In this document: one piece after another, positions 1 to 64,000 of the stretch | Numbering within the stretch: position 1 is the stretch's first letter | How the letters are laid out: every line of letters starts with the position of its first letter | Source of the DNA: a bacterium | GTDB taxonomy: Bacteria > UBP6 > UBA1177 | Assembly (NCBI GenBank): GCA_017405875.1 | Contig: JAFQZM010000020.1 | Span: 9,422-73,421 of the forward strand | Direction of reading: 5' to 3' | Length of the DNA: 64,000 bases | The notes under the pieces: generated by a model | Seen by the model: only the letters and a program-made list of their open reading frames with translations | What the model was told of the DNA's origin: nothing | Databases searched by the model: none | Position numbers and translations under genes: made by a program

Positions 1-771
1 AGTCAGCGCGCCCTGCTTAATATCGCCTTCGTAGACATCACCGTTCGCAAAAACGTATCTGCCTATGCCTTCAGGATTGTCGGCTTCGAAATCACCCGTG
101 TAAACATCGCCGTTTTTCTTTGTCAGCGTTCCTTTGCCTTCACGTTTTCCGTCGACAAAATCGCCTTCATAAACAGAGCCGTTGCGGTAAGTCATCTTTC
201 CCTTTCCGCTCCGTTTGTCATCGTTGAAATCTCCGTCGTATTCGGCGCCGCTCGGGAAAATCATCACGCCGTGACCGTGTCTGAAATTTTTCTTGAAATT
301 ACCGCGGTATTCCCTTTCATCCGGAAAACGGAAAATTCCCTCGCCTTCCATCATATCGTTGACAAAAGAACCTTCATACCTTGCCCCGCTCGGGAATGTA
401 AGAGTTCCCTGACCGTGGCGCAGACCGTCTTTGAATTCACCGATATACTTGGTTCCGTCCTTCAGCGTCAGTTCACCCTGACCGTTGTAGTGACCGTTCT
501 CGAAAAAACCTTTGTAACGGTCGCCGTTTGCATAGATATATTCGCCTTCGCCGTATTTTTTGTGATCCTTGAAGCCGCCTATGTAGCGGTCGCCGTTCGG
601 CAGATTGTGAATCCCGTTCTCCGTAATTCCGTTGTCGGCATCTTTATCTACGTCTTCAGCTTCCGACTTTACGGGCGCTTCTTTTTTGCGCGAAGTCTTC
701 TTGTCGGCACTTCCGCATGAACAGAGGACAAAACACAAAAAACAGCAGAAAATGCAAATCACTTTTTTCAT
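1..771 (-). CDS. MORN-repeat lipoprotein (C-terminus beyond window edge)
   Basis: Reverse-strand translation from the ATG at 771 gives MKKVICIFCCFLCFVLCSCGS... followed by ~10 tandem MORN-like units (YxGxFKDGKRHGxGT / YEGDFxNG). RBS AGAGGAAAT precedes the ATG. It is absent from the supplied ORF track because it runs off the window edge without a stop. Confidence 0.6.
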   Translation of the reverse strand, partial: MKKVICIFCCFLCFVLCSCGSADKKTSRKKEAPVKSEAEDVDKDADNGITENGIHNLPNGDRYIGGFKDHKKYGEGEYIYANGDRYKGFFENGHYNGQGELTLKDGTKYIGEFKDGLRHGQGTLTFPSGARYEGSFVNDMMEGEGIFRFPDEREYRGNFKKNFRHGHGVMIFPSGAEYDGDFNDDKRSGKGKMTYRNGSVYEGDFVDGKREGKGTLTKKNGDVYTGDFEADNPEGIGRYVFANGDVYEGDIKQGALT

Positions 772-781
772 ATTTCCTCTC

Positions 782-1840
782 CTACCAGATAAGAGAACAA
801 GCCTCGACACCGAGTATTTCACGTGCATCGCCGCCTAATTCCGGAATATTATACGGACTGAAAAGTTCAGCTGAACCTTTGCTGAAGCTCAACTTTCCGG
901 ATGAACCCGTTTCTATAACGGCATTATCTATTTTAAAAGAGCCGATTCCGAATGCGTGATAGCATGAAAAATTAAATTTCGAATCGATCTCGCCGACAAT
1001 CAGTCTTGCCTCGCTTTCATCACCGACACCTACAACGTGATCGCCTTCAACCGCGGCATCGGTTTTGATTCTAAGCAGAACGACCGGATTTCCCATGCTC
1101 TGAGAAGAGGGACTATACGGAACCTGATAAACTTCAACGACCTTTCCGTCACGCTGGTCAACAGTAGTTCTGACAAATGAAATTATCGTTCCGCCGGGAG
1201 TGATTGGCTGCGAAGAAATTTTACCTGAAGCAAAACTTTCGTACACAAGCTGACTTTCAGAGGTCGGGAATGTATTGTTCAGAATAAAAGAAAAACTGCC
1301 TGCAAACTCGGCATTTCCGTAAGGTGCAGGAATAGTAAACTCGTATTCGAAAGCGGCTGACACATTGCACAGCTCGTCCCATTCTGCACAGTTTTCAGCA
1401 GAACATTCGGCAGTTTTGTCTTCGGAGCATTTTTCATCGAAGCACTCTCTCCAACGCCTGTAATAAAGCTGATCTTCCTCACTTCCCTTCACATAACAAT
1501 TGTTGACACAATCGGAATCACCATCGACACAACCTGTTGTGCAGGCAATAATTCCTTCACATGTCGACCAGAAATCCTGCACAGGCGAAGAATCGTCGTC
1601 TACATTCGAACCGTCGTTGTCTTCGTCATCAACAGTTTCGCTGCCATCGTCAGGCTGTTCAGCCGTATCAGTATCTGCCGAAGTATCCGAAGAATCTTTG
1701 TCGGGAACAGTATCCGCGCTGTCATCATCTCTACCCGAATCACCGGTATCACCGTATTTGTCATAATCGTTCCCGCCGTCGCCGCATCCGACAAAAAACA
1801 AAAGAACGGCAAACAGAATAAACAAGGAATTTTTTTTCAT
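782..1840 (-). CDS. hypothetical acidic Cys-rich lipoprotein
   Basis: Signal peptide plus lipobox (LLFFVGCGDG), a D/S-rich low-complexity segment, then a Cys-rich module (CEGIIACTTGCVDGDSDCVNNCY...). RBS GGAGGAACC. Confidence 0.55.
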   Translation of the reverse strand: MKKNSLFILFAVLLFFVGCGDGGNDYDKYGDTGDSGRDDDSADTVPDKDSSDTSADTDTAEQPDDGSETVDDEDNDGSNVDDDSSPVQDFWSTCEGIIACTTGCVDGDSDCVNNCYVKGSEEDQLYYRRWRECFDEKCSEDKTAECSAENCAEWDELCNVSAAFEYEFTIPAPYGNAEFAGSFSFILNNTFPTSESQLVYESFASGKISSQPITPGGTIISFVRTTVDQRDGKVVEVYQVPYSPSSQSMGNPVVLLRIKTDAAVEGDHVVGVGDESEARLIVGEIDSKFNFSCYHAFGIGSFKIDNAVIETGSSGKLSFSKGSAELFSPYNIPELGGDAREILGVEACSLIW

Positions 1841-1848
1841 GGTTCCTC

Positions 1849-2058
1849 CTAAATATCGTAATAATCTTCGTTCTGGGGATAGTAATTCTGCTCCAAAACG
1901 ATTTTTTCTATATCTTCTACCTTTCTTTCACCCTCGGCTGCTATGATTTCACGCACCTGAGCCTGAGTGGAAGCGATAACGGGTTTAACGTATCCGTCTT
2001 TGAAATGGACGAGAAAAAGCATTTGCTTCAAATCGTCGCCGACTTTGCTGATAGACAT
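1849..2058 (-). CDS. small hypothetical protein (69 aa)
   Basis: RBS GGAGG 6 nt upstream of the ATG. The gene is tightly packed with the downstream lipoprotein gene. Confidence 0.4.
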   Translation of the reverse strand: MSISKVGDDLKQMLFLVHFKDGYVKPVIASTQAQVREIIAAEGERKVEDIEKIVLEQNYYPQNEDYYDI

Positions 2059-2138
2059 TCCGACCTCCTAAAAAAGACGAAAGATTTTAGTAACTACCGT
2101 TTTTCTGTCAAGGAATCGGAATAAGAGAGAAGTTCTTT

Positions 2139-3380
2139 CTAATCCCTTCTGAAAAGATCTCTTGTGTAGACTTTCGCTTCAACGTCGTCCAGAACCTTGT
2201 CGTAGCGGTTTGCGATGATAGCGTCACAGCTCTTTTTGAAGCGCTCGATATCGTTGACGACAAGAGAACCGAAAAATGTGGTTCCGTCAGCAAGCGTCGG
2301 CTCGTAAATTATAACCGTCGCACCTTTCGCCTTGATGCGTTTCATAACACCCTGAATCGAACTCTGGCGGAAATTGTCGCTGTTCGCCTTCATCGTGAGC
2401 CTGAAAACTCCTATCGTAATCGGACGCTCCTTTGAAGCGTTCCACATCGAAGAACCCGTGTAATATCCCGCCTTCGCAAGCACTCTGTCTGCGATAAAAT
2501 CCTTTCTCGTGCGGTTGCTGTCAACTATCGCCTGAATCAGGTTTTCAGGAACATCGGCAAAGTTAGCCAAAAGCTGTTTCGTATCTTTCGGAAGGCAGTA
2601 GCCGCCGTATCCGAACGAAGGATTGTTGTACTCATCGCCTATTCTCGGATCGAGACAAACCCCCTTGATGATATTCGCCGTGTCGAGCCCTTTCATCTCG
2701 GCATAAGTGTCAAGCTCGTTGAAGTAGCTGACACGCAGCGCAAGGTATGTATTTGCAAAAAGTTTGACAGCCTCGGCCTCGGTAAAATCCATGAAAAGCG
2801 TCGGAACATCTTTCTTTTCCGCTGCTTCCTGAAGAAGACGGGCAAAAGTTTCCGCTGCCATGCGCGTTTTTTCATCGCATCCGACGATTATCCTGCTCGG
2901 ATAGAGGTTGTCGTAGAGCGCCTTGGATTCGCGCAGAAATTCAGGGCTGAAAAGAATATTTTCGCAACCCGTTTTTTCACGGACATGCCGCGTAAAACCT
3001 ACCGGGATCGTCGATTTTATAACCATAAAAGCCGCAGGATTGACACTTCTGACAAGGTCAATGACCGCTTCGACCGCACTCGTATCGAAAAAGTTTTTCT
3101 GCGGATCGTAGTTCGTCGGCGCTGCAATGATTACGATATCGGCATCGGCATAAGCCGCCGCACCGTCAGTCGTCGCTTTGAGTTTCAAATTTTTCTCAGC
3201 CAAGTATTTTTCAATGTATTCATCCTGAATCGGTGACTTTTTCGCATTGATAAGCTCCACCTTCTCAGGAACGATATCGACCGCCGTTACATCATGATGC
3301 TGGGAAAGCAGCACCGCCAGCGACAAACCTACATAACCAGTGCCGGCAACCGCGATTTTTAGATTTTCAAAATTTCGCAT
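2139..3380 (-). CDS. nucleotide-sugar dehydrogenase, UDP-glucose/GDP-mannose dehydrogenase family (Ugd-like)
   Basis: N-terminal NAD-binding motif [11 protein letters not shown] and catalytic-Cys motif [10 protein letters not shown]. The start was chosen at MRNFEN, preceded by GGAGGA (the track ORF extends further upstream). Confidence 0.8.
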
Positions 3381-3477
3381 TGCATCCTCCGTTAAAACCG
3401 CGCTATAATACTTAATTTTTTGAAAATTACGACAAAAATGCGGCGGCAAAACCATCGATTTTCAGGATTGGGAAGTT

Positions 3478-3505
3478 GTCTGTCCGGAAATGGTTGACCG
3501 TTATA
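3478..3505. repeat. 27-bp imperfect direct repeat, left copy (CTGtCCGGAAATGgTTGACCGTtATA)
   Basis: Matches 7076-7103 at 24 of 27 positions in the same orientation. Confidence 0.7.
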
Positions 3506-3573
3506 CTTCATTTTTATTTCGATGTCTCGATCAAAAACGGTGCCAGATAAAACGGCAGGAATCTGAGTTCTCC

Positions 3574-4857
3574 TTACCTGCCGGAATCCTTTTGGGAAAA
3601 AACAACCGATTCTTTCAGATTTTTGGAATATTTTTTCCCGAATTCCGTGATGGATTCATGCTTTCCTGTTCCTGAAGACTTGACTTCTATCGCGTTTACT
3701 TTTGCCCCTTCTGAAATCAGGAAATCGATCTCATAATAATGAGTACTCTGAGGTTTTGACCAAGTGTGATAAAACAGTTCGCGTCCGCTTGCCTCTATCA
3801 TCTGAGCCACCATATTTTCGTAAAGATATCCAAGGTTTGCAGGCAGTTTATCAGAAAGCAGCTTTTCGTAGATATCGTTTTCGGTGCTCGGTCTGTCAAT
3901 AAACATCAGCGTGACAAAAAGCCCTGTGTCGGCCAGATAAAGCTTAAAGTTGTCAAAATTTTTAGCGGAAGAAAGGCTTACTCTCGGATCCGTCGTATCA
4001 TAAGCCGGGATCACCGTTTTGGAATCGATCAAGTCATAAATGCGCTCCTCGTCTTTTGTTGCCTTGCGGTTGCCAGTCGCAAAAGAGACTGAATATTTTT
4101 TCACACCTCTCGCAAGCTGTGACGGGATCGATCTGTATATTGCCGAAAGTCTTCCGGAGTTGTCCAGCTTTTTAAAGTCATCTTCATAAAGTTTTATAAT
4201 ATTGCGCTTCACGGCGTCTATCTCCGAGAAATTTTTGCCTGAAATATAAGCATCCACAGCCTGCGGCATCCCGCCGACAGCCATATAAATACGCAGATCG
4301 CGCATGAGTTTTCTGTTTACAGCCTGTCCCAGTGCTTTTCCCGAGTCATAGACCTGACGCAAAAGTTCATAATTCACATTCTGTGCCGCCCAGGAAAATT
4401 CCTCAAAATCCATCGGTGTCACCTGAATCTTCATTTCTTCAGAAGGAATAAGAATATCCGACACATTTTTCTTGATCGATATCAGAGATCCCGTTTCAAG
4501 ATAATGGTATCTTCCGTCCTGCACCAGATATTTTATCGCCTGCCTCGCTTTTGGAAAAAGTTGCACTTCGTCAAATATCACAAGCGACTTGTGTTTGATC
4601 AGATCAACACCGGTCGTGCTCTGAAGACGCAGAAAGAAGAGATCCGGATCGCTTATATCATTGAAACATGCCAGCAAATTATCAGATGCTTTCGCAAAAT
4701 CTATCAAAACATAGCTTTTATACTCCTTTTTGGCGAATTGTTCCGCAATAGTCGACTTGCCGACACGCCTCGGACCTTCAAGAAGCACCGCATATCTGTC
4801 GGCATAATTTTTTTTCCAATCAAGCAGCTTTTCATAAGTTTTTCTTTTAAAATACAT
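3574..4857 (-). CDS. AAA+ ATPase of the DUF4143/COG1373 family with a PD-(D/E)xK-like C-terminal domain
   Basis: Walker A GPRRVGKST and Walker B LVIFDEVQ. The C-terminal segment YYEIDFLI...AIEVKSS resembles the E-x-D...E-x-K nuclease-fold signature. The start was set at ATG (MYFKRK) with GGAGG 5 nt upstream; the track start is a GTG 4 codons earlier. Confidence 0.75.
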   Translation of the reverse strand: MYFKRKTYEKLLDWKKNYADRYAVLLEGPRRVGKSTIAEQFAKKEYKSYVLIDFAKASDNLLACFNDISDPDLFFLRLQSTTGVDLIKHKSLVIFDEVQLFPKARQAIKYLVQDGRYHYLETGSLISIKKNVSDILIPSEEMKIQVTPMDFEEFSWAAQNVNYELLRQVYDSGKALGQAVNRKLMRDLRIYMAVGGMPQAVDAYISGKNFSEIDAVKRNIIKLYEDDFKKLDNSGRLSAIYRSIPSQLARGVKKYSVSFATGNRKATKDEERIYDLIDSKTVIPAYDTTDPRVSLSSAKNFDNFKLYLADTGLFVTLMFIDRPSTENDIYEKLLSDKLPANLGYLYENMVAQMIEASGRELFYHTWSKPQSTHYYEIDFLISEGAKVNAIEVKSSGTGKHESITEFGKKYSKNLKESVVFSQKDSGR

Positions 4858-4899
4858 CAGTTCCTCCACTCAAAAAGCGGCTCAGCATAGCACATCTTT

Positions 4900-4986
4900 G
4901 CATTTCTTCAAAACTTTTTTCATCGAAAAACCGCATTCCTTCAAAACTTTTTCAGTCAAAAGCCTGCATTCCTTCAAAACTTTTGG
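4900..4986. repeat. three 21-bp direct repeats GCATTyCTTCAAAACTTTT with 33-bp phasing
   Basis: Copies lie at 4900-4920, 4933-4953 and 4966-4986, which is 45-130 bp upstream of the ATPase start. They look like an operator or iteron array. Confidence 0.6.
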
Positions 4987-5090
4987 GTTCGCTGGAGGAT
5001 TTTTTTGTCCAAAACTGCGTCAGGTCTCCCCCGTAGAGATGTGCCGTGGTGCGTCTCCCGAGTTGGCTCTCGCAGAGAGACTGAGAGGTC

Positions 5091-5149
5091 CAGGCATGCG
5101 CCATTTTGTCGTAAGCCGCTTTGTCTTCAAGAAGTTCTTTGAAATTGAA
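5091..5149 (-). pseudogene. 3'-terminal fragment of a second wecB (UDP-GlcNAc 2-epimerase) gene
   Basis: It is about 87% identical at the nucleotide level to 7192-7251 of the intact wecB. Its translation NFKELLEDKAAYDKMAHA matches wecB NFKELLENQAAYDKMAHA. Homology stops abruptly on both sides. Confidence 0.55.
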
Positions 5150-5232
5150 AATAGTAATTTTGAGAGATTTTTACTGGTTTTTCTGTAACTCGCTCTTGTT
5201 TTCTTTGTCAGTCTAAGTATAATTCCCCGTTT

Positions 5233-5264
5233 TTGATGTTTCTCTATGTAAAACATGATAAAAA
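5233..5264 (+). promoter_or_regulatory. putative sigma70-type promoter of darTG (TTGATG, 17-nt spacer, TGaTAAAAT)
   Basis: A -35-like hexamer at 5233-5238 and an extended -10 at 5256-5264 lie about 45 nt upstream of the darT ATG. Confidence 0.35.
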
Positions 5265-5311
5265 TCGCTGCTTTATGGAATTTTTCAATTAAAAATTTTG
5301 GAGAATAAAAA

Positions 5312-5914
5312 ATGCCTATAAGGATTCAAGATGGCAAATTGTTATACCATGTAACTGCTGTTGAAAATTTGGAAAACATTTTCAAACATGGACTTCTTTC
5401 AAGAACAGATGCTATCTCGAAAAAATTATTAAAAGTTAATATTGCTGATCACGAAATCATCGAAAAAAGGAAGGAACTTGGAATCCTGCAATATGTCCCA
5501 TTCCATTTTTATGAAAAAACACCATTTACATGGACTATTTTTAACAACAATCCCGAAAAATCATTTTGCTGCATAACAATCCTCAGAGATTTCGCCAAGC
5601 AGCAAAATTTTAAAATTTGTACCGCCCATCCTTTGTCACAAAATCCCATTGCAGAAGTGTTGGATTATGAAGATGGCTTCCGTAAAATTAATTGGGAAAA
5701 TGCCGAAAAAAGAGATTATGATGATTCAGTAAGCAAAAATGCGTGTATGGCTGAATGTCTCGCTGTTTCGCCTGTAAAACCGGAAGATTTTTTTACAATT
5801 TATATAGCAGACAACAACACAAAGGATTATGTTGAATTTTTGGCGACAAATATATTGGGAAATTATAAATTCTATATCGATGTAAATCCGTCTATAAGCA
5901 AAGCAAGAATATGA
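5312..5914 (+). CDS. darT: DarT, DUF4433 DNA ADP-ribosyltransferase toxin
   Basis: N-terminal LYHVTAVENLENIFKHGLLS, VNIADHEIIEKRK and YVPFHFYEKTPF match DarT signature blocks. An AEcLAV motif carries the putative catalytic Glu. RBS GGAGAA precedes the ATG, and the stop overlaps the darG start (ATGA). Confidence 0.85.
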   Translation: MPIRIQDGKLLYHVTAVENLENIFKHGLLSRTDAISKKLLKVNIADHEIIEKRKELGILQYVPFHFYEKTPFTWTIFNNNPEKSFCCITILRDFAKQQNFKICTAHPLSQNPIAEVLDYEDGFRKINWENAEKRDYDDSVSKNACMAECLAVSPVKPEDFFTIYIADNNTKDYVEFLATNILGNYKFYIDVNPSISKARI

Positions 5915-6963
5915 TAAGATCTGAAACCGGCAACATATTAGATTCTTCCGCGCAGTGTCTTGTGAACACTGTAAACTGCGAAGGATTCATGGGAAAGGGA
6001 ATCGCATATCAATTCAAAGAAAGGTTCCCTGAAAACAACAAAGAATATGTGAAAGCTTGCAAAAACGGGAATCTAACTATCGGAAAGATCTTATTTTTTG
6101 AAGAAGATGGCAAAATCATTGCGAATTTCCCGACTAAAAACAAATGGCGTGAAAAATCACAATATTCTTACATTGACTCTGGCTTGGAAGCCTTGGAAAA
6201 AGGAATAACTGAAAGAAACATCCTATCGCTGGCGATTCCACCGTTAGGATGCGGCAATGGTGGATTGGACTGGAACATCGTAAAACAAAAAATCCTCGAC
6301 AGATTTAAAAATTCAAATGTCGATATAATAATCTATGAACCATCCAAGGTTTTTACCCCCAAACCGATTGTCCACAAAATGTCGGCATCTCATTTGATCT
6401 TGATGATGTTAAAAATCGGTCTTCACCCTATTGGCAAACTTCGATTGCAGAAAGCGGCCTATTTCTTGAACATATTCAGCGGCGACGATTACTTTAAGTT
6501 TGAAGAATACAAATTCGGTCCTTATGATCACGACATTGAGATTTTATCTCAACACATCAAAGATTTTCAAGAAATCTACGGCGTTGACACAGCCGCTGCT
6601 CAGAAAATTCTCTACAACAACATTGTGAGTGACAGCGTAAAAGAAACCGTTGAAAAGTTTACCCCCGCGATACACAAGGCAACTAATTTCGTAAACTCCA
6701 TCGAATCCAATCACGAGCTCGAGATAGCGGCAACAATAGTCTACATCATTAAAGACAATCCTCAATTTAAAGAAGATGAAATCGTTAATTACTTCCTCAA
6801 TGACTGGCCAAAGGAAGATCCGACGAAATTTTCCAAAGAAGAAATAAAGATCTCATTAACCAGACTGATAAAATCGAATATAATTATTCAAAATTTGTTC
6901 GGATACTTTGTTTCTGACGAGATACAAAACAAACCTGATTTATTGCCGACATATCAATTGTAG
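5911..6963 (+). CDS. darG: DarG antitoxin: N-terminal macrodomain plus a C-terminal Panacea/DUF4065-like domain
   Basis: Residues 1-150 closely resemble the DarG macrodomain (GNILDSSAQCLVNTVNCEGFMGKGIAYQFKERFPEN ... IPPLGCGNGGLDW). The C-terminal half carries KLRLQKAAYFLNIF...FEEYKFGPYDHDIE, which resembles DUF4065. It is translationally coupled to darT. Confidence 0.8.
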   Translation: MIRSETGNILDSSAQCLVNTVNCEGFMGKGIAYQFKERFPENNKEYVKACKNGNLTIGKILFFEEDGKIIANFPTKNKWREKSQYSYIDSGLEALEKGITERNILSLAIPPLGCGNGGLDWNIVKQKILDRFKNSNVDIIIYEPSKVFTPKPIVHKMSASHLILMMLKIGLHPIGKLRLQKAAYFLNIFSGDDYFKFEEYKFGPYDHDIEILSQHIKDFQEIYGVDTAAAQKILYNNIVSDSVKETVEKFTPAIHKATNFVNSIESNHELEIAATIVYIIKDNPQFKEDEIVNYFLNDWPKEDPTKFSKEEIKISLTRLIKSNIIIQNLFGYFVSDEIQNKPDLLPTYQL

Positions 6964-7075
6964 TTTACCATCTGTCCAGTTTTCCTTTTTCCACCGCACA
7001 AAACCCTCATTTCAAGATTCATTTTGAAAAATTTTCCGTTTATTTTTCAGAGGTCAAAAAGGTGAAGGCGTTTTA

Positions 7076-7103
7076 ACTGCCCGGAAATGATTGACCGTCA
7101 TAG
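7076..7103. repeat. 27-bp imperfect direct repeat, right copy (CTGcCCGGAAATGaTTGACCGTcATA)
   Basis: Partner of the 3478-3505 copy. It ends 17 nt downstream of the wecB stop codon. Confidence 0.7.
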
Positions 7104-7120
7104 CCAGGAGAGGTCAGATT

Positions 7121-8236
7121 TTACCCCATCCACGGTTCGTATGTTCCAAGTTCTAAAATATCGGCGATACGCTTGCAGGCGTGTCCGTCGCCGTATGGAT
7201 TGCAGGCATGCGCCATTTTGTCATATGCTGCCTGGTTTTCAAGAAGTTCCTTGAAGTTTCTGTAGATTACTTCTTCTTTAGTGCCGACAAGCCTCAGTGT
7301 TCCGGCATCGACTCCTTCAGGACGTTCGGTCGTATCGCGCATTACAAGAACGGGTCTGCCGTATGACGGGCACTCTTCCTGGATGCCGCCTGAATCGGTG
7401 AGACAGAGATGGCATCTTGCTTCGAAATTGTGGCAGTCAAACACTTCTATCGGCTCGATGATTCGGATCTGCGAGCAGTCACCGAGTTCTTCATCAGCCG
7501 CCTGACGGACTACCGGGTTCATGTGTATCGGATAGACTGCTTTGCATTCGGGATGTTCGTCAAGAACGCGCCTTATCGCGCGAAACATGTGATGCATCGG
7601 CTCTCCAAGGTTTTCACGCCTGTGTGCCGTGATGAATATCAGCTTTTTGTCGCCCACCCAGTCAAGAACGGGATGAGTGTAATCTTTTTTCACGGTGTGC
7701 TGCATTGCGTCGATCACGGTGTTTCCCGTAATATAGACTGTTGACGGATCCTTCCCTTCTTTGATGAGGTGTTCTGCCGCAAGCTGCGTCGGGGCAAAGT
7801 TGTATCTGCTGATGATGCCGACCGCCTGACGGTTGAACTCTTCGGGATAAGGGCTGTAGATGTTGTAGGTCCTGAGTCCCGCCTCGACGTGTCCCACCGG
7901 GATCTGCAGATAGAAACAGGCGAGTGCCGTGACGAAAGTGGTCGATGTGTCGCCGTGGACAAGAACGACATCAGGTTTAACTTCTTCAAGAACACCTTTT
8001 ATCCCGTTCAAAATATTGGTGGTGATATCGAAGAGAGTCTGTTTATCCTTCATTATCGAAAGGTCGTAGTCGGGAACTACACCGAAAGTCTCAAGGACCT
8101 GATCGAGCATCTGTCTGTGCTGTCCCGTGACGCAGACGATCGTTTGGATCCCTTTCCTCGTTTTCAACTCGTTGACGAGCGGACAAATCTTTATAGCTTC
8201 GGGCCTTGTGCCGAAAACAAGCATCACTTTTTTCAT
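7121..8236 (-). CDS. wecB: UDP-N-acetylglucosamine 2-epimerase (non-hydrolysing)
   Basis: Typical length, an MLVFGTRPEAIKICPLV N-terminus and conserved HVEAGLRT and DSGGIQEE blocks. The start was set at MKKVM with AGGAG upstream; the track ORF overlaps the wecC stop. Confidence 0.85.
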   Translation of the reverse strand: MKKVMLVFGTRPEAIKICPLVNELKTRKGIQTIVCVTGQHRQMLDQVLETFGVVPDYDLSIMKDKQTLFDITTNILNGIKGVLEEVKPDVVLVHGDTSTTFVTALACFYLQIPVGHVEAGLRTYNIYSPYPEEFNRQAVGIISRYNFAPTQLAAEHLIKEGKDPSTVYITGNTVIDAMQHTVKKDYTHPVLDWVGDKKLIFITAHRRENLGEPMHHMFRAIRRVLDEHPECKAVYPIHMNPVVRQAADEELGDCSQIRIIEPIEVFDCHNFEARCHLCLTDSGGIQEECPSYGRPVLVMRDTTERPEGVDAGTLRLVGTKEEVIYRNFKELLENQAAYDKMAHACNPYGDGHACKRIADILELGTYEPWMG

Positions 8237-8246
8237 AAGTAGGCTC

Positions 8247-9467
8247 CTAAATGTGGTAAACACCCGGAAGTTTGCAGATATTGTGGCAGTCGAGGACTAC
8301 TTTTCCCGAAAGTTTGTCCATGTTTTCTTTGATCTCGTTGTGTTTTACCATGATCACGACGAAATCAACGGCAGCAAGGAACTTGTTAAGGTCGTGGAAC
8401 TGATTCGGAACAACATCTTTCGTAATAAACGGATCATAAACCTTGAGCCCAGTAGCCAAGTGGCGCTCCTGACTTTCAAGAAGCTGCAGAGTCGGACTTT
8501 CGCGCATATCATCGACATTTTCTTTGTAAGTGAGGCCATACAATCCGACTCTGGTAATGTCGGTCATTCCCTTCTCTTTCATGATCTCGTATATCCTGTT
8601 GAGAACGAAATCGGGCATCGCGTCATTGGTGCGCATCGCTTCGTCAATAACTTTTGCTAATGATGGATAATCGCCTACCAGAAACCACGGATCGACTGAA
8701 ATACAGTGTCCGCCGACACCCGGACCCGGCTGAAGGATGTTTACTCTCGGGTGCATGTTGCAGATCCTGATTATCTCATAGACATTCATGTTGTCGTGGC
8801 GGCAGATCTTCGCGAGTTCGTTTGCAAATGCGATATTGACTGCACGGTAAGTGTTCTCAACAACTTTGGTCATTTCTGCTGTTTTGATGTCGGTAACGAC
8901 TATCTCGCCCTGACAGAATGAAGCGTAGATCTTTTTGATCTTCTCACCGATCTCTTTTTCATCTGCACCGATCGTGCGGTTGTTATGCAGAAGTTCATAG
9001 ACCATGTTTCCGGGGATGATACGCTCCGGAGCGTGAACAAGGTGGATATCCTTGCCGATAACAAAGCCGTTCGCCTCTATCACAGGACGGACGAATTTTT
9101 CGATAGTTCCCGGCGAAACCGTCGATTCAATAACGACCGTCGCACCTTTAGGGCAGACTTTCATAACGTCTTTGACAGCCGCAACGACATAGCACGCATC
9201 GACTTTCTTGCTGAATTTGTCGTAAGGAGTCGGGACTGAAACGATGTAAGTGTCAGTGACCTGATATTCGGTCGTGAACTTTATTCCAGCTTTCAGAGCA
9301 TCCTGAAAAAGCTCATCTAAACCGTCTTCCTTGAAAGTCGTTTTCCCTTCATTCAGAGTCGCCACGAGCTCTTTGTTGTAATCCGTGCCGATGACTTCAA
9401 CACCGTGTGATGACAGCATGAGTGCCGTCGGAAGTCCGATGTAACCAAGACCAATTACGTTTACCAT
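8247..9467 (-). CDS. wecC: UDP-N-acetyl-D-mannosamine dehydrogenase
   Basis: NAD-binding VNVIGLGYIGLPTA and catalytic Cys in GVGGHCISVDPWFL. RBS AGGAGG. It sits directly upstream of wecB, giving the classic UDP-ManNAcA pair. Confidence 0.85.
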   Translation of the reverse strand: MVNVIGLGYIGLPTALMLSSHGVEVIGTDYNKELVATLNEGKTTFKEDGLDELFQDALKAGIKFTTEYQVTDTYIVSVPTPYDKFSKKVDACYVVAAVKDVMKVCPKGATVVIESTVSPGTIEKFVRPVIEANGFVIGKDIHLVHAPERIIPGNMVYELLHNNRTIGADEKEIGEKIKKIYASFCQGEIVVTDIKTAEMTKVVENTYRAVNIAFANELAKICRHDNMNVYEIIRICNMHPRVNILQPGPGVGGHCISVDPWFLVGDYPSLAKVIDEAMRTNDAMPDFVLNRIYEIMKEKGMTDITRVGLYGLTYKENVDDMRESPTLQLLESQERHLATGLKVYDPFITKDVVPNQFHDLNKFLAAVDFVVIMVKHNEIKENMDKLSGKVVLDCHNICKLPGVYHI

Positions 9468-9547
9468 TGTTTACCTCCTAAGAATTTTTATAACACAAAT
9501 ATATGATTTGTTGGTTAAACATGTGTTCACCTAATTCCTGCTATTTA

Positions 9548-11353
9548 TTACATTGAAAGCATATATTTTATTTGTTTAAGTGTTATCGGATCTTTTACTT
9601 TCTGGAATTTAGAATTCCACTCACACTCTTTCACAAACAGTTCTTGGCACATAGCATTAATATCTTTCCCTTCAGCCACACCGTGAATAACATACGATAT
9701 GAAATCATCCACATACGAATGTAGATTTTCAATAAGTAACGACAGATATGACATATTTTCTCCATTGTGGATAATCATATTTCTATTTCGATAGATCCGC
9801 ATAATTTGCCACCTGACACGTTTTGCATGCTTTTCCACAAATGAATGAACCCTTTTCGGAGAGGACAACATTTTACCATAATAATTTATGCGTTCCTTCA
9901 ACAGAGGGAAGTCATCACATTTTGCAAGCATAGCTTTCCGCTCTTTTTCTTTTGCATCTAACAATGTAAATTCGCATATTGCTCTAACAATCTCAAACTC
10001 ATTCTCTTCAGAGCCCACGATATCAGTGTATAATTTTTCATTATATGTTTTGATATCATCCACCAACTGCTTAAAAAGAGAATAGATATACTTCTGCTTG
10101 AGCAACGGGACTAAATACATACAGACTTGCTGAATTCGATCTGTTGTATGCTTGTTGCTAATATCTAGAACCGATTCAAAGATAGCCCAACAATCTAAGA
10201 GTTGATTTTCTTCCGACAAACTATCCAAAGCATGAGAATGATACCTTACGGCTCCGATTAGCGGCTTATAGTTTCTATGACTTTTATCATCAATAATTTG
10301 TTTTATGGCTTCACCGGCAACCCTCATATTTTCTGACATCTGCTTATTTGAAGGAAGTTTTGTATGCTCTATCGCTTGCACATCTCGTACAACCTTATAT
10401 ATGTTATCGTCATCTAGAACCACACATTTTGCACTACGGATGCGGCTACTGTAAGTATGGTCATAAAATCGATAGATTGAAGTAACAAGATTTTCGATAG
10501 CATTGACGGCTTGATGCGCTGCAGCAAATGGATCAAGCCCATCCTCATCTACAATAAGAAATTTTTCGCCCTTTTTGTGATTAGAAAAACTCTTATCAAT
10601 CCTATTTTTTAATTCGTCAGGCAAATCGTCAATGCATTTAAAGTAAAGATTATTGAGTATGCTATAGTCAATCATTTTGTTAACATTCTCACTTTTTACT
10701 TTGAACACAACTTTATACTTTTTCTTAGTAAAATCGAATCGTGCAAAAAAACCATCTATTCTACATGGAGAAGCAACAACGGCTGACGGCTCCCAAAACA
10801 GATCATTCATTATCTCATAGATATATCTTAGGCTATAGCCGCTATTCTTCAATTCAGTCAACATGGATTTTGTTAGTCGGAATAGATTTTCCTGCTCATT
10901 ACAGTTGTTTTCCTTAATTATTTTGACTATTTGATCTCGCAATTGGAAATAATATTTATTATTACTAAAAAACACTTGATTTAAAGCATACACTGTCTTT
11001 TTCGAGTCATCACATCCGAATTCAGATACATTCGCACGCAACTCATATTTATCGTTTTGATATTTAAGAAAATAATCTAGAGGCTTGTAATTTTCTTGGA
11101 AAACCGGATCATTTTTCAACTCACAATGAAGCTCTTCCATAATAGGTTTTAAAGTTCCTTCATGGACTCCCTTATATTCAATTCCGTTAATTGCTGTTAT
11201 TGCATCAACGCAAAGATAGTGACTATTCAAAGTAGATATTCTGTTCGAAGGAATAGAATAATCAAAAAGCAACTCATTGACCAACTGTGAAAAGAAAAGC
11301 AGATTCTCACAACCCTTAATATCCGTCCATTTATCTAGATTGCCTCTTTTCAT
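9548..11353 (-). CDS. hypothetical 601-aa protein with a C-terminal RNxxxH (HEPN-like) motif
   Basis: Very AT-rich. It has no signal peptide or TM segments and no glycosyltransferase or P-loop motifs. The C-terminal alpha-helical region contains RIYRNRNMIIHNGE, which fits HEPN Rx4-6H with a polar residue after the Arg. A strong RBS GAGGGGGAGAG precedes the ATG. It is embedded in the polysaccharide operon. Confidence 0.5.
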   Translation of the reverse strand: MKRGNLDKWTDIKGCENLLFFSQLVNELLFDYSIPSNRISTLNSHYLCVDAITAINGIEYKGVHEGTLKPIMEELHCELKNDPVFQENYKPLDYFLKYQNDKYELRANVSEFGCDDSKKTVYALNQVFFSNNKYYFQLRDQIVKIIKENNCNEQENLFRLTKSMLTELKNSGYSLRYIYEIMNDLFWEPSAVVASPCRIDGFFARFDFTKKKYKVVFKVKSENVNKMIDYSILNNLYFKCIDDLPDELKNRIDKSFSNHKKGEKFLIVDEDGLDPFAAAHQAVNAIENLVTSIYRFYDHTYSSRIRSAKCVVLDDDNIYKVVRDVQAIEHTKLPSNKQMSENMRVAGEAIKQIIDDKSHRNYKPLIGAVRYHSHALDSLSEENQLLDCWAIFESVLDISNKHTTDRIQQVCMYLVPLLKQKYIYSLFKQLVDDIKTYNEKLYTDIVGSEENEFEIVRAICEFTLLDAKEKERKAMLAKCDDFPLLKERINYYGKMLSSPKRVHSFVEKHAKRVRWQIMRIYRNRNMIIHNGENMSYLSLLIENLHSYVDDFISYVIHGVAEGKDINAMCQELFVKECEWNSKFQKVKDPITLKQIKYMLSM

Positions 11354-11385
11354 CTCTCCCCCTCACTCATCCAGTTTACTTTTCA

Positions 11386-13155
11386 CTATCCTTTTAGCAA
11401 CTTTCTAAGCAATACACGTTTTACTTTATTGACCAGATTTTTACTCGTAAAAACTTTAATACTTTTCTTAAAATGTTCTTCTGATTCATTTTTTGCTAAA
11501 TATTTAAAAAAGGCATTTCTATAAAGTCCTTGAGGCGTGCTTTTCAATAGTTTAGGGTGAGTCTCTATCGCAAAATCAACTGTTGTTTCTTGCAAAACGG
11601 CATCGTCTTTGATCTTTTCCATCAATTTGTCTCCTTTTTCCGTTTTTACAAAAAGCATGGATATCCCAGCATCATCATCCATGTCAGGATGCAGTTTTTG
11701 AATACCCCAATAATCTCCTATTGTTACATCTGCATAGGAATTGAAATTTTTGAAATCACATTTGTGGCAACATTTTCTAAGCGCAATATTATGTGAAAAC
11801 GCTGAGAAAAATTCACTGTCAGGTCGCAATATAATTTCTTCACCGCCATCCTGATAGATGATTCTGACATTGCTTTTATTCCATCCGTTCGTTTTATCTC
11901 TAAAGAAAAATTGAACTATTTTCTTTTTTGTCCTTTTTTCTAAATAAGAAATATATCTGTGAAAAACCAACGGACTCGGAGCACCATGGCATACCAGATC
12001 GCACAAGAAAAGGTTTTCTGATGCAGCATTTTCCCCTAAATAGCAGTGTAATGCCGCAATCTGGCAAGGCAATCCTGCAACGAACACCTTTTTTTCATTC
12101 TTCAATAAAGTTTGAATTTGCCCGTAAATATGATTTGTGTCGCTCTGGACATACTTTGAATCCCTAAAACCATCTATATCATTAACGGATTTGCACAAAT
12201 CAAAAACCGCATCCAAGTTTTCGTTCAGTTTCACCCCAGCACAAACACCGCCGGATTCTATAAACTTACGGGCCATAAGAGCCCAAGCCCCTCCGGAAGC
12301 ACTTTTCATGCGGCTATCTGTATCGCTGTCTTTCATTGCATAGGCTTTTAACGGTAGATTTTCAATTTTAGGCTGACTAACCGGGCAGTTTTTATAACAT
12401 TTTTCACAATGAACACATGTGTTTGCATCAATACAAGGATACGAAAACCCTTCGAAAGATACCACCATTGAAATACTATGCGTAGGACATATTTCCGAGC
12501 ACAAAGCACAGCCAACACATTTTGTCATATCGGTCAAGACATCATTTTCACCTTTACCCATACCATAAGGCTCCAATTTTTTAAGTATTTTTGCAGGATT
12601 ACCAGCAATAACACAATCTCCTTCCGGGAAACTTTTTGTAACAACTGATCCAGCTCCAACTATCGTATGATTCCCCAAAACCACTCCCGGAAGAATTGAG
12701 CAGTTAATCCCTATCCAGCAGTTATCACCTATAACAATGTCTTTTCCTGCAAGATGCTGCTCCAATTTCTGCATATTATGATTTGCGCTGACGATGCCGA
12801 CATTACATGCACAATAGCAGTTTTTACCAAAAATGATTTTTCCATCAGAAGAAGCACGATAATAGTTTCCTGCCTTTTGAAACAGATTAATATTATCATC
12901 TTCAAAAATAATATTTCGCCAATTTACAACTGTTGCTCTAAATGTAACAGGGAAAGGACAATCTCTGTTTATACCGACAATTTTCTGGATGAAAAAGTCT
13001 TCTATAACCCATCTCCAACCACTTGAATATCGGTATTTATCAAAGAAACGACCTTTCAGATATCGTGATTTATAGAAAATATGTCCTATAATCCACGCTA
13101 TATTTTTTTTCAGAAAACTAACAGCAAATTTTATCGCTCTCTCGGCTTTACTCAT
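11386..13155 (-). CDS. fusion protein: hexapeptide-repeat (LbH) acetyltransferase, 2x[4Fe-4S] ferredoxin, and a coenzyme F420 hydrogenase beta-subunit (FrhB)-like domain
   Basis: Hexapeptide repeats run IVIGDNCWIGINCSILPGVVLGNHTIVGAGSVV...AGNPAKI. Two CxxCxxCxxxCP clusters follow (CVGCALCSEICP, CVHCEKCYKNCP). The C-terminal half carries FrhB-like blocks (SASGGAW, GLPCQIAAL, CHGAPSP). Confidence 0.7.
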   Translation of the reverse strand: MSKAERAIKFAVSFLKKNIAWIIGHIFYKSRYLKGRFFDKYRYSSGWRWVIEDFFIQKIVGINRDCPFPVTFRATVVNWRNIIFEDDNINLFQKAGNYYRASSDGKIIFGKNCYCACNVGIVSANHNMQKLEQHLAGKDIVIGDNCWIGINCSILPGVVLGNHTIVGAGSVVTKSFPEGDCVIAGNPAKILKKLEPYGMGKGENDVLTDMTKCVGCALCSEICPTHSISMVVSFEGFSYPCIDANTCVHCEKCYKNCPVSQPKIENLPLKAYAMKDSDTDSRMKSASGGAWALMARKFIESGGVCAGVKLNENLDAVFDLCKSVNDIDGFRDSKYVQSDTNHIYGQIQTLLKNEKKVFVAGLPCQIAALHCYLGENAASENLFLCDLVCHGAPSPLVFHRYISYLEKRTKKKIVQFFFRDKTNGWNKSNVRIIYQDGGEEIILRPDSEFFSAFSHNIALRKCCHKCDFKNFNSYADVTIGDYWGIQKLHPDMDDDAGISMLFVKTEKGDKLMEKIKDDAVLQETTVDFAIETHPKLLKSTPQGLYRNAFFKYLAKNESEEHFKKSIKVFTSKNLVNKVKRVLLRKLLKG

Positions 13156-13158
13156 CTG

Positions 13159-14331
13159 TTATTCCACCATTATTTTATCTATCGCTCTATCAAAGCTATC
13201 CCTTTCTGAAAGCAAAATCTTCTTTCCCTCCTTAATTCTATTTACATAAGAATGGCGATTATCAATAATGTCTTTCATTTTGCTTTCCATATTAGCAGCA
13301 TCCGTCCCCCCAACAAAACAACAGTCAGAAAGCCCCATCTTATTCATAACATCAGGAATTTTACCCAAATGAACTTTGCTAAAATCCTTTCTGTCAGAGG
13401 AAATTACAGGCGTTTCATTAACCAAAGACAAAAGCGTTCCATGGTAATAATTCGTCAGGGTCAATTCAAACATTCCGAATATCAAAGCCCATTCACATGG
13501 AGCTAATTCTCCCAAAAACAAATCCGCTCCACGAGTGAAATTGTAAAGCGAGATAAAAAAATAATCATTAAAACGCCGTCTGATTTCTACAATTGCTCTC
13601 GTATCTGATTCCATTATTCCGATAATTTTTTTATTCAATGGAATATGATATTTTTTCTTAAGTTCACTTAAAGGATCTCCTGCATTTGGAAATGCATCTT
13701 TTGCAACTTCTTTTAAATCAAGAAAGAAAGTCGGATCACAATTTATATTAGGAACCACAGTCCCTTTCGTTATTTCACTTATAAAATCAGCAGTGTAACT
13801 ATCCCTAACACCCACAAAACGATATCTGGGCAAAACCTTTGCAAAATTAGATAAATCAATCTCGTTTTGCTTTAAATAATCCATCCCGTAGGCAGATGCG
13901 GCATAACTCATTCTGACAGGTCCGTTAAAATCTAAAACATACGGATTGGGGTAGCCTCTTTTGATCCAATTCCAAACAGCATCGCTACCAACAATAACAA
14001 CATCATAATGATCCTTTAAGTACGCTGTAAACGATTCATTGTTTCCGTCAAACTCAAAATGTTCCTTTGATAAAGACAATTTATTCAATTCACTTTGAAA
14101 ATTGTCATATTGTTTCCTTTTCTTCAGTGATACAACAGGGTGTCGAAAAGTCATAAAAGATATTTTTGGCATGTAGTGTTCATGCATTGTTTTACTTTCA
14201 TAATCTATTATCTCGACGACACAATCAGGAAACTTCCGTGCAAGATAATGTGAAAGAGAATAAGCCTGCATAAATGCTCCGTAGTTTATACTTCTGTGGA
14301 ATGTCAAGATTCCTATTCTTTTCTTCATCAA
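13159..14331 (-). CDS. polysaccharide pyruvyl transferase (WcaK/CsaB family)
   Basis: N-terminal IGILTFHRSINYGAFMQAYSL is the family signature. It is adjacent to the FrhB-like gene, a known pairing. Confidence 0.8.
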   Translation of the reverse strand: MMKKRIGILTFHRSINYGAFMQAYSLSHYLARKFPDCVVEIIDYESKTMHEHYMPKISFMTFRHPVVSLKKRKQYDNFQSELNKLSLSKEHFEFDGNNESFTAYLKDHYDVVIVGSDAVWNWIKRGYPNPYVLDFNGPVRMSYAASAYGMDYLKQNEIDLSNFAKVLPRYRFVGVRDSYTADFISEITKGTVVPNINCDPTFFLDLKEVAKDAFPNAGDPLSELKKKYHIPLNKKIIGIMESDTRAIVEIRRRFNDYFFISLYNFTRGADLFLGELAPCEWALIFGMFELTLTNYYHGTLLSLVNETPVISSDRKDFSKVHLGKIPDVMNKMGLSDCCFVGGTDAANMESKMKDIIDNRHSYVNRIKEGKKILLSERDSFDRAIDKIMVE

Positions 14332-14346
14332 ACGATATCCTCCACT

Positions 14347-15795
14347 TTAAACACTCTTTAACTTTTTCCAGTAGTATTTTGCCGGCCTCATCATTATTAA
14401 ACAATACACTACAGCCCATACAACCGCCAATACAACCGCTTGAATATTTCCCGGCAACAATATCTTATGAACAAAATGAAAAGCGACCCCAAGCGCAAGA
14501 TTTACAAGCACCGTCAACGCCATATTCTTCCAAGGAAAAATTTCAGAAAATTTTACATTGATCAATCTTGAAGAGAATACAAGTTGCAATGTACCCATAA
14601 TCAATCCAGACAAAAGCGTTGCGAGTGCTGGTCCAACGACACCCATAATCTTATAAAATGCAATATTCATTATTGTATTCAAACAAAGAGTTCCTACTGC
14701 ACTATAAAAAACCAGCTTCGTTTTTCCTGTGGTATTTAAAACAATACCAAAATATGTGCACCTCAACAAAAGTTCCAAACTATAAATCGCAAATACTGCA
14801 GCTCCTGGCGCATACTTGGCGGAATAAAGCATTGTAATTGCATCTGTTGAAAAAACGGCCATTCCTATACCAAAAAAAGCCATAACAGCAAAAGAAATCG
14901 TGGTTACATCACGCCATATTGCAACAGCCTCTTCATTTTGCTGTTGTTTAAACAGCCTTACCATTTTAGGCATAAGAACAGCAGTTAAAGATGATGCAAC
15001 AATTGTCAAAGGAAGTTCTTTTGACGCAACCGAATAAATCGCCAGATCTTCAGTAGTCAAAAGATGCCCTATCATCAATTTATCGATTTCTATATTCATA
15101 GTTCCTACAACACTCGCTAATCCAAGAGGTATTGAAAAAACAAGCACCGATTTAATCAAATTTTTATCGATATTCCAGTGAAGTCTTCCCGTATACTTTG
15201 AAGCAAGCATATAAACAGCAAGCGCATATAAACCTTCGACAATGACATATAGGATCATATACGTCATAAAGCTGCTGTTTGTGATCCATACATAAAAAAT
15301 GATTAACAGCACGGTTAAACTGTTGGAAATACTATACTTAATCAAAGTCTTAGATTTTCCTAAAACAATCAACACATTTCCGGCACTTGCAATAATAATT
15401 TTTGCCCACGGAAAAATTAGAAGAAAAAATATGAACTGAGCCAGATTAGGATCGCTGAAGTATCGGATCCATATAGGTGTCAACACCACCAATGTTATGC
15501 CGAGAGCTATCGCTAGAATTGTAGAAAAAGTATAATATAGAGATAAAAATCTGTTTTTGTCTTCTTTTGTTTCGGCTCTTGCCAAAAAATAATTGATGGA
15601 ATTCGGCAACCCCAGCATAAATATAACTGTGGCAAGATTTATGACCAGCAAAAGTTCGAAATATATTCCGTTTTCTTCAAGAGTTCTTATTCTTGCCAGC
15701 AGCATTGCCGAGACAAGAGTCAGTATATTGCCGATGATTTTAGAAGCAGTCAGCAGGATTGCATCCGTTGTTAAAGATCCTTCTTTAGCCATCAA
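14347..15795 (-). CDS. wzx: Wzx-type polysaccharide flippase (MOP superfamily)
   Basis: About 12-14 predicted TM helices and a polysaccharide-biosynthesis (Polysacc_synt) N-terminal pattern (ASKIIGNILTLVSAMLLARI). Confidence 0.8.
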   Translation of the reverse strand: MMAKEGSLTTDAILLTASKIIGNILTLVSAMLLARIRTLEENGIYFELLLVINLATVIFMLGLPNSINYFLARAETKEDKNRFLSLYYTFSTILAIALGITLVVLTPIWIRYFSDPNLAQFIFFLLIFPWAKIIIASAGNVLIVLGKSKTLIKYSISNSLTVLLIIFYVWITNSSFMTYMILYVIVEGLYALAVYMLASKYTGRLHWNIDKNLIKSVLVFSIPLGLASVVGTMNIEIDKLMIGHLLTTEDLAIYSVASKELPLTIVASSLTAVLMPKMVRLFKQQQNEEAVAIWRDVTTISFAVMAFFGIGMAVFSTDAITMLYSAKYAPGAAVFAIYSLELLLRCTYFGIVLNTTGKTKLVFYSAVGTLCLNTIMNIAFYKIMGVVGPALATLLSGLIMGTLQLVFSSRLINVKFSEIFPWKNMALTVLVNLALGVAFHFVHKILLPGNIQAVVLAVVWAVVYCLIMMRPAKYYWKKLKSV

Positions 15796-17086
15796 TCAGC
15801 TCACAAAATCTTTTCACTATATTCTTCCAGTTGTATCTCTGCTCAATTCCTTCACTATCAGGATCAAATATAGCAGGTTTTCCGTTGTTAAACTGAACAG
15901 CCTGTTCTTTAAGCCATTCGTATAATTCATGTTCAGTGTTTTTATCGGCACTTTCGTATGAGACACCCAAACTGAATTTATGAATAGTTGACGTGACTTC
16001 CGATCCGGCCAAGTTACCGTCGACAACCGATATGATCGGTTTGTTCATCAGCATATATTCTATGAATTTTCCGGGAAAGACACCTTCTTCGCCCTTTTCA
16101 TTCCATGTTGAAAGCACCAAAAACCTTGAATTGTGTTGAAGATTCAAGCAGTCAACTCTTGAAAGAAAGCCGTGTCCCTTTACAATTCCTTCCATTCCGT
16201 ATTGTTTAGCCTGAGCCGTCAGATATTTAATGTCTTTTCCTGCATAGTTGAAGATCATTTTTTCTTTAGGAAGAATTTCTTCATCAGACAACTGTTTCAA
16301 TGCCTTAAAAAGAGGGCTTAAATCCCGTTTGCCCTCATACAATGCCCCAACATAGGTCATGTCAAAAAGAGAATTTATCGTTGTATTTGGATTTGCCTCC
16401 GGCAGATCGTCGGAATCAAATCCATTAGGAATGACCTCAAATTTATTCGCACTTTCTTTTGTCAGCATCCTGCTTCTGTAACCTTCCGAAACAGTTACAA
16501 CATGATCAGCCACAGCCATGCTTTTCTTTTGCAGATACATATAATACGGATCAAATAATTTAGGCATGATTTTAGAGACCATCGGATCACGAAAATCGTT
16601 TATCCACACAACAGATGGTTTGCGTTTTTTTGCTTCCATACCAGCCAATAAAGAACCTATCGGACCGAAAGTAGAAAACACAAAATCAAAATCTTCCAAT
16701 TTAAGTCTGCCGTCATCAACATAATTGCAAAATGTCCGATAGAAATTTCTTCCTTGTCTATATGCCAAATATTGTCGTTTAGTTCTCTTCAGTGATTGCA
16801 AAAAAGCATAAAACCGACTGTTTTTGGGATTCTCTTTTATTGCATTATTCTCTGTTTGCTGCACATAAACAAGCTTTTCATTGTGTGTTTTTACGACTTC
16901 TGCATATATGACCATGTATGGCGAATTCGAAGCTTCTGATTTTCCAGACAAACATTCGTTGGAAGTAAACACCGTCACATCATAACCATTCAAATTCAAG
17001 TATTTTGCAAGCTTTGTCGGGCGAACTGATCCAACGCTGTTCTTTGGAAAAAACAATTCACTGATTATCATTATTTTCTTACTCAT
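15785..17086 (-). CDS. glycosyltransferase (GT-B fold, GT4-like)
   Basis: The C-terminal half resembles GT4 (LSTWNEKGEEGVFPGKFIEYMLMNKPII). RBS GAGGA. Confidence 0.6.
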   Translation of the reverse strand: MSKKIMIISELFFPKNSVGSVRPTKLAKYLNLNGYDVTVFTSNECLSGKSEASNSPYMVIYAEVVKTHNEKLVYVQQTENNAIKENPKNSRFYAFLQSLKRTKRQYLAYRQGRNFYRTFCNYVDDGRLKLEDFDFVFSTFGPIGSLLAGMEAKKRKPSVVWINDFRDPMVSKIMPKLFDPYYMYLQKKSMAVADHVVTVSEGYRSRMLTKESANKFEVIPNGFDSDDLPEANPNTTINSLFDMTYVGALYEGKRDLSPLFKALKQLSDEEILPKEKMIFNYAGKDIKYLTAQAKQYGMEGIVKGHGFLSRVDCLNLQHNSRFLVLSTWNEKGEEGVFPGKFIEYMLMNKPIISVVDGNLAGSEVTSTIHKFSLGVSYESADKNTEHELYEWLKEQAVQFNNGKPAIFDPDSEGIEQRYNWKNIVKRFCELIDG

Positions 17087-17097
17087 TCAAAAAATCC

Positions 17098-18201
17098 TCA
17101 AAAATTATTGGTTTGTGCCGTTTTTATCAATGATATTTTTTGCACTACTATATTAAGCATCATATCTGAAAAATGGTTCAACGGAATGCAAACAATCAAA
17201 CTCAAAACCAATGTAAGTACATTTTTTACCAATCCGCTATGAACAACAGAACCTAAAAGATATATAAAAACGATCCGAAGTTCGCTGTGCCATCCCATTA
17301 TATGCAAGCTGTTAACACCATAATATGTTAAAGATTTTCGAAGTACCGCTATCCTTTCGAACTCTATTGAAAGCGCAACTGTTCCCCAAAAACCACATGT
17401 AGCTTTCAACAGAAAAAGTAGGACTGAATCATATGAATTTCTGCTCATAGAATCTGTTCCACCCACAAGAATAATAATTCCATAGCACATTAAAGGAAAA
17501 ATCACCCTATAGTCTTTTAGCACCTTATAAGTTTCTGAAAATTTGAAAATATATGTTTTGAATGCATCTCCAAGATAAAAAAACACCAAACCAGTAAGAG
17601 CTGAAGAGATACACCACGGTAAAGCATTTCCTTTCAGGAAAAATCCGCCTGAAATAAAGGCTAAGCCAACCACAACCGCTTTTATGTATTTATTACTGAC
17701 GAATGAGATTGCTTCATACATCAATCTAATAGCGAAATACATTGACAAATACCACATTGCCCCAATTGAAATTCCGGTAATATTTCCGTTGCCGGAAATA
17801 ATCGTCAGCAGATAATCCCAAATGTTGTGATTTATTGGAGATTTATTCAAAACAAAGGATTTCCATAAGTATTCAAACAATATCCATAAAGTCGTAAAAA
17901 ACAAATAGGCATAGAGTACTCTTAACAAATCATGTCTACAAAAATCCTTAACGCTATTCCGTTTTTTATACACCATTCCCGAAGCAAATAAAAACAGTGG
18001 AACATGAAACGAATATATAAAGTTTTTTATATCCGGATTTATGCTATCCAAGCTCAAATGTCCAATGACAATCAAGATGATGGCTATGCCTTTAAGTATA
18101 TCAAGCCATTCAATTCTTTTGGCTGTTACCACTCCAAATTCCGATTGCATTTTTTTTCGACTCAAAATTTTCACCAACCTAAAGAAGTATAATTTTCGCA
18201 A
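17098..18201 (-). CDS. membrane acyltransferase family 3 (OatA/WecH-like O-acyltransferase)
   Basis: Polytopic membrane protein with WLDILKGIAIILIVIGH near the N-terminus. The start is ambiguous between TTG at 18201 and ATG at 18150. Confidence 0.7.
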   Translation of the reverse strand: MRKLYFFRLVKILSRKKMQSEFGVVTAKRIEWLDILKGIAIILIVIGHLSLDSINPDIKNFIYSFHVPLFLFASGMVYKKRNSVKDFCRHDLLRVLYAYLFFTTLWILFEYLWKSFVLNKSPINHNIWDYLLTIISGNGNITGISIGAMWYLSMYFAIRLMYEAISFVSNKYIKAVVVGLAFISGGFFLKGNALPWCISSALTGLVFFYLGDAFKTYIFKFSETYKVLKDYRVIFPLMCYGIIILVGGTDSMSRNSYDSVLLFLLKATCGFWGTVALSIEFERIAVLRKSLTYYGVNSLHIMGWHSELRIVFIYLLGSVVHSGLVKNVLTLVLSLIVCIPLNHFSDMMLNIVVQKISLIKTAQTNNF

Positions 18202-19934
18202 TTCTCTGAAAAAGAGATTTTTGTTTCATTTAAGCCAGCAAATGTCTGTGAAACAATACTGTGTCCTGTAATTTCGACACCATAAGCCGGAGAATAAGAA
18301 ATGTCATGAACTGAAACATTTGTATCAGAAACAAATTGAACGGACACAGCATTACTCTGACAAGATACATTGCGCGCTTCGACATGAGATATTTTTACAT
18401 TTTCGGGAATAATGAACTGTACATGTGCCGACAGTTGGGGATCGGAAAATTTATCTTTAATAATTATTTCATTTTCATATATTACAATTCTGCGAGCATG
18501 AACGACACCTGATTCGTATGTAAATTCTCCTGAAAATGAGGTCGCGCTATAATTATTAATTTTCCCGGATTTTCCATTTTTTATATAAAACAAATTTGAA
18601 TCAATATCGTTTTGTTCTACACCATCAATAAACAGCGTGCTGTGAGCCCGAGTAGAACGGTATTTCCGCCTATCTGCCGGAGCTTTCGTGTAGAGATATG
18701 TTCCTGAATCTATAACAATCGGCATTCCTCGATAAAAAACTGTTACGGAAAGCTGGTCGTTATGATCGTGGACTCCTTTTCCTCCTGTTCCTATATTTCC
18801 ACACTTTATATAAGCGACCAAGTGTCCATTTTGCAATTTTACAATACCACTGTCAGTTATATTAAAATGCGATGCTGAATCGAAGCTGTTCATTTTTGAT
18901 AAATAGGAAAAATTACATCGATCAAAATCAAAGAAACCTGTCGGCAGATAAAGCCTGCTTCCGTCCTGATCTCCAATCAGTGGAAGCTGTTGATTAAAAG
19001 ATCCCAACCATTTACAAATGTTAAGCATTTTATCACATGTTTTCTGCATGGAATTTGGGAATGGAACATCATTGTCTTTCAGCGTTTGCAACGAAGCTGA
19101 CACTAATTCGGTCACAAAACAATGATAGTAAGAAGAATTTTCATAATCGAAACCATCAGAATAAAGCTGTTTTTTTAATTCCGCATTCAAACGCTCTACA
19201 GCATCAGCCGATAACCTTTGAATCAAATCACAGGGCGGATAATTTTTATCTAGAAACACTCCAACAACAATCACACCTGTTAAATCCGTTAAATAGTGAT
19301 TATTCGGCCGGTCGCCCAAATTCTCATAGTTTTCCGAAATGAAAATCATATGTTCCGCCAAAGATTCGGCTATAATAGATTGTTTTTTAAGATATTCTTT
19401 ATTTTTGCGAATCAAAAACGCCATCTGACACAAATTCACAGCCCGAATAGCAACATCCATGCAGCATTTCCAATGTATCGTCTTCCCGCAAGGATTTGCT
19501 TTTATAAAACTTAAAGCAATTTCCAAAGCTCTTTTTGCATACTTTTCATTATTTGTATACCAATAGGCTTCAGCTAAAGTCAATACCGGATGGAGGTGCC
19601 CCATTTCCCAATAATTTTTGACATCCACCCTGCCTACCAAAGAAGAAATCCTAATAAATGTAACATTGAAAGCCTTTTTAATCCTATGACCAGATATAGG
19701 ATCCTGCAACCAATCCTTATGAATAAAATGTGGATAATTGTATATTTGATAAGAACCTTTACATAATTCTTCGGCATCAAGCAAAATTTTATCCCATTCT
19801 TCCTTTGATACAAAATCCAAATTCAAACCTACGAAATGGTCGGAAAAGACTGCTTTTCGAAAAACTTTGGCTGTATTTCTTGCAAATTTTGCACTAAAAA
19901 TGCCTTTTAGACAATATCTTAACAGTCCGCTCAT
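18171..19934 (-). CDS. heparinase II/III-like protein (polysaccharide lyase/epimerase-like)
   Basis: A C-terminal Hepar_II_III-like block (GKGVHDHNDQLSVTVFYRGMPIVIDSGTYLYT...RAHSTLFIDG) and an alpha/alpha toroid-like N-terminal region. Confidence 0.65.
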   Translation of the reverse strand: MSGLLRYCLKGIFSAKFARNTAKVFRKAVFSDHFVGLNLDFVSKEEWDKILLDAEELCKGSYQIYNYPHFIHKDWLQDPISGHRIKKAFNVTFIRISSLVGRVDVKNYWEMGHLHPVLTLAEAYWYTNNEKYAKRALEIALSFIKANPCGKTIHWKCCMDVAIRAVNLCQMAFLIRKNKEYLKKQSIIAESLAEHMIFISENYENLGDRPNNHYLTDLTGVIVVGVFLDKNYPPCDLIQRLSADAVERLNAELKKQLYSDGFDYENSSYYHCFVTELVSASLQTLKDNDVPFPNSMQKTCDKMLNICKWLGSFNQQLPLIGDQDGSRLYLPTGFFDFDRCNFSYLSKMNSFDSASHFNITDSGIVKLQNGHLVAYIKCGNIGTGGKGVHDHNDQLSVTVFYRGMPIVIDSGTYLYTKAPADRRKYRSTRAHSTLFIDGVEQNDIDSNLFYIKNGKSGKINNYSATSFSGEFTYESGVVHARRIVIYENEIIIKDKFSDPQLSAHVQFIIPENVKISHVEARNVSCQSNAVSVQFVSDTNVSVHDISYSPAYGVEITGHSIVSQTFAGLNETKISFSENCENYTSLGW

Positions 19935-21022
19935 AACTTACAACACCGTTTAAACATTTCATTCTGACGGCGATGAATATCGTCCCAACTTGGCCATTTT
20001 TCTATCCTTTTAACAGCATTTTCATGCTTTTCATCCATTTCTTCAGGGTGCATATAAACATATTTGCACATATTAAACAATCCGTCAGGCAAACTGTTTT
20101 TATAAATAAAAGCTTCCTGTTCCGATAAGACCTCCGTCAAACCATATACATCGGAAATGATAACAGGTTTTCCATATTGAACTGCATCAAATATTTTCAA
20201 TGGAATTGCTGTGTTGCTTTCCAGAGTCGACGGACGGGGAATCATCAACACATCTATCTCTCTGGCAAGACTATCCGCTTTTTCTTTAGGAATAAGCCCG
20301 GTAACAATTACACGCCCGGGATACTTTTTCTCTAGTGCCTTAAATTCCTCCTCTTTTTCTCCTCCACCGATCATATACAGGCGAACATTTGATCCTATCG
20401 ACAAAATACTTTCTGCATTTTGCAAAATTACCCCTGTTCCTTGCCAACGATAAAAAGTGCCAATGTATCCAAATGTAAAAAATTCAGGATTTCCCGGTTC
20501 CCGACCACAAGAATCAAAATGTGGAACACCGTTCGGAAGAAAACATATTTTTTCCTGTCTTACACCATAATGCTTTTCGATGTAATGCTCAGCACCCCTC
20601 GACAGTGTAAAATAGCAGCTTGTTCTTCTGTTCAAAATAAAACGATGTAACAGGTCCTTTGCCAGCATCTTAATTGGTCTGGATGTTATTAAAGAATGAA
20701 TTTCTGTCATAACAACGACTTGTTTCGGTAACACAGAACAGGCTATAATATTTGCCGGAATGATATGGGTAACAACAATATCAATGTCATGCCGTTTTAC
20801 AATATCAGGAAGTAGCACTTTGGCATCATTCAAATTTTGAATACGAAAGATCCGTATTCCTGTTGCCTCAAAATATACATCATCATCGAAATCTTTAGGA
20901 GGTGTAGTGGTCATTACAAACAATTTATTGCCACATTTATTGTCCTCAAGCATTCGGGACATTCGCACTACATTTCCACCACGGTTGGGATGATAGAAAC
21001 AACCAAAATGCAAAATATTCAC
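19931..21022 (-). CDS. glycosyltransferase family 4
   Basis: GT-B fold with a GT4 C-terminal domain (GGGEKEEEF...DVLMIPRPS...AVQYGKPVI). Confidence 0.75.
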   Translation of the reverse strand: MNILHFGCFYHPNRGGNVVRMSRMLEDNKCGNKLFVMTTTPPKDFDDDVYFEATGIRIFRIQNLNDAKVLLPDIVKRHDIDIVVTHIIPANIIACSVLPKQVVVMTEIHSLITSRPIKMLAKDLLHRFILNRRTSCYFTLSRGAEHYIEKHYGVRQEKICFLPNGVPHFDSCGREPGNPEFFTFGYIGTFYRWQGTGVILQNAESILSIGSNVRLYMIGGGEKEEEFKALEKKYPGRVIVTGLIPKEKADSLAREIDVLMIPRPSTLESNTAIPLKIFDAVQYGKPVIISDVYGLTEVLSEQEAFIYKNSLPDGLFNMCKYVYMHPEEMDEKHENAVKRIEKWPSWDDIHRRQNEMFKRCCKL

Positions 21023-21024
21023 TC

Positions 21025-22257
21025 TTACTCTCCACGATTAATATTCAAACTGCCAAGTTCGGACAACAACTGTAAAACATTGTCGTTTATCTGGTAGCTG
21101 TCTTTCCACATAGAGTAAGCCGCATCTCTTTTTTGTGTTGTTCCCGCTTTAACCAAAGCCGTAATAGCTTGAGCGACATCAAAAGGTTGAATATCAGCTG
21201 GAATCAATAATCCGGTATCAGTATTGACAATTTCCCGATTACCCCCGACATCTGTGGCCAAGGTCGGAACTCCATAAGACATTGCCTCCATGATAGATAC
21301 AGGCAAACCTTCGGAACTGCTTATATTTACAAATAAATCGACAGGGTTTTCGATATAATATTTATGTACTTCGGCATTACTTACCGAACCACGCATGACA
21401 GCTTTAACGTGGATACCGTCATACTCTGAAACTATCGATGAAATCTTATCTTTTAACGAACCGTCACCGAATATTGTCCAGATTATAGGGATCGGCGAAT
21501 TTACAATTTTTAAGGCATCGGCAAGAATATCCAACCTCTTAACAGGGGATATTCCTGAACATGTTAGTATTCTAAAAGCACCATCTTTAGATGGCTCACA
21601 CATCTGGTTATATTTTTTTACAGATCCGAAATGTAAAGCTTTATATTTTTGCGTAAAAGATAAGATTTCTCGATTATTTTCAATGTAATTTTTCATAACC
21701 ACTTCGGATATAAAGAATATTCTATCCAAGTATTTCTCTTTAAACCTATCGGCAAGCAGACCGACATAGCGGTTCTTTATCAAGTCGACTTCGTATGAAT
21801 GAGCATAAGATGCAGCAACAATTTGAGGATATTGTTTTTTTAGCATAGCAGCCGCCAAGGCGTTATGTGAATACCACATAGAAAAAACATGTGTTTCACT
21901 CCCAAGATTTCTTAGTTCTTGTTCTGCGACAATATATTCCACACATGCTGAATATAAATATCTAAAATATGCAACAAAGTATTTGATACTTAATTTATTT
22001 TGTTTGTTTGCCAACTTTAAATCTTGAAACACAAACTTCAAGCACCACAACTTAAGCATATAAATAAGCGCCATTATTTTGTTAACTAATGTAGGAATAC
22101 AAAGTTTAATATTGTGCTCTATATTGTAAGCATTAGCAGATTCAAGTTTGGAAGGAAAGACAACACTGACTTTCTCGTAATGACTATAAACTATAGGAAG
22201 AAACGCCTTCAAAACTGTCGATTCTTTTGCTGCATTGTTTATAATGATGATATTCAA
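21025..22257 (-). CDS. glycosyltransferase family 4
   Basis: EX7E-type motif VNISSSEGLPVSIMEAMSYGVPTLATDVGGNREIV. Confidence 0.8.
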   Translation of the reverse strand: MNIIIINNAAKESTVLKAFLPIVYSHYEKVSVVFPSKLESANAYNIEHNIKLCIPTLVNKIMALIYMLKLWCLKFVFQDLKLANKQNKLSIKYFVAYFRYLYSACVEYIVAEQELRNLGSETHVFSMWYSHNALAAAMLKKQYPQIVAASYAHSYEVDLIKNRYVGLLADRFKEKYLDRIFFISEVVMKNYIENNREILSFTQKYKALHFGSVKKYNQMCEPSKDGAFRILTCSGISPVKRLDILADALKIVNSPIPIIWTIFGDGSLKDKISSIVSEYDGIHVKAVMRGSVSNAEVHKYYIENPVDLFVNISSSEGLPVSIMEAMSYGVPTLATDVGGNREIVNTDTGLLIPADIQPFDVAQAITALVKAGTTQKRDAAYSMWKDSYQINDNVLQLLSELGSLNINRGE

Positions 22258-22286
22258 ATTATAACCTCCAAAAGTTTCAAATGACT

Positions 22287-23510
22287 CTATGTGATTTCAT
22301 TTGTTGTGCCCCATATTTTTACACTTTTTCCACCAGCATCGCTATGATAATTCATCAACATTGTCGACATGATGATTGCGTTCCATAAAAATCTTTTATT
22401 TATCGCATCAATAAAAAAAGAAGGCAGCAAACCACAAATCAGCAAACCCACAACAAGTACATTTTTGCTTTTTATTGCCCTACCACACATTAATATTAAC
22501 GGAAAAGTAAAAATTAAAGATCCAAATATTCCAGAGTCGCAACATATCGATAAAAAAGTATTATGAATTCCGCCCCAATTAATATACTCATACCCACCCC
22601 ATCCCCAACCAAAGAATGGTCTTTGTTTAATCAATTCGAGTGCATAATACCACTTTTCTGTTCTTCCACTTCCTCCACTATATTCCTCAAATAAGATCAA
22701 ACGATCCAAACTCATTCGAGGAAGAAATTTCAATCCAATATATCCCATAGAACATACAGCAAGTAGTATAAACATAATTTTTTTCGAGCTTTCATATATG
22801 TTTGTCTTTTTTAACTGACTATAAAATATTACAAACAAAGCTATCATTATGCCCAGACCCAAGAAACCCGCTCGAGAAGCAGTCAACAATATTGCATATC
22901 CGTTCACTATGATAACCACCAAATTAAGCCATATCTTTTCATTTTCATAAATTACAGAATACAAAGCTAATGACAAGCCAATTAAAAGGAATGCCGCGCA
23001 ATTGTTTGGATCAGATTGTTCTCCAAATAATGTCAATACATTGCGAGCTTCAATGTCTTCGTGATAGTGTTCGTTAAAGAATATTGACAATAACCCAAAA
23101 ATAAAACTGATCCAATAGTGTCCCCGTAAATTCAATCTAATGAAGTCCTCATCAAAATTCATACCTCCGAGAACAAAAACCAACAAAACGCTTCCCAACA
23201 ATGCAACAGAATGCATTTTAAAGGAGGGATTTGTCATGTTTGACCACAAAAGAGAAACACATAAATACACAAACCATAGAATAAAAGCCCCTGTAATCTT
23301 TGTCACTTTAAGATTTTTGTAGTGTGTTAATAGCAATATTCCTATTATAGCCAACATTACAAACTTGGTACTATTGCCAATAAAAGAAACCAAATAGGCT
23401 TCAAAATACGAGAGGAAAATATAGAGCAGAAATAATGCTTTGATCCATTTGGGAACACTGATTAGTTTATCATCAACTTCAAGCGTAGGCACAAAACCGT
23501 TGTTTAGCAA
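22287..23510 (-). CDS. wzy: Wzy-type O-antigen/capsule polymerase (O-antigen ligase-like domain)
   Basis: About 10-12 TM helices and a Wzy_C-like periplasmic loop (LTASRAGFLGL...). It sits among the glycosyltransferase genes. Confidence 0.65.
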   Translation of the reverse strand: MLNNGFVPTLEVDDKLISVPKWIKALFLLYIFLSYFEAYLVSFIGNSTKFVMLAIIGILLLTHYKNLKVTKITGAFILWFVYLCVSLLWSNMTNPSFKMHSVALLGSVLLVFVLGGMNFDEDFIRLNLRGHYWISFIFGLLSIFFNEHYHEDIEARNVLTLFGEQSDPNNCAAFLLIGLSLALYSVIYENEKIWLNLVVIIVNGYAILLTASRAGFLGLGIMIALFVIFYSQLKKTNIYESSKKIMFILLAVCSMGYIGLKFLPRMSLDRLILFEEYSGGSGRTEKWYYALELIKQRPFFGWGWGGYEYINWGGIHNTFLSICCDSGIFGSLIFTFPLILMCGRAIKSKNVLVVGLLICGLLPSFFIDAINKRFLWNAIIMSTMLMNYHSDAGGKSVKIWGTTNEIT

Positions 23511-23522
23511 TTTATTTATTCC

Positions 23523-24713
23523 TCAAAAATTTTTCTCTTCATATCTTTCAACACTCTTATTCAAATACTCTGTATACTGCCGAGCTATATCGGCATAGTC
23601 ATATCCGCTTTCAATGAAAGCTCTTGCATTTCTGCTGTATTCACCCCATTTTTCTTTGCTCATGGATGTGAATTTCGTGATTTTTGTTCTAAAATCTTTG
23701 ACATTTCCAGCTTTAAAATTATCTCCATTCTGATGACTGCAACGGTCCCTATTAACATTATTGTCTTCGGAAAGAACAGGAAGACCACACGCCTGAACAT
23801 CATAAAAGCTCATGCTGCATTGTTTCGGGAAAATAGAAAGATCGGCCATTTGATAGAACTTAGCGAGTTCCATATATTTTTGAGTCGGAAACATGATCAC
23901 ACGGTTTTCAGATTCTTCAAGAAGTTTTTTAACTTCCCTGCCGTAATCGTTGTCCGGCGGTGTTCCGACACAAACAAGAGTAAGCGGAACCTCGAACTTT
24001 TGTCTAAAAGTCTCTGCCAAAAACTTTCCTCCCTTGGCTTCCGTCAACTTGCCTGTGTAAACAACGACAAATTCTGTTTCTGATATTCCGTTTTCTTTAC
24101 GGAATTGTGCTCTTGCCTCGGAAGAAGGAGAAAAGAGAATTGTGTCTGTTCCAAACGAAATAAACGGTGTCAGTTCTTTTTTTATCCCAAGATGCGTATT
24201 CACATAGTCATCATCTTGAGTTCTGATGACATAATAATTATTTTTCTCGATGATTCTTCTAAAAAAAGCACGATAAAAAGCCTCAAACAATCCAACGAAC
24301 ATGCTTTCACTTGCCATTGAAAGCATGTGGGAATCAAACATCAAAGACCACTCTTTTCGATGAAGCAAAAAGCGCATTGCTGTCAGCGTTTCCACACAAT
24401 GAACAAAAACCACATCGGGATGCTGTTCGCGGACAATTCTAAATATATCTCTCGAAACCCATGCACGGTGCATATAGTAACCTTTTGTTTTCACACGGAT
24501 GACTTTGACTCCGGTAGTCTTCTGGTAGATCTCATCACTTTGTTCTACCGATTCACCGTTATCTCCGAATGCCTTATAAACAGGATAAAGATGATCCTTG
24601 TCAACCGTCACGATCACCACTTCATTTCCCTGCGCCTGCTGAAATTTTGCAAGCGGATTAGACTGGTATCCGTAAGCCGGATGAAAAGTATCGTCGACAT
24701 AAACTATTTTCAT
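23523..24713 (-). CDS. glycosyltransferase family 4
   Basis: GT-B fold with a GT4 C-terminal motif region (GKLTEAKGGKFL...DLSIFPKQCSMSFYDVQACGLPVL). Confidence 0.75.
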   Translation of the reverse strand: MKIVYVDDTFHPAYGYQSNPLAKFQQAQGNEVVIVTVDKDHLYPVYKAFGDNGESVEQSDEIYQKTTGVKVIRVKTKGYYMHRAWVSRDIFRIVREQHPDVVFVHCVETLTAMRFLLHRKEWSLMFDSHMLSMASESMFVGLFEAFYRAFFRRIIEKNNYYVIRTQDDDYVNTHLGIKKELTPFISFGTDTILFSPSSEARAQFRKENGISETEFVVVYTGKLTEAKGGKFLAETFRQKFEVPLTLVCVGTPPDNDYGREVKKLLEESENRVIMFPTQKYMELAKFYQMADLSIFPKQCSMSFYDVQACGLPVLSEDNNVNRDRCSHQNGDNFKAGNVKDFRTKITKFTSMSKEKWGEYSRNARAFIESGYDYADIARQYTEYLNKSVERYEEKNF

Positions 24714-24724
24714 TTAATCACCTA

Positions 24725-25333
24725 TCATTTCAACATCTCGAACAATTTCTCAGGAGAGCTAAAATATTGTCCATACTTTTCCAACTTCTCATCGGGCCAG
24801 TCCCACCATTTAAGTTCAAGAAGTTTTTTGACAGTTTCTTCATCGAAACGCTTGCGGATCAACTTTGCAGGGTTTCCTGCCCATATCTCATACGCCGGCA
24901 CATCATGGGTAACGACACTTCCCATGCCTATTACCGCACCACTATGGATCGTAACTCCAGACTTAATATAAGATCCCATGCCGATCCACACATCATTCTC
25001 TATGACGGTTTTCGGTGTAGATACAGCTGGGAATTTTTGGAAGTTCTTTCTGAGAATATTTGATCCTTCATGGAAAACAGGACTGGAAGAAACCCTTTCT
25101 ATTGGATGCATTGCGCCACCGATACAACACCTATCTGCGATAGAACAAAACGCACCGATCTGAACATTGACCATAAAGCAAGCATTCCCGACATATGAAT
25201 ATCTATCCATTGCAACTCTGGTCAACTCGCTTTTAGCACACACCTTTGATGTTTTATCTATGTCGCAGTTCCTCAGTGCAGGTGGATTTAAAAGTATCTT
25301 CAGTCCTTTTGCGATCAGCAGTTTTAAATTCAT
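24725..25333 (-). CDS. sugar O-acetyltransferase, hexapeptide-repeat (LbH) family
   Basis: Hexapeptide repeats [50 protein letters not shown] and a C-terminal LKWWDW motif like xenobiotic/sugar acetyltransferases. Confidence 0.75.
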
Positions 25334-26548
25334 TTATTTAGCCTCACAATGCTTTATTATCGTCTCGTAACTTTGTTCCACAGAGTAATGAGTTTTAAGA
25401 TAGGCGAAACCGTTTTCGCCCATTTTCTCAGTATCTTCTTGCAGAATCCGTGAAACAATGTTTCTGAAACAGTCAGGATCATTGCTCTCGCACCACCAGC
25501 CGAAACCTCCCTCAGTTATTACTTTGCCGATATCAGTATTCGGGTCAGTACACGCCAATACCGGAATCTTGGCCTGCATATAACTCAGCAATCGGGAAGG
25601 GAAATTGGGGATAGCGAAACGATGGTCGAGGAAGATGAGTCCCACATCGCAGGCACCTACCAAAGTGTCGTAATCCTCTTTTGGCAGACGTTTCATCAGC
25701 TTCAAATTTTTCTGCTGTGACGCATTGATATAGTTTTCCAGCAGGCGGTAATCTGTTCCGTCTCCGACAACCAGAAAGAAAATATCTTCAATATTTTCAC
25801 ACGTTTTCAGACATTCAATAATGAGTGGGACACTCTGAGGCTTTCCCAGATTCCCACCGTATACAAAGACTTTCTTATCAAGCGGAATACCGTATTTTTC
25901 TCTGATCTGCCTTCGCGTCGAATCGTCTACGCTTTTATCAACCACTTCGATGCTGTTTGGGCACACCTCGACTTTCTTAGGATCGATTTCGGGATTATTC
26001 TTCAAAACATAATCGACATTTGCCTGAGACATACAACCGATGAAGTCTGAGACCTGATATAATTTCTTTTCCACACGTCTGAAATGATTGTAGAGCAAAC
26101 CCTTGACTCCGGATTTACTCATCATGCCGATATCCACAGCGTTCTGCGGGAAAATATCCTTCAGGAGAAGATAAGTCTTTGCCCCGTCACGATTTTTGAC
26201 ATATTCAATAGCAGAGACCAGCGTGATCGGAGGAGTGGAATACAAAACAAGGTCGAACTTCACTTTAGAGAAATATTTCTTAATCGCTTTCTTAAAAGTG
26301 GGTTCGATCATTATTGTCGATATGCCTTTCTCAATTATGTTGGTTTTCTGTGTATTACCGATCTGCAAACGAATAATTGTTGCATGATCTTCTTGAACAA
26401 TATGAGTTTCTTTGCCCTCACGCTTTTCTGTAGGAGAAACGGCATAGACCTCATGACCGTTTTTGACGAAATCACGTAATAAGTCTGTATAAAGATTTCG
26501 TTCAGAGAGTGATTCGAAACTTAAGAGTGTTAAGAAGAGGACTCGCAT
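25334..26548 (-). CDS. glycosyltransferase family 4 (WbuB-like)
   Basis: GT4 signature region (YGGNLGKPQS...GACDVGLIFLD...AKIPVLAC). Confidence 0.8.
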   Translation of the reverse strand: MRVLFLTLLSFESLSERNLYTDLLRDFVKNGHEVYAVSPTEKREGKETHIVQEDHATIIRLQIGNTQKTNIIEKGISTIMIEPTFKKAIKKYFSKVKFDLVLYSTPPITLVSAIEYVKNRDGAKTYLLLKDIFPQNAVDIGMMSKSGVKGLLYNHFRRVEKKLYQVSDFIGCMSQANVDYVLKNNPEIDPKKVEVCPNSIEVVDKSVDDSTRRQIREKYGIPLDKKVFVYGGNLGKPQSVPLIIECLKTCENIEDIFFLVVGDGTDYRLLENYINASQQKNLKLMKRLPKEDYDTLVGACDVGLIFLDHRFAIPNFPSRLLSYMQAKIPVLACTDPNTDIGKVITEGGFGWWCESNDPDCFRNIVSRILQEDTEKMGENGFAYLKTHYSVEQSYETIIKHCEAK

Positions 26549-26678
26549 TAATTTATTCCTCAGTTCTTTAATCTCGCAGGAACTCCCACATAAATTCCAT
26601 GCGCTTCTATATCCTTCAAAATCGGCAGCAAATATAACTGTAAATCAGTTATGGAATTGAATGATATATCACGATTAT

Positions 26679-28262
26679 TCATTTATAACATCCCAAAAAC
26701 AAATCATGCAGTTTATCAACACTTCTGAAATTTATATCTTGCACCTTAGAAGAGTAGAGCCCATCTTTATTCCTAAACCATATACTTTTCATTCCGATCT
26801 GCTGCGGAGCCAGAAAATCTTTGTTTGGATTATCAGCAACATAGACGACATCTGCAGGATTCATTCTCCACTTGGTAATCATTATACGAAACGCTATATC
26901 GCAAGGTTTACGGAACTGAGTGCCGCCAAGTTCATCTGTGATAATAAGATCATCTACATTTAATCCGAGTGCATCGAGTTTATTCCGCTGACCCTCAGGT
27001 CTACCATCAGTGATGATGCCAACTTTTATACCTTTTCTCTTTAATTCATTGATCAATTCGGGAACACCTGAATAAAGGTGAATATCAGGTTTGTGGGTGC
27101 GATAAACCGAGAGAACTTTTTCTTTTTCGCTCTCTCGTCCAAGCTCTCTCAGTAGTTCATCAATCGCAGGTTTTCCAGCCTCAAAAAAGCCCCAGAGCTT
27201 TTCTTCATAACCGCCGCCAAGATAGTCACTAACCGCTTTATAGCCTGATCTCACGTATTCTTTTTCGCTGTATAGTGTATCGTCTAAGTCAAAAATGACT
27301 CCTTTTATTTTTCCTTTGCCCTCTGTTATGCATACAGACTGGTCAAAACGGCTATAGATAGCGCCATCGGCAATTTGATACTCTTCAACTTTTTCTCCAG
27401 CTATAAGCTTCAAAACAGCTTCTGCGCTTCTTGCTCCAGCTTTCATTGATAAAGGAGCACCACCGCCGAAACGGGGATTGATCTCAATAAACCAATCAAT
27501 ACCGGCATCATCACGGATGAGTTGCACCGTCATTGGACCACAAGGTTTGAAAGCTTTGCACAAAGTCTTAGACTCATCGATCATCGTCTGATCGAGTTCT
27601 ATTCTCGTCTTCAAGACCTCTCCTGCCCTGACTTGAAGACGCTCGCGAGGAACAATGCTTATTGGTGATCCATCCCAATCGCAGAAAATATCAATAGTGT
27701 ACTCATGACCCTTCACAAACGGTTGTACTATATAGTCCTCGACCTGACCGGCATAGACCTCAAGTTCTTCTGCATTTTCAATCTTAAAAGCATTGATGCT
27801 GCTTGACCCGTCCTTCGGCTTGATAAAAGCCGGATAACCGGATCTGTACTCTCTCCAATCGTTCACAGGCATAGGAGCATGCAAACCGCAATCCACAAAG
27901 AACTGACTTGTGTTATTCTTATCACGGCAGATACGGATCTTATCAGGAGCACTGATCATGACTCGCGTACCGATCTTCTCAAACTTTTCCCTATTCTCAG
28001 ACAATATAAGGAGATCCGTGTCGATAGTGGGAATCAGCAAATCAATGTGATCATCTGCACAAATATTCAGAAGATTACGAATATAATCAGGATCTTTTAT
28101 GGCCACAACTTTGCGGGTGTAATCACAGTAAGCCAAAGCCGGTGCCGTCCCGGCCATATCTGCACCGTAGATTTTCAATTCTTTATTCAAAACTAACGCG
28201 GCATTTCGAAACGCTTGTAGCAATTCAATTCGCCGCCCGACGCCGGTAAACAAAATATGCAT
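26679..28262 (-). CDS. ATP-grasp enzyme fused to a HAD-superfamily hydrolase domain
   Basis: The N-terminal ~330 aa form an ATP-grasp fold (carbamoyl-phosphate-synthase-like ATP-binding; IEINPRFGGG). The C-terminal ~200 aa form a HAD domain (VIFDLDDTLY motif I; GIITDG). The start ATG overlaps the upstream sugar-transferase stop (TAATG). Confidence 0.7.
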   Translation of the reverse strand: MHILFTGVGRRIELLQAFRNAALVLNKELKIYGADMAGTAPALAYCDYTRKVVAIKDPDYIRNLLNICADDHIDLLIPTIDTDLLILSENREKFEKIGTRVMISAPDKIRICRDKNNTSQFFVDCGLHAPMPVNDWREYRSGYPAFIKPKDGSSSINAFKIENAEELEVYAGQVEDYIVQPFVKGHEYTIDIFCDWDGSPISIVPRERLQVRAGEVLKTRIELDQTMIDESKTLCKAFKPCGPMTVQLIRDDAGIDWFIEINPRFGGGAPLSMKAGARSAEAVLKLIAGEKVEEYQIADGAIYSRFDQSVCITEGKGKIKGVIFDLDDTLYSEKEYVRSGYKAVSDYLGGGYEEKLWGFFEAGKPAIDELLRELGRESEKEKVLSVYRTHKPDIHLYSGVPELINELKRKGIKVGIITDGRPEGQRNKLDALGLNVDDLIITDELGGTQFRKPCDIAFRIMITKWRMNPADVVYVADNPNKDFLAPQQIGMKSIWFRNKDGLYSSKVQDINFRSVDKLHDLFLGCYK

Positions 28263-28891
28263 TATTCTTTACTCCCCATAAACTCACCCATGGTCGCCTC
28301 TCCAGCAGCACTGATCCCCTCTCTTTTAAGCACAGTTCTTACTGTATCGAATATAATCTTCCAGTCGCCTGAGAATGTTATGCGATCAACATATTTCACA
28401 TCCCAGTCAAATTTTTCTTCCCAGCTGATCGCATTTCGTCCATGCACTTGTGCCAGTCCGGTAAATCCTGGACGAACCTCATGCCGACGGGCTTGATGAG
28501 CATTATAACGATCCAGATACTGCACCAAAAGCGGTCTTGGCCCGACGACACTCATGTCACCTTTTAACATATTGAAAAGTTCAGGAAGTTCATCAAGAGA
28601 TGTAGAGCGGAGCTTACGACCAAACGGCGTCAGTCTTGCCGCATCCTGACTGGGATCAATCATCCCGTCCTTGGGCGGCAACATCGTCCTAAACTTGTAA
28701 AGCTTGAAAATCTTCTCATCTTTGCCAGGTCTGTCTTGCGTAAACAACACAGGAGAACCGAGTTTTATGCGAACCAGTATCGCTGTGGCAATAAGTATCG
28801 GTGATAAAACTATGATCGCTGCCAAAGCACAGAGAAAATCCTGAGGACGTTTTATAAATTTCTCATAAAAACCATAAGGTTTATGCTTCAT
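28262..28891 (-). CDS. undecaprenyl-phosphate sugar phosphotransferase, small monotopic type (PglC/WbaP C-terminal family)
   Basis: A single N-terminal TM helix and Bac_transf motifs (KRPQDFLCALAAIIVLSPIL...PVLFTQDRPGKDEKIFKLYKFRTM). Confidence 0.85.
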   Translation of the reverse strand: MKHKPYGFYEKFIKRPQDFLCALAAIIVLSPILIATAILVRIKLGSPVLFTQDRPGKDEKIFKLYKFRTMLPPKDGMIDPSQDAARLTPFGRKLRSTSLDELPELFNMLKGDMSVVGPRPLLVQYLDRYNAHQARRHEVRPGFTGLAQVHGRNAISWEEKFDWDVKYVDRITFSGDWKIIFDTVRTVLKREGISAAGEATMGEFMGSKE

Positions 28892-28903
28892 ACGTTCCCC
28901 TTA

Positions 28904-30187
28904 TCAACAAAAACACCTGTGTATGATCTCAATAATCTTGGTCTGCTCCTCAGTCGTCATCTTGTTGTCGCTCGGCAGACACAAGCCTCTCTCGAAGATA
29001 TCCATACCGACATCAACTGCAGATCCTTCGATATAAGCATTGGTCATTGCTCTGCCGTTGCCGTTTCTTGTAATGAACGGATTCATTCTGTAGATGGGCT
29101 GCATGTGCATCGGTTTCCAGATAGGTCTTCCTTCCGCATTAATGGAAGCGATTGCTTCAAGAATCTCTGTGGGGCATGTCTTGCCCGCTTCTTTCACATA
29201 GCAGACATCTCTTTCGCCTCTGACCTGTTTGCACATAGCGTCTTCATCAATAATAATGCAGCTGAGCCAGAAATTAGGAACAGACTTTTTCTCATCATAC
29301 GGATTCATCTTTACCGGAAGATCCTTCAACCCTTCTTTGTATCTTTCGTAGATCGCTCTCTTTTGATCGATATGCTCTTGCAGATGAGGGAGCTGGCCGC
29401 GTACGACTCCTGCGATCACATTGCTCATGCGATAATTATATCCGAGCTCTTCATGCTGATACCATGCAGCATTCTCTCTCGCCTGGGTCGACCACTTGCG
29501 GACCTTGTTTGCCGCTTCCTCGCTGTCGGTAAGGAGCATGCCTCCGGCAGAACCGGTGATTATTTTGTTTCCGTTGAAACTGATGCAGTTGTATTTTCCG
29601 AATGTACCGGTCTGGATACCGTTATACGTCGCTCCAAGCGATTCGGCCGCGTCTTCAATAATGATAGCGCCATGTTTGTCACAGACCGCTTTAAGTTCAT
29701 CGATCTTGCCGGGAGTCCCGTACAGATGTGCCATAACTACAAGCCTTACTTCAGGATATATCTCAAACGCTTTTTCCAGAGCAACAGGATCCATGTTCCA
29801 TGTATCTCTTTCAGTATCGATAAATACCGGGATTCCTCCCTCATAGACGATCGGGTTTACTGTCGCATCAAAAGTCATATCACTCGCAAAAACTTTTCTG
29901 CCTTCAAGAGATCCGTGCCCCGTAGCAGGCTGACCGTAAAGATTGAGCCCTGCAAGTTTCATAGCCAGATGAAGCGCAGCAGTGCCGGCAGAAAGCGCCA
30001 CAGCATACTTGCAGCCGATATTCTCGCATATTATCCGCTCGACTTCATTTATGTTCTTGCCGACTGTGGACATCCAGTTGGTCTCGTAGGCCTCTTTAAC
30101 ATATTCAAGTTCTTCTCCGTGCATTGTCGGTGAAGAAAGCCAGACCTTGTTTTTGAATGGCTCCGGACGATTGTTTCTGTCAAACAC
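28904..30187 (-). CDS. DegT/DnrJ/EryC1/StrS-family PLP-dependent sugar aminotransferase (PglE/WbpE-like)
   Basis: Aminotransferase fold with family blocks (ALSAGTAALHLAM, ISFNGNKIITGSAGGMLL). Confidence 0.85.
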   Translation of the reverse strand: MFDRNNRPEPFKNKVWLSSPTMHGEELEYVKEAYETNWMSTVGKNINEVERIICENIGCKYAVALSAGTAALHLAMKLAGLNLYGQPATGHGSLEGRKVFASDMTFDATVNPIVYEGGIPVFIDTERDTWNMDPVALEKAFEIYPEVRLVVMAHLYGTPGKIDELKAVCDKHGAIIIEDAAESLGATYNGIQTGTFGKYNCISFNGNKIITGSAGGMLLTDSEEAANKVRKWSTQARENAAWYQHEELGYNYRMSNVIAGVVRGQLPHLQEHIDQKRAIYERYKEGLKDLPVKMNPYDEKKSVPNFWLSCIIIDEDAMCKQVRGERDVCYVKEAGKTCPTEILEAIASINAEGRPIWKPMHMQPIYRMNPFITRNGNGRAMTNAYIEGSAVDVGMDIFERGLCLPSDNKMTTEEQTKIIEIIHRCFC

Positions 30188-30220
30188 TATCTTTCTCCCT
30201 ATTTTAAAGTTTCAAATCTC

Positions 30221-32230
30221 TCATTCACCACTCACCTGCGGGTGATATGTACTTACCATTTCAGCCACAAGCTGCCTTATACCGGCATTGTTCGCGTATG
30301 CTTCATCCATCAGTTCATTCAGATCATCGAGAAATTTATCAGTATCGAATTTGATCGGGCATCCGATATGTATCTTTTCATTTTCAGTCTTTTTTGTTCC
30401 TTCTTCCGCCAGAAGCTTCTCTTCATAAAGTTTTTCGCCGGGACGAAGACCGGTGTAGTCGATCTTAATGTCGATATCGGGCTTGTAGCCTGACAAGCGG
30501 ATGAGGTTTCTTGCAAGAGTGTCGATTTTAACTGGAGAGCCCATATCGAGCACGAAAATCTCTCCCCCTTTTGCGTAAGTGCCAGCCAGCACGACAAGAC
30601 TTACAGCCTCAGGTATAGTCATGAAATAGCGGATGATGTCAGGATGAGTCACCGTGACGGGACCTCCCTTTTCGATCTGCTTTTTAAAGATCGGTATCAC
30701 CGAGCCGTTGCTTCCGAGCACATTTCCGAAACGCACCGCAACGAATTCAGTCCTGATATTGCGGAAGAATTCTGCATTTCGCGAAACATCGAGTTTTTCT
30801 TTACCGCTTTCTGTCTTTGTATAGTGGGTGAAAAGCTGCGGGATCTGAGCCGCCTCTCCAGCCTTTATCTTAGAATCGAAACTCTGGATTATCATTTCGC
30901 ACAGACGCTTGCTGGCACCCATGATGTTGGTCGGGTTTACAGCTTTGTCGGTGGAGATCAGCACAAAGCGTTTGCAGCCGTGGATCATAGCGGCATAAGC
31001 TGTTTTATAAGTGCCGATCGCATTGTTCTTGATTGCCTCGCATGGGCTGTCTTCCATGAGAGGAACATGCTTGTGCGCCGCAGCATGATATACTACATCA
31101 GGCTTGTAATCCTCAAACACCTGGAACATTTTTCTGGAGTCCCTGACAGAACCGATGAGCGTCACAAGATCAAGATCTGGATATTTTTCACGAAGCTCCA
31201 GTTGAATGTCATAGGCGTTATTTTCATAAATATCAAAAATTATCAGCGTTTTCGGGTTATGAAGCGCGATCTGTCTGCAAAGTTCAGAACCGATCGAACC
31301 GCCGCCGCCGGTAACAAGAACTGTTTTGCCGCTGATAAAATCAAAGACATCGTCTGTCTGCACTTTTATGGGTTCCCGCCCGAGCAGATCCTCGATCGAC
31401 ACTTTTCTCAGATTGGATACAGTAACATCACCGCTGACAAGCTGATACATTCCCGGAAGGTTCTTAAGCTCGCAACCGGTTTCCTGGCATATTGCAAGGA
31501 TATCCCTTCTTTGAGCAACTGTGGCTGAAGGCATAGCAATATAGATCTTTTTGACGCCGTATTTGACCACACTCGACATGATCATTTCCCTGCCGCCGAC
31601 AACGGGAATTCCCTCAATATAGCGACCCCATTTGTTGTCGTTGTCGTCTATGATGCAGACTATTTTGTCTTTGAGTCCGCTGCTGCTTTTGATGTCACGA
31701 ATGATCATCTGACCGGCGCTGCCGGCACCGATGAGCATAACATTGGTTCTTTCTGATGCCCGCCTTTCAAAACGGGGATCTATCCTGATGAAGTTGTAAA
31801 CTCTGTAGAGAAAACGTATTCCCAATGTAAAAATGAACTGAATAACAGGACCGATGATATAGTATGATATCGGCATCCTTTTTACGAATACCGTTATCGC
31901 AGCAATATGAAATACCGTTGTGACAGCAGTCGCGACAACCATCCTCAGCATTTCGCTGTAGCTTGCAAAACGCCAGATGACCTTGTAAAGCCTGAGCGAA
32001 TAAAAAACGATGACGCAGACGAATGCATAAAACGGCGCGAATACCTGCCAACTCATCAAAAAATCTTTATGAATGGAATTGAAACTACAGTCGAAACGAA
32101 GCCATAAAGCAAGGAAATACGCAAGCGACACCGCCACGACGTCATAGGCGACAAGCATCAGAGATATAACTATCCAGTGCTTCATCCCCAGCAATCTTCT
32201 TATCGGATTTATTTTCTGCAACAAACTCAT
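30221..32230 (-). CDS. membrane-anchored UDP-GlcNAc 4,6-dehydratase (PglF/CapD/WbpM family)
   Basis: Four N-terminal TM helices, then two Rossmann domains (TVLVTGGGGSIGSELCRQI) and a catalytic YxxxK region. Confidence 0.85.
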   Translation of the reverse strand: MSLLQKINPIRRLLGMKHWIVISLMLVAYDVVAVSLAYFLALWLRFDCSFNSIHKDFLMSWQVFAPFYAFVCVIVFYSLRLYKVIWRFASYSEMLRMVVATAVTTVFHIAAITVFVKRMPISYYIIGPVIQFIFTLGIRFLYRVYNFIRIDPRFERRASERTNVMLIGAGSAGQMIIRDIKSSSGLKDKIVCIIDDNDNKWGRYIEGIPVVGGREMIMSSVVKYGVKKIYIAMPSATVAQRRDILAICQETGCELKNLPGMYQLVSGDVTVSNLRKVSIEDLLGREPIKVQTDDVFDFISGKTVLVTGGGGSIGSELCRQIALHNPKTLIIFDIYENNAYDIQLELREKYPDLDLVTLIGSVRDSRKMFQVFEDYKPDVVYHAAAHKHVPLMEDSPCEAIKNNAIGTYKTAYAAMIHGCKRFVLISTDKAVNPTNIMGASKRLCEMIIQSFDSKIKAGEAAQIPQLFTHYTKTESGKEKLDVSRNAEFFRNIRTEFVAVRFGNVLGSNGSVIPIFKKQIEKGGPVTVTHPDIIRYFMTIPEAVSLVVLAGTYAKGGEIFVLDMGSPVKIDTLARNLIRLSGYKPDIDIKIDYTGLRPGEKLYEEKLLAEEGTKKTENEKIHIGCPIKFDTDKFLDDLNELMDEAYANNAGIRQLVAEMVSTYHPQVSGE

Positions 32231-32234
32231 TTAC

Positions 32235-33401
32235 CTATCCCTTTCTCCAAACCATTCTGTTGACTATGCCGGTATAGCTCTGGATGATCTTGACGACTTT
32301 GTCGGAGACGTTTTCATCGGTGTAGTCGGGAACTGGAACTGCGCCGCCGTTAGTCTCGTTTTTCACCATTTCTACTGCGGTATCAACTGCCTGCAGAAGC
32401 CCGAGAGTATCAATGCCTGAGAGGATGAAACACGCTTTGTCGAGCGCTTCTGGGCGTTCTGTTGAAGTTCTGATGCAGACTGCAGGGAAGGGACGACCGA
32501 CTGACGTGAAGAAGCTGCTTTCTTCCGGCAAGGTTCCTGAATCTGAGACAACGCAGAAAGCGTTCATCTGCAGACAGTTGTAGTCGTGGAAACCGAGCGG
32601 AGCGTGCTGAATGACTCGCGGATCAAGCTTAAACCCGCTTGCCTCCAGCCTTTTGCGGCTTCTCGGATGGCAGCTGTAAAGAATCGGCATATCGTATTTT
32701 TCAGCCATCGCGTTTATCGCGCTAAATAAGCTCGTAAAATTCTTTTCGGTATCGATATTCTCCTCTCTGTGAGCGGAGAGCAGGATATATTTCCCTTTTT
32801 TGAGTCCCAGTTTTTCGTGAATGTCTGAAGCTTCGATCTTTTTAAGATTTGAGTGAAGGACTTCAGCCATCGGAGAACCTGTGACATATGTGCGTTCCTT
32901 CGGCAGACCGCAGTCGGCAAGGTATCTTCTCGCGTGCTCTGAATAAGCCATGTTCACGTCTGAAATGATGTCGACGATGCGGCGGTTGGTCTCCTCTGGA
33001 AGACATTCGTCCTTGCAGCGGTTGCCGGCTTCCATGTGAAAGATCGGGATGTGGAGCCGTTTTGCGCCGATGACGGAAAGACAGCTGTTGGTGTCTCCAA
33101 GCACAAGGACTGCATCAGGCATGAGTTCAGTCATAAGCTCGTAGCTTTTTGCGATGATGTTCCCCATCGTCTGCCCTAAATTTTCACCTACTGCATCCAT
33201 GTAAACTTCGGGATCTTCAAGTTCAAGGTCGTGAAAAAAGACACCGTTCAAGTTGTAATCGTAGTTCTGTCCGGTGTGAGCCAGGATCGTATCGAAATAC
33301 TTTCTGCACTTTTTGATTACCGCGGCAAGGCGGATGATCTCAGGCCTAGTGCCTACGATTATCAGAAGTTTCAGTTTTCCGTTTTCTTTCCAGTTTGCCA
33401 T
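32235..33401 (-). CDS. fnlC: UDP-N-acetylglucosamine 2-epimerase, FnlC/Cap5G type
   Basis: Epimerase_2 fold (LLIIVGTRPEIIRLAAVI). It is the third gene of a CapE/CapF/CapG-like triad. Confidence 0.75.
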   Translation of the reverse strand: MANWKENGKLKLLIIVGTRPEIIRLAAVIKKCRKYFDTILAHTGQNYDYNLNGVFFHDLELEDPEVYMDAVGENLGQTMGNIIAKSYELMTELMPDAVLVLGDTNSCLSVIGAKRLHIPIFHMEAGNRCKDECLPEETNRRIVDIISDVNMAYSEHARRYLADCGLPKERTYVTGSPMAEVLHSNLKKIEASDIHEKLGLKKGKYILLSAHREENIDTEKNFTSLFSAINAMAEKYDMPILYSCHPRSRKRLEASGFKLDPRVIQHAPLGFHDYNCLQMNAFCVVSDSGTLPEESSFFTSVGRPFPAVCIRTSTERPEALDKACFILSGIDTLGLLQAVDTAVEMVKNETNGGAVPVPDYTDENVSDKVVKIIQSYTGIVNRMVWRKG

Positions 33402-33410
33402 TCTTATCTC

Positions 33411-34652
33411 CTATTTCACGACTTTTTCAAAAAAAGTATCGGGATGAGCAGGGTCAAAAGTCTCGTTCGCCCACATCAGCGTGACTAAATTCTCGGTTTT
33501 AGAAAGATTTATGATGTTGTGAGTGTAACCCGGAAGCATGTGGACTGCCTGAATCTTTTCTCCGCTCACTTCGAATTCGATCACTTCGTCGGTTCCGATT
33601 CTGCGTTCCTGAATGAGACCGTGACCGCTCACTACGATGAAAAATTCCCACTTCGTGTTGTGCCAGTGTTCCCCTTTCGTGATGCCGGGTCTGCTGATGT
33701 TGACAGAAAACTGTCCGTGGTCGAAAGTCTTCATTATTTCAGTAAAACTTCCTCTGTCATCGCAGTTCATCTTTAGATCAAACGCAACTTTTTCTTTCGG
33801 AAGATAGCTTAGATACATCGAATAGAGCTTTTTCTCGAAACTGTTTGGAGCAATTTCAGGCATAACAAGCGTTTGCGGCTGATCGTGGAACTTGTTCAGG
33901 CACTCAACGATATAGCCCAGAGTTGCTTTGTGAGTAACCGGCGCACCGCAGTATCTGCCAAATTCATTCCAGATCGGAGTAAGCCCGTCGAATTCAACAC
34001 CGTCAACAACTTCTCCCGCTGCCGGATAGTCGCATCTGTGCGGATGACCTTCCATCGCGTCAAGCATTTCATCGATCAGATCATCGATAAAAAGCATCTC
34101 AAGCACGACATTGGGATCATTCACCGTTATCGGAAGATCGTTTGCGATATTGTTGCAGAAAGTTCCGACCGCGCTGTTATAGTTTGGTCTCACCCACTTT
34201 CCGACGAGGTTCGGGAAGCGGTAAACAAAAACTTTTGCACCTGTTTCTTTGGCGTAATCGAAAAAAAGTTCTTCGCCCGCTTTCTTGCTGAGACCGTATT
34301 CCGAAGTGCCGAAACGCCCTGCAAGAGTCGCCTGAAGCGAGCTTGAAAGCATGACGGGAGCAAGGTTACCGTGCTTTTTGAGCGTATCTAACAAAGTCGA
34401 AGCGAATCCGAAATTTCCCTCTCTAAATTCTGCGGGGTCTTTCGGCCTGTTTACACCTGCCAGATTGAAGACAAAATCTGCTTTTTGACACCACTGATCA
34501 AGCTCTGATGCGGTATTCCCGAGGTCGTATTCAAAAATTTCACCTATTGAAAGAGCCGGTCTCGTTCTGTTTTTGCCGTCGCGTATATTTTTGAGATTTT
34601 CGACTAAATTGCGGCCTACGAAACCCGCCGCACCGGTAACAAGCACATTCAT
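33411..34652 (-). CDS. fnlB: bifunctional reductase/epimerase, FnlB/CapF type (N-terminal SDR plus C-terminal cupin)
   Basis: N-terminal VLVTGAAGFVGRNL Rossmann motif. The C-terminal cupin (GEHWHNTKWEFFIVVSGHGLI) matches the unusual CapF architecture. Confidence 0.75.
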   Translation of the reverse strand: MNVLVTGAAGFVGRNLVENLKNIRDGKNRTRPALSIGEIFEYDLGNTASELDQWCQKADFVFNLAGVNRPKDPAEFREGNFGFASTLLDTLKKHGNLAPVMLSSSLQATLAGRFGTSEYGLSKKAGEELFFDYAKETGAKVFVYRFPNLVGKWVRPNYNSAVGTFCNNIANDLPITVNDPNVVLEMLFIDDLIDEMLDAMEGHPHRCDYPAAGEVVDGVEFDGLTPIWNEFGRYCGAPVTHKATLGYIVECLNKFHDQPQTLVMPEIAPNSFEKKLYSMYLSYLPKEKVAFDLKMNCDDRGSFTEIMKTFDHGQFSVNISRPGITKGEHWHNTKWEFFIVVSGHGLIQERRIGTDEVIEFEVSGEKIQAVHMLPGYTHNIINLSKTENLVTLMWANETFDPAHPDTFFEKVVK

Positions 34653-34662
34653 TGAAGCCTCT

Positions 34663-35709
34663 TTAGTTGTGGCGTATCCCCTGAAGTTCCTCTTTTACAT
34701 AGTCGGTGGTCTTTATCTTTTCGACAGTTCCTTCGACATCAAGCCTCGTCGTGTTGTGGCTCGTGTAAGCCTCGTCTGCCATCGTGTGAACTTCACCTTT
34801 GACGAAGAATTTGTCGTAGTTGAGATCCCTGTTGTCGGCTGCGACGCGGAAGTATTTGCCCATGTCTTCCGAGCGGAGCCTTTCCTCTTTTGTCATAAGG
34901 GTTTCGTAAAGTTTTTCGCCGTGTCTTGTTCCGATGATGTTCGTGCCGGTGTCACCGAAAAGTTTCTGCACAGCCTTCGCCAGGTCGCCTATTGTCGAAG
35001 CATCGGCTTTCTGAATGAAAAGATCGCCCGGATTAGCGTGCTCGAAAGCGAATCTGACAAGCTCGACCGCTTCATCAAGATTCATAAGGAAGCGCGTCAT
35101 GTTCGGGTCGGTAATCGTTATCGGATTTCCTGCATGGATCTGGTCGATGAAAAGAGGAATTACCGAGCCGCGCGAACACATTACGTTGCCGTACCTCGTG
35201 CAGCAGATGACTGTTCCGCCGCGTTCCGCCGCAACTCTCGCATTTGCATAGATGACGTGTTCCATCATCGCCTTGCTGATTCCCATAGCGTTTATCGGAT
35301 AAGCCGCCTTGTCTGTGCTGAGGCAGACGACTCTTTTGACACCCGCGTTTATCGCGGCATGAAGCATGTTGTCGGTTCCTTCGACATTGGTTTTTACCGC
35401 CTGCATCGGAAAAAATTCGCAGGAAGGAACCTGTTTCAGCGCAGCTGCGTGGAAAATATAGTCAACACCCGGCATCGCGTCCGCTATCGATTGCGGATCT
35501 CTGACATCTCCGACATAAAATTGAACTTTTTTCGCATGTTCGGGATACTTTGCCTGCAATTCGTGGCGCATATCATCCTGTTTTTTCTCGTCGCGCGAAA
35601 AAATGCGGATCTGTGCAATATCCGAAGTGAGAAAATGTTTGAGAACAGTATTTCCGAAAGAACCGGTGCCGCCCGTTATCATCAAGGTAGCTCCGCTGAA
35701 TGCGCTCAT
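34663..35709 (-). CDS. fnlA: UDP-N-acetylglucosamine 4,6-dehydratase (inverting), FnlA/CapE type
   Basis: LMITGGTGSFGNTVLKHFL and conserved SDR catalytic blocks. The start was set at MSAFSG with GGAGG 6 nt upstream; the track ORF starts 10 codons earlier. Confidence 0.85.
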   Translation of the reverse strand: MSAFSGATLMITGGTGSFGNTVLKHFLTSDIAQIRIFSRDEKKQDDMRHELQAKYPEHAKKVQFYVGDVRDPQSIADAMPGVDYIFHAAALKQVPSCEFFPMQAVKTNVEGTDNMLHAAINAGVKRVVCLSTDKAAYPINAMGISKAMMEHVIYANARVAAERGGTVICCTRYGNVMCSRGSVIPLFIDQIHAGNPITITDPNMTRFLMNLDEAVELVRFAFEHANPGDLFIQKADASTIGDLAKAVQKLFGDTGTNIIGTRHGEKLYETLMTKEERLRSEDMGKYFRVAADNRDLNYDKFFVKGEVHTMADEAYTSHNTTRLDVEGTVEKIKTTDYVKEELQGIRHN

Positions 35710-35733
35710 GCAAAAACCTCCATAAGTTTTACC

Positions 35734-35758
35734 AAACAAAAAAACGGGGCATTATATA
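35734..35758 (-). promoter_or_regulatory. promoter of the polysaccharide locus: TATAAT-GCCCCG-TTTTTTTG (minus-strand sense)
   Basis: Reverse complement of 35734-35758 is TATAATGCCCCGTTTTTTTGTTTG, 42 nt upstream of the fnlA ATG. It belongs to a motif family seen at nine or more sites in this window. Confidence 0.5.
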
Positions 35759-35893
35759 CAATTTTTTTAAAATATCGAGATAAAATAGATGTTTCGGCAA
35801 ACATCGGCATGATGGGAACGTTTAAAAATGGACATTCTTACAAAAACAACTACCATTTGCGGAATTTAAGTTCTCTTTCTTTTGAGGTTTACT

Positions 35894-36424
35894 ATGAAAA
35901 AGGTCCTGATTCTTGTTTCCATTATTTTAGTTCTGCTCGTTTCGTGCGAAGACAATTCGTTAAAACCGGAAACTGCCGAAGCGCTGATCAAGGAGCGTCT
36001 TGCAAAAATGCCTGGCAGAAGCGTTTCGTTTTATCTGGGTGCGATGACCGATCCGAGCTACAAACCTGTTTACAAGGCGATTGCTACGGGAAAATATCTT
36101 ACTTTTCAGGATGATGTCTATGTTGAAGCTGCCGGCAAGAAAATGCCGATGTTCGAAGCGACTGAAGAGGGTAAAAAAATTTTCAAGTGCGAGAAGAACC
36201 GCTGCACAGTCGAAGTCTGCTCGACAGTTTTCGACCATTTCAACGGTATCGTGAACACCGGAAAGTATGCGAATGCCGAATATCAGGTCAAAACCGTCTG
36301 CGAGGGCGAACTTTACGAGATTTTCAAGCCGCTCGCCGACAAACAGTATATAAAACCGGAAACCACCGTTGAAAAAGCGGAGTTCGAGTTTTCAAAAGAA
36401 AATAAAAAATGGTTGTTGAAGTAG
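35894..36424 (+). CDS. hypothetical lipoprotein
   Basis: Signal peptide plus lipobox LLVSCEDN. RBS GAGG. Confidence 0.5.
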   Translation: MKKVLILVSIILVLLVSCEDNSLKPETAEALIKERLAKMPGRSVSFYLGAMTDPSYKPVYKAIATGKYLTFQDDVYVEAAGKKMPMFEATEEGKKIFKCEKNRCTVEVCSTVFDHFNGIVNTGKYANAEYQVKTVCEGELYEIFKPLADKQYIKPETTVEKAEFEFSKENKKWLLK

Positions 36425-36433
36425 GAGGAAAAA

Positions 36434-36928
36434 ATGACTGAATGTTACTGCGGAAGCGGAAAAAATTACGAAGAGTGCTGCGAACCGATAATCAAGGGCA
36501 AAAAAATTGCTGAAACGGCTGAAGAGCTGATGCGTGCAAGGTACTCGGCTTTTGCGGCTCACGAAATAGATTTCATCATGGATACCGTTGTTCCCGATCA
36601 GACCGGCAACATGTCACGCGAAGCGGTCGAAAGATGGTCAAAAAAGACCGACTGGAAAAAGCTCGAAATCACAGGAACCGAAGCGGGCGGCAAGGACGAC
36701 GAGACCGGCAGCGTCGATTTCAAGGCGTTCTCAATGCTTGACGGCATTATGCAGTGCCACCACGAGCACGCAATGTTCAAAAAAATCGACGGAAAATGGT
36801 TTTTCGAAGACGGAACGCAGATCATGCCTGAACAGGTAAGACGCGAAACTCCGAAAGTAGGCCGCAACGATCCGTGCCCCTGCGGAAGCGGCAAAAAATA
36901 TAAAAAATGCTGCGGCAAGAATGCTTAA
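36434..36928 (+). CDS. ychJ: YchJ-family protein (UPF0225) with SEC-C metal-binding motifs
   Basis: N-terminal [13 protein letters not shown] and C-terminal [18 protein letters not shown] motifs flank an NTF2-like core. RBS AGGAGG. Confidence 0.8.
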
Positions 36929-36972
36929 CAGACCGATATTACTTAATAAAAAATCCCAGCCTGAATTTTGCT

Positions 36973-36995
36973 CAAATATTGCGTTTTTTTGTTTT
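36973..36995 (+). promoter_or_regulatory. promoter motif AAATATT-GCG-TTTTTTTG-TTTT upstream of the S8 protease gene
   Basis: Same -10 / GC-rich / T-tract architecture, 38 nt upstream of the ATG at 37011. Confidence 0.4.
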
Positions 36996-37010
36996 AAGCC
37001 TGGAGGAATC

Positions 37011-39593
37011 ATGAAAAAATTATCCTTTTTTGCGTTGCTGACTCTTTTCAGCATCTCTCTTTTTGCCGAAAAAGTTTACAGAAGCGACGGAACTTTTTTT
37101 GAGATTGAGAGAAACGGTGACGTTTTTGCTTCAAAAATCGATGCAGCTTCGCTCAAAGCACCCGAAAACTACAAGATGAAGTGGCGCTCAAACGACGGAT
37201 TCATAGTTATTGACAAAAAAAATCAGGGAAATCTGCCGGTTTACCTTTCAGGAATGAATTTCGTAATCGCCGATTCAAAACTGTTCTACAAAGGAACAAA
37301 AAGTGTTGAATTTATTGAGAAAAAATACAACATCAAAGCAGTAGAACTTATGAGCGGTTACGATTATATCAAATTTGACGGTGCGACCGACAGCGTCAAA
37401 ATCGCTCAGCAGATTGTTGAAAACGGTGACGGATTCGCGTTTCCCAACCTTTACAGAAGATACGAACTTAAAGCCGTCAATCCCGTCAAGTTCCCGATCA
37501 AGGACAAATACTATACTGAAAACTATCAGTGGTCGCTTAAAAACACGGGAACCGGAATCGGTTACGAAGCAACGGAAGCCGGTTATCAAATCAAGGAAAT
37601 GGACATTCTGAAACACGCTGATGTCAAGTTTGAAGAGGCTATGGAGTTTATCCATGACCAGATCGAAGCCGGTAATCTTGAGAATTTCAACGAAAAAACG
37701 AAAGTTGCCATCATGGACAGCGGTGTCGATTTCGAGCATCCCGACCTCAAAAACAAACTTGAAGACGGCTTCAACATGGTTCATGAAGGCGAAACGGGAA
37801 ATCCCGGCACTTACACTCCCGATCCTGAAGACCCGATGTCGGATGCATCTTACTATTCGCACGGAACAAACTGCGCCGGCGTCGCTGCAGCGGAAGGCAA
37901 CGAGATCGGAACAGTCGGAATATGCCCGTGGTGCGGAATTTATCCCGTTACCTACATGGAAGGCGGAATCGGAACGATGGAATCCGGCGAAAAGCTGATG
38001 GAAGTTTACGAAAAATACACTGAAGATCCTGAAATCGTAGCAATCAACTGCTCTTTCGGTCCGGCGGCAGGTTACGGCAATATTCCGGCATCACAGGATG
38101 AAATCGAAAGCCACAAAAAATTCATGGAAGAAGGAAGAAACGGCAAGGGCGGCGTCATCGTCTACGCAAGCGGTAACGACGGCATCGATGCGGCCTACAC
38201 CGGAATCCTTTCATACGAATTCAAACTGAAACGCGGCGAAAAAAATGTTAAAAGCAGCGTTGTCACGGTCGGCGCAAGCTCTGCGTGGGATACGCGAGTC
38301 ACTTATTCTAACTACGGTGACATGATAGACATAGTTGCTCCGTCGCTTTCGATCAGACCTTTGATAGGCATTGCAACGAGTTTCCTCACAGGCTACGGAG
38401 ACCTTGACGATGACTATACGAACCAGTTCAGCGGAACTTCTTCATCGACTCCGGTCATCACAGGCGCGTTCGGCGTTATTTTCTCGGTAAATCCGGAACT
38501 TACGCTTGAAGAAGCAGTCTATATCCTTCACGAAAGTGCCGACAAAGTTAATCCGGAAACCGGTTTTTACGATAAAGACGGTCACAGCATAAAATTCGGC
38601 TACGGCAGACTCAATCTGCTCAAAGCTGTCAGACTCGCGATGGGTCTCGACATGTGCGAGGAAAGCGCCGACGAAGTAGCCGACAATCTTGACAACAACT
38701 GCGACGGCAGCGTTGACGAAGGTCTGAATAAAGACATTTCCAAAGTCTCGGCAAAGTGCAAAGAGGCAAAAGACTGCGAAACAGCCGACTTCAAAGGTGA
38801 CGATGTCGATTGTCTTACGGGAGAATTCGGCAAGTTCAAATTGAACGACGGTTACTGCATAATCAAAAACAGCAACTTCACATGTCCTGACGGAACGGCA
38901 CAAAACAGTGACTATGACCCTGAATGTCTTCTTGAGTGCAACAATGATCACCCGTGTCCTGAAGGTTTCGGGTGCACTGATGAAATGCTCGGCAAGTGCT
39001 TTCCTGAATGTTCGGAAGATACTGATTGTTCCCAAGGCGCTTACTGCGACAAAACAACAAAACTCTGTCACCTGAATCCGTCAGAACCGATGGGAGCGTG
39101 CGAAACCGGTGAAGACTGCAAATACAACGCAACGATGTGCATGGCCGAAGTACCCGGCGGAATATGCATCATCATGTGCAGTGATGACTACCGCTGCAAT
39201 GATGAGGAAGACAGCCCCAACAAATGTGCAGAAGTTGAGTTCGGGCCATACGGCACCTACAACATCTGTCTTCCGGGCTGCGAAGACGACAGTCAGTGCA
39301 GAAGTTTCGGTTTCGGTCCCGATTACGACATGAAGTGCCACAAACTCTACAACGGCAAAGAAAATATCTGTGGAATGCCGTGCAAAAGAGACGAAGACTG
39401 CCGCGATTATGAGGACGAAACAAAATGCGTAGAATCAAGGTGTGTTCCGCGCAACGAACCCGACGAACCGACGGACAGCGATACCGTTGCCGACGAAGAA
39501 CCTGCTGACGATTCAGATGATGACGACATGACTCTTGACGATGACCAGCCGGCAAAGAAAAAATCAAGCGGCTGTTCAGTGATCACCCTTTAA
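37011..39593 (+). CDS. secreted subtilisin-like serine protease (peptidase S8) with a long C-terminal Cys-rich repeat region and an acidic tail
   Basis: Signal peptide MKKLSFFALLTLFSISLFA. Catalytic triad blocks AIMDSGVD (Asp), HGTNCAGVAAA (His) and GTSSSTPVITG (Ser). The C-terminal ~300 aa hold more than 40 Cys in CxxxxDC-type modules, then a D/E-rich tail. RBS GGAGGAATC. Confidence 0.8.
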   Translation: MKKLSFFALLTLFSISLFAEKVYRSDGTFFEIERNGDVFASKIDAASLKAPENYKMKWRSNDGFIVIDKKNQGNLPVYLSGMNFVIADSKLFYKGTKSVEFIEKKYNIKAVELMSGYDYIKFDGATDSVKIAQQIVENGDGFAFPNLYRRYELKAVNPVKFPIKDKYYTENYQWSLKNTGTGIGYEATEAGYQIKEMDILKHADVKFEEAMEFIHDQIEAGNLENFNEKTKVAIMDSGVDFEHPDLKNKLEDGFNMVHEGETGNPGTYTPDPEDPMSDASYYSHGTNCAGVAAAEGNEIGTVGICPWCGIYPVTYMEGGIGTMESGEKLMEVYEKYTEDPEIVAINCSFGPAAGYGNIPASQDEIESHKKFMEEGRNGKGGVIVYASGNDGIDAAYTGILSYEFKLKRGEKNVKSSVVTVGASSAWDTRVTYSNYGDMIDIVAPSLSIRPLIGIATSFLTGYGDLDDDYTNQFSGTSSSTPVITGAFGVIFSVNPELTLEEAVYILHESADKVNPETGFYDKDGHSIKFGYGRLNLLKAVRLAMGLDMCEESADEVADNLDNNCDGSVDEGLNKDISKVSAKCKEAKDCETADFKGDDVDCLTGEFGKFKLNDGYCIIKNSNFTCPDGTAQNSDYDPECLLECNNDHPCPEGFGCTDEMLGKCFPECSEDTDCSQGAYCDKTTKLCHLNPSEPMGACETGEDCKYNATMCMAEVPGGICIIMCSDDYRCNDEEDSPNKCAEVEFGPYGTYNICLPGCEDDSQCRSFGFGPDYDMKCHKLYNGKENICGMPCKRDEDCRDYEDETKCVESRCVPRNEPDEPTDSDTVADEEPADDSDDDDMTLDDDQPAKKKSSGCSVITL

Positions 39594-39596
39594 AAT

Positions 39597-40739
39597 CTAA
39601 GAAAAAACCAGAAGATCAGGTTTGATTATCAGAATAAGACCGAGCGTGAGCATGAGAAGTCCGCTCACGAGTTTGAGCTTTTTCGCGTGTTTTTCTTCGA
39701 ATCTGTGCTTACCCATCGTGACAACGAACATAAGCACGATTATTGCAAGCGGAACAACGTAATAAACATTGTAAAGCGCCATGAAGAGATATTTTTTGAG
39801 GGTCGAGACATTCTGGATCGAAAGGACTCTCGTGTAGATTGCGGGAAGCCCGATCGTACAGCCGAGCTCAATCAGATTTACGAAAAACGCAAGTGCAATA
39901 GTTCCGAGAATCGACAAAAACATATTTTTGTTGTTGATGACACGCCTCATTTTCTCAAAAAGTTTCGGTTTGACTTTATCGGGAATCATCAGGCTCACAC
40001 CTTTTTTGAAGAAGAAAAACTCCTTCATGTTGATAAGTCCCATAATGATTGCAACAACACCGAGCGCGATCGTGACATAAGTCGTCATTCCCATAAACGT
40101 GAAAATATTGAGCCACGCCGTCATGAAAAGGAAATAAACAACGCCTGAAGAAATAACGAAAACCGAGCCTATCATTATAACTTTTTTCCTGTCTTTCGCA
40201 GCGACAAGAAGGGTGAGAAGGAACATCAGAACCCACATTGCACACGGGTTTACGCCGTCCAGAAGACCGATTATGAAGGTAAAACTCGGAAGTTTGACAA
40301 GCTGCGCGTCGATTTTCCCGAGAACCGGAACGTCAATCACGTTTTCCTTGCACTCCTGACACTGCTCACCGCACGATTCTCCGTCAGCCTTGTTCATTTC
40401 TATCATTTCACGGATAAGCGCGTCGTGGTGACCCGACTGGAAACCGACGATGAATTTTCCGTTGAAAATGAATGTCGGAACTCCGCCGCCCTGAATACCG
40501 AGCTTTTGCGTCATTTCTCTGAAAAGTTTCATATTTTCAGGAACTTGCAGAACTTCCAGCTTTTTAAAAGTTATATCGGGATATTCATGCTCAATAGCTG
40601 CGATGAACGGCTGCGCCTCGTGGCAGTGCGAACACTTATACGAATAAAAAAAGTAAAAAATATTGTCTTTCTGCACTTCTTCTGCAGAAACGGCAAATGA
40701 AACAAGCGCAAGAAGGAGCAGCAGGAAAAATTTTTTCAT
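39597..40739 (-). CDS. thioredoxin-like domain (CSHC) fused to a DsbD/CcdA-like transmembrane disulfide-transfer domain
   Basis: Signal peptide, then a Trx fold with CSHC. The C-terminal polytopic domain carries GVNPCAMWVL, like CcdA/DsbD-beta. The start was set at MKKFF. Confidence 0.65.
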   Translation of the reverse strand: MKKFFLLLLLALVSFAVSAEEVQKDNIFYFFYSYKCSHCHEAQPFIAAIEHEYPDITFKKLEVLQVPENMKLFREMTQKLGIQGGGVPTFIFNGKFIVGFQSGHHDALIREMIEMNKADGESCGEQCQECKENVIDVPVLGKIDAQLVKLPSFTFIIGLLDGVNPCAMWVLMFLLTLLVAAKDRKKVIMIGSVFVISSGVVYFLFMTAWLNIFTFMGMTTYVTIALGVVAIIMGLINMKEFFFFKKGVSLMIPDKVKPKLFEKMRRVINNKNMFLSILGTIALAFFVNLIELGCTIGLPAIYTRVLSIQNVSTLKKYLFMALYNVYYVVPLAIIVLMFVVTMGKHRFEEKHAKKLKLVSGLLMLTLGLILIIKPDLLVFS

Positions 40740-40756
40740 AAAAACCCCCAAAGTTA

Positions 40757-40781
40757 CGAACAAAAAAATCCGGCAATCATA
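40757..40781 (-). promoter_or_regulatory. promoter motif TATGAT-TGCCGGA-TTTTTTTG (minus sense) upstream of the DsbD-like gene
   Basis: Reverse complement reads GGCTATGATTGCCGGATTTTTTTGTTCG, 37 nt upstream of the ATG at 40739. Confidence 0.4.
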
Positions 40782-40817
40782 GCCAAAAACATTTTTTTAA
40801 CAAAAAAACAGCAGATT

Positions 40818-41195
40818 TTATTTCCGCGGCTCCTTTTTGACGGGACGCCCGATCATCGCACGGATTTTTTCTTCATAGACCCCTTTTTTAAATCCGACGA
40901 CATACTGGTCTCTGAAAACAAAAGTCGGGACACCGCCGCCCTTGATTCCCAGTTTTTCAACTTTTTTATTGAAAATCGCCATATTTTCAGGCGCTTTGGA
41001 AAGTTCAAGTTTCTTAAATTCAATATTCGGAAACTCTTTTTCCAATTCCTCTATAAAAGGCATTGCTTCGTGACAGTGCGGACACGACTCGGAATAGAAA
41101 AAATAAAATCTTTCGCTTTTCTGCGGAGTCTCTCCGGCAGAGAGCATCAACGAAATCATTGCCGAAACAAGTAAAATAAAAATTTTCTTCATAGC
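40818..41195 (-). CDS. secreted thioredoxin-like protein (CPHC), paralog of the N-terminal domain of the adjacent DsbD-like protein
   Basis: FYFFYSESCPHCHEAMPFIE...GGGVPTFVF aligns with FYFFYSYKCSHCHEAQPFIA...GGGVPTFIF of the neighbouring gene. Signal peptide present. The start was set at MKKIF (ATG 41195; AAGGTG upstream). Confidence 0.65.
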   Translation of the reverse strand, partial: AMKKIFILLVSAMISLMLSAGETPQKSERFYFFYSESCPHCHEAMPFIEELEKEFPNIEFKKLELSKAPENMAIFNKKVEKLGIKGGGVPTFVFRDQYVVGFKKGVYEEKIRAMIGRPVKKEPRK

Positions 41196-41214
41196 ACTTT
41201 TCACCTTCACAAAT

Positions 41215-41237
41215 TACAAAAAAACAGGGCATTATAC
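41215..41237 (-). promoter_or_regulatory. promoter TTGTTT, 16-nt spacer, TATAAT-GCCCTG-TTTTTTTG (minus sense) for the Trx-like gene
   Basis: Reverse complement reads CGCCGTATAATGCCCTGTTTTTTTGTAATTTG, 36 nt upstream of the ATG at 41195. Confidence 0.5.
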
Positions 41238-41268
41238 GGCGTTTTTTATTTAAAACAACCAAATTATA

Positions 41269-41310
41269 TTGACATTTCGGAGTTTTTGAATATGCTGTCG
41301 CGGTTTTTTG
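41269..41310 (+). promoter_or_regulatory. sigma70-type promoter TTGACA, 16-nt spacer, TATGCT, then GTCGCGG-TTTTTTG
   Basis: A canonical -35/-10 pair with the recurring GC-rich / T-tract downstream element, about 45 nt upstream of the ATG at 41338. Confidence 0.5.
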
Positions 41311-41337
41311 GTTCTAACCATTTTGGAGGGTATAAAA

Positions 41338-41580
41338 ATGGCTAACAAAGATTTCGACAAAATAACAAAACTTCCTGTTGACGAACGTTGCGAAGGTTGC
41401 GACAAAGTTGAGACGACAGAAGCAGGCAGCTTCTGCAAAAAATATGCAGATCCTTCATTTCACTGGGAAAATGACCAGGTTTGTTCTTTTGCTTCCCATG
41501 TAAAAAGAGAAGTTAAAGTTGTTACTAAGAAGCTCAATCCTCTTAAGGCTTCGAAAAGAGCTTCCGGTAAAAAGAAATAA
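41338..41580 (+). CDS. small Lys-rich four-Cys protein (hypothetical, ~80 aa)
   Basis: Starts MANKDFDK, has CEGC...C...C spacing and a K-rich tail. RBS GGAGGG. It is the first gene of a two-gene plus-strand unit. Confidence 0.4.
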   Translation: MANKDFDKITKLPVDERCEGCDKVETTEAGSFCKKYADPSFHWENDQVCSFASHVKREVKVVTKKLNPLKASKRASGKKK

Positions 41581-41591
41581 GTTTCTGAATT

Positions 41592-43181
41592 TTGGAACAC
41601 TTCTATTTTATCCGGTTTCCCGAACAGATATTCAATCTTCGGCAGGATATTTCCGAGGGAATTCCTGTAATTCCGTTTTTTGACGATTTCGAAACTTTCA
41701 ATCGGATAATTGCATCATTAAAACGCAAAAAATCGGTAACAGCCGTATTTTACGAAAAAAGTTCTTATCCGTTCGACCTTTTTTTACAGAACTGCGCCAT
41801 TTTTGATTATGTTTTTCTGGCTGATTCTTCAATTGTAAAACCTTTGCGCGAAGCGGGATTTACCGGAAAAATCGCACTTTTTTCAAATTTCCGGATGATT
41901 TCTTTTCCCGATTTTTTTAAAGATTTCGGTGTATTGCCTGTTGTCAGCGGAAAAGCCGATTTCAAATTCGCACAGGACAGCGGTCTGGAGCCGGTTTATT
42001 TCGTTTCAGACAAAGCGTGCATCGCAGAATTCGGGCTCTGCCTTTCGAGAAAAAGCGTTCCGCAGCACTGCTTCAACTGCGACAACCGGTGCCGCGAGAA
42101 AAGTACGACGAAGCCCGGACTTGAATTTCCGGTCTCGATGAAGCCCGATCTCAACGCGCCGAACGATGCACCTTTTTTGCTTTTTTCGGAAAGAACTTTC
42201 TTTCCTGAAGTAAAAGCAGTCTGCGCCAGAGACAAAATCTTAGAAAAATCATGGAATTACCGTTATCCGATCGGAGTAGAGATTCTTAAGCCGGGAAAAT
42301 CAAAGGACAGCAGAACATATTCTTTCCTTCTCGACAAAACCTCTTCGGCGATGTTCGACAAAGACCTTCTGGGATTTTACGGCTATTCGGGCGCTTTCTA
42401 TAAAGGCAAATGGATTGACGCCAAGAATGTGAGAAAAGTTGATGACACCAAACTTTGCGCTGAAATTTCAGGAAGTTACAAATCCGTTCTGCTTATTTGC
42501 AGATATACGGAAGAAGAAAAGGACTTTCTCAAAAAAGCACGTCACCATATCTACACTCTGCCTTACCAGGAAGTGATTCCGGCTCCGGTAAAAGAGGAAA
42601 ATGTTCCGGAAAAGAAAAAAACTTTCAGAAAATATTCGGAAAGGGCGAAAATCACTCTGATTTCCGACGACATCAAAAAATTCGCAGTTTTCAAGAGCAA
42701 AAACGTCGAACGGTATGTTTTTATCTACAACCGCAATATTCCGAAAGGTTTTTCCGACTACATTTACATCGCGGGAAATCTTGTGGAAAAGGATTTTGAG
42801 GATATCGCCTCGGTTGAAAAATTAAAGGGGATCGTCGTTTCGGACATAATCATGAAAGAGGTCCTTCAAAAAATTTTCCCTAAACTTGAAATTCTACTTC
42901 ATCCTTTTGCATACAGCGATTCCGAAGAGGCTCCGTCATATCTGTCGGCTTCAACTTCGATATTCGTTTCGCGCTTCAGATCGGAAAACAGAAACAACTA
43001 CGCATGGCCTGACATAAATATTTTTCTTAAAAACCACATCGGTTACTCCGAGTTCATCTCGCACAAAAAAATGATCCGCAACGGCGGAAAAAGGGAACTT
43101 TGGGTAAACATCGCCGACATTTCGGACGACGCTGTCAGATTTTTAAAATCACAGGCAATTCTGATGGTTAGCGGAATGTGA
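41592..43181 (+). CDS. hypothetical 529-aa protein
   Basis: A long ORF with normal codon usage and no motif I can assign. It contains HCFNCDNRC. Confidence 0.45.
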   Translation: MEHFYFIRFPEQIFNLRQDISEGIPVIPFFDDFETFNRIIASLKRKKSVTAVFYEKSSYPFDLFLQNCAIFDYVFLADSSIVKPLREAGFTGKIALFSNFRMISFPDFFKDFGVLPVVSGKADFKFAQDSGLEPVYFVSDKACIAEFGLCLSRKSVPQHCFNCDNRCREKSTTKPGLEFPVSMKPDLNAPNDAPFLLFSERTFFPEVKAVCARDKILEKSWNYRYPIGVEILKPGKSKDSRTYSFLLDKTSSAMFDKDLLGFYGYSGAFYKGKWIDAKNVRKVDDTKLCAEISGSYKSVLLICRYTEEEKDFLKKARHHIYTLPYQEVIPAPVKEENVPEKKKTFRKYSERAKITLISDDIKKFAVFKSKNVERYVFIYNRNIPKGFSDYIYIAGNLVEKDFEDIASVEKLKGIVVSDIIMKEVLQKIFPKLEILLHPFAYSDSEEAPSYLSASTSIFVSRFRSENRNNYAWPDINIFLKNHIGYSEFISHKKMIRNGGKRELWVNIADISDDAVRFLKSQAILMVSGM

Positions 43182-43186
43182 GGCAG

Positions 43187-43465
43187 CTATTCGCCGCACT
43201 TTTTCTGATCTTTATTGAAATCGGGATTTTCTTCGGTTCTTCTGATATTGTTTTTAAGTTTAAGCTTTTCGATGTTCAATTTCTGTATTTTCAGCGATTT
43301 CATCGGCACTTTGATATTTTTTCTCAGTTCTTTAGATTCAATTTTTTCTTCGACGGCAGGTTTTTCAGGCTGGACAGAACTTATAGAACCGGTTTGACCG
43401 GCAACAACAGCGAATATTGCGATTGCCGCCGCGATAATTATTACAGCAATAACAACTTTTTTCAT
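43187..43465 (-). CDS. small membrane-anchored protein (hypothetical)
   Basis: An N-terminal hydrophobic helix MKKVVIAVIIIAAAIAIFAVVAG, then a K/E-rich segment. Confidence 0.4.
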   Translation of the reverse strand: MKKVVIAVIIIAAAIAIFAVVAGQTGSISSVQPEKPAVEEKIESKELRKNIKVPMKSLKIQKLNIEKLKLKNNIRRTEENPDFNKDQKKCGE

Positions 43466-43471
43466 TTGACC

Positions 43472-44409
43472 TCAGTGAACTATTCTCGTTCCTGTTTTGC
43501 CTTCCATAGCCTCGGTGAGTTTGTCTTCGGAAGTGATTATAACGACTTTTTTGCGGTCGTTTTTGACGAAATCTATCGCCGCTTTAATCTTGGGTCCCAT
43601 GCTTCCTGCCGGGAATTCGCCCTGAGCCAGATATTTTTCGGCTTCTGCGGAAGTCATTGAGTCAAGCCAAGTCGGTTTGTCTGACTTGAAGTTTACTGCG
43701 ACTTTCTCAACACCCGTGAGAATTACGACCATATCTGCATCGATCGTCTGTGCGATCATTACGCTGGCTAAATCTTTGTCGATAACGGCGTCGATCCCCT
43801 GATACCCCGATTTGTCCTTGCTTCTGTAAACCGGAATTCCGCCGCCGCCGCCTGTGATGACGGTGAAACCCGCATCAATAAGCGTGTTCATGGCTTCCGG
43901 ATTGAGAACTCTGAGAGGCATAGGCGAAGGAACGACTCTGCGGTAACCGCGACCGCTGTCTTCCACCATTTTCCAGCCGTTTTTCATCTTCATCAGAGCT
44001 TTCTGCTGATTATAGAAAGGACCGACCGGCTTTGTCGGCTTTTTGAATGCCGGATCAAGCGGATTTACTTCGATCTGAGTAACCAGAGTCGCAACTTTTG
44101 CACGCGATCCTGCTTTGCTGAGGCAGTTCATAAGCCCCTGCTCGATCATGTATCCCATGCTGCCCTGCGTGTCTGCGACGCATACGACGAGCGGATCGGG
44201 ATAAACTTCGGTCTCAGCCATTTCGTTGCGGATGAGCCTAGCACCAGCCTGAGGGCCGTTTCCGTGAGTGATTACAACCTGATGTCCTTCCTTTATAAGC
44301 TGGACGATGCCGTCCATTGAAGCGCGGATATTTCTTTCCTGATCTTCGACAGTTCCTTTGTCTCCCGGTTTTATCAGGGCATTGCCGCCGAGCGCGATCA
44401 CTATTTTCA
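43472..44409 (-). CDS. carbamate kinase-like protein
   Basis: MKIVIALGGNAL...VVITHGNGPQ matches the amino-acid-kinase fold of carbamate kinase. The start was set at MKIV with GGAG upstream. Confidence 0.75.
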
Positions 44410-44420
44410 TAAAAACTCCA

Positions 44421-44456
44421 TCAAAAAAAGAAAGAGGGGACAACCGCCCCCTCTTT
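44421..44456 (-). terminator. intrinsic terminator hairpin (9-bp GC-rich stem AAAGAGGGG/CCCCTCTTT) followed by a T-tract on the minus strand
   Basis: A perfect inverted repeat at 44431-44439 and 44448-44456, with CTTTTTTTG downstream in minus sense. It lies between the GTPase-like gene and the carbamate kinase gene. Confidence 0.6.
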
Positions 44457-44477
44457 AAAAAAATCAGTTACAAAAAA

Positions 44478-45834
44478 CTATTTGCAGCAGCCTTTGCATT
44501 TGAAAAGTTTTTCAACAGCTTCTTTAAGCAGTTCTGCACCGTTTCCTCTCGGAGCAAGTTCGTAGCCAACGCGTACGATCGGTTTGTTGACTTTTACAAC
44601 TCTGCCGAGGTCGATCGGGGTACCGCTGAGAACGATATCAGCGTCTATTGCGTTGATCGTCTTCTCAAGGTCTCTGGTCTGCTCTTCGCCGTATCCCATA
44701 GCCGGAAGGATGCCTTCGCCGATGTTCGGATATTTTTTGTAGGTGAAAGCGATTTTGCCGACAGCTGCCGGTCTCGGGTCAACCATCTCTTTAACGCCGA
44801 ATCTCTTAGCTGCTACGCTTGCAGCACCGATCTTCATGCCGCCGTGGGTAAGTGTCGGGCCGTCTTCAACAACGAGGACTCTCTTTCCTTTGATGTCGCC
44901 GTCAACGGTAAGTTCTGAGTCAGCTTCGATAATAACTGCGTTCGGAGCGAGTCTCTTGCAGTTAGCTTTAACTGTTTCGATATCTTCCGGTTTCGCGCTG
45001 TCCATCTTGTTGATGACGATAACGTCAGCCATAAGAACATTGACTTCGCCCGGATAGTAAAGGCATTCGTGACCCGGACGGAGAGGATCTACGACAACGA
45101 TCTTGAGGTCTGATTCATAGAACGGGAAATCGTTGTTTCCGCCGTCCCAGAGGATGACATCGGGTTCGCCGTCGATATCTTTTTCAGCCTGACGAAGGAT
45201 AGCTTCGTAGTCAACGCCTGCATAAATTACGTTGCCTGCAGCAATGTGCGGCTCGTACTCTTCCATTTCTTCGATGGTGCAGTTGTTAGCTTTGAGGTCT
45301 TCGATCTTAGCGAAGCGCTGAACAGCCTGTTTGTTGAGGTCAGGATCGTAAGGCATCGGGTGACGTACTGCAACGACCTTTTTGCCCATTTTCTTGAAAA
45401 TATCATAGATGAATCTTGTGGTCTGGCTTTTGCCGCAGCCGGTTCTTACAGCGCAGATCGAGATGATCGGTTTGCATGATTTGATTTTCGTCTTGTCATA
45501 GCCCATAAGAACGAAGTCAGCGCCGAGCGAGTTAACGAGAGCGCCCTTGCTCATAACTATCGGATAGTAAATGTCGCTGTAAGCAAATACGCAGATTTCA
45601 ACGCCGAGTTCTTTAACGAGTCTCGGAAGTTCGGTTTCGTCATAAATCGGAATACCGTTCGGGTAAAGGTCTTCACCTGCGAGTTCTTTCGGATACTTTC
45701 TTCCGTCGATGTCAGGAATCTGAGTCGCGGTGAAAGCAACTACTTCGTACTCCTTGTTGTGTCTGAAATAGGTGTTGAAGTTGTGGAAATCTCTACCGGC
45801 AGCACCCATGATGAGAACTTTTTTTCTGGTCATT
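44478..45834 (-). CDS. predicted P-loop GTPase, cyclic 2,3-diphosphoglycerate synthetase-like (COG2403 family)
   Basis: A mid-protein Walker A AVRTGCGKS and an N-terminal Rossmann-like KVLIMGAAGRDFH. Family assignment is from memory only. The start was set at MTRKK with GGAGGA upstream. Confidence 0.55.
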
Positions 45835-45861
45835 TGTTCCTCCAAATGTTAAGTTATTAAA

Positions 45862-45901
45862 ACGGCCGGACAAGGTCAACGGCGGCCGGACACAGTCAAC
45901 G
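45862..45901. repeat. tandem 20-bp direct repeat CGGCCGGACA(A/C)(G/A)GTCAACGG, two copies, in a promoter region
   Basis: It lies 30-70 bp upstream of the GTPase-like gene start. Each unit contains a TTGAC (-35-like) on the minus strand. Confidence 0.6.
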
Positions 45902-45978
45902 GCGCAGGAAAATATCATACTAAAATCCTATGTCAAGCGTAAAAGAAAAAATTTAGAGGTGATTCTGCTTATAAGAAT

Positions 45979-46671
45979 TTAGTTTTCTTTCGAAAGGAAG
46001 TTCCAGATTACGGCTGCAAGTGCCGCGCCGATGAGCGGAGCAACTATGAATACCCAGAGAGCCGCGACCGGAGCCGTGTTTCCGCTGATTGCAGCAACGA
46101 GAGCCGGTCCGAAACTTCTTGCCGGGTTGACAGACGTTCCGGTGAGACCGATGCCGAGAATGTGGACGAGAACGAGCGTGAAGCCGATAACTACGCCCGC
46201 AAACGAGCCGTGGTTGCCTTTCTTCGATGTTACACCGAGGATAGTGAGAACGAAGAAGAACGTAAGGACGATTTCAACGATGAGGCCAGCTGCAACACTT
46301 CCGTTGACACCTGCAAGACCGTTCGTGCCGAAACCGCCGGTTTTGTCAGCAACGCCGCCGAGATTGAATATTGCAGCAAGAAGTCCTGCACCTGCAAGTG
46401 CGCCCAGACACTGTGAAATTACGTAGCCGATGAAGTCTTTGACTGTCATTCCGCCTGTCATAAGCACGCCGAGCGAAACAGCCGGATTGATGTGGCAGCC
46501 GGAGATGTTGCCTACGCAGTAAGCCATTCCGACTATTGTAAGACCGAATGCAAGCGCGGTAAGAAGGTATCCGCAGCCCGAAGCAGCGTCGCAGCCGACA
46601 AGCATTGCCGTGCCGCAGCCAAGTGTTACAAGTGCACAAGTGCCGATAAATTCAGCGATGTAAGATTTCAT
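45979..46671 (-). CDS. aqpZ: MIP-family channel (aquaporin Z-like)
   Basis: Two NPA boxes (HINPAVSLG and SVNPARSFGP) and six TM helices in 230 aa. Confidence 0.8.
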   Translation of the reverse strand: MKSYIAEFIGTCALVTLGCGTAMLVGCDAASGCGYLLTALAFGLTIVGMAYCVGNISGCHINPAVSLGVLMTGGMTVKDFIGYVISQCLGALAGAGLLAAIFNLGGVADKTGGFGTNGLAGVNGSVAAGLIVEIVLTFFFVLTILGVTSKKGNHGSFAGVVIGFTLVLVHILGIGLTGTSVNPARSFGPALVAAISGNTAPVAALWVFIVAPLIGAALAAVIWNFLSKEN

Positions 46672-46692
46672 AACAAATCCTCCTAAATAAAA

Positions 46693-48090
46693 TTATTCAT
46701 TGCTTGAACAAGAGTCTGAGAAAAGAGCCAGCTCTTTGTCGCATTTTTCCATATCTTCTTCAGGTTCATCGCATTCCTGTGAATATCCGCTGTAGAAAAT
46801 GTATATGTCATCGCCTTCAGGAGTGCAGCGGTAAATGTCGAAATCTCCGTTTGCGCAATACATGTAATAACTGCACTCTGCAGGAATTGCTTCTTCCTCT
46901 TCCTCTTCTTCTTCGGAAGTCGTATCACCGCAGTATTCGTAATATTCCTCGTAGCATGACTGCATATTTTCTTCGTTGCACTCGAATTTCCTGTCTCCTA
47001 CCTGATAGTAGAAGTTTCCGTCACCTTTTGTCGAAGCGCAGGCTTTGGATGTTTCGCCGGTTTTTTCGCATACACCCTCTTCTTCGCAGTAGAATCCGTC
47101 TTCGTATTCGCCGTCAAGTGCTTCGCAGTACTGTTCCATTTTGAAAAAACAGTCTTCGTGATTTTCCGATTCGCATTTGAATTCTTTATCACCGACTTTT
47201 ATCGAGTAGATGTTGGAATATGAGCCGTTGAAATCACCGTAAAGGCAGTAAACGAGCATCTCGCCTGTTTTCTGGCAGTAGATCGATTCGTTTTCTTTGT
47301 CATCGTAGTCGGCATCTTCTTTGTCACCATAGATAGTATCCCACTCTTTTATGGTCTTGCAGGTAACTTCGCCGGTTTTGCCGCCGCCGTTGTTGTTGTT
47401 GGAATTTTCTTCTGTTACTTCGTCAACAACAATGAAAGTGTAGTCGGAGAAGTGACCGGTCGTCATCATGATAGGATCGCCTGCAGCAGCGTTCATAATA
47501 GGATCGCCCGCAGCATTCGTCATGATAGGATCACCTGCCGAAGCAAGCATGATGGGATCACCGGCAGCAGCATTCATGATAGGATCGCCCGCAGCGGTCG
47601 TCACATTTCCGTTGCTGATCATAATGGGATCGCCTGCAGCAGTCGTCATGATGGGATCGCCTGCTTCGTCATATCCGCCGAACAGTGCATAAGCTCCTTT
47701 TTCGCTGTAGCTCCATGTTCCGTCGCCTTTCATAACGGCAGCCGCAACAGTTTTGCCTTTTACAGCCTTTCCGGCATTGATCGTGATGACAACGGGTTTT
47801 TTGAATTTTGTACCTGAAGGACCGAATTCAACGATATTGGAAGCAAGAGCTTTTTTGTTTTTGAATCCGTCTGTTGTGTAAAGTGTTACCGAAATTTCGG
47901 TGTCTTTGTCGAGTGCTCCGGCAGGAATTTTTATCTTTGCTTCGCCGCCGGCAACTTCGATTTCTCCGCCTTCCGAAGCGGTAATTGTCTGTGATTTTTC
48001 TTCAACAACTTTCTTGCTTTCGCCGGATCCGCCGCAACTTACTGCAAAAAAGAGCGCTGCACAAATCGTCAAAACCAAAATTTTTTTCAT
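46693..48090 (-). CDS. lipoprotein with seven GDPIM-containing 9-aa tandem repeats and a C-terminal acidic Cys-rich region
   Basis: Signal peptide plus lipobox FFAVSCGGSG. The central repeats are (A)AGDPIMxxA. The C-terminal part has an E8 run and repeated Y..VGD+.F.C.EN...C modules. Confidence 0.6.
   Translation of the reverse strand: MKKILVLTICAALFFAVSCGGSGESKKVVEEKSQTITASEGGEIEVAGGEAKIKIPAGALDKDTEISVTLYTTDGFKNKKALASNIVEFGPSGTKFKKPVVITINAGKAVKGKTVAAAVMKGDGTWSYSEKGAYALFGGYDEAGDPIMTTAAGDPIMISNGNVTTAAGDPIMNAAAGDPIMLASAGDPIMTNAAGDPIMNAAAGDPIMMTTGHFSDYTFIVVDEVTEENSNNNNGGGKTGEVTCKTIKEWDTIYGDKEDADYDDKENESIYCQKTGEMLVYCLYGDFNGSYSNIYSIKVGDKEFKCESENHEDCFFKMEQYCEALDGEYEDGFYCEEEGVCEKTGETSKACASTKGDGNFYYQVGDRKFECNEENMQSCYEEYYEYCGDTTSEEEEEEEEAIPAECSYYMYCANGDFDIYRCTPEGDDIYIFYSGYSQECDEPEEDMEKCDKELALFSDSCSSNE
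47467..47673. repeat. in-frame 27-bp tandem coding repeats (7 units, one with an 18-nt insertion)
   Basis: The units CATGATAGGATCGCCTGCAGCAGCGTT and variants encode the GDPIM repeats of the 46693..48090 gene. Confidence 0.8.
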
Positions 48091-48112
48091 AACAACCTCC
48101 TGAAATTATTTG

Positions 48113-48514
48113 TTATTTGGAATTTTTCTTTCTATTCATCCTTTCTTCAGCCTTTTCAAACGCTTCCTGAATTTTCAGATATCCGGCAACGCCTTCGAGA
48201 AGTTCTACCGGCTCGTCTTTAATGAATATCCCGATCGTTGGAACAGCCTTTATCTTGCACGGAACGATGATTTTGCCGTCAGTGTCCTGCGCCACATTGA
48301 AGGCACCCACCCTTGCACGCCCTTTGAAATCGGTCGCAAACTTGGTCAGAGTCGAATAAACCATATTGCACGGCTGCGATTTTTCCACATAAAAATCAAC
48401 GATTACCGGAACCGTGGAATTTTTCAGTGAAGGATAGAAAGTTTCGTTCGAAAGTTCGACCGGATAGATTTTTTCATGCGGTAAAATACTTTTTAAAACA
48501 TCAAAAAAACTCAT
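48113..48514 (-). CDS. thioredoxin-like protein with an atypical SQPC active-site motif
   Basis: VIVDFYVEKSQPCNMV...AVPTIGIF aligns with the thioredoxin VLVDFWAEWCGPCKM...GIPTLLLF pattern. The N-terminal Cys is replaced by Ser. Confidence 0.5.
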   Translation of the reverse strand: MSFFDVLKSILPHEKIYPVELSNETFYPSLKNSTVPVIVDFYVEKSQPCNMVYSTLTKFATDFKGRARVGAFNVAQDTDGKIIVPCKIKAVPTIGIFIKDEPVELLEGVAGYLKIQEAFEKAEERMNRKKNSK

Positions 48515-49113
48515 TTTTCCTCCGTATTTCCGGAAATCATCGTGACTTTTCCGCCGCTCAGAATGTATCTGCTGCCGTCAGAGCAGTCGTGAGCCTCGCC
48601 GTTTCCGTCAAATTCAAGTTTATAGCCGTTTTTCGAGACCCAGCCGCGTATTTTAGCCGGAACTCCGTAGACAAGTGCAAAATCGGGGACATCCCTGCTG
48701 ACGACGCTGCCCGCGCCGATTAACGAATATTTTCCGATAGTTACACCGCAGACAATTGTTGCATTGGCGCCCACCGAACAACCTTTTTTCATCAAAGTTT
48801 TTTTGAATTCGTGCTTCCTTTCAATGAAAGCGCGCGGATTGATGACGTTCGTGAAAACCATTGACGGCCCCAGAAAAACGTCGTCTTCAACTTCGACACC
48901 GTCGTAAACTGAAATGTTGTTCTGAATTTTAACGCCGTTGCCGATATTCACGTTCGCGCCGATGACGCAGTTTTGCCCGACAACGCACCTTTCGCCGATC
49001 CTCGTGTTCCCGAGAATGTGCGAAAAACACCAGATTTTTGTGTTTTTTCCGATAGTTACGCCGTCATCGACGATAGCGGTTTCATGAACAAAATAATCTT
49101 TTTCAGCTGTCAT
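48511..49113 (-). CDS. hexapeptide-repeat sugar N-acetyltransferase, WbpD/WlbB-like
   Basis: Strong resemblance to WbpD-type UDP-GlcNAc(3N)A N-acetyltransferases (IVDDGVTIGKNTKIWCFSHI...VYDGVEVEDDVFLGPSMVFTNVINPRAFIERK...GANATIVCGVTIGKYSLIGAGSVV). Confidence 0.7.
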   Translation of the reverse strand: MTAEKDYFVHETAIVDDGVTIGKNTKIWCFSHILGNTRIGERCVVGQNCVIGANVNIGNGVKIQNNISVYDGVEVEDDVFLGPSMVFTNVINPRAFIERKHEFKKTLMKKGCSVGANATIVCGVTIGKYSLIGAGSVVSRDVPDFALVYGVPAKIRGWVSKNGYKLEFDGNGEAHDCSDGSRYILSGGKVTMISGNTEEK

Positions 49114-49140
49114 TTTTTCGTATCACCCAGTACGGCACCA

Positions 49141-49160
49141 CAAAAAACGCGGCATTTTAG
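49141..49160 (-). promoter_or_regulatory. promoter motif TAAAAT-GCCGCG-TTTTTTG (minus sense) upstream of the WbpD-like gene
   Basis: Reverse complement reads CTAAAATGCCGCGTTTTTTGTGG, 41 nt upstream of the ATG at 49113. Confidence 0.4.
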
Positions 49161-49247
49161 CAGGATTTTGAAAAATTGGAATAATTTTTAAATTCAAGCT
49201 GTTGAAAAGGGGCGATACGGTCAAAAACCGACGTTTGCCGTGATTAT

Positions 49248-49293
49248 TTGCTTTTTTTATATAAAAACCTTATAATCCCGCGTTTTTTTGTTT
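49248..49293 (+). promoter_or_regulatory. promoter TTGCTT, 17-nt spacer, TATAAT-CCCGCG-TTTTTTTG-TTT
   Basis: A full -35/-10 pair plus the recurring downstream element, 37 nt upstream of the TTG start at 49330. Confidence 0.5.
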
Positions 49294-49329
49294 ATTGTTT
49301 TTTTGATAACCTAGTTAAAGGAGGATTTC

Positions 49330-50904
49330 TTGAAAAAATTATTGATTGCAGCTTCGGTTTTGGCTCTCTGCATCAGCATGATCGTTTCATGCGGCGAAAA
49401 AAAAGAACCCGAAGCAAAAGAGAAAGTTAAACTTTCTTTCCACGTTATGAGTAAGTGTCCTTACGGTGTTCAGGTTATGAACGCAATCAAACCGACACTC
49501 GACAAACTCGGAAACGCAGTTGATTTCGAACTCAACTACATCGGTTACGAAAAGGACGGCGGCTGGATGCCTATGCACGGAGCAACCGAGCGTCAGGGCG
49601 ACAAAATCTTCCTCTGCGCTAAAAAACACATGCCGAAAGACTACATGAATCTTATCGTCTGCATGAACAAAGAATCGAGAAAGATTCCCGAAAATTTTGA
49701 AAGCTGCGCTAAAGAACTCAACCTCGACATCGCTAAAGTCAATGCGTGCAAAGACGGCGACGAAGGTGAGAACATTCTTCTTGAAAGCTACAAATTTTCG
49801 AAATCGAAAGGCGCAAACGGTTCGCCCACGATTTTCCTTGCTGATCAGCCCTACAGAGGCGGAAGAACTTCCAACGATTTCCTGAGAGCGATCTGCAACG
49901 AATACAAAACCGCGAAACCGGAAGTCTGCAGCTCGATTCCTGAACCTGCAAAAGTAAAAGTTACCGTCATTTCCGACAAAAGATGCAAAGACTGCAGACC
50001 AGAAGCTTTGATCGGCCAGCTTAAAAACATGTTCCCCGGACTTATTCCGGAAACCATCGACTACTCCGATGAAAAAGCTCAGGAACAGTACAAAAAGTTT
50101 GCAGAAGCAGGCTTCAAAACCCTTCCTATCATAGCTTTTGAAGAATCAGTCGAAAAAGAGGAAGAATACCAGAAAATCGCACGTTGGGCTGTAAAAGCAG
50201 GAGGAGCAATCCTTCTTCGAGTCGGCGCAAAATTCGACCCGACCAAAGAGATCTGCGACAACGGAATGGATGATACCGGCAACGGCAAAGTTGACTGTGC
50301 CGATGACGACTGCAAAGAAGAAATGCTCTGCAGAAAAGAGATCCCGGGAAGAATCGACCTTTTCGTTATGAGCCAGTGCCCCTACGGTGTTATGGCGCTC
50401 AACGCAATGAAAGAAGTTTTCGAAGCTTTCAAAGACGACAAACTTGACTTCCACGTAAACTACATCGCAAACGAGACCGAACCCGGCAAATTCAATGCTC
50501 TTCACGGCCAGGGCGAAGTTGACGAGAACATCCGTGAACTCTGCGCGATCAAGCACTATCCGAAAGATTACATGAACTACATCTGGTGCCGCAACGAGAA
50601 CATCAGAGGAACCGACTGGCAGAAATGCGCAACCGGCAAAATCAAAGCTGATGTCATCGAAAAATGCTTCAACGGCGGCGAAGGTGTAAAACTTCACAGC
50701 GAAAACATCAAAATCGGAAACAAAATGGGAATCGGCGGCAGCCCGACATGGATTTTCAACAACAAATTCCAGGGCGGCGGCGTTGCTGCAAACGACATCC
50801 AGAGACAGATCTGCGCTCACAACAAAGATCTTAAAGGCTGTGCAGCTGACAAAGCTATCAAAGCCGGCGACAAACCTGCTCCTCAGGGCGGCTGCGGCGA
50901 ATAA
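49330..50904 (+). CDS. lipoprotein with two tandem DsbA-like thioredoxin-fold domains carrying monothiol CPYG motifs
   Basis: TTG start with RBS AAGGAGGA 5 nt upstream. Signal peptide plus lipobox IVSCGE. There is an internal duplication (HVMSKCPYGVQVMNAIKP...GANGSPTIFLADQPYRGG and FVMSQCPYGVMALNAMKE...GIGGSPTWIFNNKFQGGG). The GxxG[ST]PT block resembles the DsbA cis-Pro loop. A Cys-rich linker DCADDDCKEEMLC joins the domains. Confidence 0.6.
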   Translation: MKKLLIAASVLALCISMIVSCGEKKEPEAKEKVKLSFHVMSKCPYGVQVMNAIKPTLDKLGNAVDFELNYIGYEKDGGWMPMHGATERQGDKIFLCAKKHMPKDYMNLIVCMNKESRKIPENFESCAKELNLDIAKVNACKDGDEGENILLESYKFSKSKGANGSPTIFLADQPYRGGRTSNDFLRAICNEYKTAKPEVCSSIPEPAKVKVTVISDKRCKDCRPEALIGQLKNMFPGLIPETIDYSDEKAQEQYKKFAEAGFKTLPIIAFEESVEKEEEYQKIARWAVKAGGAILLRVGAKFDPTKEICDNGMDDTGNGKVDCADDDCKEEMLCRKEIPGRIDLFVMSQCPYGVMALNAMKEVFEAFKDDKLDFHVNYIANETEPGKFNALHGQGEVDENIRELCAIKHYPKDYMNYIWCRNENIRGTDWQKCATGKIKADVIEKCFNGGEGVKLHSENIKIGNKMGIGGSPTWIFNNKFQGGGVAANDIQRQICAHNKDLKGCAADKAIKAGDKPAPQGGCGE

Positions 50905-50944
50905 ACCGAAAATCTGATTCCAAAACAATCCCGAAAATTTTTAT

Positions 50945-50973
50945 GTAGAGACGCCATAATATGACGTCTCTAC
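50945..50973. terminator. hairpin GTAGAGACG-(11-nt loop)-CGTCTCTAC between convergent genes
   Basis: A perfect 9-bp inverted repeat with A/T-rich flanks on the minus-strand side. It is a likely terminator for trkH and possibly bidirectional. Confidence 0.5.
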
Positions 50974-50987
50974 GCGGATTTCATTGA

Positions 50988-52439
50988 TTATTTCTTCCAG
51001 AAAGCTCTTGTGAAGATCACCATGACGGTGAAGACTTCAAGTCTTCCCATGATCATCGCGACTGATAAAAACCACTTTACCCAGTCTTTAAAGAAGTGAT
51101 AGTTGTCAACCGGACCGATCCTGCCGAATCCGGGACCGATATTTCCTACAGTCGAAAGTGCAGCCGTGAACGATGTGAGAACTCCGACACCAGACAAAGC
51201 GCAGATGCACGCCGTGGTTAGAACGCAGACAGCGTAAAGAAAGACGAATGCCGAAATCGAGTAGATCATGTCTTTTTTGATAACGTTGCCGTCTATGAAA
51301 ATCGTCATAATGGCTTTCGGGTGAATGAGGTATTTCAGTTCGTTTACGGCAAGTTTCATCAATGTGACTATGCGGATAATTTTTACGCCGCCGCTTGTTG
51401 AACCGCTGCAGGCGCCTGAAAACATTAAGAGAAAAATAATATATTGGGCGAAAGACGGCCACTGTTTATAGTCGGCAGTCGCAAAACCGGTCGTTGTGAT
51501 AATCGAAGAAACCTGGAAAAATGCCTGTCTGATCGAATCGTGAACCGAATAGACATGGTGGTAATAAAGATCGCCGGCGACAAACAGCGAACCGACTGCG
51601 ATAATCGCGAGATAAACCTTAAGCTCGGTGTTTTTGAAAATCTGACGGACTCTTCCGGTAATGATTTTGTAGTGCAGAGTGAAGCTCATTCCGGCAAGAA
51701 TCATAAAAACTATGACAATCCATTCGATAAAAGCGGAATGATATGCGCCGACCGACTCGTTTTTCGGAGAAAATCCGCCTGTTGCAATTGTCGCAAGAGC
51801 GTGATTGAAAGCGTCGAAATACGGCATTCCGGCAAAATTGAGAAGCATCGCCTCAACGACAGTCATTCCGATGTAGATTCCCCAGAGCGTTTTTGCAGTT
51901 TCGCTTATTCTGGGCGAGATTTTATCAACTGTAGGTCCCGGAGCTTCGGCTTTCAGCAGCTGCAGACCTCCGACACCCAAAAGCGGAAGGACTGCGACCG
52001 CGAGAACGATGATTCCCATACCGCCGAGCCAGTGAGTCAGACTGCGCCAGAAGAGCATCGACTTCGGCAGAGACTCGATATCGGTCAGAATCGTCGCACC
52101 GGTTGTGGAAAAACCTGAAACAGTTTCAAAAAAAGCCTCGGAAAAGTTCGGTATCGCTCCAGAAACATAGAAAGGAAGCGCCGAAATGAATGAAATCGAA
52201 AACCAGCAGAGAGCGACCAAAACGAAACTTTCCCTGATTGCTATCCGGTGTATCGGCATATTTCTCAAAAAATAAAAAATCACGGCGCAGACTGTTGCCA
52301 CGGAAATCATGACGCTGAAGAACGATTTCAAAGCAGCCGGTTCGTCGTAGTACACAGCTATCAAAAGAGGAGCCGCCATGCAGAGAGCAACGAAAAAGAG
52401 TATTATAATCAGTGGTTTGAGTATTGTGCTAAAGTTCAT
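50988..52439 (-). CDS. trkH: Trk/Ktr-type K+ transporter membrane subunit
   Basis: Repeated selectivity-filter-like loops (FSTTGAT, TGGFS, TTTGFA, GGVKI) and about 10-12 TM helices. Confidence 0.85.
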   Translation of the reverse strand: MNFSTILKPLIIILFFVALCMAAPLLIAVYYDEPAALKSFFSVMISVATVCAVIFYFLRNMPIHRIAIRESFVLVALCWFSISFISALPFYVSGAIPNFSEAFFETVSGFSTTGATILTDIESLPKSMLFWRSLTHWLGGMGIIVLAVAVLPLLGVGGLQLLKAEAPGPTVDKISPRISETAKTLWGIYIGMTVVEAMLLNFAGMPYFDAFNHALATIATGGFSPKNESVGAYHSAFIEWIVIVFMILAGMSFTLHYKIITGRVRQIFKNTELKVYLAIIAVGSLFVAGDLYYHHVYSVHDSIRQAFFQVSSIITTTGFATADYKQWPSFAQYIIFLLMFSGACSGSTSGGVKIIRIVTLMKLAVNELKYLIHPKAIMTIFIDGNVIKKDMIYSISAFVFLYAVCVLTTACICALSGVGVLTSFTAALSTVGNIGPGFGRIGPVDNYHFFKDWVKWFLSVAMIMGRLEVFTVMVIFTRAFWKK

Positions 52440-53797
52440 AGGTCGGAAAATATAGCTTCAACTTTGGGAACATTCTGCTTTTTCATAATTATGATGACGC
52501 TGTCGCCCGCCCTCATTTCAAAATCGCCGTTGGGAATCGAAATCTCTTTGTTTCGGGTAATCGCGGCAATAATCGAATTTTCCGGCATATTGAGCTCCTT
52601 TATCTTTTTGCCGCATGCGTTGCATTCAGGCGAAACGAGGATCTCGACCGCTTCAGCTTCTCCGTCGAAAAGAGTGTGGAGCGTGATTATCCTGCCGCGT
52701 CTGATGTATTTCAGAATCGCGTCGACTGTGCTTCGCTTCGGGCTGACCGTTGCGTCAACGCCCAGTTTCTGAGCAATAGAAATGTAGCTTTCCTTGCTGA
52801 CAGAAGCGATCGCCCTTTCGACTCCGATGCTTTTTGCGTAAAGTGCCGAAAGAACGTTGAGTTCCTGATTTTCAGTGACCATGATGATGAGATCGACTTC
52901 GTTCAGGCGTTCTTCATCGAAAATCGACTCGTTTCTGACATCGCCGTTAATTACAAGGACGTTCGGGTATCTTCTCGAAATATCTTTCGCTTCTTCGTAG
53001 TCTTCGGAAAGAAGTTTCAAATTTATCGGCATCATCGAAAGGGTTCGAAGAAGGCTTTTTGCGATTTTCGTCGTTCCGACAATGAGAGCCGTTTCGATTT
53101 TTTTCATCTTTTTGCCTGTTCTGGCAAAGACATAATCCATAGTTTTTTCATCTGCGACGATATAGATTTCGTCACCTTCGCGGACAACCGTGTTTCCCGA
53201 AGGAATAAGCACCGATTCACCGCGTTTTATCAGGGCTATGAGGAAAGATTTATTTATCTCTTTTCTGATTTTTATAAGGTTTTTGTTCCTGAATGACGAA
53301 TTTTTGTCGACGATTTCGTTTCTGACGGTGATATTGCTCCCTTCAAATGCGAGAACATCGCTCAAAGCGCCCTGTTTTACGATTTCGGTAATGTGGTTCG
53401 CCGCCGCCATTTCGGGCGAAATGATGTAGTCGGCACCAAGAAACGGACTTCCCTGGAATTCGGCGTGAGAGTAGTCGAGGTTACTGACTCTGGCGATTTT
53501 CCTGAGTTTCAGCATCGATCCGTCGGGAGAAGATGAAGCCGCAATCGAGCACGCGATGAGGTTTGTTTCATCCTTGTTCGTCGCCGCGATGAAGTAGTCG
53601 CCGTCTGCAAGGTCGATTTCCTGCATCGTCTGGCTGCGGTTTATCTCTTTGTTGATGACCATGCAGTCAAGGTTGCTTTCGAGAAACTTGGCGCGGATCG
53701 GATCACGCTCGATGATAATAACGTCTTTTCCCTCTTTGATGAGGTGTCTGGCAATATCGTAGCCGACGGCACCCGCGCCTGCAATTACGAATTTCAT
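52436..53797 (-). CDS. trkA: Trk system NAD-binding regulatory subunit (two TrkA-N/TrkA-C repeats)
   Basis: MKFVIAGAGAVGYDIARHL and a second Rossmann ALIVGTTKIAKSL with two RCK C-terminal domains. The start was set at MKF with GGAG upstream. It overlaps the trkH start by 4 nt. Confidence 0.85.
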   Translation of the reverse strand: MKFVIAGAGAVGYDIARHLIKEGKDVIIIERDPIRAKFLESNLDCMVINKEINRSQTMQEIDLADGDYFIAATNKDETNLIACSIAASSSPDGSMLKLRKIARVSNLDYSHAEFQGSPFLGADYIISPEMAAANHITEIVKQGALSDVLAFEGSNITVRNEIVDKNSSFRNKNLIKIRKEINKSFLIALIKRGESVLIPSGNTVVREGDEIYIVADEKTMDYVFARTGKKMKKIETALIVGTTKIAKSLLRTLSMMPINLKLLSEDYEEAKDISRRYPNVLVINGDVRNESIFDEERLNEVDLIIMVTENQELNVLSALYAKSIGVERAIASVSKESYISIAQKLGVDATVSPKRSTVDAILKYIRRGRIITLHTLFDGEAEAVEILVSPECNACGKKIKELNMPENSIIAAITRNKEISIPNGDFEMRAGDSVIIIMKKQNVPKVEAIFSDL

Positions 53798-53954
53798 TAA
53801 AACTCCAAGAACATTGAAAAAACCTGCAATATTACGATTGAAAGGCAAAATGTCAATTTTTGGGCAATGGCGCATATTTTACTTTCAATATGATTAATTA
53901 GTGATAATATATGGAGCTTGTTTGAGTTTTTTAGCATTTTGCGGGAGAGTTGAC

Positions 53955-56033
53955 ATGGTTGATGACTACAAAATCGGGATACGAAAAAATCATCGGAATG
54001 TTATTATTCTCTGTATCGCTTCCGTTCTGATAAACGTCGTCTTTGCGCGTCTGGCACAGTTCTTATCGCAGAATTTCGGCATGCAGCTCTGGTTCGACAC
54101 TATCGGAACCGTTCTCGCAGCAGCAATGGGCGGCTACCTTCCGGGCATTTTTGTCGGTCTTGTCACAAATTTCATGAAAGGTTTCATGGATTTTGCCTCT
54201 ATATACTACTCCGCGATGAATGTCCTTATCGCCGCGACTTCAGCCCTTCTGGCAAACCACGGATTTTTAACGAAAAAGTGGAAAATCCCGTTTTTCATAC
54301 TTGTCATGGCTTTCATCGGCGGTGTTCTCGGCGGTATCCTTCCAAGCATCGTCAACTCCATTCCGACTGCCGGTTTTCTGAACGATCTGCTGTGGGATCT
54401 TGTGGATAAGACCATTTCAGTACTCTTAGTCGTCGCAATCGTCAGGGCGATCCCGCCTGCGACCAGAGAAACGCTTCGTTTCAACGGCTGGAAACAGGCG
54501 CCGCTTACGAAAAGCGATCTGGAGGAGATCAAAAAGACGATCCAGTGCCGTTCCGTTTTTTTAAGATCAAAAATCATTTTCATTCTGGCAGCAGCGCTTG
54601 TCACCCTGGCCGTAACAGCGTCAACGATCAGCTTTGTACTCTACAGGAACGCGCTTATCACTGAATATTCCGAATTCGCCCGCGAGGTGACCATTGCAAT
54701 CTCAGAGGTTTTGGATCACGAAAAGATCGACGAATACATCTCAAGCAAAGGTGCTGACCCGGAATATCTCGAAGTCATGCACAAACTTGAAGATATAAAG
54801 ACTACCGCTCCGACTGTAAAATTCATCTACATCTACAAAATAGAAGAGGACGGCGGACACGTGGTTTTCGACCTTCATTCCAACAATGAGGAAGATTCCG
54901 TTCCCGGCAAACTTGTAAAATTCGACTCCGCTTTCGAGCCTTATCTTCCTACACTTCTGGAAGGAGGCGAGATAGAACCGGTCATTTCCGACAGCGACTT
55001 TGGGCGGCTCCTTTCGGTTTACACTCCCGTCAAAAATTCTGCCGGAAAAACTGTAAGCTACATCGGGGCGGACATCCCAATGTCAATGATAGTCGGAAAA
55101 GAGCTGAACTTCCTGACTCAGATGGTATTCCTCTTCCTGGGTTTCGTGATCCTTATCATTGCGATCGTTGTCTGGTTTGTCGATTTCAACGTCGTTTTCC
55201 CGATCAACTCAATGACGATGCGGACAAGCGAGTTCGCCTACAGCGGCAGCAACGCGCTCGGCGAAAACGTCGAGAAGATCAAACGTCTTGACATCCACAC
55301 CGGAGACGAGGTCGAAAACCTGTATAAGGCTTTCACCAAGATGACCGAAGACACAATGGGTTATGTCGATAAGATCGTCAGTTCGGCTGAGAAGATCGCA
55401 CAGATAAACAGCACTTTCGGAAAGGTCGTTTCGCCTCAGGTCAGGGATTTCCTGCTTTCCGATAACCCCGACCTCGGCGGTCAGGATATCGATGTCACCG
55501 TAATGTTCTGCGATATACGCGGTTTTACCACCATATCAGAAAGACTCGAACCAAAAGAAATAGTTTCGATGCTGAACCGCTATTTCACCCGTCTCGAGAA
55601 ACCGATCGTCGAAAACGGCGGAATCATAAACAAGTATATCGGCGACGCTATAATGGCTGTTTTCGGAGTTCCGTTGCAGTCGGAAACCCATGCCTACGAT
55701 GCATGGAAAGCCGCACAGGGAATGAGAGCGCAGCTTGCAGCTCTCAACGAGGAGCTGAAAAACGAAGGACGGCAGGAAATCCGCTTCGGAATAGGTTTAT
55801 GTTCCGGTAAAGTTCTTGCCGGAAATATCGGAACTGCGAACCGGCTTGAATACACCGTTATCGGCGACACCGTAAACACTGCAAGCCGCATCGAGAGCCT
55901 TTGCAAAACTTACAAAACAGATCTGCTTATTTCCGAGCAGACGAAAGAACTTCTTCCTGACGACGTATCGCTTACATTCATCGCAGAATCAGAGATCCGC
56001 GGAAAAGAGAAAAAAATCAAACTTTATTCTTAA
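53955..56033 (+). CDS. membrane-bound class III adenylate/guanylate cyclase with an N-terminal polytopic sensor domain
   Basis: The C-terminal cyclase domain carries VTVMFCDIRGFTTISE...KYIGDAIMAVFG...GIGLCSGKVLAGNIG...YTVIGDTVNTASRIE. N-terminal TM helices and an extracytoplasmic segment precede it. The start was set at MVDDYK with GGGAGAG upstream; the track start is a GTG 18 codons earlier. Confidence 0.75.
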   Translation: MVDDYKIGIRKNHRNVIILCIASVLINVVFARLAQFLSQNFGMQLWFDTIGTVLAAAMGGYLPGIFVGLVTNFMKGFMDFASIYYSAMNVLIAATSALLANHGFLTKKWKIPFFILVMAFIGGVLGGILPSIVNSIPTAGFLNDLLWDLVDKTISVLLVVAIVRAIPPATRETLRFNGWKQAPLTKSDLEEIKKTIQCRSVFLRSKIIFILAAALVTLAVTASTISFVLYRNALITEYSEFAREVTIAISEVLDHEKIDEYISSKGADPEYLEVMHKLEDIKTTAPTVKFIYIYKIEEDGGHVVFDLHSNNEEDSVPGKLVKFDSAFEPYLPTLLEGGEIEPVISDSDFGRLLSVYTPVKNSAGKTVSYIGADIPMSMIVGKELNFLTQMVFLFLGFVILIIAIVVWFVDFNVVFPINSMTMRTSEFAYSGSNALGENVEKIKRLDIHTGDEVENLYKAFTKMTEDTMGYVDKIVSSAEKIAQINSTFGKVVSPQVRDFLLSDNPDLGGQDIDVTVMFCDIRGFTTISERLEPKEIVSMLNRYFTRLEKPIVENGGIINKYIGDAIMAVFGVPLQSETHAYDAWKAAQGMRAQLAALNEELKNEGRQEIRFGIGLCSGKVLAGNIGTANRLEYTVIGDTVNTASRIESLCKTYKTDLLISEQTKELLPDDVSLTFIAESEIRGKEKKIKLYS

Positions 56034-56061
56034 AGATTTTCGTGCCGTAATGGCAGACTTT

Positions 56062-56901
56062 TTAAAAGATTTTTTCAGGATTTTCGCAGAAACAGTTTGC
56101 AAGACATTCAGTGATGAAGTAGCGTGATTCACCGCAACTGAATACCGAAGCTTCATCTTCAGGATAACAGCCGCATTCGTTCGGAATTTCATCTGAATCG
56201 GCGTCTTCGTCGGGAAGTTCCGTATCGTTATCGGTCTCATCAGAGTCATCATCTTCACCGACCGACGGGTCAGCATCGTCACCCTCGCCTTCTGTCAAAT
56301 CTCTGGTGATTCCGGCTTCGTCGCAAAGCCCTGGTTCTGAAACTGAACAGATTTTGCCGCCTGAATTGATGGCGTAGCAGTTTACGAAACACGGGTTGAA
56401 GACCAATATTTTGCCGTCGCAGCATACCGGGAAATAGTCCGGAGTACTGCCGCATCCGCATTCAACATTCGTAAATCCTTCAGGGAACGGATCACTTTCA
56501 GGGAATATGTAGACAGGCGCGTCTTCATCAGGAAAATCGTCAGGATTTGCCGGATCATTCATATCCGGTTCAGAATCGGTATCAATATCTGTATCGGTAT
56601 CGGTTGGATCAATACTATCCGCATAATCTTCATCCGGATAAGGAGCGTTCTGTTCATCATTTTCTTCATACTTATCCTGCCCGCCCTCATCGTAATAGTC
56701 ACTGTCGGCATTGTCTTCGTTCCAATCGTCGTAGTTTCCGGCACTTGCCGTGTCCGCATTATCGCCTTCGTAAATCTCGTCCGGAAGCCCTTCTGTATTG
56801 TCTTCACCGTCGGAGGATTTATCGCCCAGATTTACGAACTGACTGCAAGAAACAACGAACAAAACAACTGAAACGACTAAGAAAAATCTACTTTTCATCA
56901 A
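56062..56901 (-). CDS. acidic lipoprotein with two Kazal-like protease-inhibitor modules
   Basis: Signal peptide plus lipobox LFVVSCSQ and long D/E-rich spacers. Two Cys modules, ECGCGSTPDYFPVCCDGKILVFNPCFVNCYAINSGGKIC and ECGCYPEDEASVFSCGESRYFITECLANCFC, match the Kazal PVCG.DGKTY.N.C..C spacing. Confidence 0.55.
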   Translation of the reverse strand: MMKSRFFLVVSVVLFVVSCSQFVNLGDKSSDGEDNTEGLPDEIYEGDNADTASAGNYDDWNEDNADSDYYDEGGQDKYEENDEQNAPYPDEDYADSIDPTDTDTDIDTDSEPDMNDPANPDDFPDEDAPVYIFPESDPFPEGFTNVECGCGSTPDYFPVCCDGKILVFNPCFVNCYAINSGGKICSVSEPGLCDEAGITRDLTEGEGDDADPSVGEDDDSDETDNDTELPDEDADSDEIPNECGCYPEDEASVFSCGESRYFITECLANCFCENPEKIF

Positions 56902-58111
56902 TTATCCTCTTGATTTCCCTGCTGCGGAAACTTCTCGGATATTCTCTGAGGTAATCATGGCAGAGCGGAAGATCTCTGCTTTCCGATTTTTTCTGCGACA
57001 GGCAGCCTTTTATCATGATTTCTTCTTTATATACGCGGCTTTCGCGCATAACTCTGTCATATTTTTTAACCAGATTTGCAATTTCCGCATAATCTTTTTT
57101 AGCTTCGTTTATCGAAATAAGTTCGAACAACGCCTTGTCGGGTTCATGGCCTTTCTCGATCTCCATCGTGAAAAGCTGCTGCGCCGCTCCGGTTTTTCCC
57201 GCTGAGAGGGCTTCTCTTCCCTGAAACAGGAAAGATTTGCCCGGAGTCAGCGCAAAGTCTTGTTTTTTAGGATTGTTTTTCGTCTTTTTTCCAGGGGTCG
57301 TTATGGCAATTTGTTGTTCTTTCTGATGGTCTTTATATTCAAAAGTCTTATTCATGTCTTTGGAAAGCTGCGTTGCCGCGCCGTTTGCCTTCTCAACAAT
57401 TTCAACGAGACCGCTGAAAACTTCAGCCGTAAGTTTTCCGTCTGAATAGTCGAGCGTGAAAGATGTTCCGAGAACTCTGACTAAAAATTTTCCGTCGACA
57501 TCGATCCTGAAATCGTTGCCTGTGACGACGTCGAACTTCGCCTTTCCTTTTTTCATCGAAACGTCTGTATCGGTGATATTTTCAAGATAAGTGTTCGAAA
57601 TTACTGAAATCGTTGCCTTTGCGAGCTGAACTTTCGCACCGCTTTCCCTTTCGCCGGATGCGTAATCTTCTTTCGTTTCAATGACAGCTTCTGTCGCACC
57701 TGCTGTTGCGATTTCGACAGTTTTTTCTGTGTTTTCAGCCGGTTTCCCGCTATTAAAAAGTGCAACTGCAATTACTACTGCAACTGCAAGCGAAAGTGCG
57801 AGCGCCGGTTTGAACCATGAAGCAAAAAGCGCGGAAAAACTGAAGCCTTTTTCTTTTTCTGGCTCGGTTTCTTCTTCAAAAGGCAGCATTGCAAACGATT
57901 TTGCCGCGATTTCGGTAACTTTCGCTTCATCAACAGCTGGAACGAATTCCTTTGACTCGGCGAAAATCTCTTTCGCGCCGCAGCAGCAGCTTATCATTGA
58001 AGAGCAGTCAGTGCATTCGGCAACGTGCTTTTCCGTTTCGGGAAGCAGCACGTATCTGCCGTCTGCGAGAGCTATCGCTTCTTCGATCGTTATGTGTTTC
58101 TCGGATACCAT
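56888..58111 (-). CDS. anti-sigma factor (zf-HC2 N-terminus, TM helix, FecR-like periplasmic domain, C-terminal TPR)
   Basis: HVAECTDC zinc-finger motif, a single TM helix (ALALSLAVAVVIAVALF) and a FecR-like block (FRIDVDGKFLVRVLGTSFTLDY). It is downstream of the ECF sigma gene and overlaps the Kazal-like gene by 14 nt. Confidence 0.7.
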   Translation of the reverse strand: MVSEKHITIEEAIALADGRYVLLPETEKHVAECTDCSSMISCCCGAKEIFAESKEFVPAVDEAKVTEIAAKSFAMLPFEEETEPEKEKGFSFSALFASWFKPALALSLAVAVVIAVALFNSGKPAENTEKTVEIATAGATEAVIETKEDYASGERESGAKVQLAKATISVISNTYLENITDTDVSMKKGKAKFDVVTGNDFRIDVDGKFLVRVLGTSFTLDYSDGKLTAEVFSGLVEIVEKANGAATQLSKDMNKTFEYKDHQKEQQIAITTPGKKTKNNPKKQDFALTPGKSFLFQGREALSAGKTGAAQQLFTMEIEKGHEPDKALFELISINEAKKDYAEIANLVKKYDRVMRESRVYKEEIMIKGCLSQKKSESRDLPLCHDYLREYPRSFRSREIKRIIDEK

Positions 58112-58119
58112 AAAACCTC

Positions 58120-58695
58120 TTACATACTAAGACTCAATATTTCATAAAGCTCCTTTTTCGCCTGATTTATCCTCGACCAGACTGTCTGGAGCGGCTGTTT
58201 CAATATCTCGGAGATCTCTTTCAGCGGAACTCCTTCGACCTCGTAAAGAGTTAAAGCAAAGCGTTTTTCAGGCGATAATTTTTTCATCGCACTGTTCACC
58301 ATCTGTGCTTTTTCCTGCTTTATCATCGAAGCCTCGCTGCCGGACGATTTGTCTCCGATCTGGAGAAAAAACTCAGGTTCTTCCGCAGTTTCGATCCGGT
58401 TCATATTCTTCTGGATGTATTTGTAGGTCGTATTTACCGCTATACGATAAAGGAAAGTCGAAAAAAGCGAATCGCGCTTGTAAATTTTTATCGCTTTCGC
58501 CATTTCGGTAAAAACTTCCTGCACAACATCCTCCGCTTCGGCACTTTTGCCGATGATTCTGTAAACCGTGGCGGCAACTTTTCCGTAGTAGCGCGTTATA
58601 AGCGCCGTCCACGCCTTCTGGTTTTTTTCACGCAGTGCAAGGTCGACAAGAATGTTGTCATCAAGATTTGCCAATATCCTGTCTTCCTTCACCAC
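58120..58695 (-). CDS. ECF-family RNA polymerase sigma factor
   Basis: A sigma-70 region 2 (DVVQEVFTEMAKAI...FSTFLYRIAVNTTY) and region 4 (LKEISEILKQPLQTVWSRINQAKKEL). GTG start with GAGGA upstream. Confidence 0.8.
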   Translation of the reverse strand: MVKEDRILANLDDNILVDLALREKNQKAWTALITRYYGKVAATVYRIIGKSAEAEDVVQEVFTEMAKAIKIYKRDSLFSTFLYRIAVNTTYKYIQKNMNRIETAEEPEFFLQIGDKSSGSEASMIKQEKAQMVNSAMKKLSPEKRFALTLYEVEGVPLKEISEILKQPLQTVWSRINQAKKELYEILSLSM

Positions 58696-58796
58696 AGCAA
58701 AATCCTCGTATTTAGTTCCATTTCTGCCCGTTTTTTATTGAAAAAAAATGAAAAAAATTCAAAAAAAACGAGATTTCCCAAAAAATATCAATAAAA

Positions 58797-60413
58797 TCAG
58801 TCATTTTTACCTTTCAAAAAAGTTGAGAAAAATAACGCCAGCGAGACAAAAAAGACAATAAGATCGGCTGTAAAGAGATTTCCGGTCATAAAACCGCCCG
58901 CAATCAAAGTTCCCGTCATCAGAAATGCCGCCGTGATTCTCGTCACCATTTTCGATACGAATTTGCGCTCCGAATCGTTCAAAATCACCATAATTCTGTG
59001 TTGGATCGTGCCGTTTTCGAGCTTTTCGGTGATGTTCGTCACCGTATCCGGCAGCGTGTGGACAGTGTCAACGATTTTTTCGATCGCGCTTGTCGCTTCA
59101 GCCGCGATATTTTCGGGCGAAAACTTCTGCATGATTATCTCTTTCGAGAGTTTTCCCGCGACCGTCATAAGCTCGAATTCGGGATCGAGTTTTCTGCAAA
59201 GCCCCTCAATCATTGAGAAACTTCTTATAAGCTGCGTAAGCTCTCTCGGCACTTTGAGCTTGTATCTGAAAACGACGCTGGAAATTTTCCCGACTACTTC
59301 AGCCGTATTTATCTCAGCCAGATTGTCAGGCAAGTTCTCGAAAATATTGCGTAAATCTCTGACAAAAAGCTCTTTGTCGTCAATTTCTCCGTTTTCGCTG
59401 AGTTCAAGGCATATACGCGCCGTTTTTTCCCAGTCTTTTGCGACGAAAGCGATGAAAAGATCAGCCAGTTTGCTGCGCATAAACTTATCAATGTATCCGC
59501 ACATTCCGGTATCAATTATCGCTATCTCGTTGTTTTCCTTAAAGAAAATATTACCTTCGTGCAAGTCGGCATGAAAAAATCCGTCGTTGAGGATCATCTT
59601 CATCAGAACTTCGGCTCCTCTGCCGGCAATAACCTTTCTGTCGAAATTTTCCTTATTTTCAGGTTTGATGACATCATCAAGTTTCAGCGCGAAGATCCGT
59701 TCCATGACAAGGATTTTATTCGTGCAGTAAATTCCGTGCATTTTCGGGAACTTAAGCCAGTTCCACTTCGGAGAGCTGAAATTTTTGACGAATTTTTCGT
59801 TATTCGATTTTTCGAGCATTAAGTCGAGTTCCATGTTCATAGTCTGAAAAAACTCTTCCGCAATCGCCTCGAAATCAATGTTCTGGGAATATGAAGTTTT
59901 GTTGATGTAGTGCGCGATCGTGAAAATAAGTGCCATGTCATCGCGGATCGTCTCGGTTATTCCCGGCTTTCTCACTTTGACGACAACTTTTTCGCCGTTT
60001 TCCTTCAAAGTTGCGCCATATACCTGCGAAATCGATGCCGCCGCGATGGGATTTTCATCGAATTCCGAAAAAATATCAGTAATTTCAGCACAGAGTTCGC
60101 CCTCGATTATCGGTTTTATCTGCTCGAATCCTATCGGTTTGACGTTGTCGGTCAGTTTTTTGAACTCTTCAGCCATAGAAGCCGGAATAATATCCTTTCT
60201 GAGCGACATCATCTGACCGAGTTTTATGAAAGTAGTGCCGAGTTCTTCAAAGGCTTCGCGGATATTTTTTTCAAGGCTGGGATTCCCCGTTTCCTCAGAA
60301 GGTCTCGATATCCCGAACTTTTTGAAAAATGCCTGCGGAAGATATTTCCCGAGACCGTGTTTGTTGAGAACGGCAATGATTTCCTTGATTCTTTTGAGCC
60401 TTTTGAGATCCAC
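58797..60413 (-). CDS. ABC1/UbiB-family atypical protein kinase
   Basis: AAASISQVYGATL...VVVKVRKPGI, HADLHEGNIF and IIDTGMCG kinase-like motifs, with C-terminal TM helices. GTG start with GGAGG upstream. Confidence 0.85.
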   Translation of the reverse strand: MDLKRLKRIKEIIAVLNKHGLGKYLPQAFFKKFGISRPSEETGNPSLEKNIREAFEELGTTFIKLGQMMSLRKDIIPASMAEEFKKLTDNVKPIGFEQIKPIIEGELCAEITDIFSEFDENPIAAASISQVYGATLKENGEKVVVKVRKPGITETIRDDMALIFTIAHYINKTSYSQNIDFEAIAEEFFQTMNMELDLMLEKSNNEKFVKNFSSPKWNWLKFPKMHGIYCTNKILVMERIFALKLDDVIKPENKENFDRKVIAGRGAEVLMKMILNDGFFHADLHEGNIFFKENNEIAIIDTGMCGYIDKFMRSKLADLFIAFVAKDWEKTARICLELSENGEIDDKELFVRDLRNIFENLPDNLAEINTAEVVGKISSVVFRYKLKVPRELTQLIRSFSMIEGLCRKLDPEFELMTVAGKLSKEIIMQKFSPENIAAEATSAIEKIVDTVHTLPDTVTNITEKLENGTIQHRIMVILNDSERKFVSKMVTRITAAFLMTGTLIAGGFMTGNLFTADLIVFFVSLALFFSTFLKGKND

Positions 60414-60424
60414 TTAAGCCTCCG

Positions 60425-61144
60425 TTACAGGTAAGTCCTGACGAATATTTTGTCGCGTTTCGTGATGCGCCTCATTTCGACCGCCATCCGCTCAAGCTGC
60501 TCCGTTGAATAGCTTTCAGCCGCCTTGGCTTCGTCAGTATAAGCGTTGTCCTTGATAAATTTCTGGAGATAGTAAACAGCGTTTTCAGGAATAAAATCAG
60601 CCATTTTGCAAAGGCGCTCGTAACTTTCTACAAGTTTAGGATACATCGTGGTACGGTATTCGACTTTCGCATTGCTCTGGTTTTCCAGAAGTTTTTTTGT
60701 TGCAAGCAGCTTTTCTTCGACTTCTTTTTTCGGCAGTTTGCAGCCGAGCTCGCAGTAGAGATCAGGAGTCGTCTTGATGTCGATTGCGATATACGAAAGA
60801 TCGGGAAGGATTTTTTCAATAAATTCAGGTTTCAAGCCGTTTGAATCGATTTTTACGGCAAGACCGAAACGCTCTTTTATTTCGCGTACCAAGTCGATGA
60901 GTTCGTCATAAAGCGAAGTCTCTCCGCCCGAAAACGAAACGCCTTCGATGAATTTAAGTCGCTTCTGAATGTCGGAAATTATGTAATCCCTCGAAAGCCA
61001 TTTTTCCTGCGGCGGAACTTCAAAAAGGGAAGAATTGTGGCAGTAGGGACAGCGCAGATTGCAGCCGGAAAAGAAAAAAAGAGTCGCTATTTTTTCAGGA
61101 AAATCAACAAGAGTAGTCTGAACGTGACCGGTGATGGGAAGCAT
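60425..61144 (-). CDS. radical SAM activating enzyme (glycyl-radical enzyme activase / NrdG-PflA-like)
   Basis: CNLRCPYCHN CxxxCxxC cluster near the N-terminus, about 240 aa long. Which glycyl-radical or other partner it serves is uncertain. The start was set at MLPITG with GGAGAA upstream. Confidence 0.6.
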   Translation of the reverse strand: MLPITGHVQTTLVDFPEKIATLFFFSGCNLRCPYCHNSSLFEVPPQEKWLSRDYIISDIQKRLKFIEGVSFSGGETSLYDELIDLVREIKERFGLAVKIDSNGLKPEFIEKILPDLSYIAIDIKTTPDLYCELGCKLPKKEVEEKLLATKKLLENQSNAKVEYRTTMYPKLVESYERLCKMADFIPENAVYYLQKFIKDNAYTDEAKAAESYSTEQLERMAVEMRRITKRDKIFVRTYL

Positions 61145-61173
61145 TCTATTCTCCAACTAAATACGCAAAAACA

Positions 61174-61947
61174 TTAAGATTTTCTATTTACCAAATGGTA
61201 GTCTCTCTGAGCTGTCGGATAGATTATGATATCCGAAACATTTACGTGCGGCGGTCTCGTGACGACGTAAAGAACCGCGTCTGCGATATCTTCTGCGTGA
61301 AGCGGCTCGTAACCTTCATAAACTTTGTCGGCGCGCGCCTTGTCGCCTTCAAATCTGACCATGCTGAACTCGGTTTCAACGGCGCCTGGATCGATCGTGG
61401 TGACACGAAGCGAAGTTTTTAAAAGGTCCTTTCTAAGCCCGTTAGTTATCGCATTGACCGCGTGTTTTGTCGCGCAGTAAACCGTGCCGCCCGGGTAAGT
61501 TCCGCGTCCGGCAGTAGAGCCGATGTTCACGATGTGGCCTTTGTCGCGCTCGATCATAACGGGAAGAACCGCTTTCGTGACGTAAAGCAGACCTTTGACA
61601 TTTGTGTCGATCATCTGCTCCCAGTCGGATATTTTGTTTTCATTGAGAGGCGTCATGTCTTTGGCAAGACCTGCGTTATTGACAAGAATTTCAATGTTTT
61701 TAAACTCTTTAGGCAGTTTCGCGAAAAATTTTTCAACAGCTTTCTGATCCCTGACATCAAGAACTCCGGCGAAACATTTGACTTCGTATTTGTCACTTAA
61801 ATACTGCGCAAATTCTTTGACTTTTTCTTCTCTCCTTGCCGAAAGTACAAGATTGCAGCCCGCTTCCGCCAGCGCTTCGGCAGTAGCCGCACCTATTCCC
61901 GAACTTGCACCAGTCACACACGCGATTTTTCCAGAAATATCGAACAT
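61174..61947 (-). CDS. short-chain dehydrogenase/reductase (SDR), NADP-dependent 3-hydroxy-acid dehydrogenase-like
   Basis: TGASSGIGAATA cofactor motif, NNAG and a YxxxK (YCATK) catalytic block. The start was set at MFDISGK with GAGGTGG upstream. Confidence 0.85.
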   Translation of the reverse strand: MFDISGKIACVTGASSGIGAATAEALAEAGCNLVLSARREEKVKEFAQYLSDKYEVKCFAGVLDVRDQKAVEKFFAKLPKEFKNIEILVNNAGLAKDMTPLNENKISDWEQMIDTNVKGLLYVTKAVLPVMIERDKGHIVNIGSTAGRGTYPGGTVYCATKHAVNAITNGLRKDLLKTSLRVTTIDPGAVETEFSMVRFEGDKARADKVYEGYEPLHAEDIADAVLYVVTRPPHVNVSDIIIYPTAQRDYHLVNRKS

Positions 61948-61969
61948 TTTCCACCTCACATTAAAACAA

Positions 61970-61994
61970 CAAAACCAAAAAACGCACAATTATA
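61970..61994 (-). promoter_or_regulatory. promoter motif TATAAT-TGTGCG-TTTTTTGG-TTTTG (minus sense) upstream of the SDR / radical-SAM / UbiB unit
   Basis: Reverse complement reads TATAATTGTGCGTTTTTTGGTTTTG and begins 47 nt upstream of the ATG at 61947. Confidence 0.45.
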
Positions 61995-62110
61995 CTCAAA
62001 AATTTAAAAATTTCGACAGAAAAATTTAAGAAAGTGCGAGATTTTATTTCGGACAGAAATTTACTGTTCAAAGAGTGAATACAAAATGACTAAAAGTATC
62101 AGTTGCGTGA

Positions 62111-62974
62111 TTATTTCGAAAATTTTGCCAGCAATATCTTAAATTTGAGTATAATAATTGTTGCCGAGTGCCACAAAATGACTATGAAGACGCTGGTGCG
62201 GTACTTGTAAGCGGTTTCACGGTTAAAATCTTTGAAGTATCCGATCAATTTCTTTTTGAAGGCTATTTTCTTGTCCGCATTCGCTCTCATCACAGTAGTC
62301 CAAGAATTCTTCACGTTGATCCGATAAACCGACATGACTTCGTCCAGATAGTATATTCCGCCGCGGCATGAACCGTAAATTTGAAGCATATAATCTAATG
62401 CTGAAACTTTTACATATTCAGGAGTATTGTTCAAAAGAGACTTCCTGAAAAAAAGGGAATTCGTGGCGAGATAATCACCACCTCCGGTAATAACTTCGCC
62501 GGTTCTCAAAATTGTGTCGTTTTTTTTCGGTCTTACCATTTTACCAGGCTCACCTGTTTCAGCATCAATGCACTGTGCCGCGTGAGCACACATATCAACT
62601 TCCTCATGCTGTTCCATAATGTCAAACTGCTTCTGGAGCTTGTTTTCATCTGTCCAGAAGTCATCGCCTTCGCAGATTGCGATATACTTGCCGGCAGCTC
62701 TGGGAAACTGGTATCTATAACTTATTCTTATTTTTTGAGAATACTGGTTTTCCTTCTGAAAAATAGGTTTTATAATATCAGGATATTTTTGCTGATATTC
62801 GCGAATTATACCGGCTGTTCCGTCAGCAGATGCATCGTCATGTATCAACACTTCGTATTTAAATGACGTCTTCTGCATCAAAAAACCGTCAAGAGCTTTT
62901 TTTATATATTTCCCGTGATTATATGCGTTACATACTATGCTTACTTTAATTTCGTTTTCCATGTGTTTACCCAA
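62111..62974 (-). CDS. glycosyltransferase family 2
   Basis: GT-A N-terminus VSIVCNAYNHGKYIKKALDGFLMQKT...LIHDDASADGT with a DxD-like DDAS. Confidence 0.75.
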   Translation of the reverse strand: MGKHMENEIKVSIVCNAYNHGKYIKKALDGFLMQKTSFKYEVLIHDDASADGTAGIIREYQQKYPDIIKPIFQKENQYSQKIRISYRYQFPRAAGKYIAICEGDDFWTDENKLQKQFDIMEQHEEVDMCAHAAQCIDAETGEPGKMVRPKKNDTILRTGEVITGGGDYLATNSLFFRKSLLNNTPEYVKVSALDYMLQIYGSCRGGIYYLDEVMSVYRINVKNSWTTVMRANADKKIAFKKKLIGYFKDFNRETAYKYRTSVFIVILWHSATIIILKFKILLAKFSK

Positions 62975-64000
62975 ATGTCATTTCGCGGAGATATATTTCT
63001 CTCATTTCGGGTTCAACCGAACTCAGATCAAATTTTTTTACGGTCTCAGCAGCATTTCTGGTGTAAAGATCTGCGAGCGAGGAGCCGTTTTTAAGTTTCA
63101 GTATTGCATCGGCCAGTTCCGAAGGTTTGTTGTCAACTATTTCACCGGTTTTTCCGCTCTCTATCAGATCGGTGTTTCCGCGGATCCTTGAACAGATGAC
63201 AGGTACTTTGCAGGCCATCGCCTCCATCAAAGCGACAGAAAGACCTTCCTGCAGAGACATCAGGACAAAAAGGTCTGAGGCGGAGCAGATCTCACCGATA
63301 TCGTTTCTATATCCCAGGAAATGAACATGATCCGCAATGCCTAGAGAATCAGCCTTTTTTTTGAGAACTTCTTCAAGGATACCGCAACCACATATCAAAA
63401 ACTGGATGTTTTCCAATCCTATTTTATTTTTCAGCAAACTGAGGGTTTCAAGCATGAGAGCGTGATTCTTGCGGGGAATAAGTTCACCGACAGAAAGAAT
63501 AACAAAATCATCTGATTTTAAAGAGAGTTCCTCCCGCTTCGACTCACGGCTTTTGGTGCGGCTTCCAAGCTTGCCCATATTGACACCGACACCCGGGACA
63601 TAAACAATCTTACCCGCTTTAAATGTTTGCGCTCTCTCATAATCTTCTTTGTTGATAGTGATCAGGACATCTGTTTTATGTGCAAGCCATTTTTCAACAG
63701 GATAATATACAAGCCAATTTATTAAAGGAGCTCCTTTGTAAAAATGGAATCCGTGTGCAGTATAAATGACCTTGATTTTATGTTTTTTACGAAGATCGTT
63801 GGCTGCAAGTCTGCCGAGAACCCCACCCATCGGGGTATGGCAGTGCAGAATATCATAGTTGTTTTCTTTGAGTATTTTTTTAAGCTCGAAATAAGCTTTG
63901 ACATTCTTCAAGCTAAAAGGTGATCTTGCAATACTTATCGAATACTGGTTATCACAATCAGGCACTGTTTCCTCACCAGGCGAACAGTAGTCGACCTGCC
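62967..64000 (-). CDS. glycosyltransferase family 4 (N-terminus probably beyond window edge)
   Basis: GT4 C-terminal blocks (ILSVGELIPRKNHALML...DLFVLMSLQEGLSVALMEAMACKVPVI). The frame stays open upstream of the GTG at 63965 to the window end, so the gene is probably 5'-truncated by the window. Confidence 0.65.
   Translation of the reverse strand, partial: QVDYCSPGEETVPDCDNQYSISIARSPFSLKNVKAYFELKKILKENNYDILHCHTPMGGVLGRLAANDLRKKHKIKVIYTAHGFHFYKGAPLINWLVYYPVEKWLAHKTDVLITINKEDYERAQTFKAGKIVYVPGVGVNMGKLGSRTKSRESKREELSLKSDDFVILSVGELIPRKNHALMLETLSLLKNKIGLENIQFLICGCGILEEVLKKKADSLGIADHVHFLGYRNDIGEICSASDLFVLMSLQEGLSVALMEAMACKVPVICSRIRGNTDLIESGKTGEIVDNKPSELADAILKLKNGSSLADLYTRNAAETVKKFDLSSVEPEMREIYLREMTFG

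What the first reader, a model, noticed from the sequence alone, without database searches (positions are those of the whole stretch)
5091..5149. Orphan 59-bp fragment of a second wecB 3' end, 2 kb from the intact wecB
On the minus strand, 5091-5149 encodes NFKELLEDKAAYDKMAHA, versus NFKELLENQAAYDKMAHA near the C-terminus of the intact epimerase at 7121..8236. It is about 87% identical at the nucleotide level, including a 20-nt perfect run CAGGCATGCGCCATTTTGTC. Similarity ends abruptly on both sides. A diverged gene remnant of this kind is a footprint of past recombination or gene-cassette replacement at this locus. Together with the flanking repeats it suggests the island has swapped or been reassembled more than once.
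Basis: seen in the sequence. Interest (0 to 1): 0.5.

Follow-up and report, generated by a model that had tools for sequence, protein, structure and literature searches.

The report
Relic wecB fragment at defence-cassette hotspot
The 56-bp piece is a real, dead leftover of an older copy of the sugar-epimerase gene wecB, left between anti-phage gene cassettes that have been repeatedly inserted, swapped and lost at the end of a capsule gene cluster; this is an ordinary kind of recombination scar.

Summary
Window 5091-5146 matches 7203-7258 inside the intact wecB (7121-8236, minus strand) at 48/56 nt and 16/18 aa, with E=2.5e-9 against the whole window.

It is a wecB pseudogene relic. Six of the 8 differences are at third codon positions. 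In a related strain (L054) the same relic runs 46 codons to the natural wecB stop.

The relic lies in a variable defence island between the capsule operon and a conserved Ugd-like gene:
- Right edge: a 25-nt junction (5147-5171), then a low-GC DarTG cassette (5174-6967).
- Left edge (5090/5091): exactly the GACCTCTCAG end of a small hairpin-bearing mobile repeat. Next come remnant wecB-downstream spacer and a single-gene PDC-S01 ATPase cassette (3517-4984).

Conspecific strains lack DarTG and intact wecB. They carry two copies of the relic unit bracketing other defence cassettes. The window's copy is a mosaic of those two. Other strains have a crossover inside the intact wecB.

One part is not: the 33-nt "flanking repeats" belong to the ATPase cassette and are not scars.

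This is a known kind of feature and of modest interest.

The parts
5091..5146 (-). psi-wecB: 18-codon relic (codons 327-344 of a 371-aa wecB) of an older wecB allele.
   Evidence: 48/56 nt to 7203-7258. tblastn E=4e-5. Differences at codon positions 2/0/6. Longer versions of the same relic in L047 and L054.
5147..5171 (-). Junction segment J2: 25 nt, not wecB-like, fused to the 5' truncation point of the relic.
   Evidence: Identical in L047 copy 2, L053 and L054, where the neighbour is PDC-M12B rather than DarTG. Homology to those strains stops at 5171.
5037..5090 (-). X: a copy of a small interspersed hairpin element that starts GACCTCTCAG. Its terminus is the 3' breakpoint of the relic.
   Evidence: Aligns to the L054 spacer repeat 24/31, with 0/2000 shuffles as good. 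Family instances in L039, L040, L054, L055/57/59 and L062. 108-nt presence/absence between L039 and L040. Hairpin is 96% paired, with 3 of 5 pairs changed on both sides.
4985..5036 (-). Remnant of the spacer that followed the old wecB. It includes a degraded copy of the CATTTCCGGACAG motif (about 5000-5012).
   Evidence: Aligns to L054 6982-7030, score 78, with 0/1000 shuffles as good. Lies outside the PDC-S01 cassette homology, which ends at 4984.
3517..4984 (-). PDC-S01 single-gene cassette: AAA_14/DUF4143 ATPase (3574-4857) plus three 33-nt promoter-proximal repeats (4900-4998).
   Evidence: Pfam and PADLOC hits. About 75% nt identity to cassettes in unrelated contexts, repeats included. 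A nonsense change removes 22 aa relative to the 449-aa sister allele.
5174..6967 (+). DarTG toxin-antitoxin/defence cassette (DarT 5312-5914, DarG 5911-6963), low GC.
   Evidence: Pfam DarT and Macro, PADLOC DarT 8e-30 and DarG 1e-94. GC 31-39% against 45-52% in the flanks. 83% identical to L052 532-2331, with the same limits.
7121..8236 (-). Intact wecB (UDP-GlcNAc 2-epimerase). 7203-7258 is the counterpart of the relic.
   Evidence: Epimerase_2 at 1.2e-117. Variant strains are identical up to 7924, then carry 88 differences up to 9492.
7077..7103 (-). Copy E of the motif CTATGACGGTCAATCATTTCCGGGCAG, 18-44 nt after the wecB stop.
   Evidence: The continuation differs immediately after ...CAG in all three copies.
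3495..3521 (-). Copy R of the same motif (23/27 in the window, 24/27 in L047), just after the PDC-S01 cassette and upstream of the Ugd-like gene.
   Evidence: In L047 an exact 14-nt direct repeat CATTTCCGGACAGA brackets the cassette.
2139..3380 (-). Ugd-like nucleotide-sugar dehydrogenase: the conserved anchor on the core-genome side of the island.
   Evidence: Pfam. Present next to the 69-aa and 352-aa genes and pth in all syntenic loci.

Best explanation
The fragment is a non-functional relic (pseudogene fragment) of the 3' part of an older wecB allele. That allele once closed a capsule/polysaccharide operon at this position, just upstream of a spacer and the conserved Ugd-like gene.

The stretch between wecB and Ugd became a hotspot where self-contained defence modules are gained, exchanged and lost. 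Modules seen there are PDC-S01 ATPase, PDC-M12, an AbiL/AriA-like pair and DarTG.

Shown:
- The old gene was cut at its 5' side at codon 327, where a foreign junction (J2) now sits.
- At its 3' side it ends exactly at the terminus of a small mobile hairpin repeat (X).
- The resulting ~120-140-nt unit (relic + X) exists in two direct copies around a cassette in sister strains.
- The window's single copy combines the upstream junction of one copy with the downstream flank of the other.

Inferred:
- The unit has no function of its own. It has served as a patch of homology for RecA-type recombination (loop-out deletion, Campbell-type insertion or gene conversion).
- The present intact wecB, with DarTG behind it, arrived later with a replacement capsule segment.
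For: - Homology and significance.
- Mostly synonymous divergence from the intact allele (2/0/6 in the window; 5/1/17 over 46 codons, with 16 synonymous and 5 non-synonymous codons, in L054).
- L054 keeps the relic to the native stop codon (...MAHACNPYGDGHACKRIADILELGTYEPWVAKG*), followed by spacer and PDC-S01.
- L047, L048, L051, L053, L058 and L060 match the window to 5146 at about 96.5% (L049's contig ends at 5060). All six carry two unit copies flanking an AbiL-like ATPase + 232-aa cassette, with PDC-M12 upstream of copy 2 (L058 shares L047's gene order; not aligned to the full window). No intact wecB was found in the three tested (L047, L048, L051).
- Mosaic state of the window copy (sites 5093/5096 as in copy 1; site 5120 and 5147-5171 as in copy 2).
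- Cassette limits defined by independent homologues (DarTG 5174-6967; PDC-S01 3517-4984).
- X is a mobile repeat whose terminus coincides with the relic's breakpoint.
- Island content varies widely across syntenic loci (DarTG, AbiEii, SIR2/HerA, PDC-M12, AAA_21 pairs, SLFN).
- Crossover inside the intact wecB in other strains.
- The unit is not more conserved than its surroundings (about 96-98% against 96.5% for the backbone).
Against: - No strain with the presumed ancestral order (intact old wecB - spacer - Ugd) was found.
- No full-length donor allele with the relic's exact sequence was found. The closest sampled wecB is the window's own, at 84-88% nt.
- The order of events cannot be resolved from three informative SNPs. 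The internal deletion is shared by both copy types but absent in L054, which requires gene conversion or a more complex history.
- Three junctions share the same breakpoint after CATTTCCGGRCAG. This hints at some site preference that simple homologous recombination does not explain.
Confidence: 0.85

Rival explanations
1. The relic did not originate in this chromosome's lineage. It hitch-hiked in from a donor genome, attached to an incoming defence cassette: homology-facilitated recombination with a wecB 3' end as anchor, or a circular cassette carrying the fragment.
For: In L047 each cassette ends 10-50 nt before a wecB fragment, with two different truncation points, codon 321 (J1) and codon 327 (J2). 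This is as expected if cassette-wecB junctions were formed separately and then moved. wecB and Ugd are 85-95% identical in protein across non-syntenic organisms, so they make good anchors.
Against: The window's J2-type relic is contiguous with the spacer, PDC-S01 and Ugd in every strain, including the more distant L054. That favours a resident origin for this copy. Among the wecB alleles compared at nucleotide level (L066/L067 and L021-L023), none is closer to it than the resident wecB.
Confidence: 0.2
2. The two wecB-like stretches are attL/attR-type repeats. They would have been made when a DarTG-carrying integrative element inserted site-specifically into the 3' end of wecB, bringing a replacement 3' end.
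For: DarTG (low GC) lies between the two direct repeats, which share a 20-nt perfect core. Recurrent breakpoints after CATTTCCGGRCAG suggest site preference.
Against: - No integrase or transposase among the large ORFs tested in the window: Pfam on about 34 of them, leaving nine capsule-locus ORFs between 13159 and 26548 and five at 58120-58695 and 60425-63965 unscanned.
- The DarTG homology block ends at 5174 and 6967, not at the repeats.
- The relic with the same J2 junction exists in strains that have neither DarTG nor an intact wecB.
- The repeat is only 86% identical, with a synonymous-site pattern.
Confidence: 0.04
3. The unit (relic + X, possibly with the CATTTCCGGRCAG motif) is a functional site. 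It would be either a recombination site of an integron-like cassette-accretion system served by a recombinase encoded elsewhere, or a cis-regulatory RNA.
For: Units sit at cassette boundaries, in direct orientation, in several strains. X has a hairpin with compensatory changes and is mobile. Three junctions break at the same nucleotide.
Against: - No Rfam match.
- Folding energy is no better than shuffles, z = 0.76 and 0.05.
- No recombinase found among the ORFs tested.
- Cassettes are multi-gene, carry their own promoters and occur in either orientation.
- Unit copies are near-identical in sequence, unlike attC sites, and not unusually conserved.
- Other species' islands next to Ugd lack the unit.
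Confidence: 0.07
4. Chance similarity or an assembly chimera.
For: The stretch is short (56 nt).
Against: E=2.5e-9 in the window. Codon-position pattern of the differences. Longer homologous relics in relatives. The same arrangement in about 30 independent assemblies.
Confidence: 0.01

Closest known systems
Neisseria meningitidis capsule island Regions D/D' (intact galE1 and truncated remnant galE2)
   Same: A sugar-nucleotide epimerase gene is present as one intact copy plus a truncated duplicate remnant in the same capsule-locus neighbourhood. It is read as a footprint of horizontal acquisition or rearrangement of the island (abstract of PMC5349592, seen; nomenclature in PMC3647402).
   Different: Here the remnant is far shorter: 56 nt in the window, up to 144 nt in relatives. 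It is a diverged allele rather than part of a large duplicated region. It lies among defence cassettes, and in some strains it is duplicated while no intact copy is nearby.
Core defence hotspots flanked by conserved genes (e.g. cDHS of Pseudomonas aeruginosa, PMC10250203)
   Same: A fixed chromosomal position bounded by conserved genes (capsule operon end / Ugd-69aa-352aa-pth). It holds different anti-phage systems in different strains, with no mobility genes found among the ORFs tested.
   Different: The organism is an uncultured gut/rumen Clostridia-type bacterium. The hotspot sits inside the tail of a polysaccharide operon. Relic gene fragments and a small mobile repeat mark the cassette boundaries.
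Displaced gene 3' ends at attR of integrative elements (tRNA/tmRNA/gene-3'-end integration)
   Same: An intact gene, plus a short diverged copy of its 3' part in direct orientation beyond an inserted foreign segment.
   Different: No integrase. The repeat limits do not coincide with the limits of the inserted cassette. The relic predates DarTG and exists without an intact wecB in sister strains.
Integron cassette arrays (attC-bounded cassettes)
   Same: Serial cassettes separated by a recurring ~120-140-nt unit in direct orientation.
   Different: No IntI. The units are near-identical sequence copies derived from a gene fragment. The cassettes are multi-gene, with their own promoters and mixed orientation. 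No attC-like fold signal.

Membership tests
UDP-N-acetylglucosamine 2-epimerase (WecB/MnaA, Pfam PF02350) - as a gene | Sequence homology to the family | tested here: met
   16/18 aa and 48/56 nt to the intact gene. 46 codons to the stop in L054.
UDP-N-acetylglucosamine 2-epimerase (WecB/MnaA, Pfam PF02350) - as a gene | Complete ORF covering the ~347-residue Epimerase_2 domain | tested here: not met
   Only codons 327-344 remain. No further wecB-like sequence adjoins it. It is therefore a pseudogene fragment.
Pseudogene relic formed from a once-functional allele | Divergence concentrated at synonymous sites relative to a functional homologue | tested here: met
   Codon positions 2/0/6 (window) and 5/1/17 (L054); 16 synonymous against 5 non-synonymous codons.
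Site-specific integration scar (attL/attR) | Integrase/recombinase gene within or next to the inserted segment | tested here: not met
   The segment holds only DarT and DarG. Pfam found none among about 34 of the window's large ORFs. Nine capsule-locus ORFs between 13159 and 26548, and five at 58120-58695 and 60425-63965, were not scanned.
Site-specific integration scar (attL/attR) | Repeats coincide with the ends of the mobile segment; an empty site with a single core in relatives | tested here: not met
   DarTG homology ends at 5174 and 6967. The relic with the same junction is present without DarTG. No empty site was found.
Integron / attC cassette array | IntI-type tyrosine recombinase with attI | tested here: not met
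   None found among the window ORFs scanned or in the gene tables returned with the syntenic loci.
Integron / attC cassette array | Imperfect palindromic attC fold at each cassette boundary | tested here: inconclusive
   Whole-unit folding is no better than shuffles. X has one small conserved hairpin. R/L box motifs were not formally searched.
Core defence hotspot | Conserved flanking genes with variable defence-system content between strains | tested here: met
   Ugd/69aa/352aa/pth flank is conserved. Content varies: DarTG, PDC-S01, PDC-M12, AbiL-like, AbiEii, SIR2/HerA, SLFN.
DarTG toxin-antitoxin (neighbouring cassette) | DarT ADP-ribosyltransferase followed by a macrodomain DarG in one operon | tested here: met
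   Pfam PF14487 2e-20 and PF01661 1e-16. PADLOC DarT 8e-30 and DarG 1e-94. The two ORFs overlap, at 5911-5914. Activity was not tested.
MITE/REP-like interspersed repeat (element X) | Presence/absence polymorphism at an otherwise identical site, and dispersed copies | tested here: met
   108-nt insertion in L040 relative to L039 at the DegT leader. Copies in at least 5 unrelated loci.
MITE/REP-like interspersed repeat (element X) | Terminal inverted repeats and target-site duplication | tested here: inconclusive
   Only partial matches seen by eye at the L040 insertion (GCGGCGG...TTTTT on both sides). Genome-wide copy number could not be measured.

The most novel reading that the evidence does not exclude
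The relic-plus-X unit and the recurrent CATTTCCGGRCAG breakpoint would mark a dedicated cassette-accretion site at the tail of polysaccharide operons in gut/rumen Clostridia. In this reading, defence modules are captured and shed as unit-bounded cassettes, integron-like but without a local integrase, using RecA or a recombinase in trans. X would be an undescribed mobile hairpin element that seeds these rearrangements.
Probability: 0.1. Interest if true: 0.65.

Novelty: new member of a known kind. Interest (0 to 1): 0.3.

Why it matters
By itself the fragment is a neutral scar. Its value is as a marker. It shows that the tail of this capsule operon once ended in a different wecB allele. It also pins down, to the nucleotide, the boundaries of several defence cassettes.

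Together with the sister strains, it documents cassette gain or loss through a ~120-140-nt direct repeat in an uncultured gut bacterium. It adds an example of defence systems nesting inside a polysaccharide locus, where highly conserved sugar-nucleotide genes (wecB, Ugd) provide homology for exchange.

The side observations, a small mobile hairpin repeat and a shared breakpoint motif, are leads for anyone studying how defence hotspots are built in Clostridia.

Tried and rejected
- Donor search in genomes. A degenerate DNA pattern for EDKAAYDKMAHA in one genome per species hit only three distant wecB genes at 65-79% nt. These are not donors. The scan did not return the window's own species, so the representative is absent or lacks the relic.
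- Donor search in proteins. None of the top 120 wecB homologues has the relic's exact peptide or tail. Only P0003 (the best tail match) could be compared at nucleotide level. Its locus is not syntenic and is less similar to the relic than the resident wecB.
- Collection scans. Metagenome scans for the relic/X junction and for the spacer motif found nothing. One viral-contig scan of the relic/X junction also found nothing.
- Exact-protein look-ups of the window's ATPase, DarT, Ugd and wecB returned only the same strain population.
- Ugd homologues at 92-95% are in non-syntenic loci, so they are not informative about ancestry.
- PDC-S01 homologues at about 80% sit in unrelated contexts. They were useful only for defining the cassette limits.
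- RNA hypotheses. Rfam found nothing credible. Folding z-scores are about 0. No promoter or terminator consensus in 4700-5400.
- Claim that the intact wecB's downstream spacer is homologous to the unit's spacer. This was only marginal in Smith-Waterman tests (p about 0.003 against L047, not significant against the window or L054). I therefore rely only on the 27-nt motif and treat it as unresolved.
- J2 (5147-5171) as decayed wecB. A by-eye position-by-position comparison gave about 8/28 matches, so this was rejected.

Full report
**1. The observation**

Window 5091-5146 and 7203-7258 form a direct repeat with 48 of 56 bases identical. Searched against the whole window, the fragment hits the intact gene with E=2.5e-9, and the next best hit has E=0.036.

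On the minus strand 5146-5093 encodes NFKELLEDKAAYDKMAHA. Residues 327-344 of the intact 371-aa protein at 7121-8236 read NFKELLENQAAYDKMAHA. That protein matches Pfam Epimerase_2 at 1.2e-117.

tblastn finds no other remnant of this allele in the window. The second Epimerase_2 gene at 32235-33401 is a 29%-identical paralogue and not the source. About thirty independently assembled contigs carry the same arrangement at 99-100% identity, so it is not an assembly artefact.

**2. It is a relic of a once-functional wecB**

Six of the eight nucleotide differences are at third codon positions and none at second. Sister strains keep longer pieces of the same relic:
- L047 copy 1 retains 75 nt (EEVIYKNFKELLEDKAAYDKMAHA).
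- L054 retains 144 nt that run to the natural stop codon (...MAHACNPYGDGHACKRIADILELGTYEPWVAKG*).

Over those 46 codons the relic differs from the intact allele at 23 sites, distributed 5/1/17 over codon positions. Sixteen codons are changed synonymously and five non-synonymously. The two alleles therefore diverged while both were under purifying selection, and the fragment is not an in-situ decayed duplicate of the present gene. Among sampled sequences, the window's own wecB is still its closest relative at 84-88% nt.

**3. Anatomy around it (minus-strand order)**

| Window coordinates | Feature | Evidence |
|---|---|---|
| 9467-8247 | wecC-like dehydrogenase | |
| 8236-7121 | Intact wecB | |
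| 7120-6968 | About 150 nt of spacer | |
| 6967-5174 | Low-GC DarTG cassette, genes on the plus strand; limits set by an 83%-identical cassette in L052 | |
| 5171-5147 | 25-nt junction J2 | |
| 5146-5091 | The relic | |
| 5090-5037 | Element X | |
| 5036-4985 | Remnant spacer | |
| 4984-3517 | PDC-S01 cassette: AAA_14/DUF4143 ATPase with three 33-nt promoter-proximal repeats; limits set by ~75%-identical cassettes in unrelated genomes that carry the same triple repeat | |
| 3380-2139 | Ugd-like dehydrogenase, then the conserved 69-aa and 352-aa genes (pth lies beyond the window's left edge) | |

**4. Why similarity ends abruptly**

On the right, wecB homology stops at 5146. J2 shows no wecB similarity, and the same J2 is fused to the relic in L047 copy 2, L053 and L054, where the next gene is PDC-M12B rather than DarTG.

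On the left, the relic ends exactly where element X begins with GACCTCTCAG. X belongs to a small interspersed family:
- GACCTCTCAG, then a 3-5-bp hairpin whose stem changes by compensation (CTCTC/GAGAG, CAACC/GGTTG, GCAGC/GCTGC). The hairpin is 96% paired, 3 of 5 pairs are changed on both sides, and slid controls pair at 19-37%.
- Then GCCAGCTCCCC..GGGGAG.

In L054 two such copies follow the relic's stop codon. In another species a 108-nt insertion carrying X is present in L040 and absent from the identical site in L039. The loss of the relic's last 27 codons in the window is therefore tied to this mobile repeat. X has no Rfam match.

**5. Population evidence for turnover**

Conspecific strains L047, L048, L051 (GCA_017394775.1), L053 and L060 match the window at about 96.5% from the core flank up to position 5146, then diverge. 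L058 has the same gene order and unit positions as L047. L049's contig ends at 5060.
- They have no DarTG. No intact wecB was found in the three tested (L047, L048, L051).
- They carry two direct copies of the relic + X unit. Copy 1 abuts PDC-S01. Copy 2 lies about 2.5 kb further out.
- Between the copies is an AbiLi/AriA-like ATPase plus a 232-aa gene. Beyond copy 2 is PDC-M12A/B.

L054 has PDC-M12, one unit and PDC-S01, without the AbiL-like cassette.

The window's single unit has copy 2's junction J2 and copy 2's base at 5120. It has copy 1's bases at 5093 and 5096 and copy 1's downstream flank. That is the structure expected after recombination between the two repeats, or conversely before a Campbell-type insertion. 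L053 copy 1 shows a further exchanged site. With three informative sites the direction cannot be fixed.

Independently, strains L003, L006 and L017 are identical to the window up to 7924. L003 and L006 then differ at 88 and 87 positions up to 9492 and 9468, and L017 (whose contig ends at 8810) at 35. Beyond 9492, L003 carries KwaAB and a 1205-aa gene instead of capsule genes. This is a crossover inside the intact wecB.

Across more distant syntenic loci, the space next to Ugd holds DarTG, AbiEii, SIR2/HerA, AAA_21 pairs, SLFN-like genes or plain capsule genes.

**6. Mechanism**

The best reading is a neutral scar at a defence hotspot embedded in the tail of a polysaccharide operon.

Shown:
- Relic status.
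- The exact cassette limits.
- The duplicated unit.
- The mosaic copy.
- The crossover within wecB.

Inferred:
- The unit served merely as homology for RecA-type events.
- The present wecC-wecB-DarTG segment arrived as a later replacement.

One observation is not explained by this. The motif CTATRACGGTCAAYCATTTCCGGRCAG occurs after the intact wecB stop (7103-7077) and after PDC-S01 (3521-3495), with a degraded copy at about 5012-5000. A 14-nt exact repeat of it brackets PDC-S01 in L047. In all three places the sequence diverges right after ...CAG. This may be a duplicated target, part of a repeat element, or a preferred insertion point.

**7. Rivals**

- An attL/attR scar from a DarTG integrative element is rejected. 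There is no integrase among the ORFs tested. The DarTG homology limits do not coincide with the repeats. The relic with the same junction exists in strains lacking DarTG and intact wecB.
- A functional recombination site or RNA is unlikely but not excluded. Folding z is about 0, there is no Rfam match, and the unit is not unusually conserved.
- Import of the fragment with a cassette from another genome remains plausible for copy 1 of L047. It is less so for the window's copy, which is contiguous with the resident spacer in all strains.

**8. Comparison with known systems**

The closest analogue is the intact galE1 / truncated galE2 pair in Regions D/D' of the meningococcal capsule island (PMC5349592, PMC3647402).

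The setting matches core defence hotspots bounded by conserved genes (PMC10250203).

DarTG is a reversible DNA ADP-ribosylating toxin-antitoxin (PMC5179494). It is also reported to act in phage defence (abstracts of PMC11543638 and PMC11825919, seen).

Gene remnants as footprints of recombination in polysaccharide loci are well established (general knowledge).

**9. Verdict**

This is a new example of a known kind of feature and of modest interest. The small mobile hairpin repeat and the shared breakpoint motif are the only parts that might lead somewhere new.

Noticed in passing
window 5037-5090; L040 6579-6686; L039 6191-6238; L054 6883-6980; L055/L057/L059 ~19801; L062 ~16910: A small interspersed element: GACCTCTCAG + short hairpin with compensatory stem changes + GCCAGCTCCCC..GGGGAG. 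It shows presence/absence as a 108-nt insertion between the DegT promoter and RBS in two conspecific strains. No Rfam family matches. Only one copy in this 64-kb window.
   Followed up: partly
window 7077-7103, 3495-3521, ~5000-5012; L047 8363-8376 and 9888-9901: The motif CTATRACGGTCAAYCATTTCCGGRCAG recurs at three junctions (after wecB, after PDC-S01, and degraded before PDC-S01). Sequence diverges immediately after ...CAG each time. A 14-nt exact direct repeat brackets the PDC-S01 cassette in L047. Possibly a target duplication or a preferred insertion point.
   Followed up: partly
window 4900-4998: Three 33-nt direct repeats (core AAAGTTTTGAAGRAATGC on the minus strand) lie upstream of the AAA_14/DUF4143 ATPase. 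They are conserved as a triple repeat in ~75-80% related cassettes in unrelated genomes (L062, L065), with the last copy overlapping the likely promoter. Probably operator sites of this single-gene PDC-S01 module.
   Followed up: partly
window ~3574-3576: The PDC-S01 ATPase carries a G-to-T nonsense change (GAA to TAA) that removes the last 22 residues relative to the 449-aa allele of sister strains.
   Followed up: yes
window 7925-9492 versus L003/L006/L017: Variant strains are identical to the window up to 7924. L003 then shows 88 differences through wecB 5' and wecC and loses homology at 9492, where KwaA/KwaB and a 1205-aa gene replace the capsule genes. L006 and L017 show the same pattern as far as their contigs reach. 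The recombination breakpoint is inside the intact wecB.
   Followed up: yes
L047 3738-8206; L052, L054, L057, L061, L039-L041: The space just upstream of the conserved Ugd-like gene holds different defence/TA modules in related genomes: PDC-M12A/B, an AbiLi/AriA-like ATPase + 232-aa partner (no family hit), AbiEii, SIR2+HerA, SLFN/AlbA_2, Thoeris ThsA/ThsB, Fic, RelB, SocA/Panacea.
   Followed up: partly
window 2139-3380 and 7121-8236: The Ugd-like and wecB proteins have homologues at 85-95% identity in organisms with non-syntenic contexts. These sugar-nucleotide genes may move between lineages and act as recombination anchors.
   Followed up: no
window 30221-35739: The 5' end of the capsule locus encodes a Polysacc_synt_2 dehydratase, an epimerase with Polysacc_synt_C, and a second Epimerase_2 (32235-33401, 29% identical to wecB). 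From memory this resembles a FnlA/B/C- or CapE/F/G-type UDP-L-FucNAc set. No NusG-like regulator or X element lies in the leader at 35740-35880.
   Followed up: no
window 782-1840, 1849-2058, 9548-11353: Conserved ORFs of 352, 69 and 601 aa have no Pfam family. The 69-aa protein is identical across many strains and species of the clade (listed in 227 index blocks).
   Followed up: no

Follow-up and report, generated by a model that had tools for sequence, protein, structure and literature searches.

Why does a gene for a 601-residue protein stand inside a surface-polysaccharide operon in a Clostridia bacterium of the gut or rumen? The gene lies in a stretch of 64,000 nucleotides, referred to here as the window, and a preliminary description made from the sequence alone offered 2 answers: a HEPN RNase acting as a defence or abortive-infection effector and riding in a glycan operon, or a novel polysaccharide-modifying protein. 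The evidence assembled below indicates that the protein is very probably a divergent ApeA, a stand-alone antiphage defence protein of approximately 600 residues, that was added within the polysaccharide operon.

An in-line gene near the end of a polysaccharide operon

The open reading frame (9548..11353, minus strand) starts with ATG and encodes 601 amino acids followed by a stop codon, in agreement with the preliminary description. It belongs to a minus-strand polysaccharide locus whose first part comprises genes for a Polysacc_synt_2 dehydratase, a DegT aminotransferase, an initiating Bac_transf protein, an ATP-grasp/HAD protein, glycosyltransferases, and Wzy; the middle part encodes a heparinase II/III-like protein, an acyltransferase, GT4, a flippase, and a pyruvyl transferase, and the end consists of an acetyltransferase-4Fe4S-FrhB fusion gene, the ApeA-family gene, wecC, and wecB. 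The exact protein was found on 20 metagenome contigs, with an identical arrangement in all of them. The gap upstream of the gene is 32 bp (the acetyltransferase-FrhB stop is at 11386) and the downstream gap is 80 bp (the wecC start is at 9467), the same in-line spacing that had been noted before. The strong ribosome-binding site described earlier is likewise real: the Shine-Dalgarno sequence GAGGGGGAG, located in the 32-bp gap, ends 2 nt short of the ATG of the gene (Table 1). Terminator-like hairpins were absent from both gaps, and a promoter and terminator scan of the region yielded sites no commoner than expected by chance (shuffled sequence), with none in the 2 gaps. With a ribosome-binding site of its own and terminators on neither side, the gene is probably co-transcribed with the polysaccharide operon.

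The preliminary description considered the gene to be far more AT-rich than its neighbours. This holds in comparison with the downstream genes but not in comparison with the upstream ones: the GC content of the ApeA-family gene is 0.343, and the upstream operon genes are similarly AT-rich (0.365, 0.348, and 0.364). The variable polysaccharide block at 9.5–24 kb has a GC content of about 0.35 overall (0.335–0.396 per gene), and only wecC (0.467) and wecB (0.502), downstream of the ApeA-family gene, stand out.

The in-line position, the short gaps, the lack of terminators and a GC content equal to that of the variable polysaccharide genes would all fit a protein that modifies or regulates the polysaccharide and belongs functionally to the operon. 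However, no glycan-enzyme domain was found with Pfam or NCBIfam, in keeping with the earlier statement that glycosyltransferase and acyltransferase motifs are missing; scans of the full-length protein and of its last 150 and 250 residues against Pfam, NCBIfam, and PADLOC yielded no usable hit, and Pfam gave nothing even at E 10. The protein also contains no hydrophobic segment, the highest 19-residue Kyte-Doolittle mean being 0.88, which bears out the reported absence of transmembrane segments.

Table 1. Positions of the ApeA-family gene, its parts and associated features in the window.
Feature	Position	Strand	Basis
ApeA-family gene, single-protein HEPN antiphage RNase of the Clostridia clade (predicted)	9548..11353	-	ORF and ApeA homology
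N-terminal helical domain, residues 1-208 (Ec2ApeA 1-198)	10730..11353	-	
Mid alpha/beta domain, residues 209-326 (Ec2ApeA 199-309)	10376..10729	-	Alignment and model
Split HEPN_ApeA domain, residues 357-601 (Ec2ApeA 335-583)	9551..10285	-	
HEPN catalytic motif R519-I-Y-R-N-R524-N525-M-I-I-H529	9767..9799	-	Sequence and Ec2ApeA alignment
Shine-Dalgarno GAGGGGGAG, between the acetyltransferase-FrhB gene and the ApeA-family gene	11356-11364	-	Sequence
Block nearly identical to L038, 2 differences only; flanks differ by about 8%	9321..11272	-	Per-gene blastn and mismatch map
DarT-DarG toxin-antitoxin defence pair (context, not part of ApeA)	5312..6963	+	Pfam DarT and Macro; PADLOC

A large unannotated clade related to Ec2ApeA

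The protein had been labelled an orphan, a label that is wrong, given at least 211 clusters of close homologues and 1,899 clusters in the wider family. The former were obtained by a word-indexed search (90% identity clusters); the best 120 of the 211 all have E <= 1e-181 and are nearly all full length (590–600 aa) and 50–64% identical to the window protein. None of the listed homologues carries a functional name. The latter number comes from an exhaustive profile search (50% identity clusters) at E <= 1e-3, with 555 clusters at E <= 1e-30.

A profile of 39 clade members, compared with the sequences in the PDB, matched 4 Ec2ApeA entries (9hxi, 9hxd, 9hxe, and 9hxb) with E values of 8e-77 to 2e-75, the best match being colinear from end to end (1-591 against Ec2ApeA 1-576). 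Further matches were to Ec3ApeA (2e-63) and, in the HEPN half, to Ec4ApeA (4e-9). The window protein on its own matches Ec2ApeA in a single-sequence phmmer search (1.7e-48) and in BLASTP (26% identity, E 3e-54). Full-length homology to an antiviral RNase speaks against a function in polysaccharide modification. A Foldseek search with the structural model found nothing significant in a PDB library copy that apparently contains no ApeA entries. The ApeA HMM of PADLOC v2.0.0 matched neither the target nor any of the 39 clade members; this model matches even Ec2ApeA weakly (1.7e-12), and Pfam-A does not match Ec2ApeA itself either. The missing PADLOC and Pfam matches thus show the reach of the models rather than non-membership. 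A PADLOC match to DruH (E 0.0036, 13 bits, 1 of the 39 members) is weak and was dismissed as chance.

By homology, the protein would begin with a helical domain, followed by a Mid domain and, at the C-terminus, a split HEPN RNase domain; in the structural model, which is of a monomer, the Mid domain contains beta strands at residues 211-220, 238-241, 263-272, 309-313, and 318-321. We also considered whether the C-terminal part might have a non-HEPN fold; the comparison gave a HEPN fold, and the earlier proposal stood. The protein combines homology to ApeA, a HEPN fold at the C-terminus that bears an Rx4-6H motif, a pocket recognisable at the sequence level, and a stand-alone gene in defence or mobile contexts.

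Conservation of the catalytic and pocket residues

For comparison of individual residues, the Ec2ApeA sequence was added to the 39-member clade alignment. The motif RIYRNRNMIIHNGE begins at residue 519, and R524-N-M-I-I-H529 within it is of the Rx4H type, with Asn following the Arg. The HEPN-like motif noticed in the preliminary description is accordingly present in the C-terminal part of the protein, although its residues R527 and H532 are R524 and H529, 3 positions away. R524, N525, and H529 correspond to R502, N503, and H507 of Ec2ApeA and are invariant in all 39 clade members. The essential HEPN Arg is R502 in Ec2ApeA and R521 in Ec1ApeA (2026 ApeA preprints). Defence by ApeA is lost when the HEPN Arg, the pocket, or the ring interface is mutated; in Ec2ApeA, this is the case for R502A, and the substitutions R502A, R490A, Q494Y, H487A, and Y401F abolish or impair it (bioRxiv 10.64898/2026.01.26.701840).

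The pocket is similarly recognisable. One wall of the predicted activator pocket is formed by the N-terminal domain (S36, N37, S40, T41, L42, E74, F158, and K162), and the predicted pocket residues of the split HEPN domain are Y422, Y491, H509, R512, Q516, N543, and Y547. At the sequence level, 8 of the approximately 13 side-chain contacts of Ec2ApeA are identical and mostly invariant, and the other 5 are substitutions fixed in the clade. E74, Y422 (Y401 in Ec2ApeA), Y491 (Y469), H509 (H487), Q516 (Q494), and Y547 (Y525) are invariant; the S40 position is Ser or Ala across the clade, and R512 (R490) is Arg in 35 of the 39 members. The fixed changes, from Ec2ApeA to the clade, are T36 to S36, Y37 to N37, R148 to F158, R152 to K162, and H521 to N543. 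The regulatory loop of Ec2ApeA (331-341) is not conserved in the clade, and F573 takes the place of the oligomer contact R551 in the window protein, with the interface residues Q570, E576, and F95 retained; the ApeA ring interface has been called poorly conserved (bioRxiv 10.64898/2026.01.26.701840). As the loop is not conserved and R551 is replaced by Phe, both the decamer and a relay that connects the pocket with the active site are no more than predictions for this clade.

Ec2ApeA has as its ligand a 5'-phosphorylated deoxydinucleotide with a terminal G, which probably arises from the breakdown of host DNA by phage nucleases; pdCG is an activator, E74 reads the guanine, H521 helps to exclude ribose, and the Y37F substitution impairs the protein (bioRxiv 10.64898/2026.01.26.701840). 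Because the Y37F change impairs Ec2ApeA and H521 contributes to the exclusion of ribose, and both residues are replaced in the clade, the ligand of the Clostridia proteins may differ from that of Ec2ApeA. One alternative to be considered in this light is a protein with a direct, non-abortive action on phage RNA, which has been reported for Ec1ApeA and ssRNA phages, or one that answers an activator other than pdNG. Known homologues do differ in trigger and target, and the clade carries the invariant pocket substitutions Y37N, H521N, R148F, and R152K. Nevertheless, its pocket is much nearer to that of Ec2ApeA than to that of Ec1ApeA, with E74, S40, R512, H509, and Y491 kept, whereas in Ec1ApeA other residues stand at the positions of E74, S40, R490, and H487. 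Moreover, hardly any ssRNA phages are known from Clostridia, which counts against an action like that of Ec1ApeA. On balance, we regard such a mode of action as rather unlikely.

Defence and mobile-element contexts of the homologues

The homologue-carrying genomes are all metagenome-assembled genomes of Clostridia, many from the rumen or gut, and searches of PLSDB (plasmids) and INPHARED (phages) with tblastn gave no match at E <= 1e-5 and hence no sign of plasmid or phage carriage of the clade. In the 7 other lineages examined, the homologues adjoin restriction-modification, other defence, relaxase, or recombinase genes, and 1 of them is also near a polysaccharide locus. One homologue is carried by an integrative mobilisable element together with a relaxase, resolvases, a type IIG restriction-modification gene, and a T5orf172 helicase; others adjoin YaaC, a KAP NTPase, and a transposase, lie between a type I restriction-modification system and a HipA-like gene, or adjoin a PLD-helicase and an SLFN-like helicase. 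Further contexts include HNH and methylase genes with an adjacent M78/DUF4411 pair, and a HaeIII restriction-modification system upstream of the homologue on an integrase/Mob element. The homologue P0042 follows 3 serine recombinases beside another polysaccharide locus.

Thus, homologues do not occur with glycan enzymes only, a pattern that would have favoured the alternative in the preliminary description; the other lineages adjoin defence and mobile genes, and glycan genes are absent nearby in 6 of the 8 lineages examined. The position of P0042 beside a polysaccharide locus could be taken as a sign of a glycan-related function, but the 3 serine recombinases that accompany it point to cargo of a mobile element. 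We reject a glycan-enzyme identity, as neither a glycosyltransferase, acyltransferase, pyruvyltransferase, or sugar-nucleotide enzyme domain nor a consistent co-occurrence with glycan genes was found, and the broader proposal that the protein modifies or regulates the polysaccharide appears highly improbable. By contrast, the proposal of a HEPN RNase effector riding in a glycan operon gains support from the full-length ApeA homology and from the contexts of the homologues.

Another reading of the same domain is that the HEPN RNase is an addiction or selfish toxin that mainly stabilises or spreads its DNA segment, here the polysaccharide cassette, rather than acting against phage. Yet no MNT-type or other antitoxin gene adjoins the ApeA-family gene, the full ApeA architecture is present, including the predicted sensor pocket, the homologues adjoin restriction-modification and other defence genes, and the characterised ApeA members are infection-triggered defence proteins. 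We therefore consider a selfish toxin to be very unlikely. Infection-triggered cleavage or resistance has been established for Ec1-4ApeA, Pa1ApeA, Ps2ApeA, and a few others, and the homologues vary in trigger, target, and outcome (2026 ApeA preprints).

An empty site and recent exchange between strains

In 2 related polysaccharide loci, L041 and L042, the ApeA-family gene is absent and the acetyltransferase-FrhB gene is followed directly by wecC, with gaps of 91 and 52 bp, respectively; this absence also speaks against a function belonging to the operon. The flanking genes of L041 and L042 are 76% and 74% (acetyltransferase-FrhB) and 90% and 87% (wecC) identical to those of the window. The empty site is known from these more distant loci; when the exact wecC protein was used to look for variants of the same strain that lack the gene, every contig obtained had the arrangement of the window. 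The intergenic DNA of the empty sites is too diverged for exact insertion breakpoints to be placed, and around the ApeA-family gene we found no convincing flanking direct or inverted repeats and no mobile-element signature.

A sister strain, L038 (GCA_018396375.1), carries the ApeA-family gene in the same slot. In blastn comparisons, the gene is 99.7% and both gaps are 100% identical, against 92.0% for acetyltransferase-FrhB, 92.1% for wecC, 94.0% for wecB, and 75.8% for the flippase. Given only 2 differences over 9321-11272 and a divergence of approximately 8% in the flanks, the segment was evidently swapped between strains in recent times, by recombination via the genes on either side. The same mosaic pattern is seen in other blocks of the locus, for example at 12800-14200.

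A variable defence spot next to the operon

The preliminary description placed a DarTG system 2.6 kb from the gene, and this pair is genuine: DarT (5312-5914) and DarG (5911-6963) are recognised by PADLOC with E values of 8e-30 and 1e-94, respectively, and end 2.6 kb from the ApeA-family gene. A candidate PDC-S01 ATPase (PADLOC 3e-90) is also encoded in the window downstream of wecB; both DarTG and this candidate lie within 5 kb of the ApeA-family gene. At the spot downstream of wecB, L038 carries genes for SIR2_2 and HerA-like (DUF87) proteins in place of DarT-DarG. The polysaccharide locus thus ends in a small spot of variable defence content. Publications were also searched for defence genes within capsule loci, and nothing directly relevant emerged.

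Proposed mode of action

ApeA proteins are single-gene abortive-infection systems, whose HEPN dimers build decameric or dodecameric rings; this assembly is needed for defence, and ligand binding in a pocket between the N-terminal and HEPN domains switches on cleavage of tRNA anticodon loops (bioRxiv 10.64898/2026.01.26.701840). They are widespread, Bacillati included, and at least one, Ec1ApeA, also blocks ssRNA phages, whose genomes it cuts while the cell survives (bioRxiv 10.64898/2026.03.20.713152). By analogy, ligand-gated, HEPN-catalysed tRNA cleavage is the likeliest mechanism of the window protein. [quoted passage not shown] The gene was added ahead of wecC, after the last of the variable polysaccharide genes, and carries its own ribosome-binding site.

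A more specific scenario, to which we attach low confidence, is that the Clostridia clade senses a different infection signal and that the placement in the operon couples the expression of an abortive RNase to that of a phage-receptor or shield glycan, so that the receptor variant and a back-up defence would be passed on and swapped together in one recombining cassette. Because the guanine-reading Glu74 is kept, His521 is lost, and Y37, R148, and R152 are exchanged, the accepted ligand might be another one, such as ribo-dinucleotides, or possibly some other nucleotide breakdown product.

If the protein is an ApeA, several hundred unannotated proteins of approximately 600 aa from gut and rumen Clostridia gain a predicted function. 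Defence censuses that use Pfam and the PADLOC v2.0.0 ApeA model would undercount ApeA in these bacteria, because neither recognises the clade. The pocket substitutions fixed in the clade provide a natural comparison for how the ligand specificity of ApeA is set. Finally, the locus, in which a defence gene sits inside a surface-polysaccharide operon, has been exchanged between strains, and adjoins a spot of DarTG/SIR2-HerA alternation, is a small concrete example linking phage-receptor variation and intracellular defence.

Comparison with known systems

Among HEPN proteins of other kinds, HepT of the HepT-MntA system (PDB 8xdj, 7ae2, and 5yep) is about 130 aa long and comes with an MNT antitoxin, unlike the window protein with its 601 aa and predicted sensor domains. 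A HepT/MntA-type toxin-antitoxin system does not fit, given the length of 601 aa, the neighbouring acetyltransferase-FrhB and wecC genes, and the lack of an MNT gene. PrrC and RloC carry out abortive antiphage cleavage of tRNA anticodons; the N-terminal domain of both is ABC-ATPase-like, and a type Ic restriction-modification system restrains PrrC. The window protein differs from both in having no ATPase motif or domain. PrrC has been named among HEPN effectors (bioRxiv 10.64898/2026.01.26.701840).

Within the ApeA family, Ec1ApeA resembles the window protein in its size of approximately 600 aa and its C-terminal HEPN domain and is active against phage, but its pocket is different. It is reportedly the original ApeA of Gao et al. 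2020, and the PADLOC model PDLC02157 was presumably built around it; sequence searches of the PDB, with the profile and with the single sequence, returned no chain named Ec1ApeA. The nearest characterised ApeA, Ec2ApeA from Escherichia coli 2-156-04_S4_C1, shares just 26% identity with the window protein. Ec2ApeA is a HEPN tRNA anticodon nuclease activated by 5'-phosphorylated deoxydinucleotides (bioRxiv 10.64898/2026.01.26.701840). The 2 proteins agree in length, in the order of the 3 domains, in the RN..H motif, and in being encoded by a single gene. They are distinguished by the 5 pocket changes, the non-conserved loop and the replacement of R551 by F573, as well as by the Clostridia host and the embedding of the gene in a polysaccharide operon. 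The present findings leave the known working of ApeA unchanged: the family and its mechanism have already been described, and the window protein is an additional, divergent member and not a new kind of system.

Strain-level variation of the polysaccharide locus and the adjacent defence genes

The polysaccharide locus (window 7027-20159, corresponding to 1-13129 of L038, the locus of a sister strain carrying the ApeA gene in the same slot) is a recombination mosaic between the two strains. Nucleotide identity between the window and L038 is 99.2-99.6% for the pyruvyl transferase, acyltransferase and heparinase II/III-like genes, 96% for GT4, 92-94% for the acetyltransferase-FrhB gene, wecC and wecB, and only 75.8% for the flippase. 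Two UDP-GlcNAc 2-epimerase genes and 2 nucleotide-sugar dehydrogenase genes are present in the locus region (see the table). The wecB open reading frame in its listed form shares 17 nt with wecC, and gene callers place the wecB start later, yielding a product of 371 aa.

The region downstream of wecB (window 3574-6963; L038 13295-15770) is a variable defence spot. In the window, it is occupied by DarT-DarG and a candidate ATPase matching PDC-S01 (PADLOC, 3e-90), and these defence genes lie between ugd and wecB/wecC, all of them sugar-nucleotide genes. At the equivalent place, L038 carries a SIR2_2 gene and a HerA-like DUF87 gene.

The acetyltransferase-FrhB fusion gene comes immediately after the polysaccharide pyruvyl transferase gene. 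Many homologues of the fusion protein are approximately 380-390 aa long and do not include the acetyltransferase part, and some are joined to pyruvyl transferase instead.

Features of the locus region and of two loci with ApeA homologues
Feature	Sequence	Position	Strand
Nucleotide-sugar dehydrogenase, ugd-like	window	2139-3455	
PDC-S01 candidate ATPase, AAA_14/DUF4143 domains	window	3574-4869	minus
DarT-DarG	window	5312-6963	plus
UDP-GlcNAc 2-epimerase (wecB)	window	7121-8263	
Nucleotide-sugar dehydrogenase, wecC-like	window	8247-9467	
Inverted repeat, AT-rich	window	9497-9509 / 9556-9568	
Hexapeptide O-acetyltransferase + 2x[4Fe-4S] ferredoxin + FrhB_FdhB_C fusion, 589 aa	window	11386-13155	minus
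UDP-GlcNAc 2-epimerase, second gene	window	32235-33401	
Three tandem serine recombinase genes, then ApeA homologue P0042	L032	3595-8788	
Setting of P0002, directly downstream of YaaC-family protein (481 aa, PF14175)	L024	2708-4153	

ApeA homologues in other lineages

The recombinase genes and P0042 immediately adjoin another polysaccharide locus, with pyruvyl transferase and FrhB-like genes. The P0042 locus is a second, independent case of ApeA beside a glycan locus, here accompanied by obvious mobility genes. The neighbourhood of the closest non-self homologue, P0002 (64% identity to the target protein), also includes a KAP NTPase gene and a pair of Mu-like transposase genes.

The 3' end and conserved residues of the ApeA gene

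An inverted repeat encloses the ApeA stop codon together with part of the 80 bp that separate the gene from wecC. Its 13-nt arms are 92% complementary and lie 46 nt apart; in the terminator scan, this repeat did not qualify as an intrinsic terminator. Outside the catalytic motif, several Cys and His residues of the target protein encoded at window 9548-11353 (C411, C569, C577, H299, H330, H372, and H545) are invariant in the clade of 39 aligned Clostridia members of the family. In the characterised Ec2ApeA and Ec3ApeA, a bound structural Zn2+ lies between the HEPN domain and the Mid domain (bioRxiv 10.64898/2026.01.26.701840).

Follow-up and report, generated by a model that had tools for sequence, protein, structure and literature searches.

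Recurrent -10 hexamer, C/G-rich spacer and T-run upstream of genes in a rumen UBP6 lineage: a probable clade-specific promoter plan

Core promoters are regarded as broadly conserved in architecture, and few departures at the level of a lineage are well documented (e.g. the -33/-7 promoter of Bacteroidetes; loss of -7T in alpha-proteobacteria). The DNA analysed here (the window; 64,000 nucleotides) comes from a lineage of uncultured rumen bacteria labelled UBP6 (UBA1177 group). In it, unrelated genes are preceded by a -10-like hexamer, a C/G-rich segment and a run of T. Is this composite a promoter element, and would the start region of the core promoter then be changed in this lineage? Nine sites had been cited in a preliminary description of the interval 35734-61994, and all nine were recovered in position and strand. 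They are listed in the table with the other sites of the window.

Enrichment and geometry of the composite element

The composite is defined as a -10 hexamer followed by a C/G-rich 5-9-mer and a run of at least five T. A relaxed first definition of the hexamer, T[AT]NNN[TA], was dropped because of too much noise. Counts refer either to the window or to 285 kb (the window and 12 related genomes). Gene calls are our own; they are crude and break down in the low-GC island at 10-24 kb.

Sites of the composite element in the window, sorted by position
Gene or operon	Position (strand)	Elements	Remarks
Small ORF	2070..2111 (-)	TTGACA-N16-TAAAAT-ctttcgtc-T6	AGGAGG directly after
UDP-glucose dehydrogenase gene	3394..3410 (-)	TATTAT-agcgcgg-TTTT	Short-run (T4) variant
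AAA_14/DUF4143 ATPase gene	4871..4889 (-)	TATGCT-gagccgc-T5-G	SD directly after
DarT-Macro (DarTG-like) operon	5218..5235 (+)	TATAAT-tccccg-T5-G	Outside the interval first described
FnlA-type dehydratase gene and long polysaccharide operon	35737..35778 (-)	TCGATA(-35)-N16-TATAAT-gccccg-T7-G	ATG 35709; Pfam Polysacc_synt_2
S8 protease gene	36972..36991 (+)	TCAAAT-attgcg-T7-G	ATG 37011; Pfam Peptidase_S8
Trx-domain membrane protein (DsbD-like) gene	40761..40803 (-)	TTGTTA-N16-TATGAT-tgccgga-T7-G	
Second copy	40801..40820 (-)	TAAAAT-ctgctg-T7-G	Immediately 3' of the Trx-like stop codon
Trx-like gene	41217..41258 (-)	TTGTTT-N16-TATAAT-gccctg-T7-G	Pfam Thioredoxin
DUF6811 (small Cys protein) gene	41269..41310 (+)	TTGACA-N16-TATGCT-gtcgcgg-T6-G	
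Hexapeptide acetyltransferase (WbpD-like) operon	49141..49159 (-)	TAAAAT-gccgcg-T6-G	Kept in at least 10 related genomes
GILT/DsbA-like gene	49248..49290 (+)	TTGCTT-N17-TATAAT-cccgcg-T7-G	Kept in at least 10 related genomes; spacer sequence varies
trkA-trkH	53816..53856 (-)	TTGACA-N16-TAATAT-tgcagg-T6-C	
SDR operon	61976..61994 (-)	TATAAT-tgtgcg-T6-GG	
Lower case, spacer between the -10 hexamer and the T-run.

T6G tracts by themselves are frequent (73 in the window); the information lies in the composite alone. For TAWAAT-N5-7-T6 the window has 9 matches, where 100 dinucleotide shuffles give 0.51 +/- 0.70 (maximum 3); for TANNNT-N5-7-T6G it has 14, where shuffles give 2.2. The enrichment upstream of genes relative to intragenic DNA that had been anticipated is observed over the 285 kb: composites matching the -10 hexamer in at least 5 of 6 positions number 40 in sense-upstream intergenic DNA (1.24/kb), 16 in coding DNA (0.031/kb) and 1 in other intergenic DNA, a density about 40-fold higher in the first class than in coding or other intergenic DNA. 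With a perfect TATAAT, 21 are sense-upstream and 0 are elsewhere. Chance or base composition as the origin is rejected on the dinucleotide shuffles and the densities by region class.

The composite is carried in sense by 49/116 upstream regions and in antisense by 5/116, against 4/410 coding segments; these 116 regions contain many orthologous, hence non-independent, promoters, which inflates the counts. In the trkA-centred set, 42% of upstream regions have the layout by strict criteria; in independent in-clade regions the share is 23-32%. It is common, not universal, at roughly a quarter to half of transcription-unit starts by strict criteria. Clear exceptions include the promoter at 45.9 kb and that of the lipoprotein gene at 35894.

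The run is locked to the -10 hexamer, not to the start codon. Of the 213 runs of at least six T found 5' of genes, 29 have a good -10 hexamer ending exactly 6 nt before them and 7 have one ending 8 nt before them; in coding DNA, a hexamer is so placed for only 8 of 932 such runs. The offset has a sharp peak at 6 nt and is less often 7-9 nt, which is the zone of permitted start sites. The distance from run to start codon is variable (11-64 nt); for the sites first cited, the range given as 33-47 nt upstream of the start codon is corrected to 25-47 nt, measured from the start of the run.

A purine is almost always directly 5' of the run: G in 35/40 sites, this G being itself preceded by C. This purine lies 6-9 nt past the hexamer. 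On its other side, the run is followed by G in 32/40. Closure of a T6-7 run by G, initially described as general, holds for the other cited sites, but the trkA run ends in C. The S8 protease site exists, but its original parse, AAATATT-GCG, gives way to that of the table, which fits better. The spacer is C/G-rich (consensus nCCGCG), with C at the second position past the hexamer in 17/24. T-runs outnumber A-runs by 49 to 4. The hexamer is TATAAT-like, with A at its second and T at its sixth position (TATAAT, TAAAAT, TATGAT or TAATAT).

TTGACA or TTGACT is found as -35 at 16-17 nt upstream of trkA, the DUF6811 gene, the small-ORF site (2070-2111), tRNA-Leu and several metagenome loci. The sites are assigned to sigma-70-type promoters because several have TTGACA at this spacing. 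The two -35 hexamers reported earlier (TTGACA at 16 nt, DUF6811 gene; TTGCTT at 17 nt, GILT/DsbA gene) are confirmed. At the remaining sites the -35 is weak (3-4 of 6 matches). Among non-coding genes there is one example, a tRNA whose run is only T4: tRNA-Leu of L006, TTGACT-N16-TATTAT-accgcccga-TTTT, directly 5' of the mature 5' end. A search for further tRNA promoters through Adk neighbours gave new in-clade regions and zero tRNAs. In about 270 kb scanned with Rfam at gathering thresholds, one tRNA is the sole match, and no leader matched a known RNA family.

Distribution among related genomes

The trkA T-run is found in 13 in-clade genomes and is retained among relatives down to 81% TrkA identity. 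Across 12-13 species, T5-T8 is retained at the trkA, GILT, hexapeptide and SDR promoters, whose spacer bases drift. In two outgroup orthologues, at 64% and 56% TrkA identity, the same trkA promoter lacks the run; in L014 it reads TAATAT-tggcggg-AATGTTC, with no T-run. The outgroups already have GC-rich discriminators, and the T-run was gained in the clade. As judged from the sequences compared, the layout is clade-specific, without counterpart in the nearest outgroups (25 upstream regions, a small sample). The gain is recent enough for the same promoter to be seen with and without the run.

At L013 (67% TrkA identity), T-runs follow GC-rich segments, yet at odd distances from any hexamer. Raw motif totals per locus are no guide to whether DNA is in-clade or outgroup; the placement of motifs with respect to genes has to be considered. 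Viral contigs scanned with the consensus pattern gave one match only, which is unrelated.

Comparison with known promoters

E. coli confines such a layout to a few genes of pyrimidine salvage and biosynthesis (upp-uraA, codBA; also pyrBI). According to the Turnbough laboratory, it reportedly works there by UTP-dependent start-site switching and non-productive stuttering. The likeness of the present sites to reiterative-transcription leaders, pointed out in the preliminary description, is borne out by the E. coli MG1655 sequence itself, which reads TATAAT-ccgtcga-T8-G at upp and TAGAAT-gcggcgga-T6-G at codBA. Shared with the clade promoters are the -10 hexamer, the GC-rich spacer (7-8 nt in E. 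coli, ending G-A), the purine, the long T-run (T6-8) and the closing G. The 'GA + T-run' sub-type also occurs in the clade: tgccgGA-T7-G in the window (40761-40781), accgcccGA-TTTT and cgcgcccGA-T7-G in related DNA. By contrast, the commonest clade form has a 6-nt spacer, and its run immediately follows a G. Promoters of the upp/codBA/pyrBI type have a T-run of at least three at or next to the start; the clade runs are T5-8, beginning 6-9 nt past the -10 hexamer, at the deduced start site.

The layout differs from upp, codBA and pyrBI in serving dozens of unrelated genes. A common role in pyrimidine metabolism is not found in the Pfam assignments, which give dehydratase, protease, thioredoxins, TrkA, SDR, DarT and others. 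What is a nucleotide sensor at few genes in E. coli looks here like a default design. At upp and codBA, the layout represses expression at high UTP. As a default for genes without a common function, this would be odd.

Homopolymeric start regions undergo reiterative initiation (PMC8812562). Slippage in E. coli is strongest at TTT start regions that have short spacers, and promoters lose activity when T is changed to C (PMC12709180). Homopolymeric A or T start regions placed after a good -10 and a short spacer slip and nonetheless yield full-length RNA. TTT makes up only 187/4188 start regions in E. coli, with strong slippage at 229 promoters; in S. agalactiae, slippage affects 15% of start sites and is mostly on A. 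The clade differs from both in its T5-8 runs, carried by a quarter to half of recognisable promoters. In Gracilicutes, e.g. H. pylori, transcribed regions frequently have a T-tract at their 5' end, in a study that describes a statistical enrichment across 49 cultured species (PMC12641261). The C-G-T at the junction of spacer and run is a Y-R-Y start element as defined there (PMC12641261). Unlike that T-tract, the clade run is discrete, long, at a fixed offset and joined to a uniformly C/G-rich discriminator; its acquisition took place within a narrow uncultured clade, and the nearest relatives lack it.

The C/G-rich segment between -10 and start, with C favoured two positions past the hexamer, is like the stringent discriminators of the rrnB P1 type. 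In E. coli and other Gracilicutes, GC-rich discriminators mark translation-related, growth-rate-controlled genes, discriminators being otherwise diverse (PMC12641261). In contrast, the clade genes that have them are unrelated and are not a translation-related set.

Proposed mode of initiation and alternative readings

It is reasonably probable that the sites are housekeeping sigma-70/sigma-A promoters on a clade-specific plan, whose T-tract at +2 to +8 probably provokes reiterative initiation. A sigma-A promoter joined to a conserved initial transcribed region had been proposed at the outset and is supported by the -35/-10 geometry, the sense orientation, the locking of run to hexamer, the purine before the run and the conservation between orthologues. 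The plan would comprise a -35 of variable quality, 16-17 bp 5' of a TATAAT-like -10; then a C/G-rich spacer, usually of 6 nt (nCCGCG), less often of 7-9 nt ending GA; at its end a pyrimidine-purine step; and then T5-8 on the non-template strand, usually closed by G. The predicted start is the purine directly before the run, or the first T, so that transcripts would begin (G/A)U5-8G. By analogy with all homopolymeric start regions examined with other RNA polymerases, the nascent RNA would slip because its rU:dA hybrid is weak, with reiterative initiation and oligo-U tracts of varying length at the 5' ends as the outcome.

As many ordinary promoters have T5-8 where transcription should begin, 'stuttering' on U may be the routine start of RNA synthesis in this lineage. 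More speculatively than any other step, slippage would be mainly productive, since the layout serves unrelated genes; it would aid escape where C/G-rich discriminators give short-lived open complexes, and bulk transcription would be sensitive to the supply of GTP and UTP rather than subject to a pyrimidine-specific switch. A broader version is conceivable but doubtful: the whole clade would have rewired its default promoter, with a start on the T-tract, stuttering as the normal escape, bulk transcription gated by UTP/GTP and, presumably, matching changes in sigma-A or core.

The run could instead act only as RNA, its U-rich 5' leader serving as a standby site for ribosomal protein S1, as an enhancer of translation or as a stability element, with slippage irrelevant. 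T-richness does persist past the run (45-50% T at +13 to +22 after the hexamer), and in several genes the run is directly 5' of the SD. This reading is nevertheless rather unlikely: the run is fixed to the -10 hexamer (peak 6 nt) and not to the SD or start codon (11-64 nt), the untranslated tRNA also has a T4 run upstream, and the purine before and the G after the run match E. coli reiterative promoters and have no obvious role in S1 binding. In the predicted folds of 6/10 window leaders, an A-run located at the start codon pairs with the U-run; this pairing is treated as incidental because such A-runs are just as frequent at operon-internal genes (39%) as at T-run promoters (44%) and leader fold energies equal those of shuffles. 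An element acting at the level of DNA is improbable. Here an easily melted or bent A:T tract would offset the C/G-rich discriminator during bubble expansion, without slippage, in keeping with the fixed position of the run beside a uniformly C/G-rich spacer and with its gain in a clade whose outgroups already had GC-rich discriminators. Melting alone, however, leaves unexplained the asymmetry between strands and the preference for G after the run, and slippage is expected of any polymerase that initiates on a run of this kind (PMC8812562, PMC12709180).

Two further readings are very improbable. GC-rich segment and T-run would be, in one, intrinsic terminators or insulators of neighbouring genes, the hexamers being coincidental. 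An 11-bp stem makes the T7G tract at 44431-44456 (-) a strong terminator, a weak 5-bp stem lies just past a stop codon at 40811-40827 (-), and an unrelated metagenome match, L058, has a true hairpin, AAAAAAGCGCGGC-TATAAT-GCCGCGTTTTTT. At the main sites, however, the spacer has no complementary arm 5' of the hexamer; terminator-like matches in the region (32) are not in excess over shuffles (26.3 +/- 5.6); and the sites are 5' of genes in sense, often with a -35. By eye and by terminator scan, terminators are rejected except at 44431-44456 and possibly at 40811-40827, the copy at 40801..40820 (-) being ambiguous between a tandem promoter and a weak terminator. The other, scarcely credible in its turn, is an operator of one regulator for one regulon, e.g. 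of thiol-redox genes, as several window genes encode thioredoxin-fold proteins. It is set aside because the genes are functionally unrelated, the remaining ones encoding a dehydratase, S8 protease, TrkA, SDR, DarT, acetyltransferase, adenylate kinase, a tRNA and a cytidylate-kinase-like protein (identified by N-terminal sequence, not Pfam). Dyad symmetry is absent, and orthologue spacers vary in sequence, only their composition and the run being kept.

If the clade-specific promoter plan is correct, an architecture taken as conserved is changed here in its start region, and the lineage offers a natural system for asking whether reiterative initiation can be a general mode, what it costs and which feature of the polymerase permits it. 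The plan provides a promoter model for annotation and engineering of genes from this rumen lineage. Its sequence signature picked from rumen metagenomes eight further contigs with clade-like codon usage, which carry such promoters at other genes; L064 and L065 also carry further promoters of the T-run layout.

Distribution of T-run promoters

All nine sites of the preliminary description (fnlA, Trx-like, DsbD-like, small Cys protein (DUF6811), S8 protease, WbpD-like hexapeptide, GILT/DsbA, SDR and trkA) were recovered at the positions and on the strands reported, and their reading as sigma-A promoters with a conserved initial transcribed region is supported as far as the sequence goes. T6G tracts alone are frequent (73 in the window, both strands counted). 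TAWAAT-N5-7-T6 was found 9 times in the window versus 0.51 ± 0.70 expected (100 dinucleotide-preserving shuffles), and TANNNT-N5-7-T6G 14 times versus 2.2 in shuffles. The trkA, DUF6811, fnlA and DsbD-like sites were among the region's top -35/-10 matches in a separate consensus scan.

Table. Additional T-run promoters and other features of the window
Feature	Position	Strand	Comment
DarT operon, T-run promoter	5218-5235	+	additional to the nine sites
AAA_14 ATPase gene, T-run promoter	4871-4889	-	additional to the nine sites
Small ORF, T-run promoter	2070-2111	-	additional to the nine sites; perfect TTGACA
UDP-glucose dehydrogenase gene, promoter	3394-3410	-	additional to the nine sites; short-run version
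Second copy of the T-run design	40801-40820	-	additional to the nine sites
DarT and Macro-domain gene pair	5312-6963	+	E=2e-20 (DarT) and E=1.2e-16 (Macro), Pfam
Low-GC island	~10000-24000		34-37% GC versus 44-48% in flanks
Thiol-redox genes	39597-41580 and 48113-50904
Hairpin followed by T7G tract	44431-44456	-	11-bp stem
451-aa protein gene	44478-45833
Tandem direct repeats	45863-45902		two, 20 nt each
465-aa protein with ZU5 match	46693-48090	-	E=8e-9
Adenylate/guanylate cyclase gene, promoter	53880-53955	+	extended -10 (TGaTAATAT)
ECF sigma and anti-sigma region	56888-58800	-
FecR-type anti-sigma gene	56888-58111	-
ECF sigma factor gene	58120-58692	-

A genome scan with TrkA gave 12 species-level genomes (91-98% identity), all of them rumen or foregut MAGs, two of which bear the name 'UBP6_UBA1177/UBA1196'. 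The uncultured phylum UBP6 is known through rumen surveys; genomes belonging to the clade include CACYHH01 (RUG11946), DBYV01 (UBA1177) and DBYC01 (UBA1196). Density was calculated on the window and 12 related loci (285 kb in all; gene calls were our own). The composite was defined as a -10 hexamer with at least 5/6 matches including A2 and T6, a spacer of 5-9 nt with at least 50% G+C, and a run of at least five T. It was found 40 times in sense-upstream intergenic DNA (1.24/kb), 16 times in coding DNA (0.031/kb) and once in other intergenic DNA; when TATAAT had to match perfectly, 21 sense-upstream sites remained versus 0. Upstream regions carry it in 49/116 cases in the sense orientation and 5/116 in antisense; coding segments, in 4/410 and 6/410 for the two orientations. 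The consensus across sites is TATAAT-nCCGCG-T6-7-GTT, with a G directly before the run in 35/40 sites and directly after it in 32/40. By Pfam, the downstream genes are unrelated in function and include FnlA-type dehydratase, S8 protease, thioredoxin-fold proteins, DUF6811, hexapeptide acetyltransferase, GILT/DsbA protein, SDR, TrkA and DarT.

A metagenome scan with TATAATNCCGCGTTTTTTG gave 43 loci, many being chance matches in unrelated DNA; the codon usage of eight, all from rumen metagenomes, is clade-like. Besides the promoter used for fishing, these eight carry T-run promoters at other genes (for example TATAGT-ccaccg-T8-G; TAACTT-ccgcgg-T6-G; TATAAT-gccgcgg-T7; TAAAAT-cgtccgg-T5-G). Two extra in-clade regions, reached via adenylate kinase, likewise have them. 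In independent upstream regions, the strict composite was found in 11/47, and in 15/47 once spacers up to 12 nt were allowed. Our filter misses many -10 variants, so the share seen by eye is higher; T-run promoters are estimated at a quarter to half of transcription-unit starts. One of the 43 loci, on an unrelated metagenome contig (L058, ~936-954), carries AAAAAAGCGCGGC-TATAAT-GCCGCGTTTTTTG, a perfect hairpin in which TATAAT forms the loop. As a bidirectional-terminator look-alike of the motif, this true hairpin calls for caution in motif-only scans.

Anchoring, conservation and origin of the run

Every run of at least six T in the 120 nt before a start codon was considered, its spacing to the end of the -10 hexamer not being preset. 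This spacing shows a sharp peak at 6 nt (29/213 runs) and a lesser one at 8 nt (7 runs); within genes, just 8/932 runs have the 6-nt spacing. The distance from run to start codon is 11-64 nt. After -10-like hexamers in upstream regions, positions 2-6 are mostly C/G, T reaches 60-67% at positions 8-11, and T-runs outnumber A-runs (49 versus 4). Anchoring to the hexamer, variable distance to the start codon and T-over-A bias together argue that the run is a strand-specific part of the promoter, not of the ribosome-binding site.

The purine that precedes the run is found 6-9 nt past the hexamer, the range where bacterial polymerases pick start sites. Since the C-G-T of the spacer/run junction is also the Y-R-Y 'start' element reported from across the bacteria (PMC12641261), transcripts would begin (G/A)U5-8G.

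All 12 species retain TTGACA, TAATAT and the run at trkA, as does L016, a more distant relative with 81% TrkA identity, while the 6-nt spacer drifts (tgcagg, tggcgg, ttccgg, tttcgg, tctcgg, ctgccg). The GILT, hexapeptide and SDR promoters likewise retain the run (T5 to T8) while the spacer drifts. The trkA promoter of L014 (64% identity) is recognisable without a run (TTGACA-N17-TAATAT-tggcggg-AATGTTC): positions 9025-9101 of that locus align with window 53794-53870 save for the run missing between 'tggcgg(g)' and 'aatgttc', as though a clean insertion or deletion had occurred at the start site. The homologous promoter of L015 (56% identity) has no run. Absence at trkA refers to these two, the next relatives obtainable, L013 (67% identity) being placed on neither side. 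In four outgroup loci, 0/25 upstream regions contain the strict composite. Being kept down to 81% TrkA identity and missing in L014, L015 and the outgroup regions, the run is a trait derived within a narrow clade, on a background in which discriminators were already GC-rich.

Possible function of the run

Two E. coli K-12 promoters, read directly at their loci, have a layout identical to that of the clade: upp (TATAAT-ccgtcga-T8-G) and codBA (TAGAAT-gcggcgga-T6-G). Their '...GA + T-run + G' sub-type is also found at window 40761-40781 and at a tRNA-Leu. Homopolymeric start regions are known to support reiterative initiation, in which the RNA slips within a hybrid of 2-3 bp (PMC8812562). In E. 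coli, slippage is detectable at 51% of promoters and strongest at TTT start regions with short spacers, and promoter activity falls on T-to-C changes; TTT makes up just 187/4188 start regions (PMC12709180). Slippage affects 15% of start sites in S. agalactiae, mainly on A (PMC4448216). In Gracilicutes, a 5' T-tract of the initial transcribed region is noted as frequent, and discriminators are normally diverse, C-rich ones belonging to growth-rate-controlled genes (PMC12641261). Each ingredient is thus already known. The combination is unusual: long start-fixed runs, uniformly C/G-rich discriminators, unrelated genes and gain within one clade.

The sites are read, with some preference, as housekeeping promoters at which the polymerase slips on a T-tract in the initial transcribed region, probably in a productive way. 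Slippage would tie initiation to the supply of GTP/UTP and help the polymerase to leave short-lived open complexes. The main rival, in which the U-run acts solely at the RNA level by enhancing translation or serving as an S1 standby site, is rather unlikely: the run is anchored to the -10 hexamer, and its flanking purine and G are conserved. The sole tRNA in the data, tRNA-Leu(CAA) of L006 (7945-8084), also has a run, in TTGACT-N16-TATTAT-accgcccga-TTTT abutting the mature 5' end, with an implied leader of about 5 nt; this single case, with T4 only, argues that the run serves no translational purpose. Pairing of the U-run with an A-run at the start codon appears in 6/10 predicted folds, without fold-energy support, and A-runs show no excess at T-run genes (44% versus 39% at operon-internal genes). 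A run that aids DNA melting without slippage is improbable, as it leaves the T-over-A asymmetry unexplained. Terminator and operator readings were rejected for the main sites.

Exceptions and other features of the window

The TTGACA-type promoter at 45.9 kb has no T-run. Between it and the SD of the 451-aa gene lie the tandem repeats, CGGCCGGACA(A/C)(G/A)GTCAACGG, which are conserved in relatives and are probably a regulator's operator. The T7G tract between this gene and a carbamate-kinase-like gene, within the interval of the preliminary description, was rejected as a promoter: its hairpin (AAAGAGGGGGC-ggtt-GTCCCCTCTTT, then CTTTTTTTG), conserved in L001-L004 and L012, makes a strong intrinsic terminator. 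In the cyclase promoter, the -10 is followed by atgcagg-TTTGTTGAG-TTTTTT; this is a broken or delayed T-run version, conserved across related genomes.

The DarT/Macro pair, a DarTG-like toxin-antitoxin or defence module, has a T-run promoter and lies in a locally low-GC stretch. The low-GC island lies within a long minus-strand polysaccharide cluster; its codon usage is atypical, our gene caller largely fails there, and it was probably acquired horizontally as a serotype-specific block. The upstream 100 nt of the ECF sigma gene contain several long T-runs and a 'CATTTTTTTTCAATAAAAA' segment conserved across species; no obvious TATAAT was found there, so the promoter is possibly ECF-dependent. 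Thiol-redox genes are unusually concentrated in two stretches: two small thioredoxin-like proteins, a Trx-domain membrane protein, the Cys-rich DUF6811 protein, and a 524-aa protein with two GILT matches and DsbA-like matches. The ZU5 domain, matched by the 465-aa protein, is known chiefly from eukaryotic proteins.
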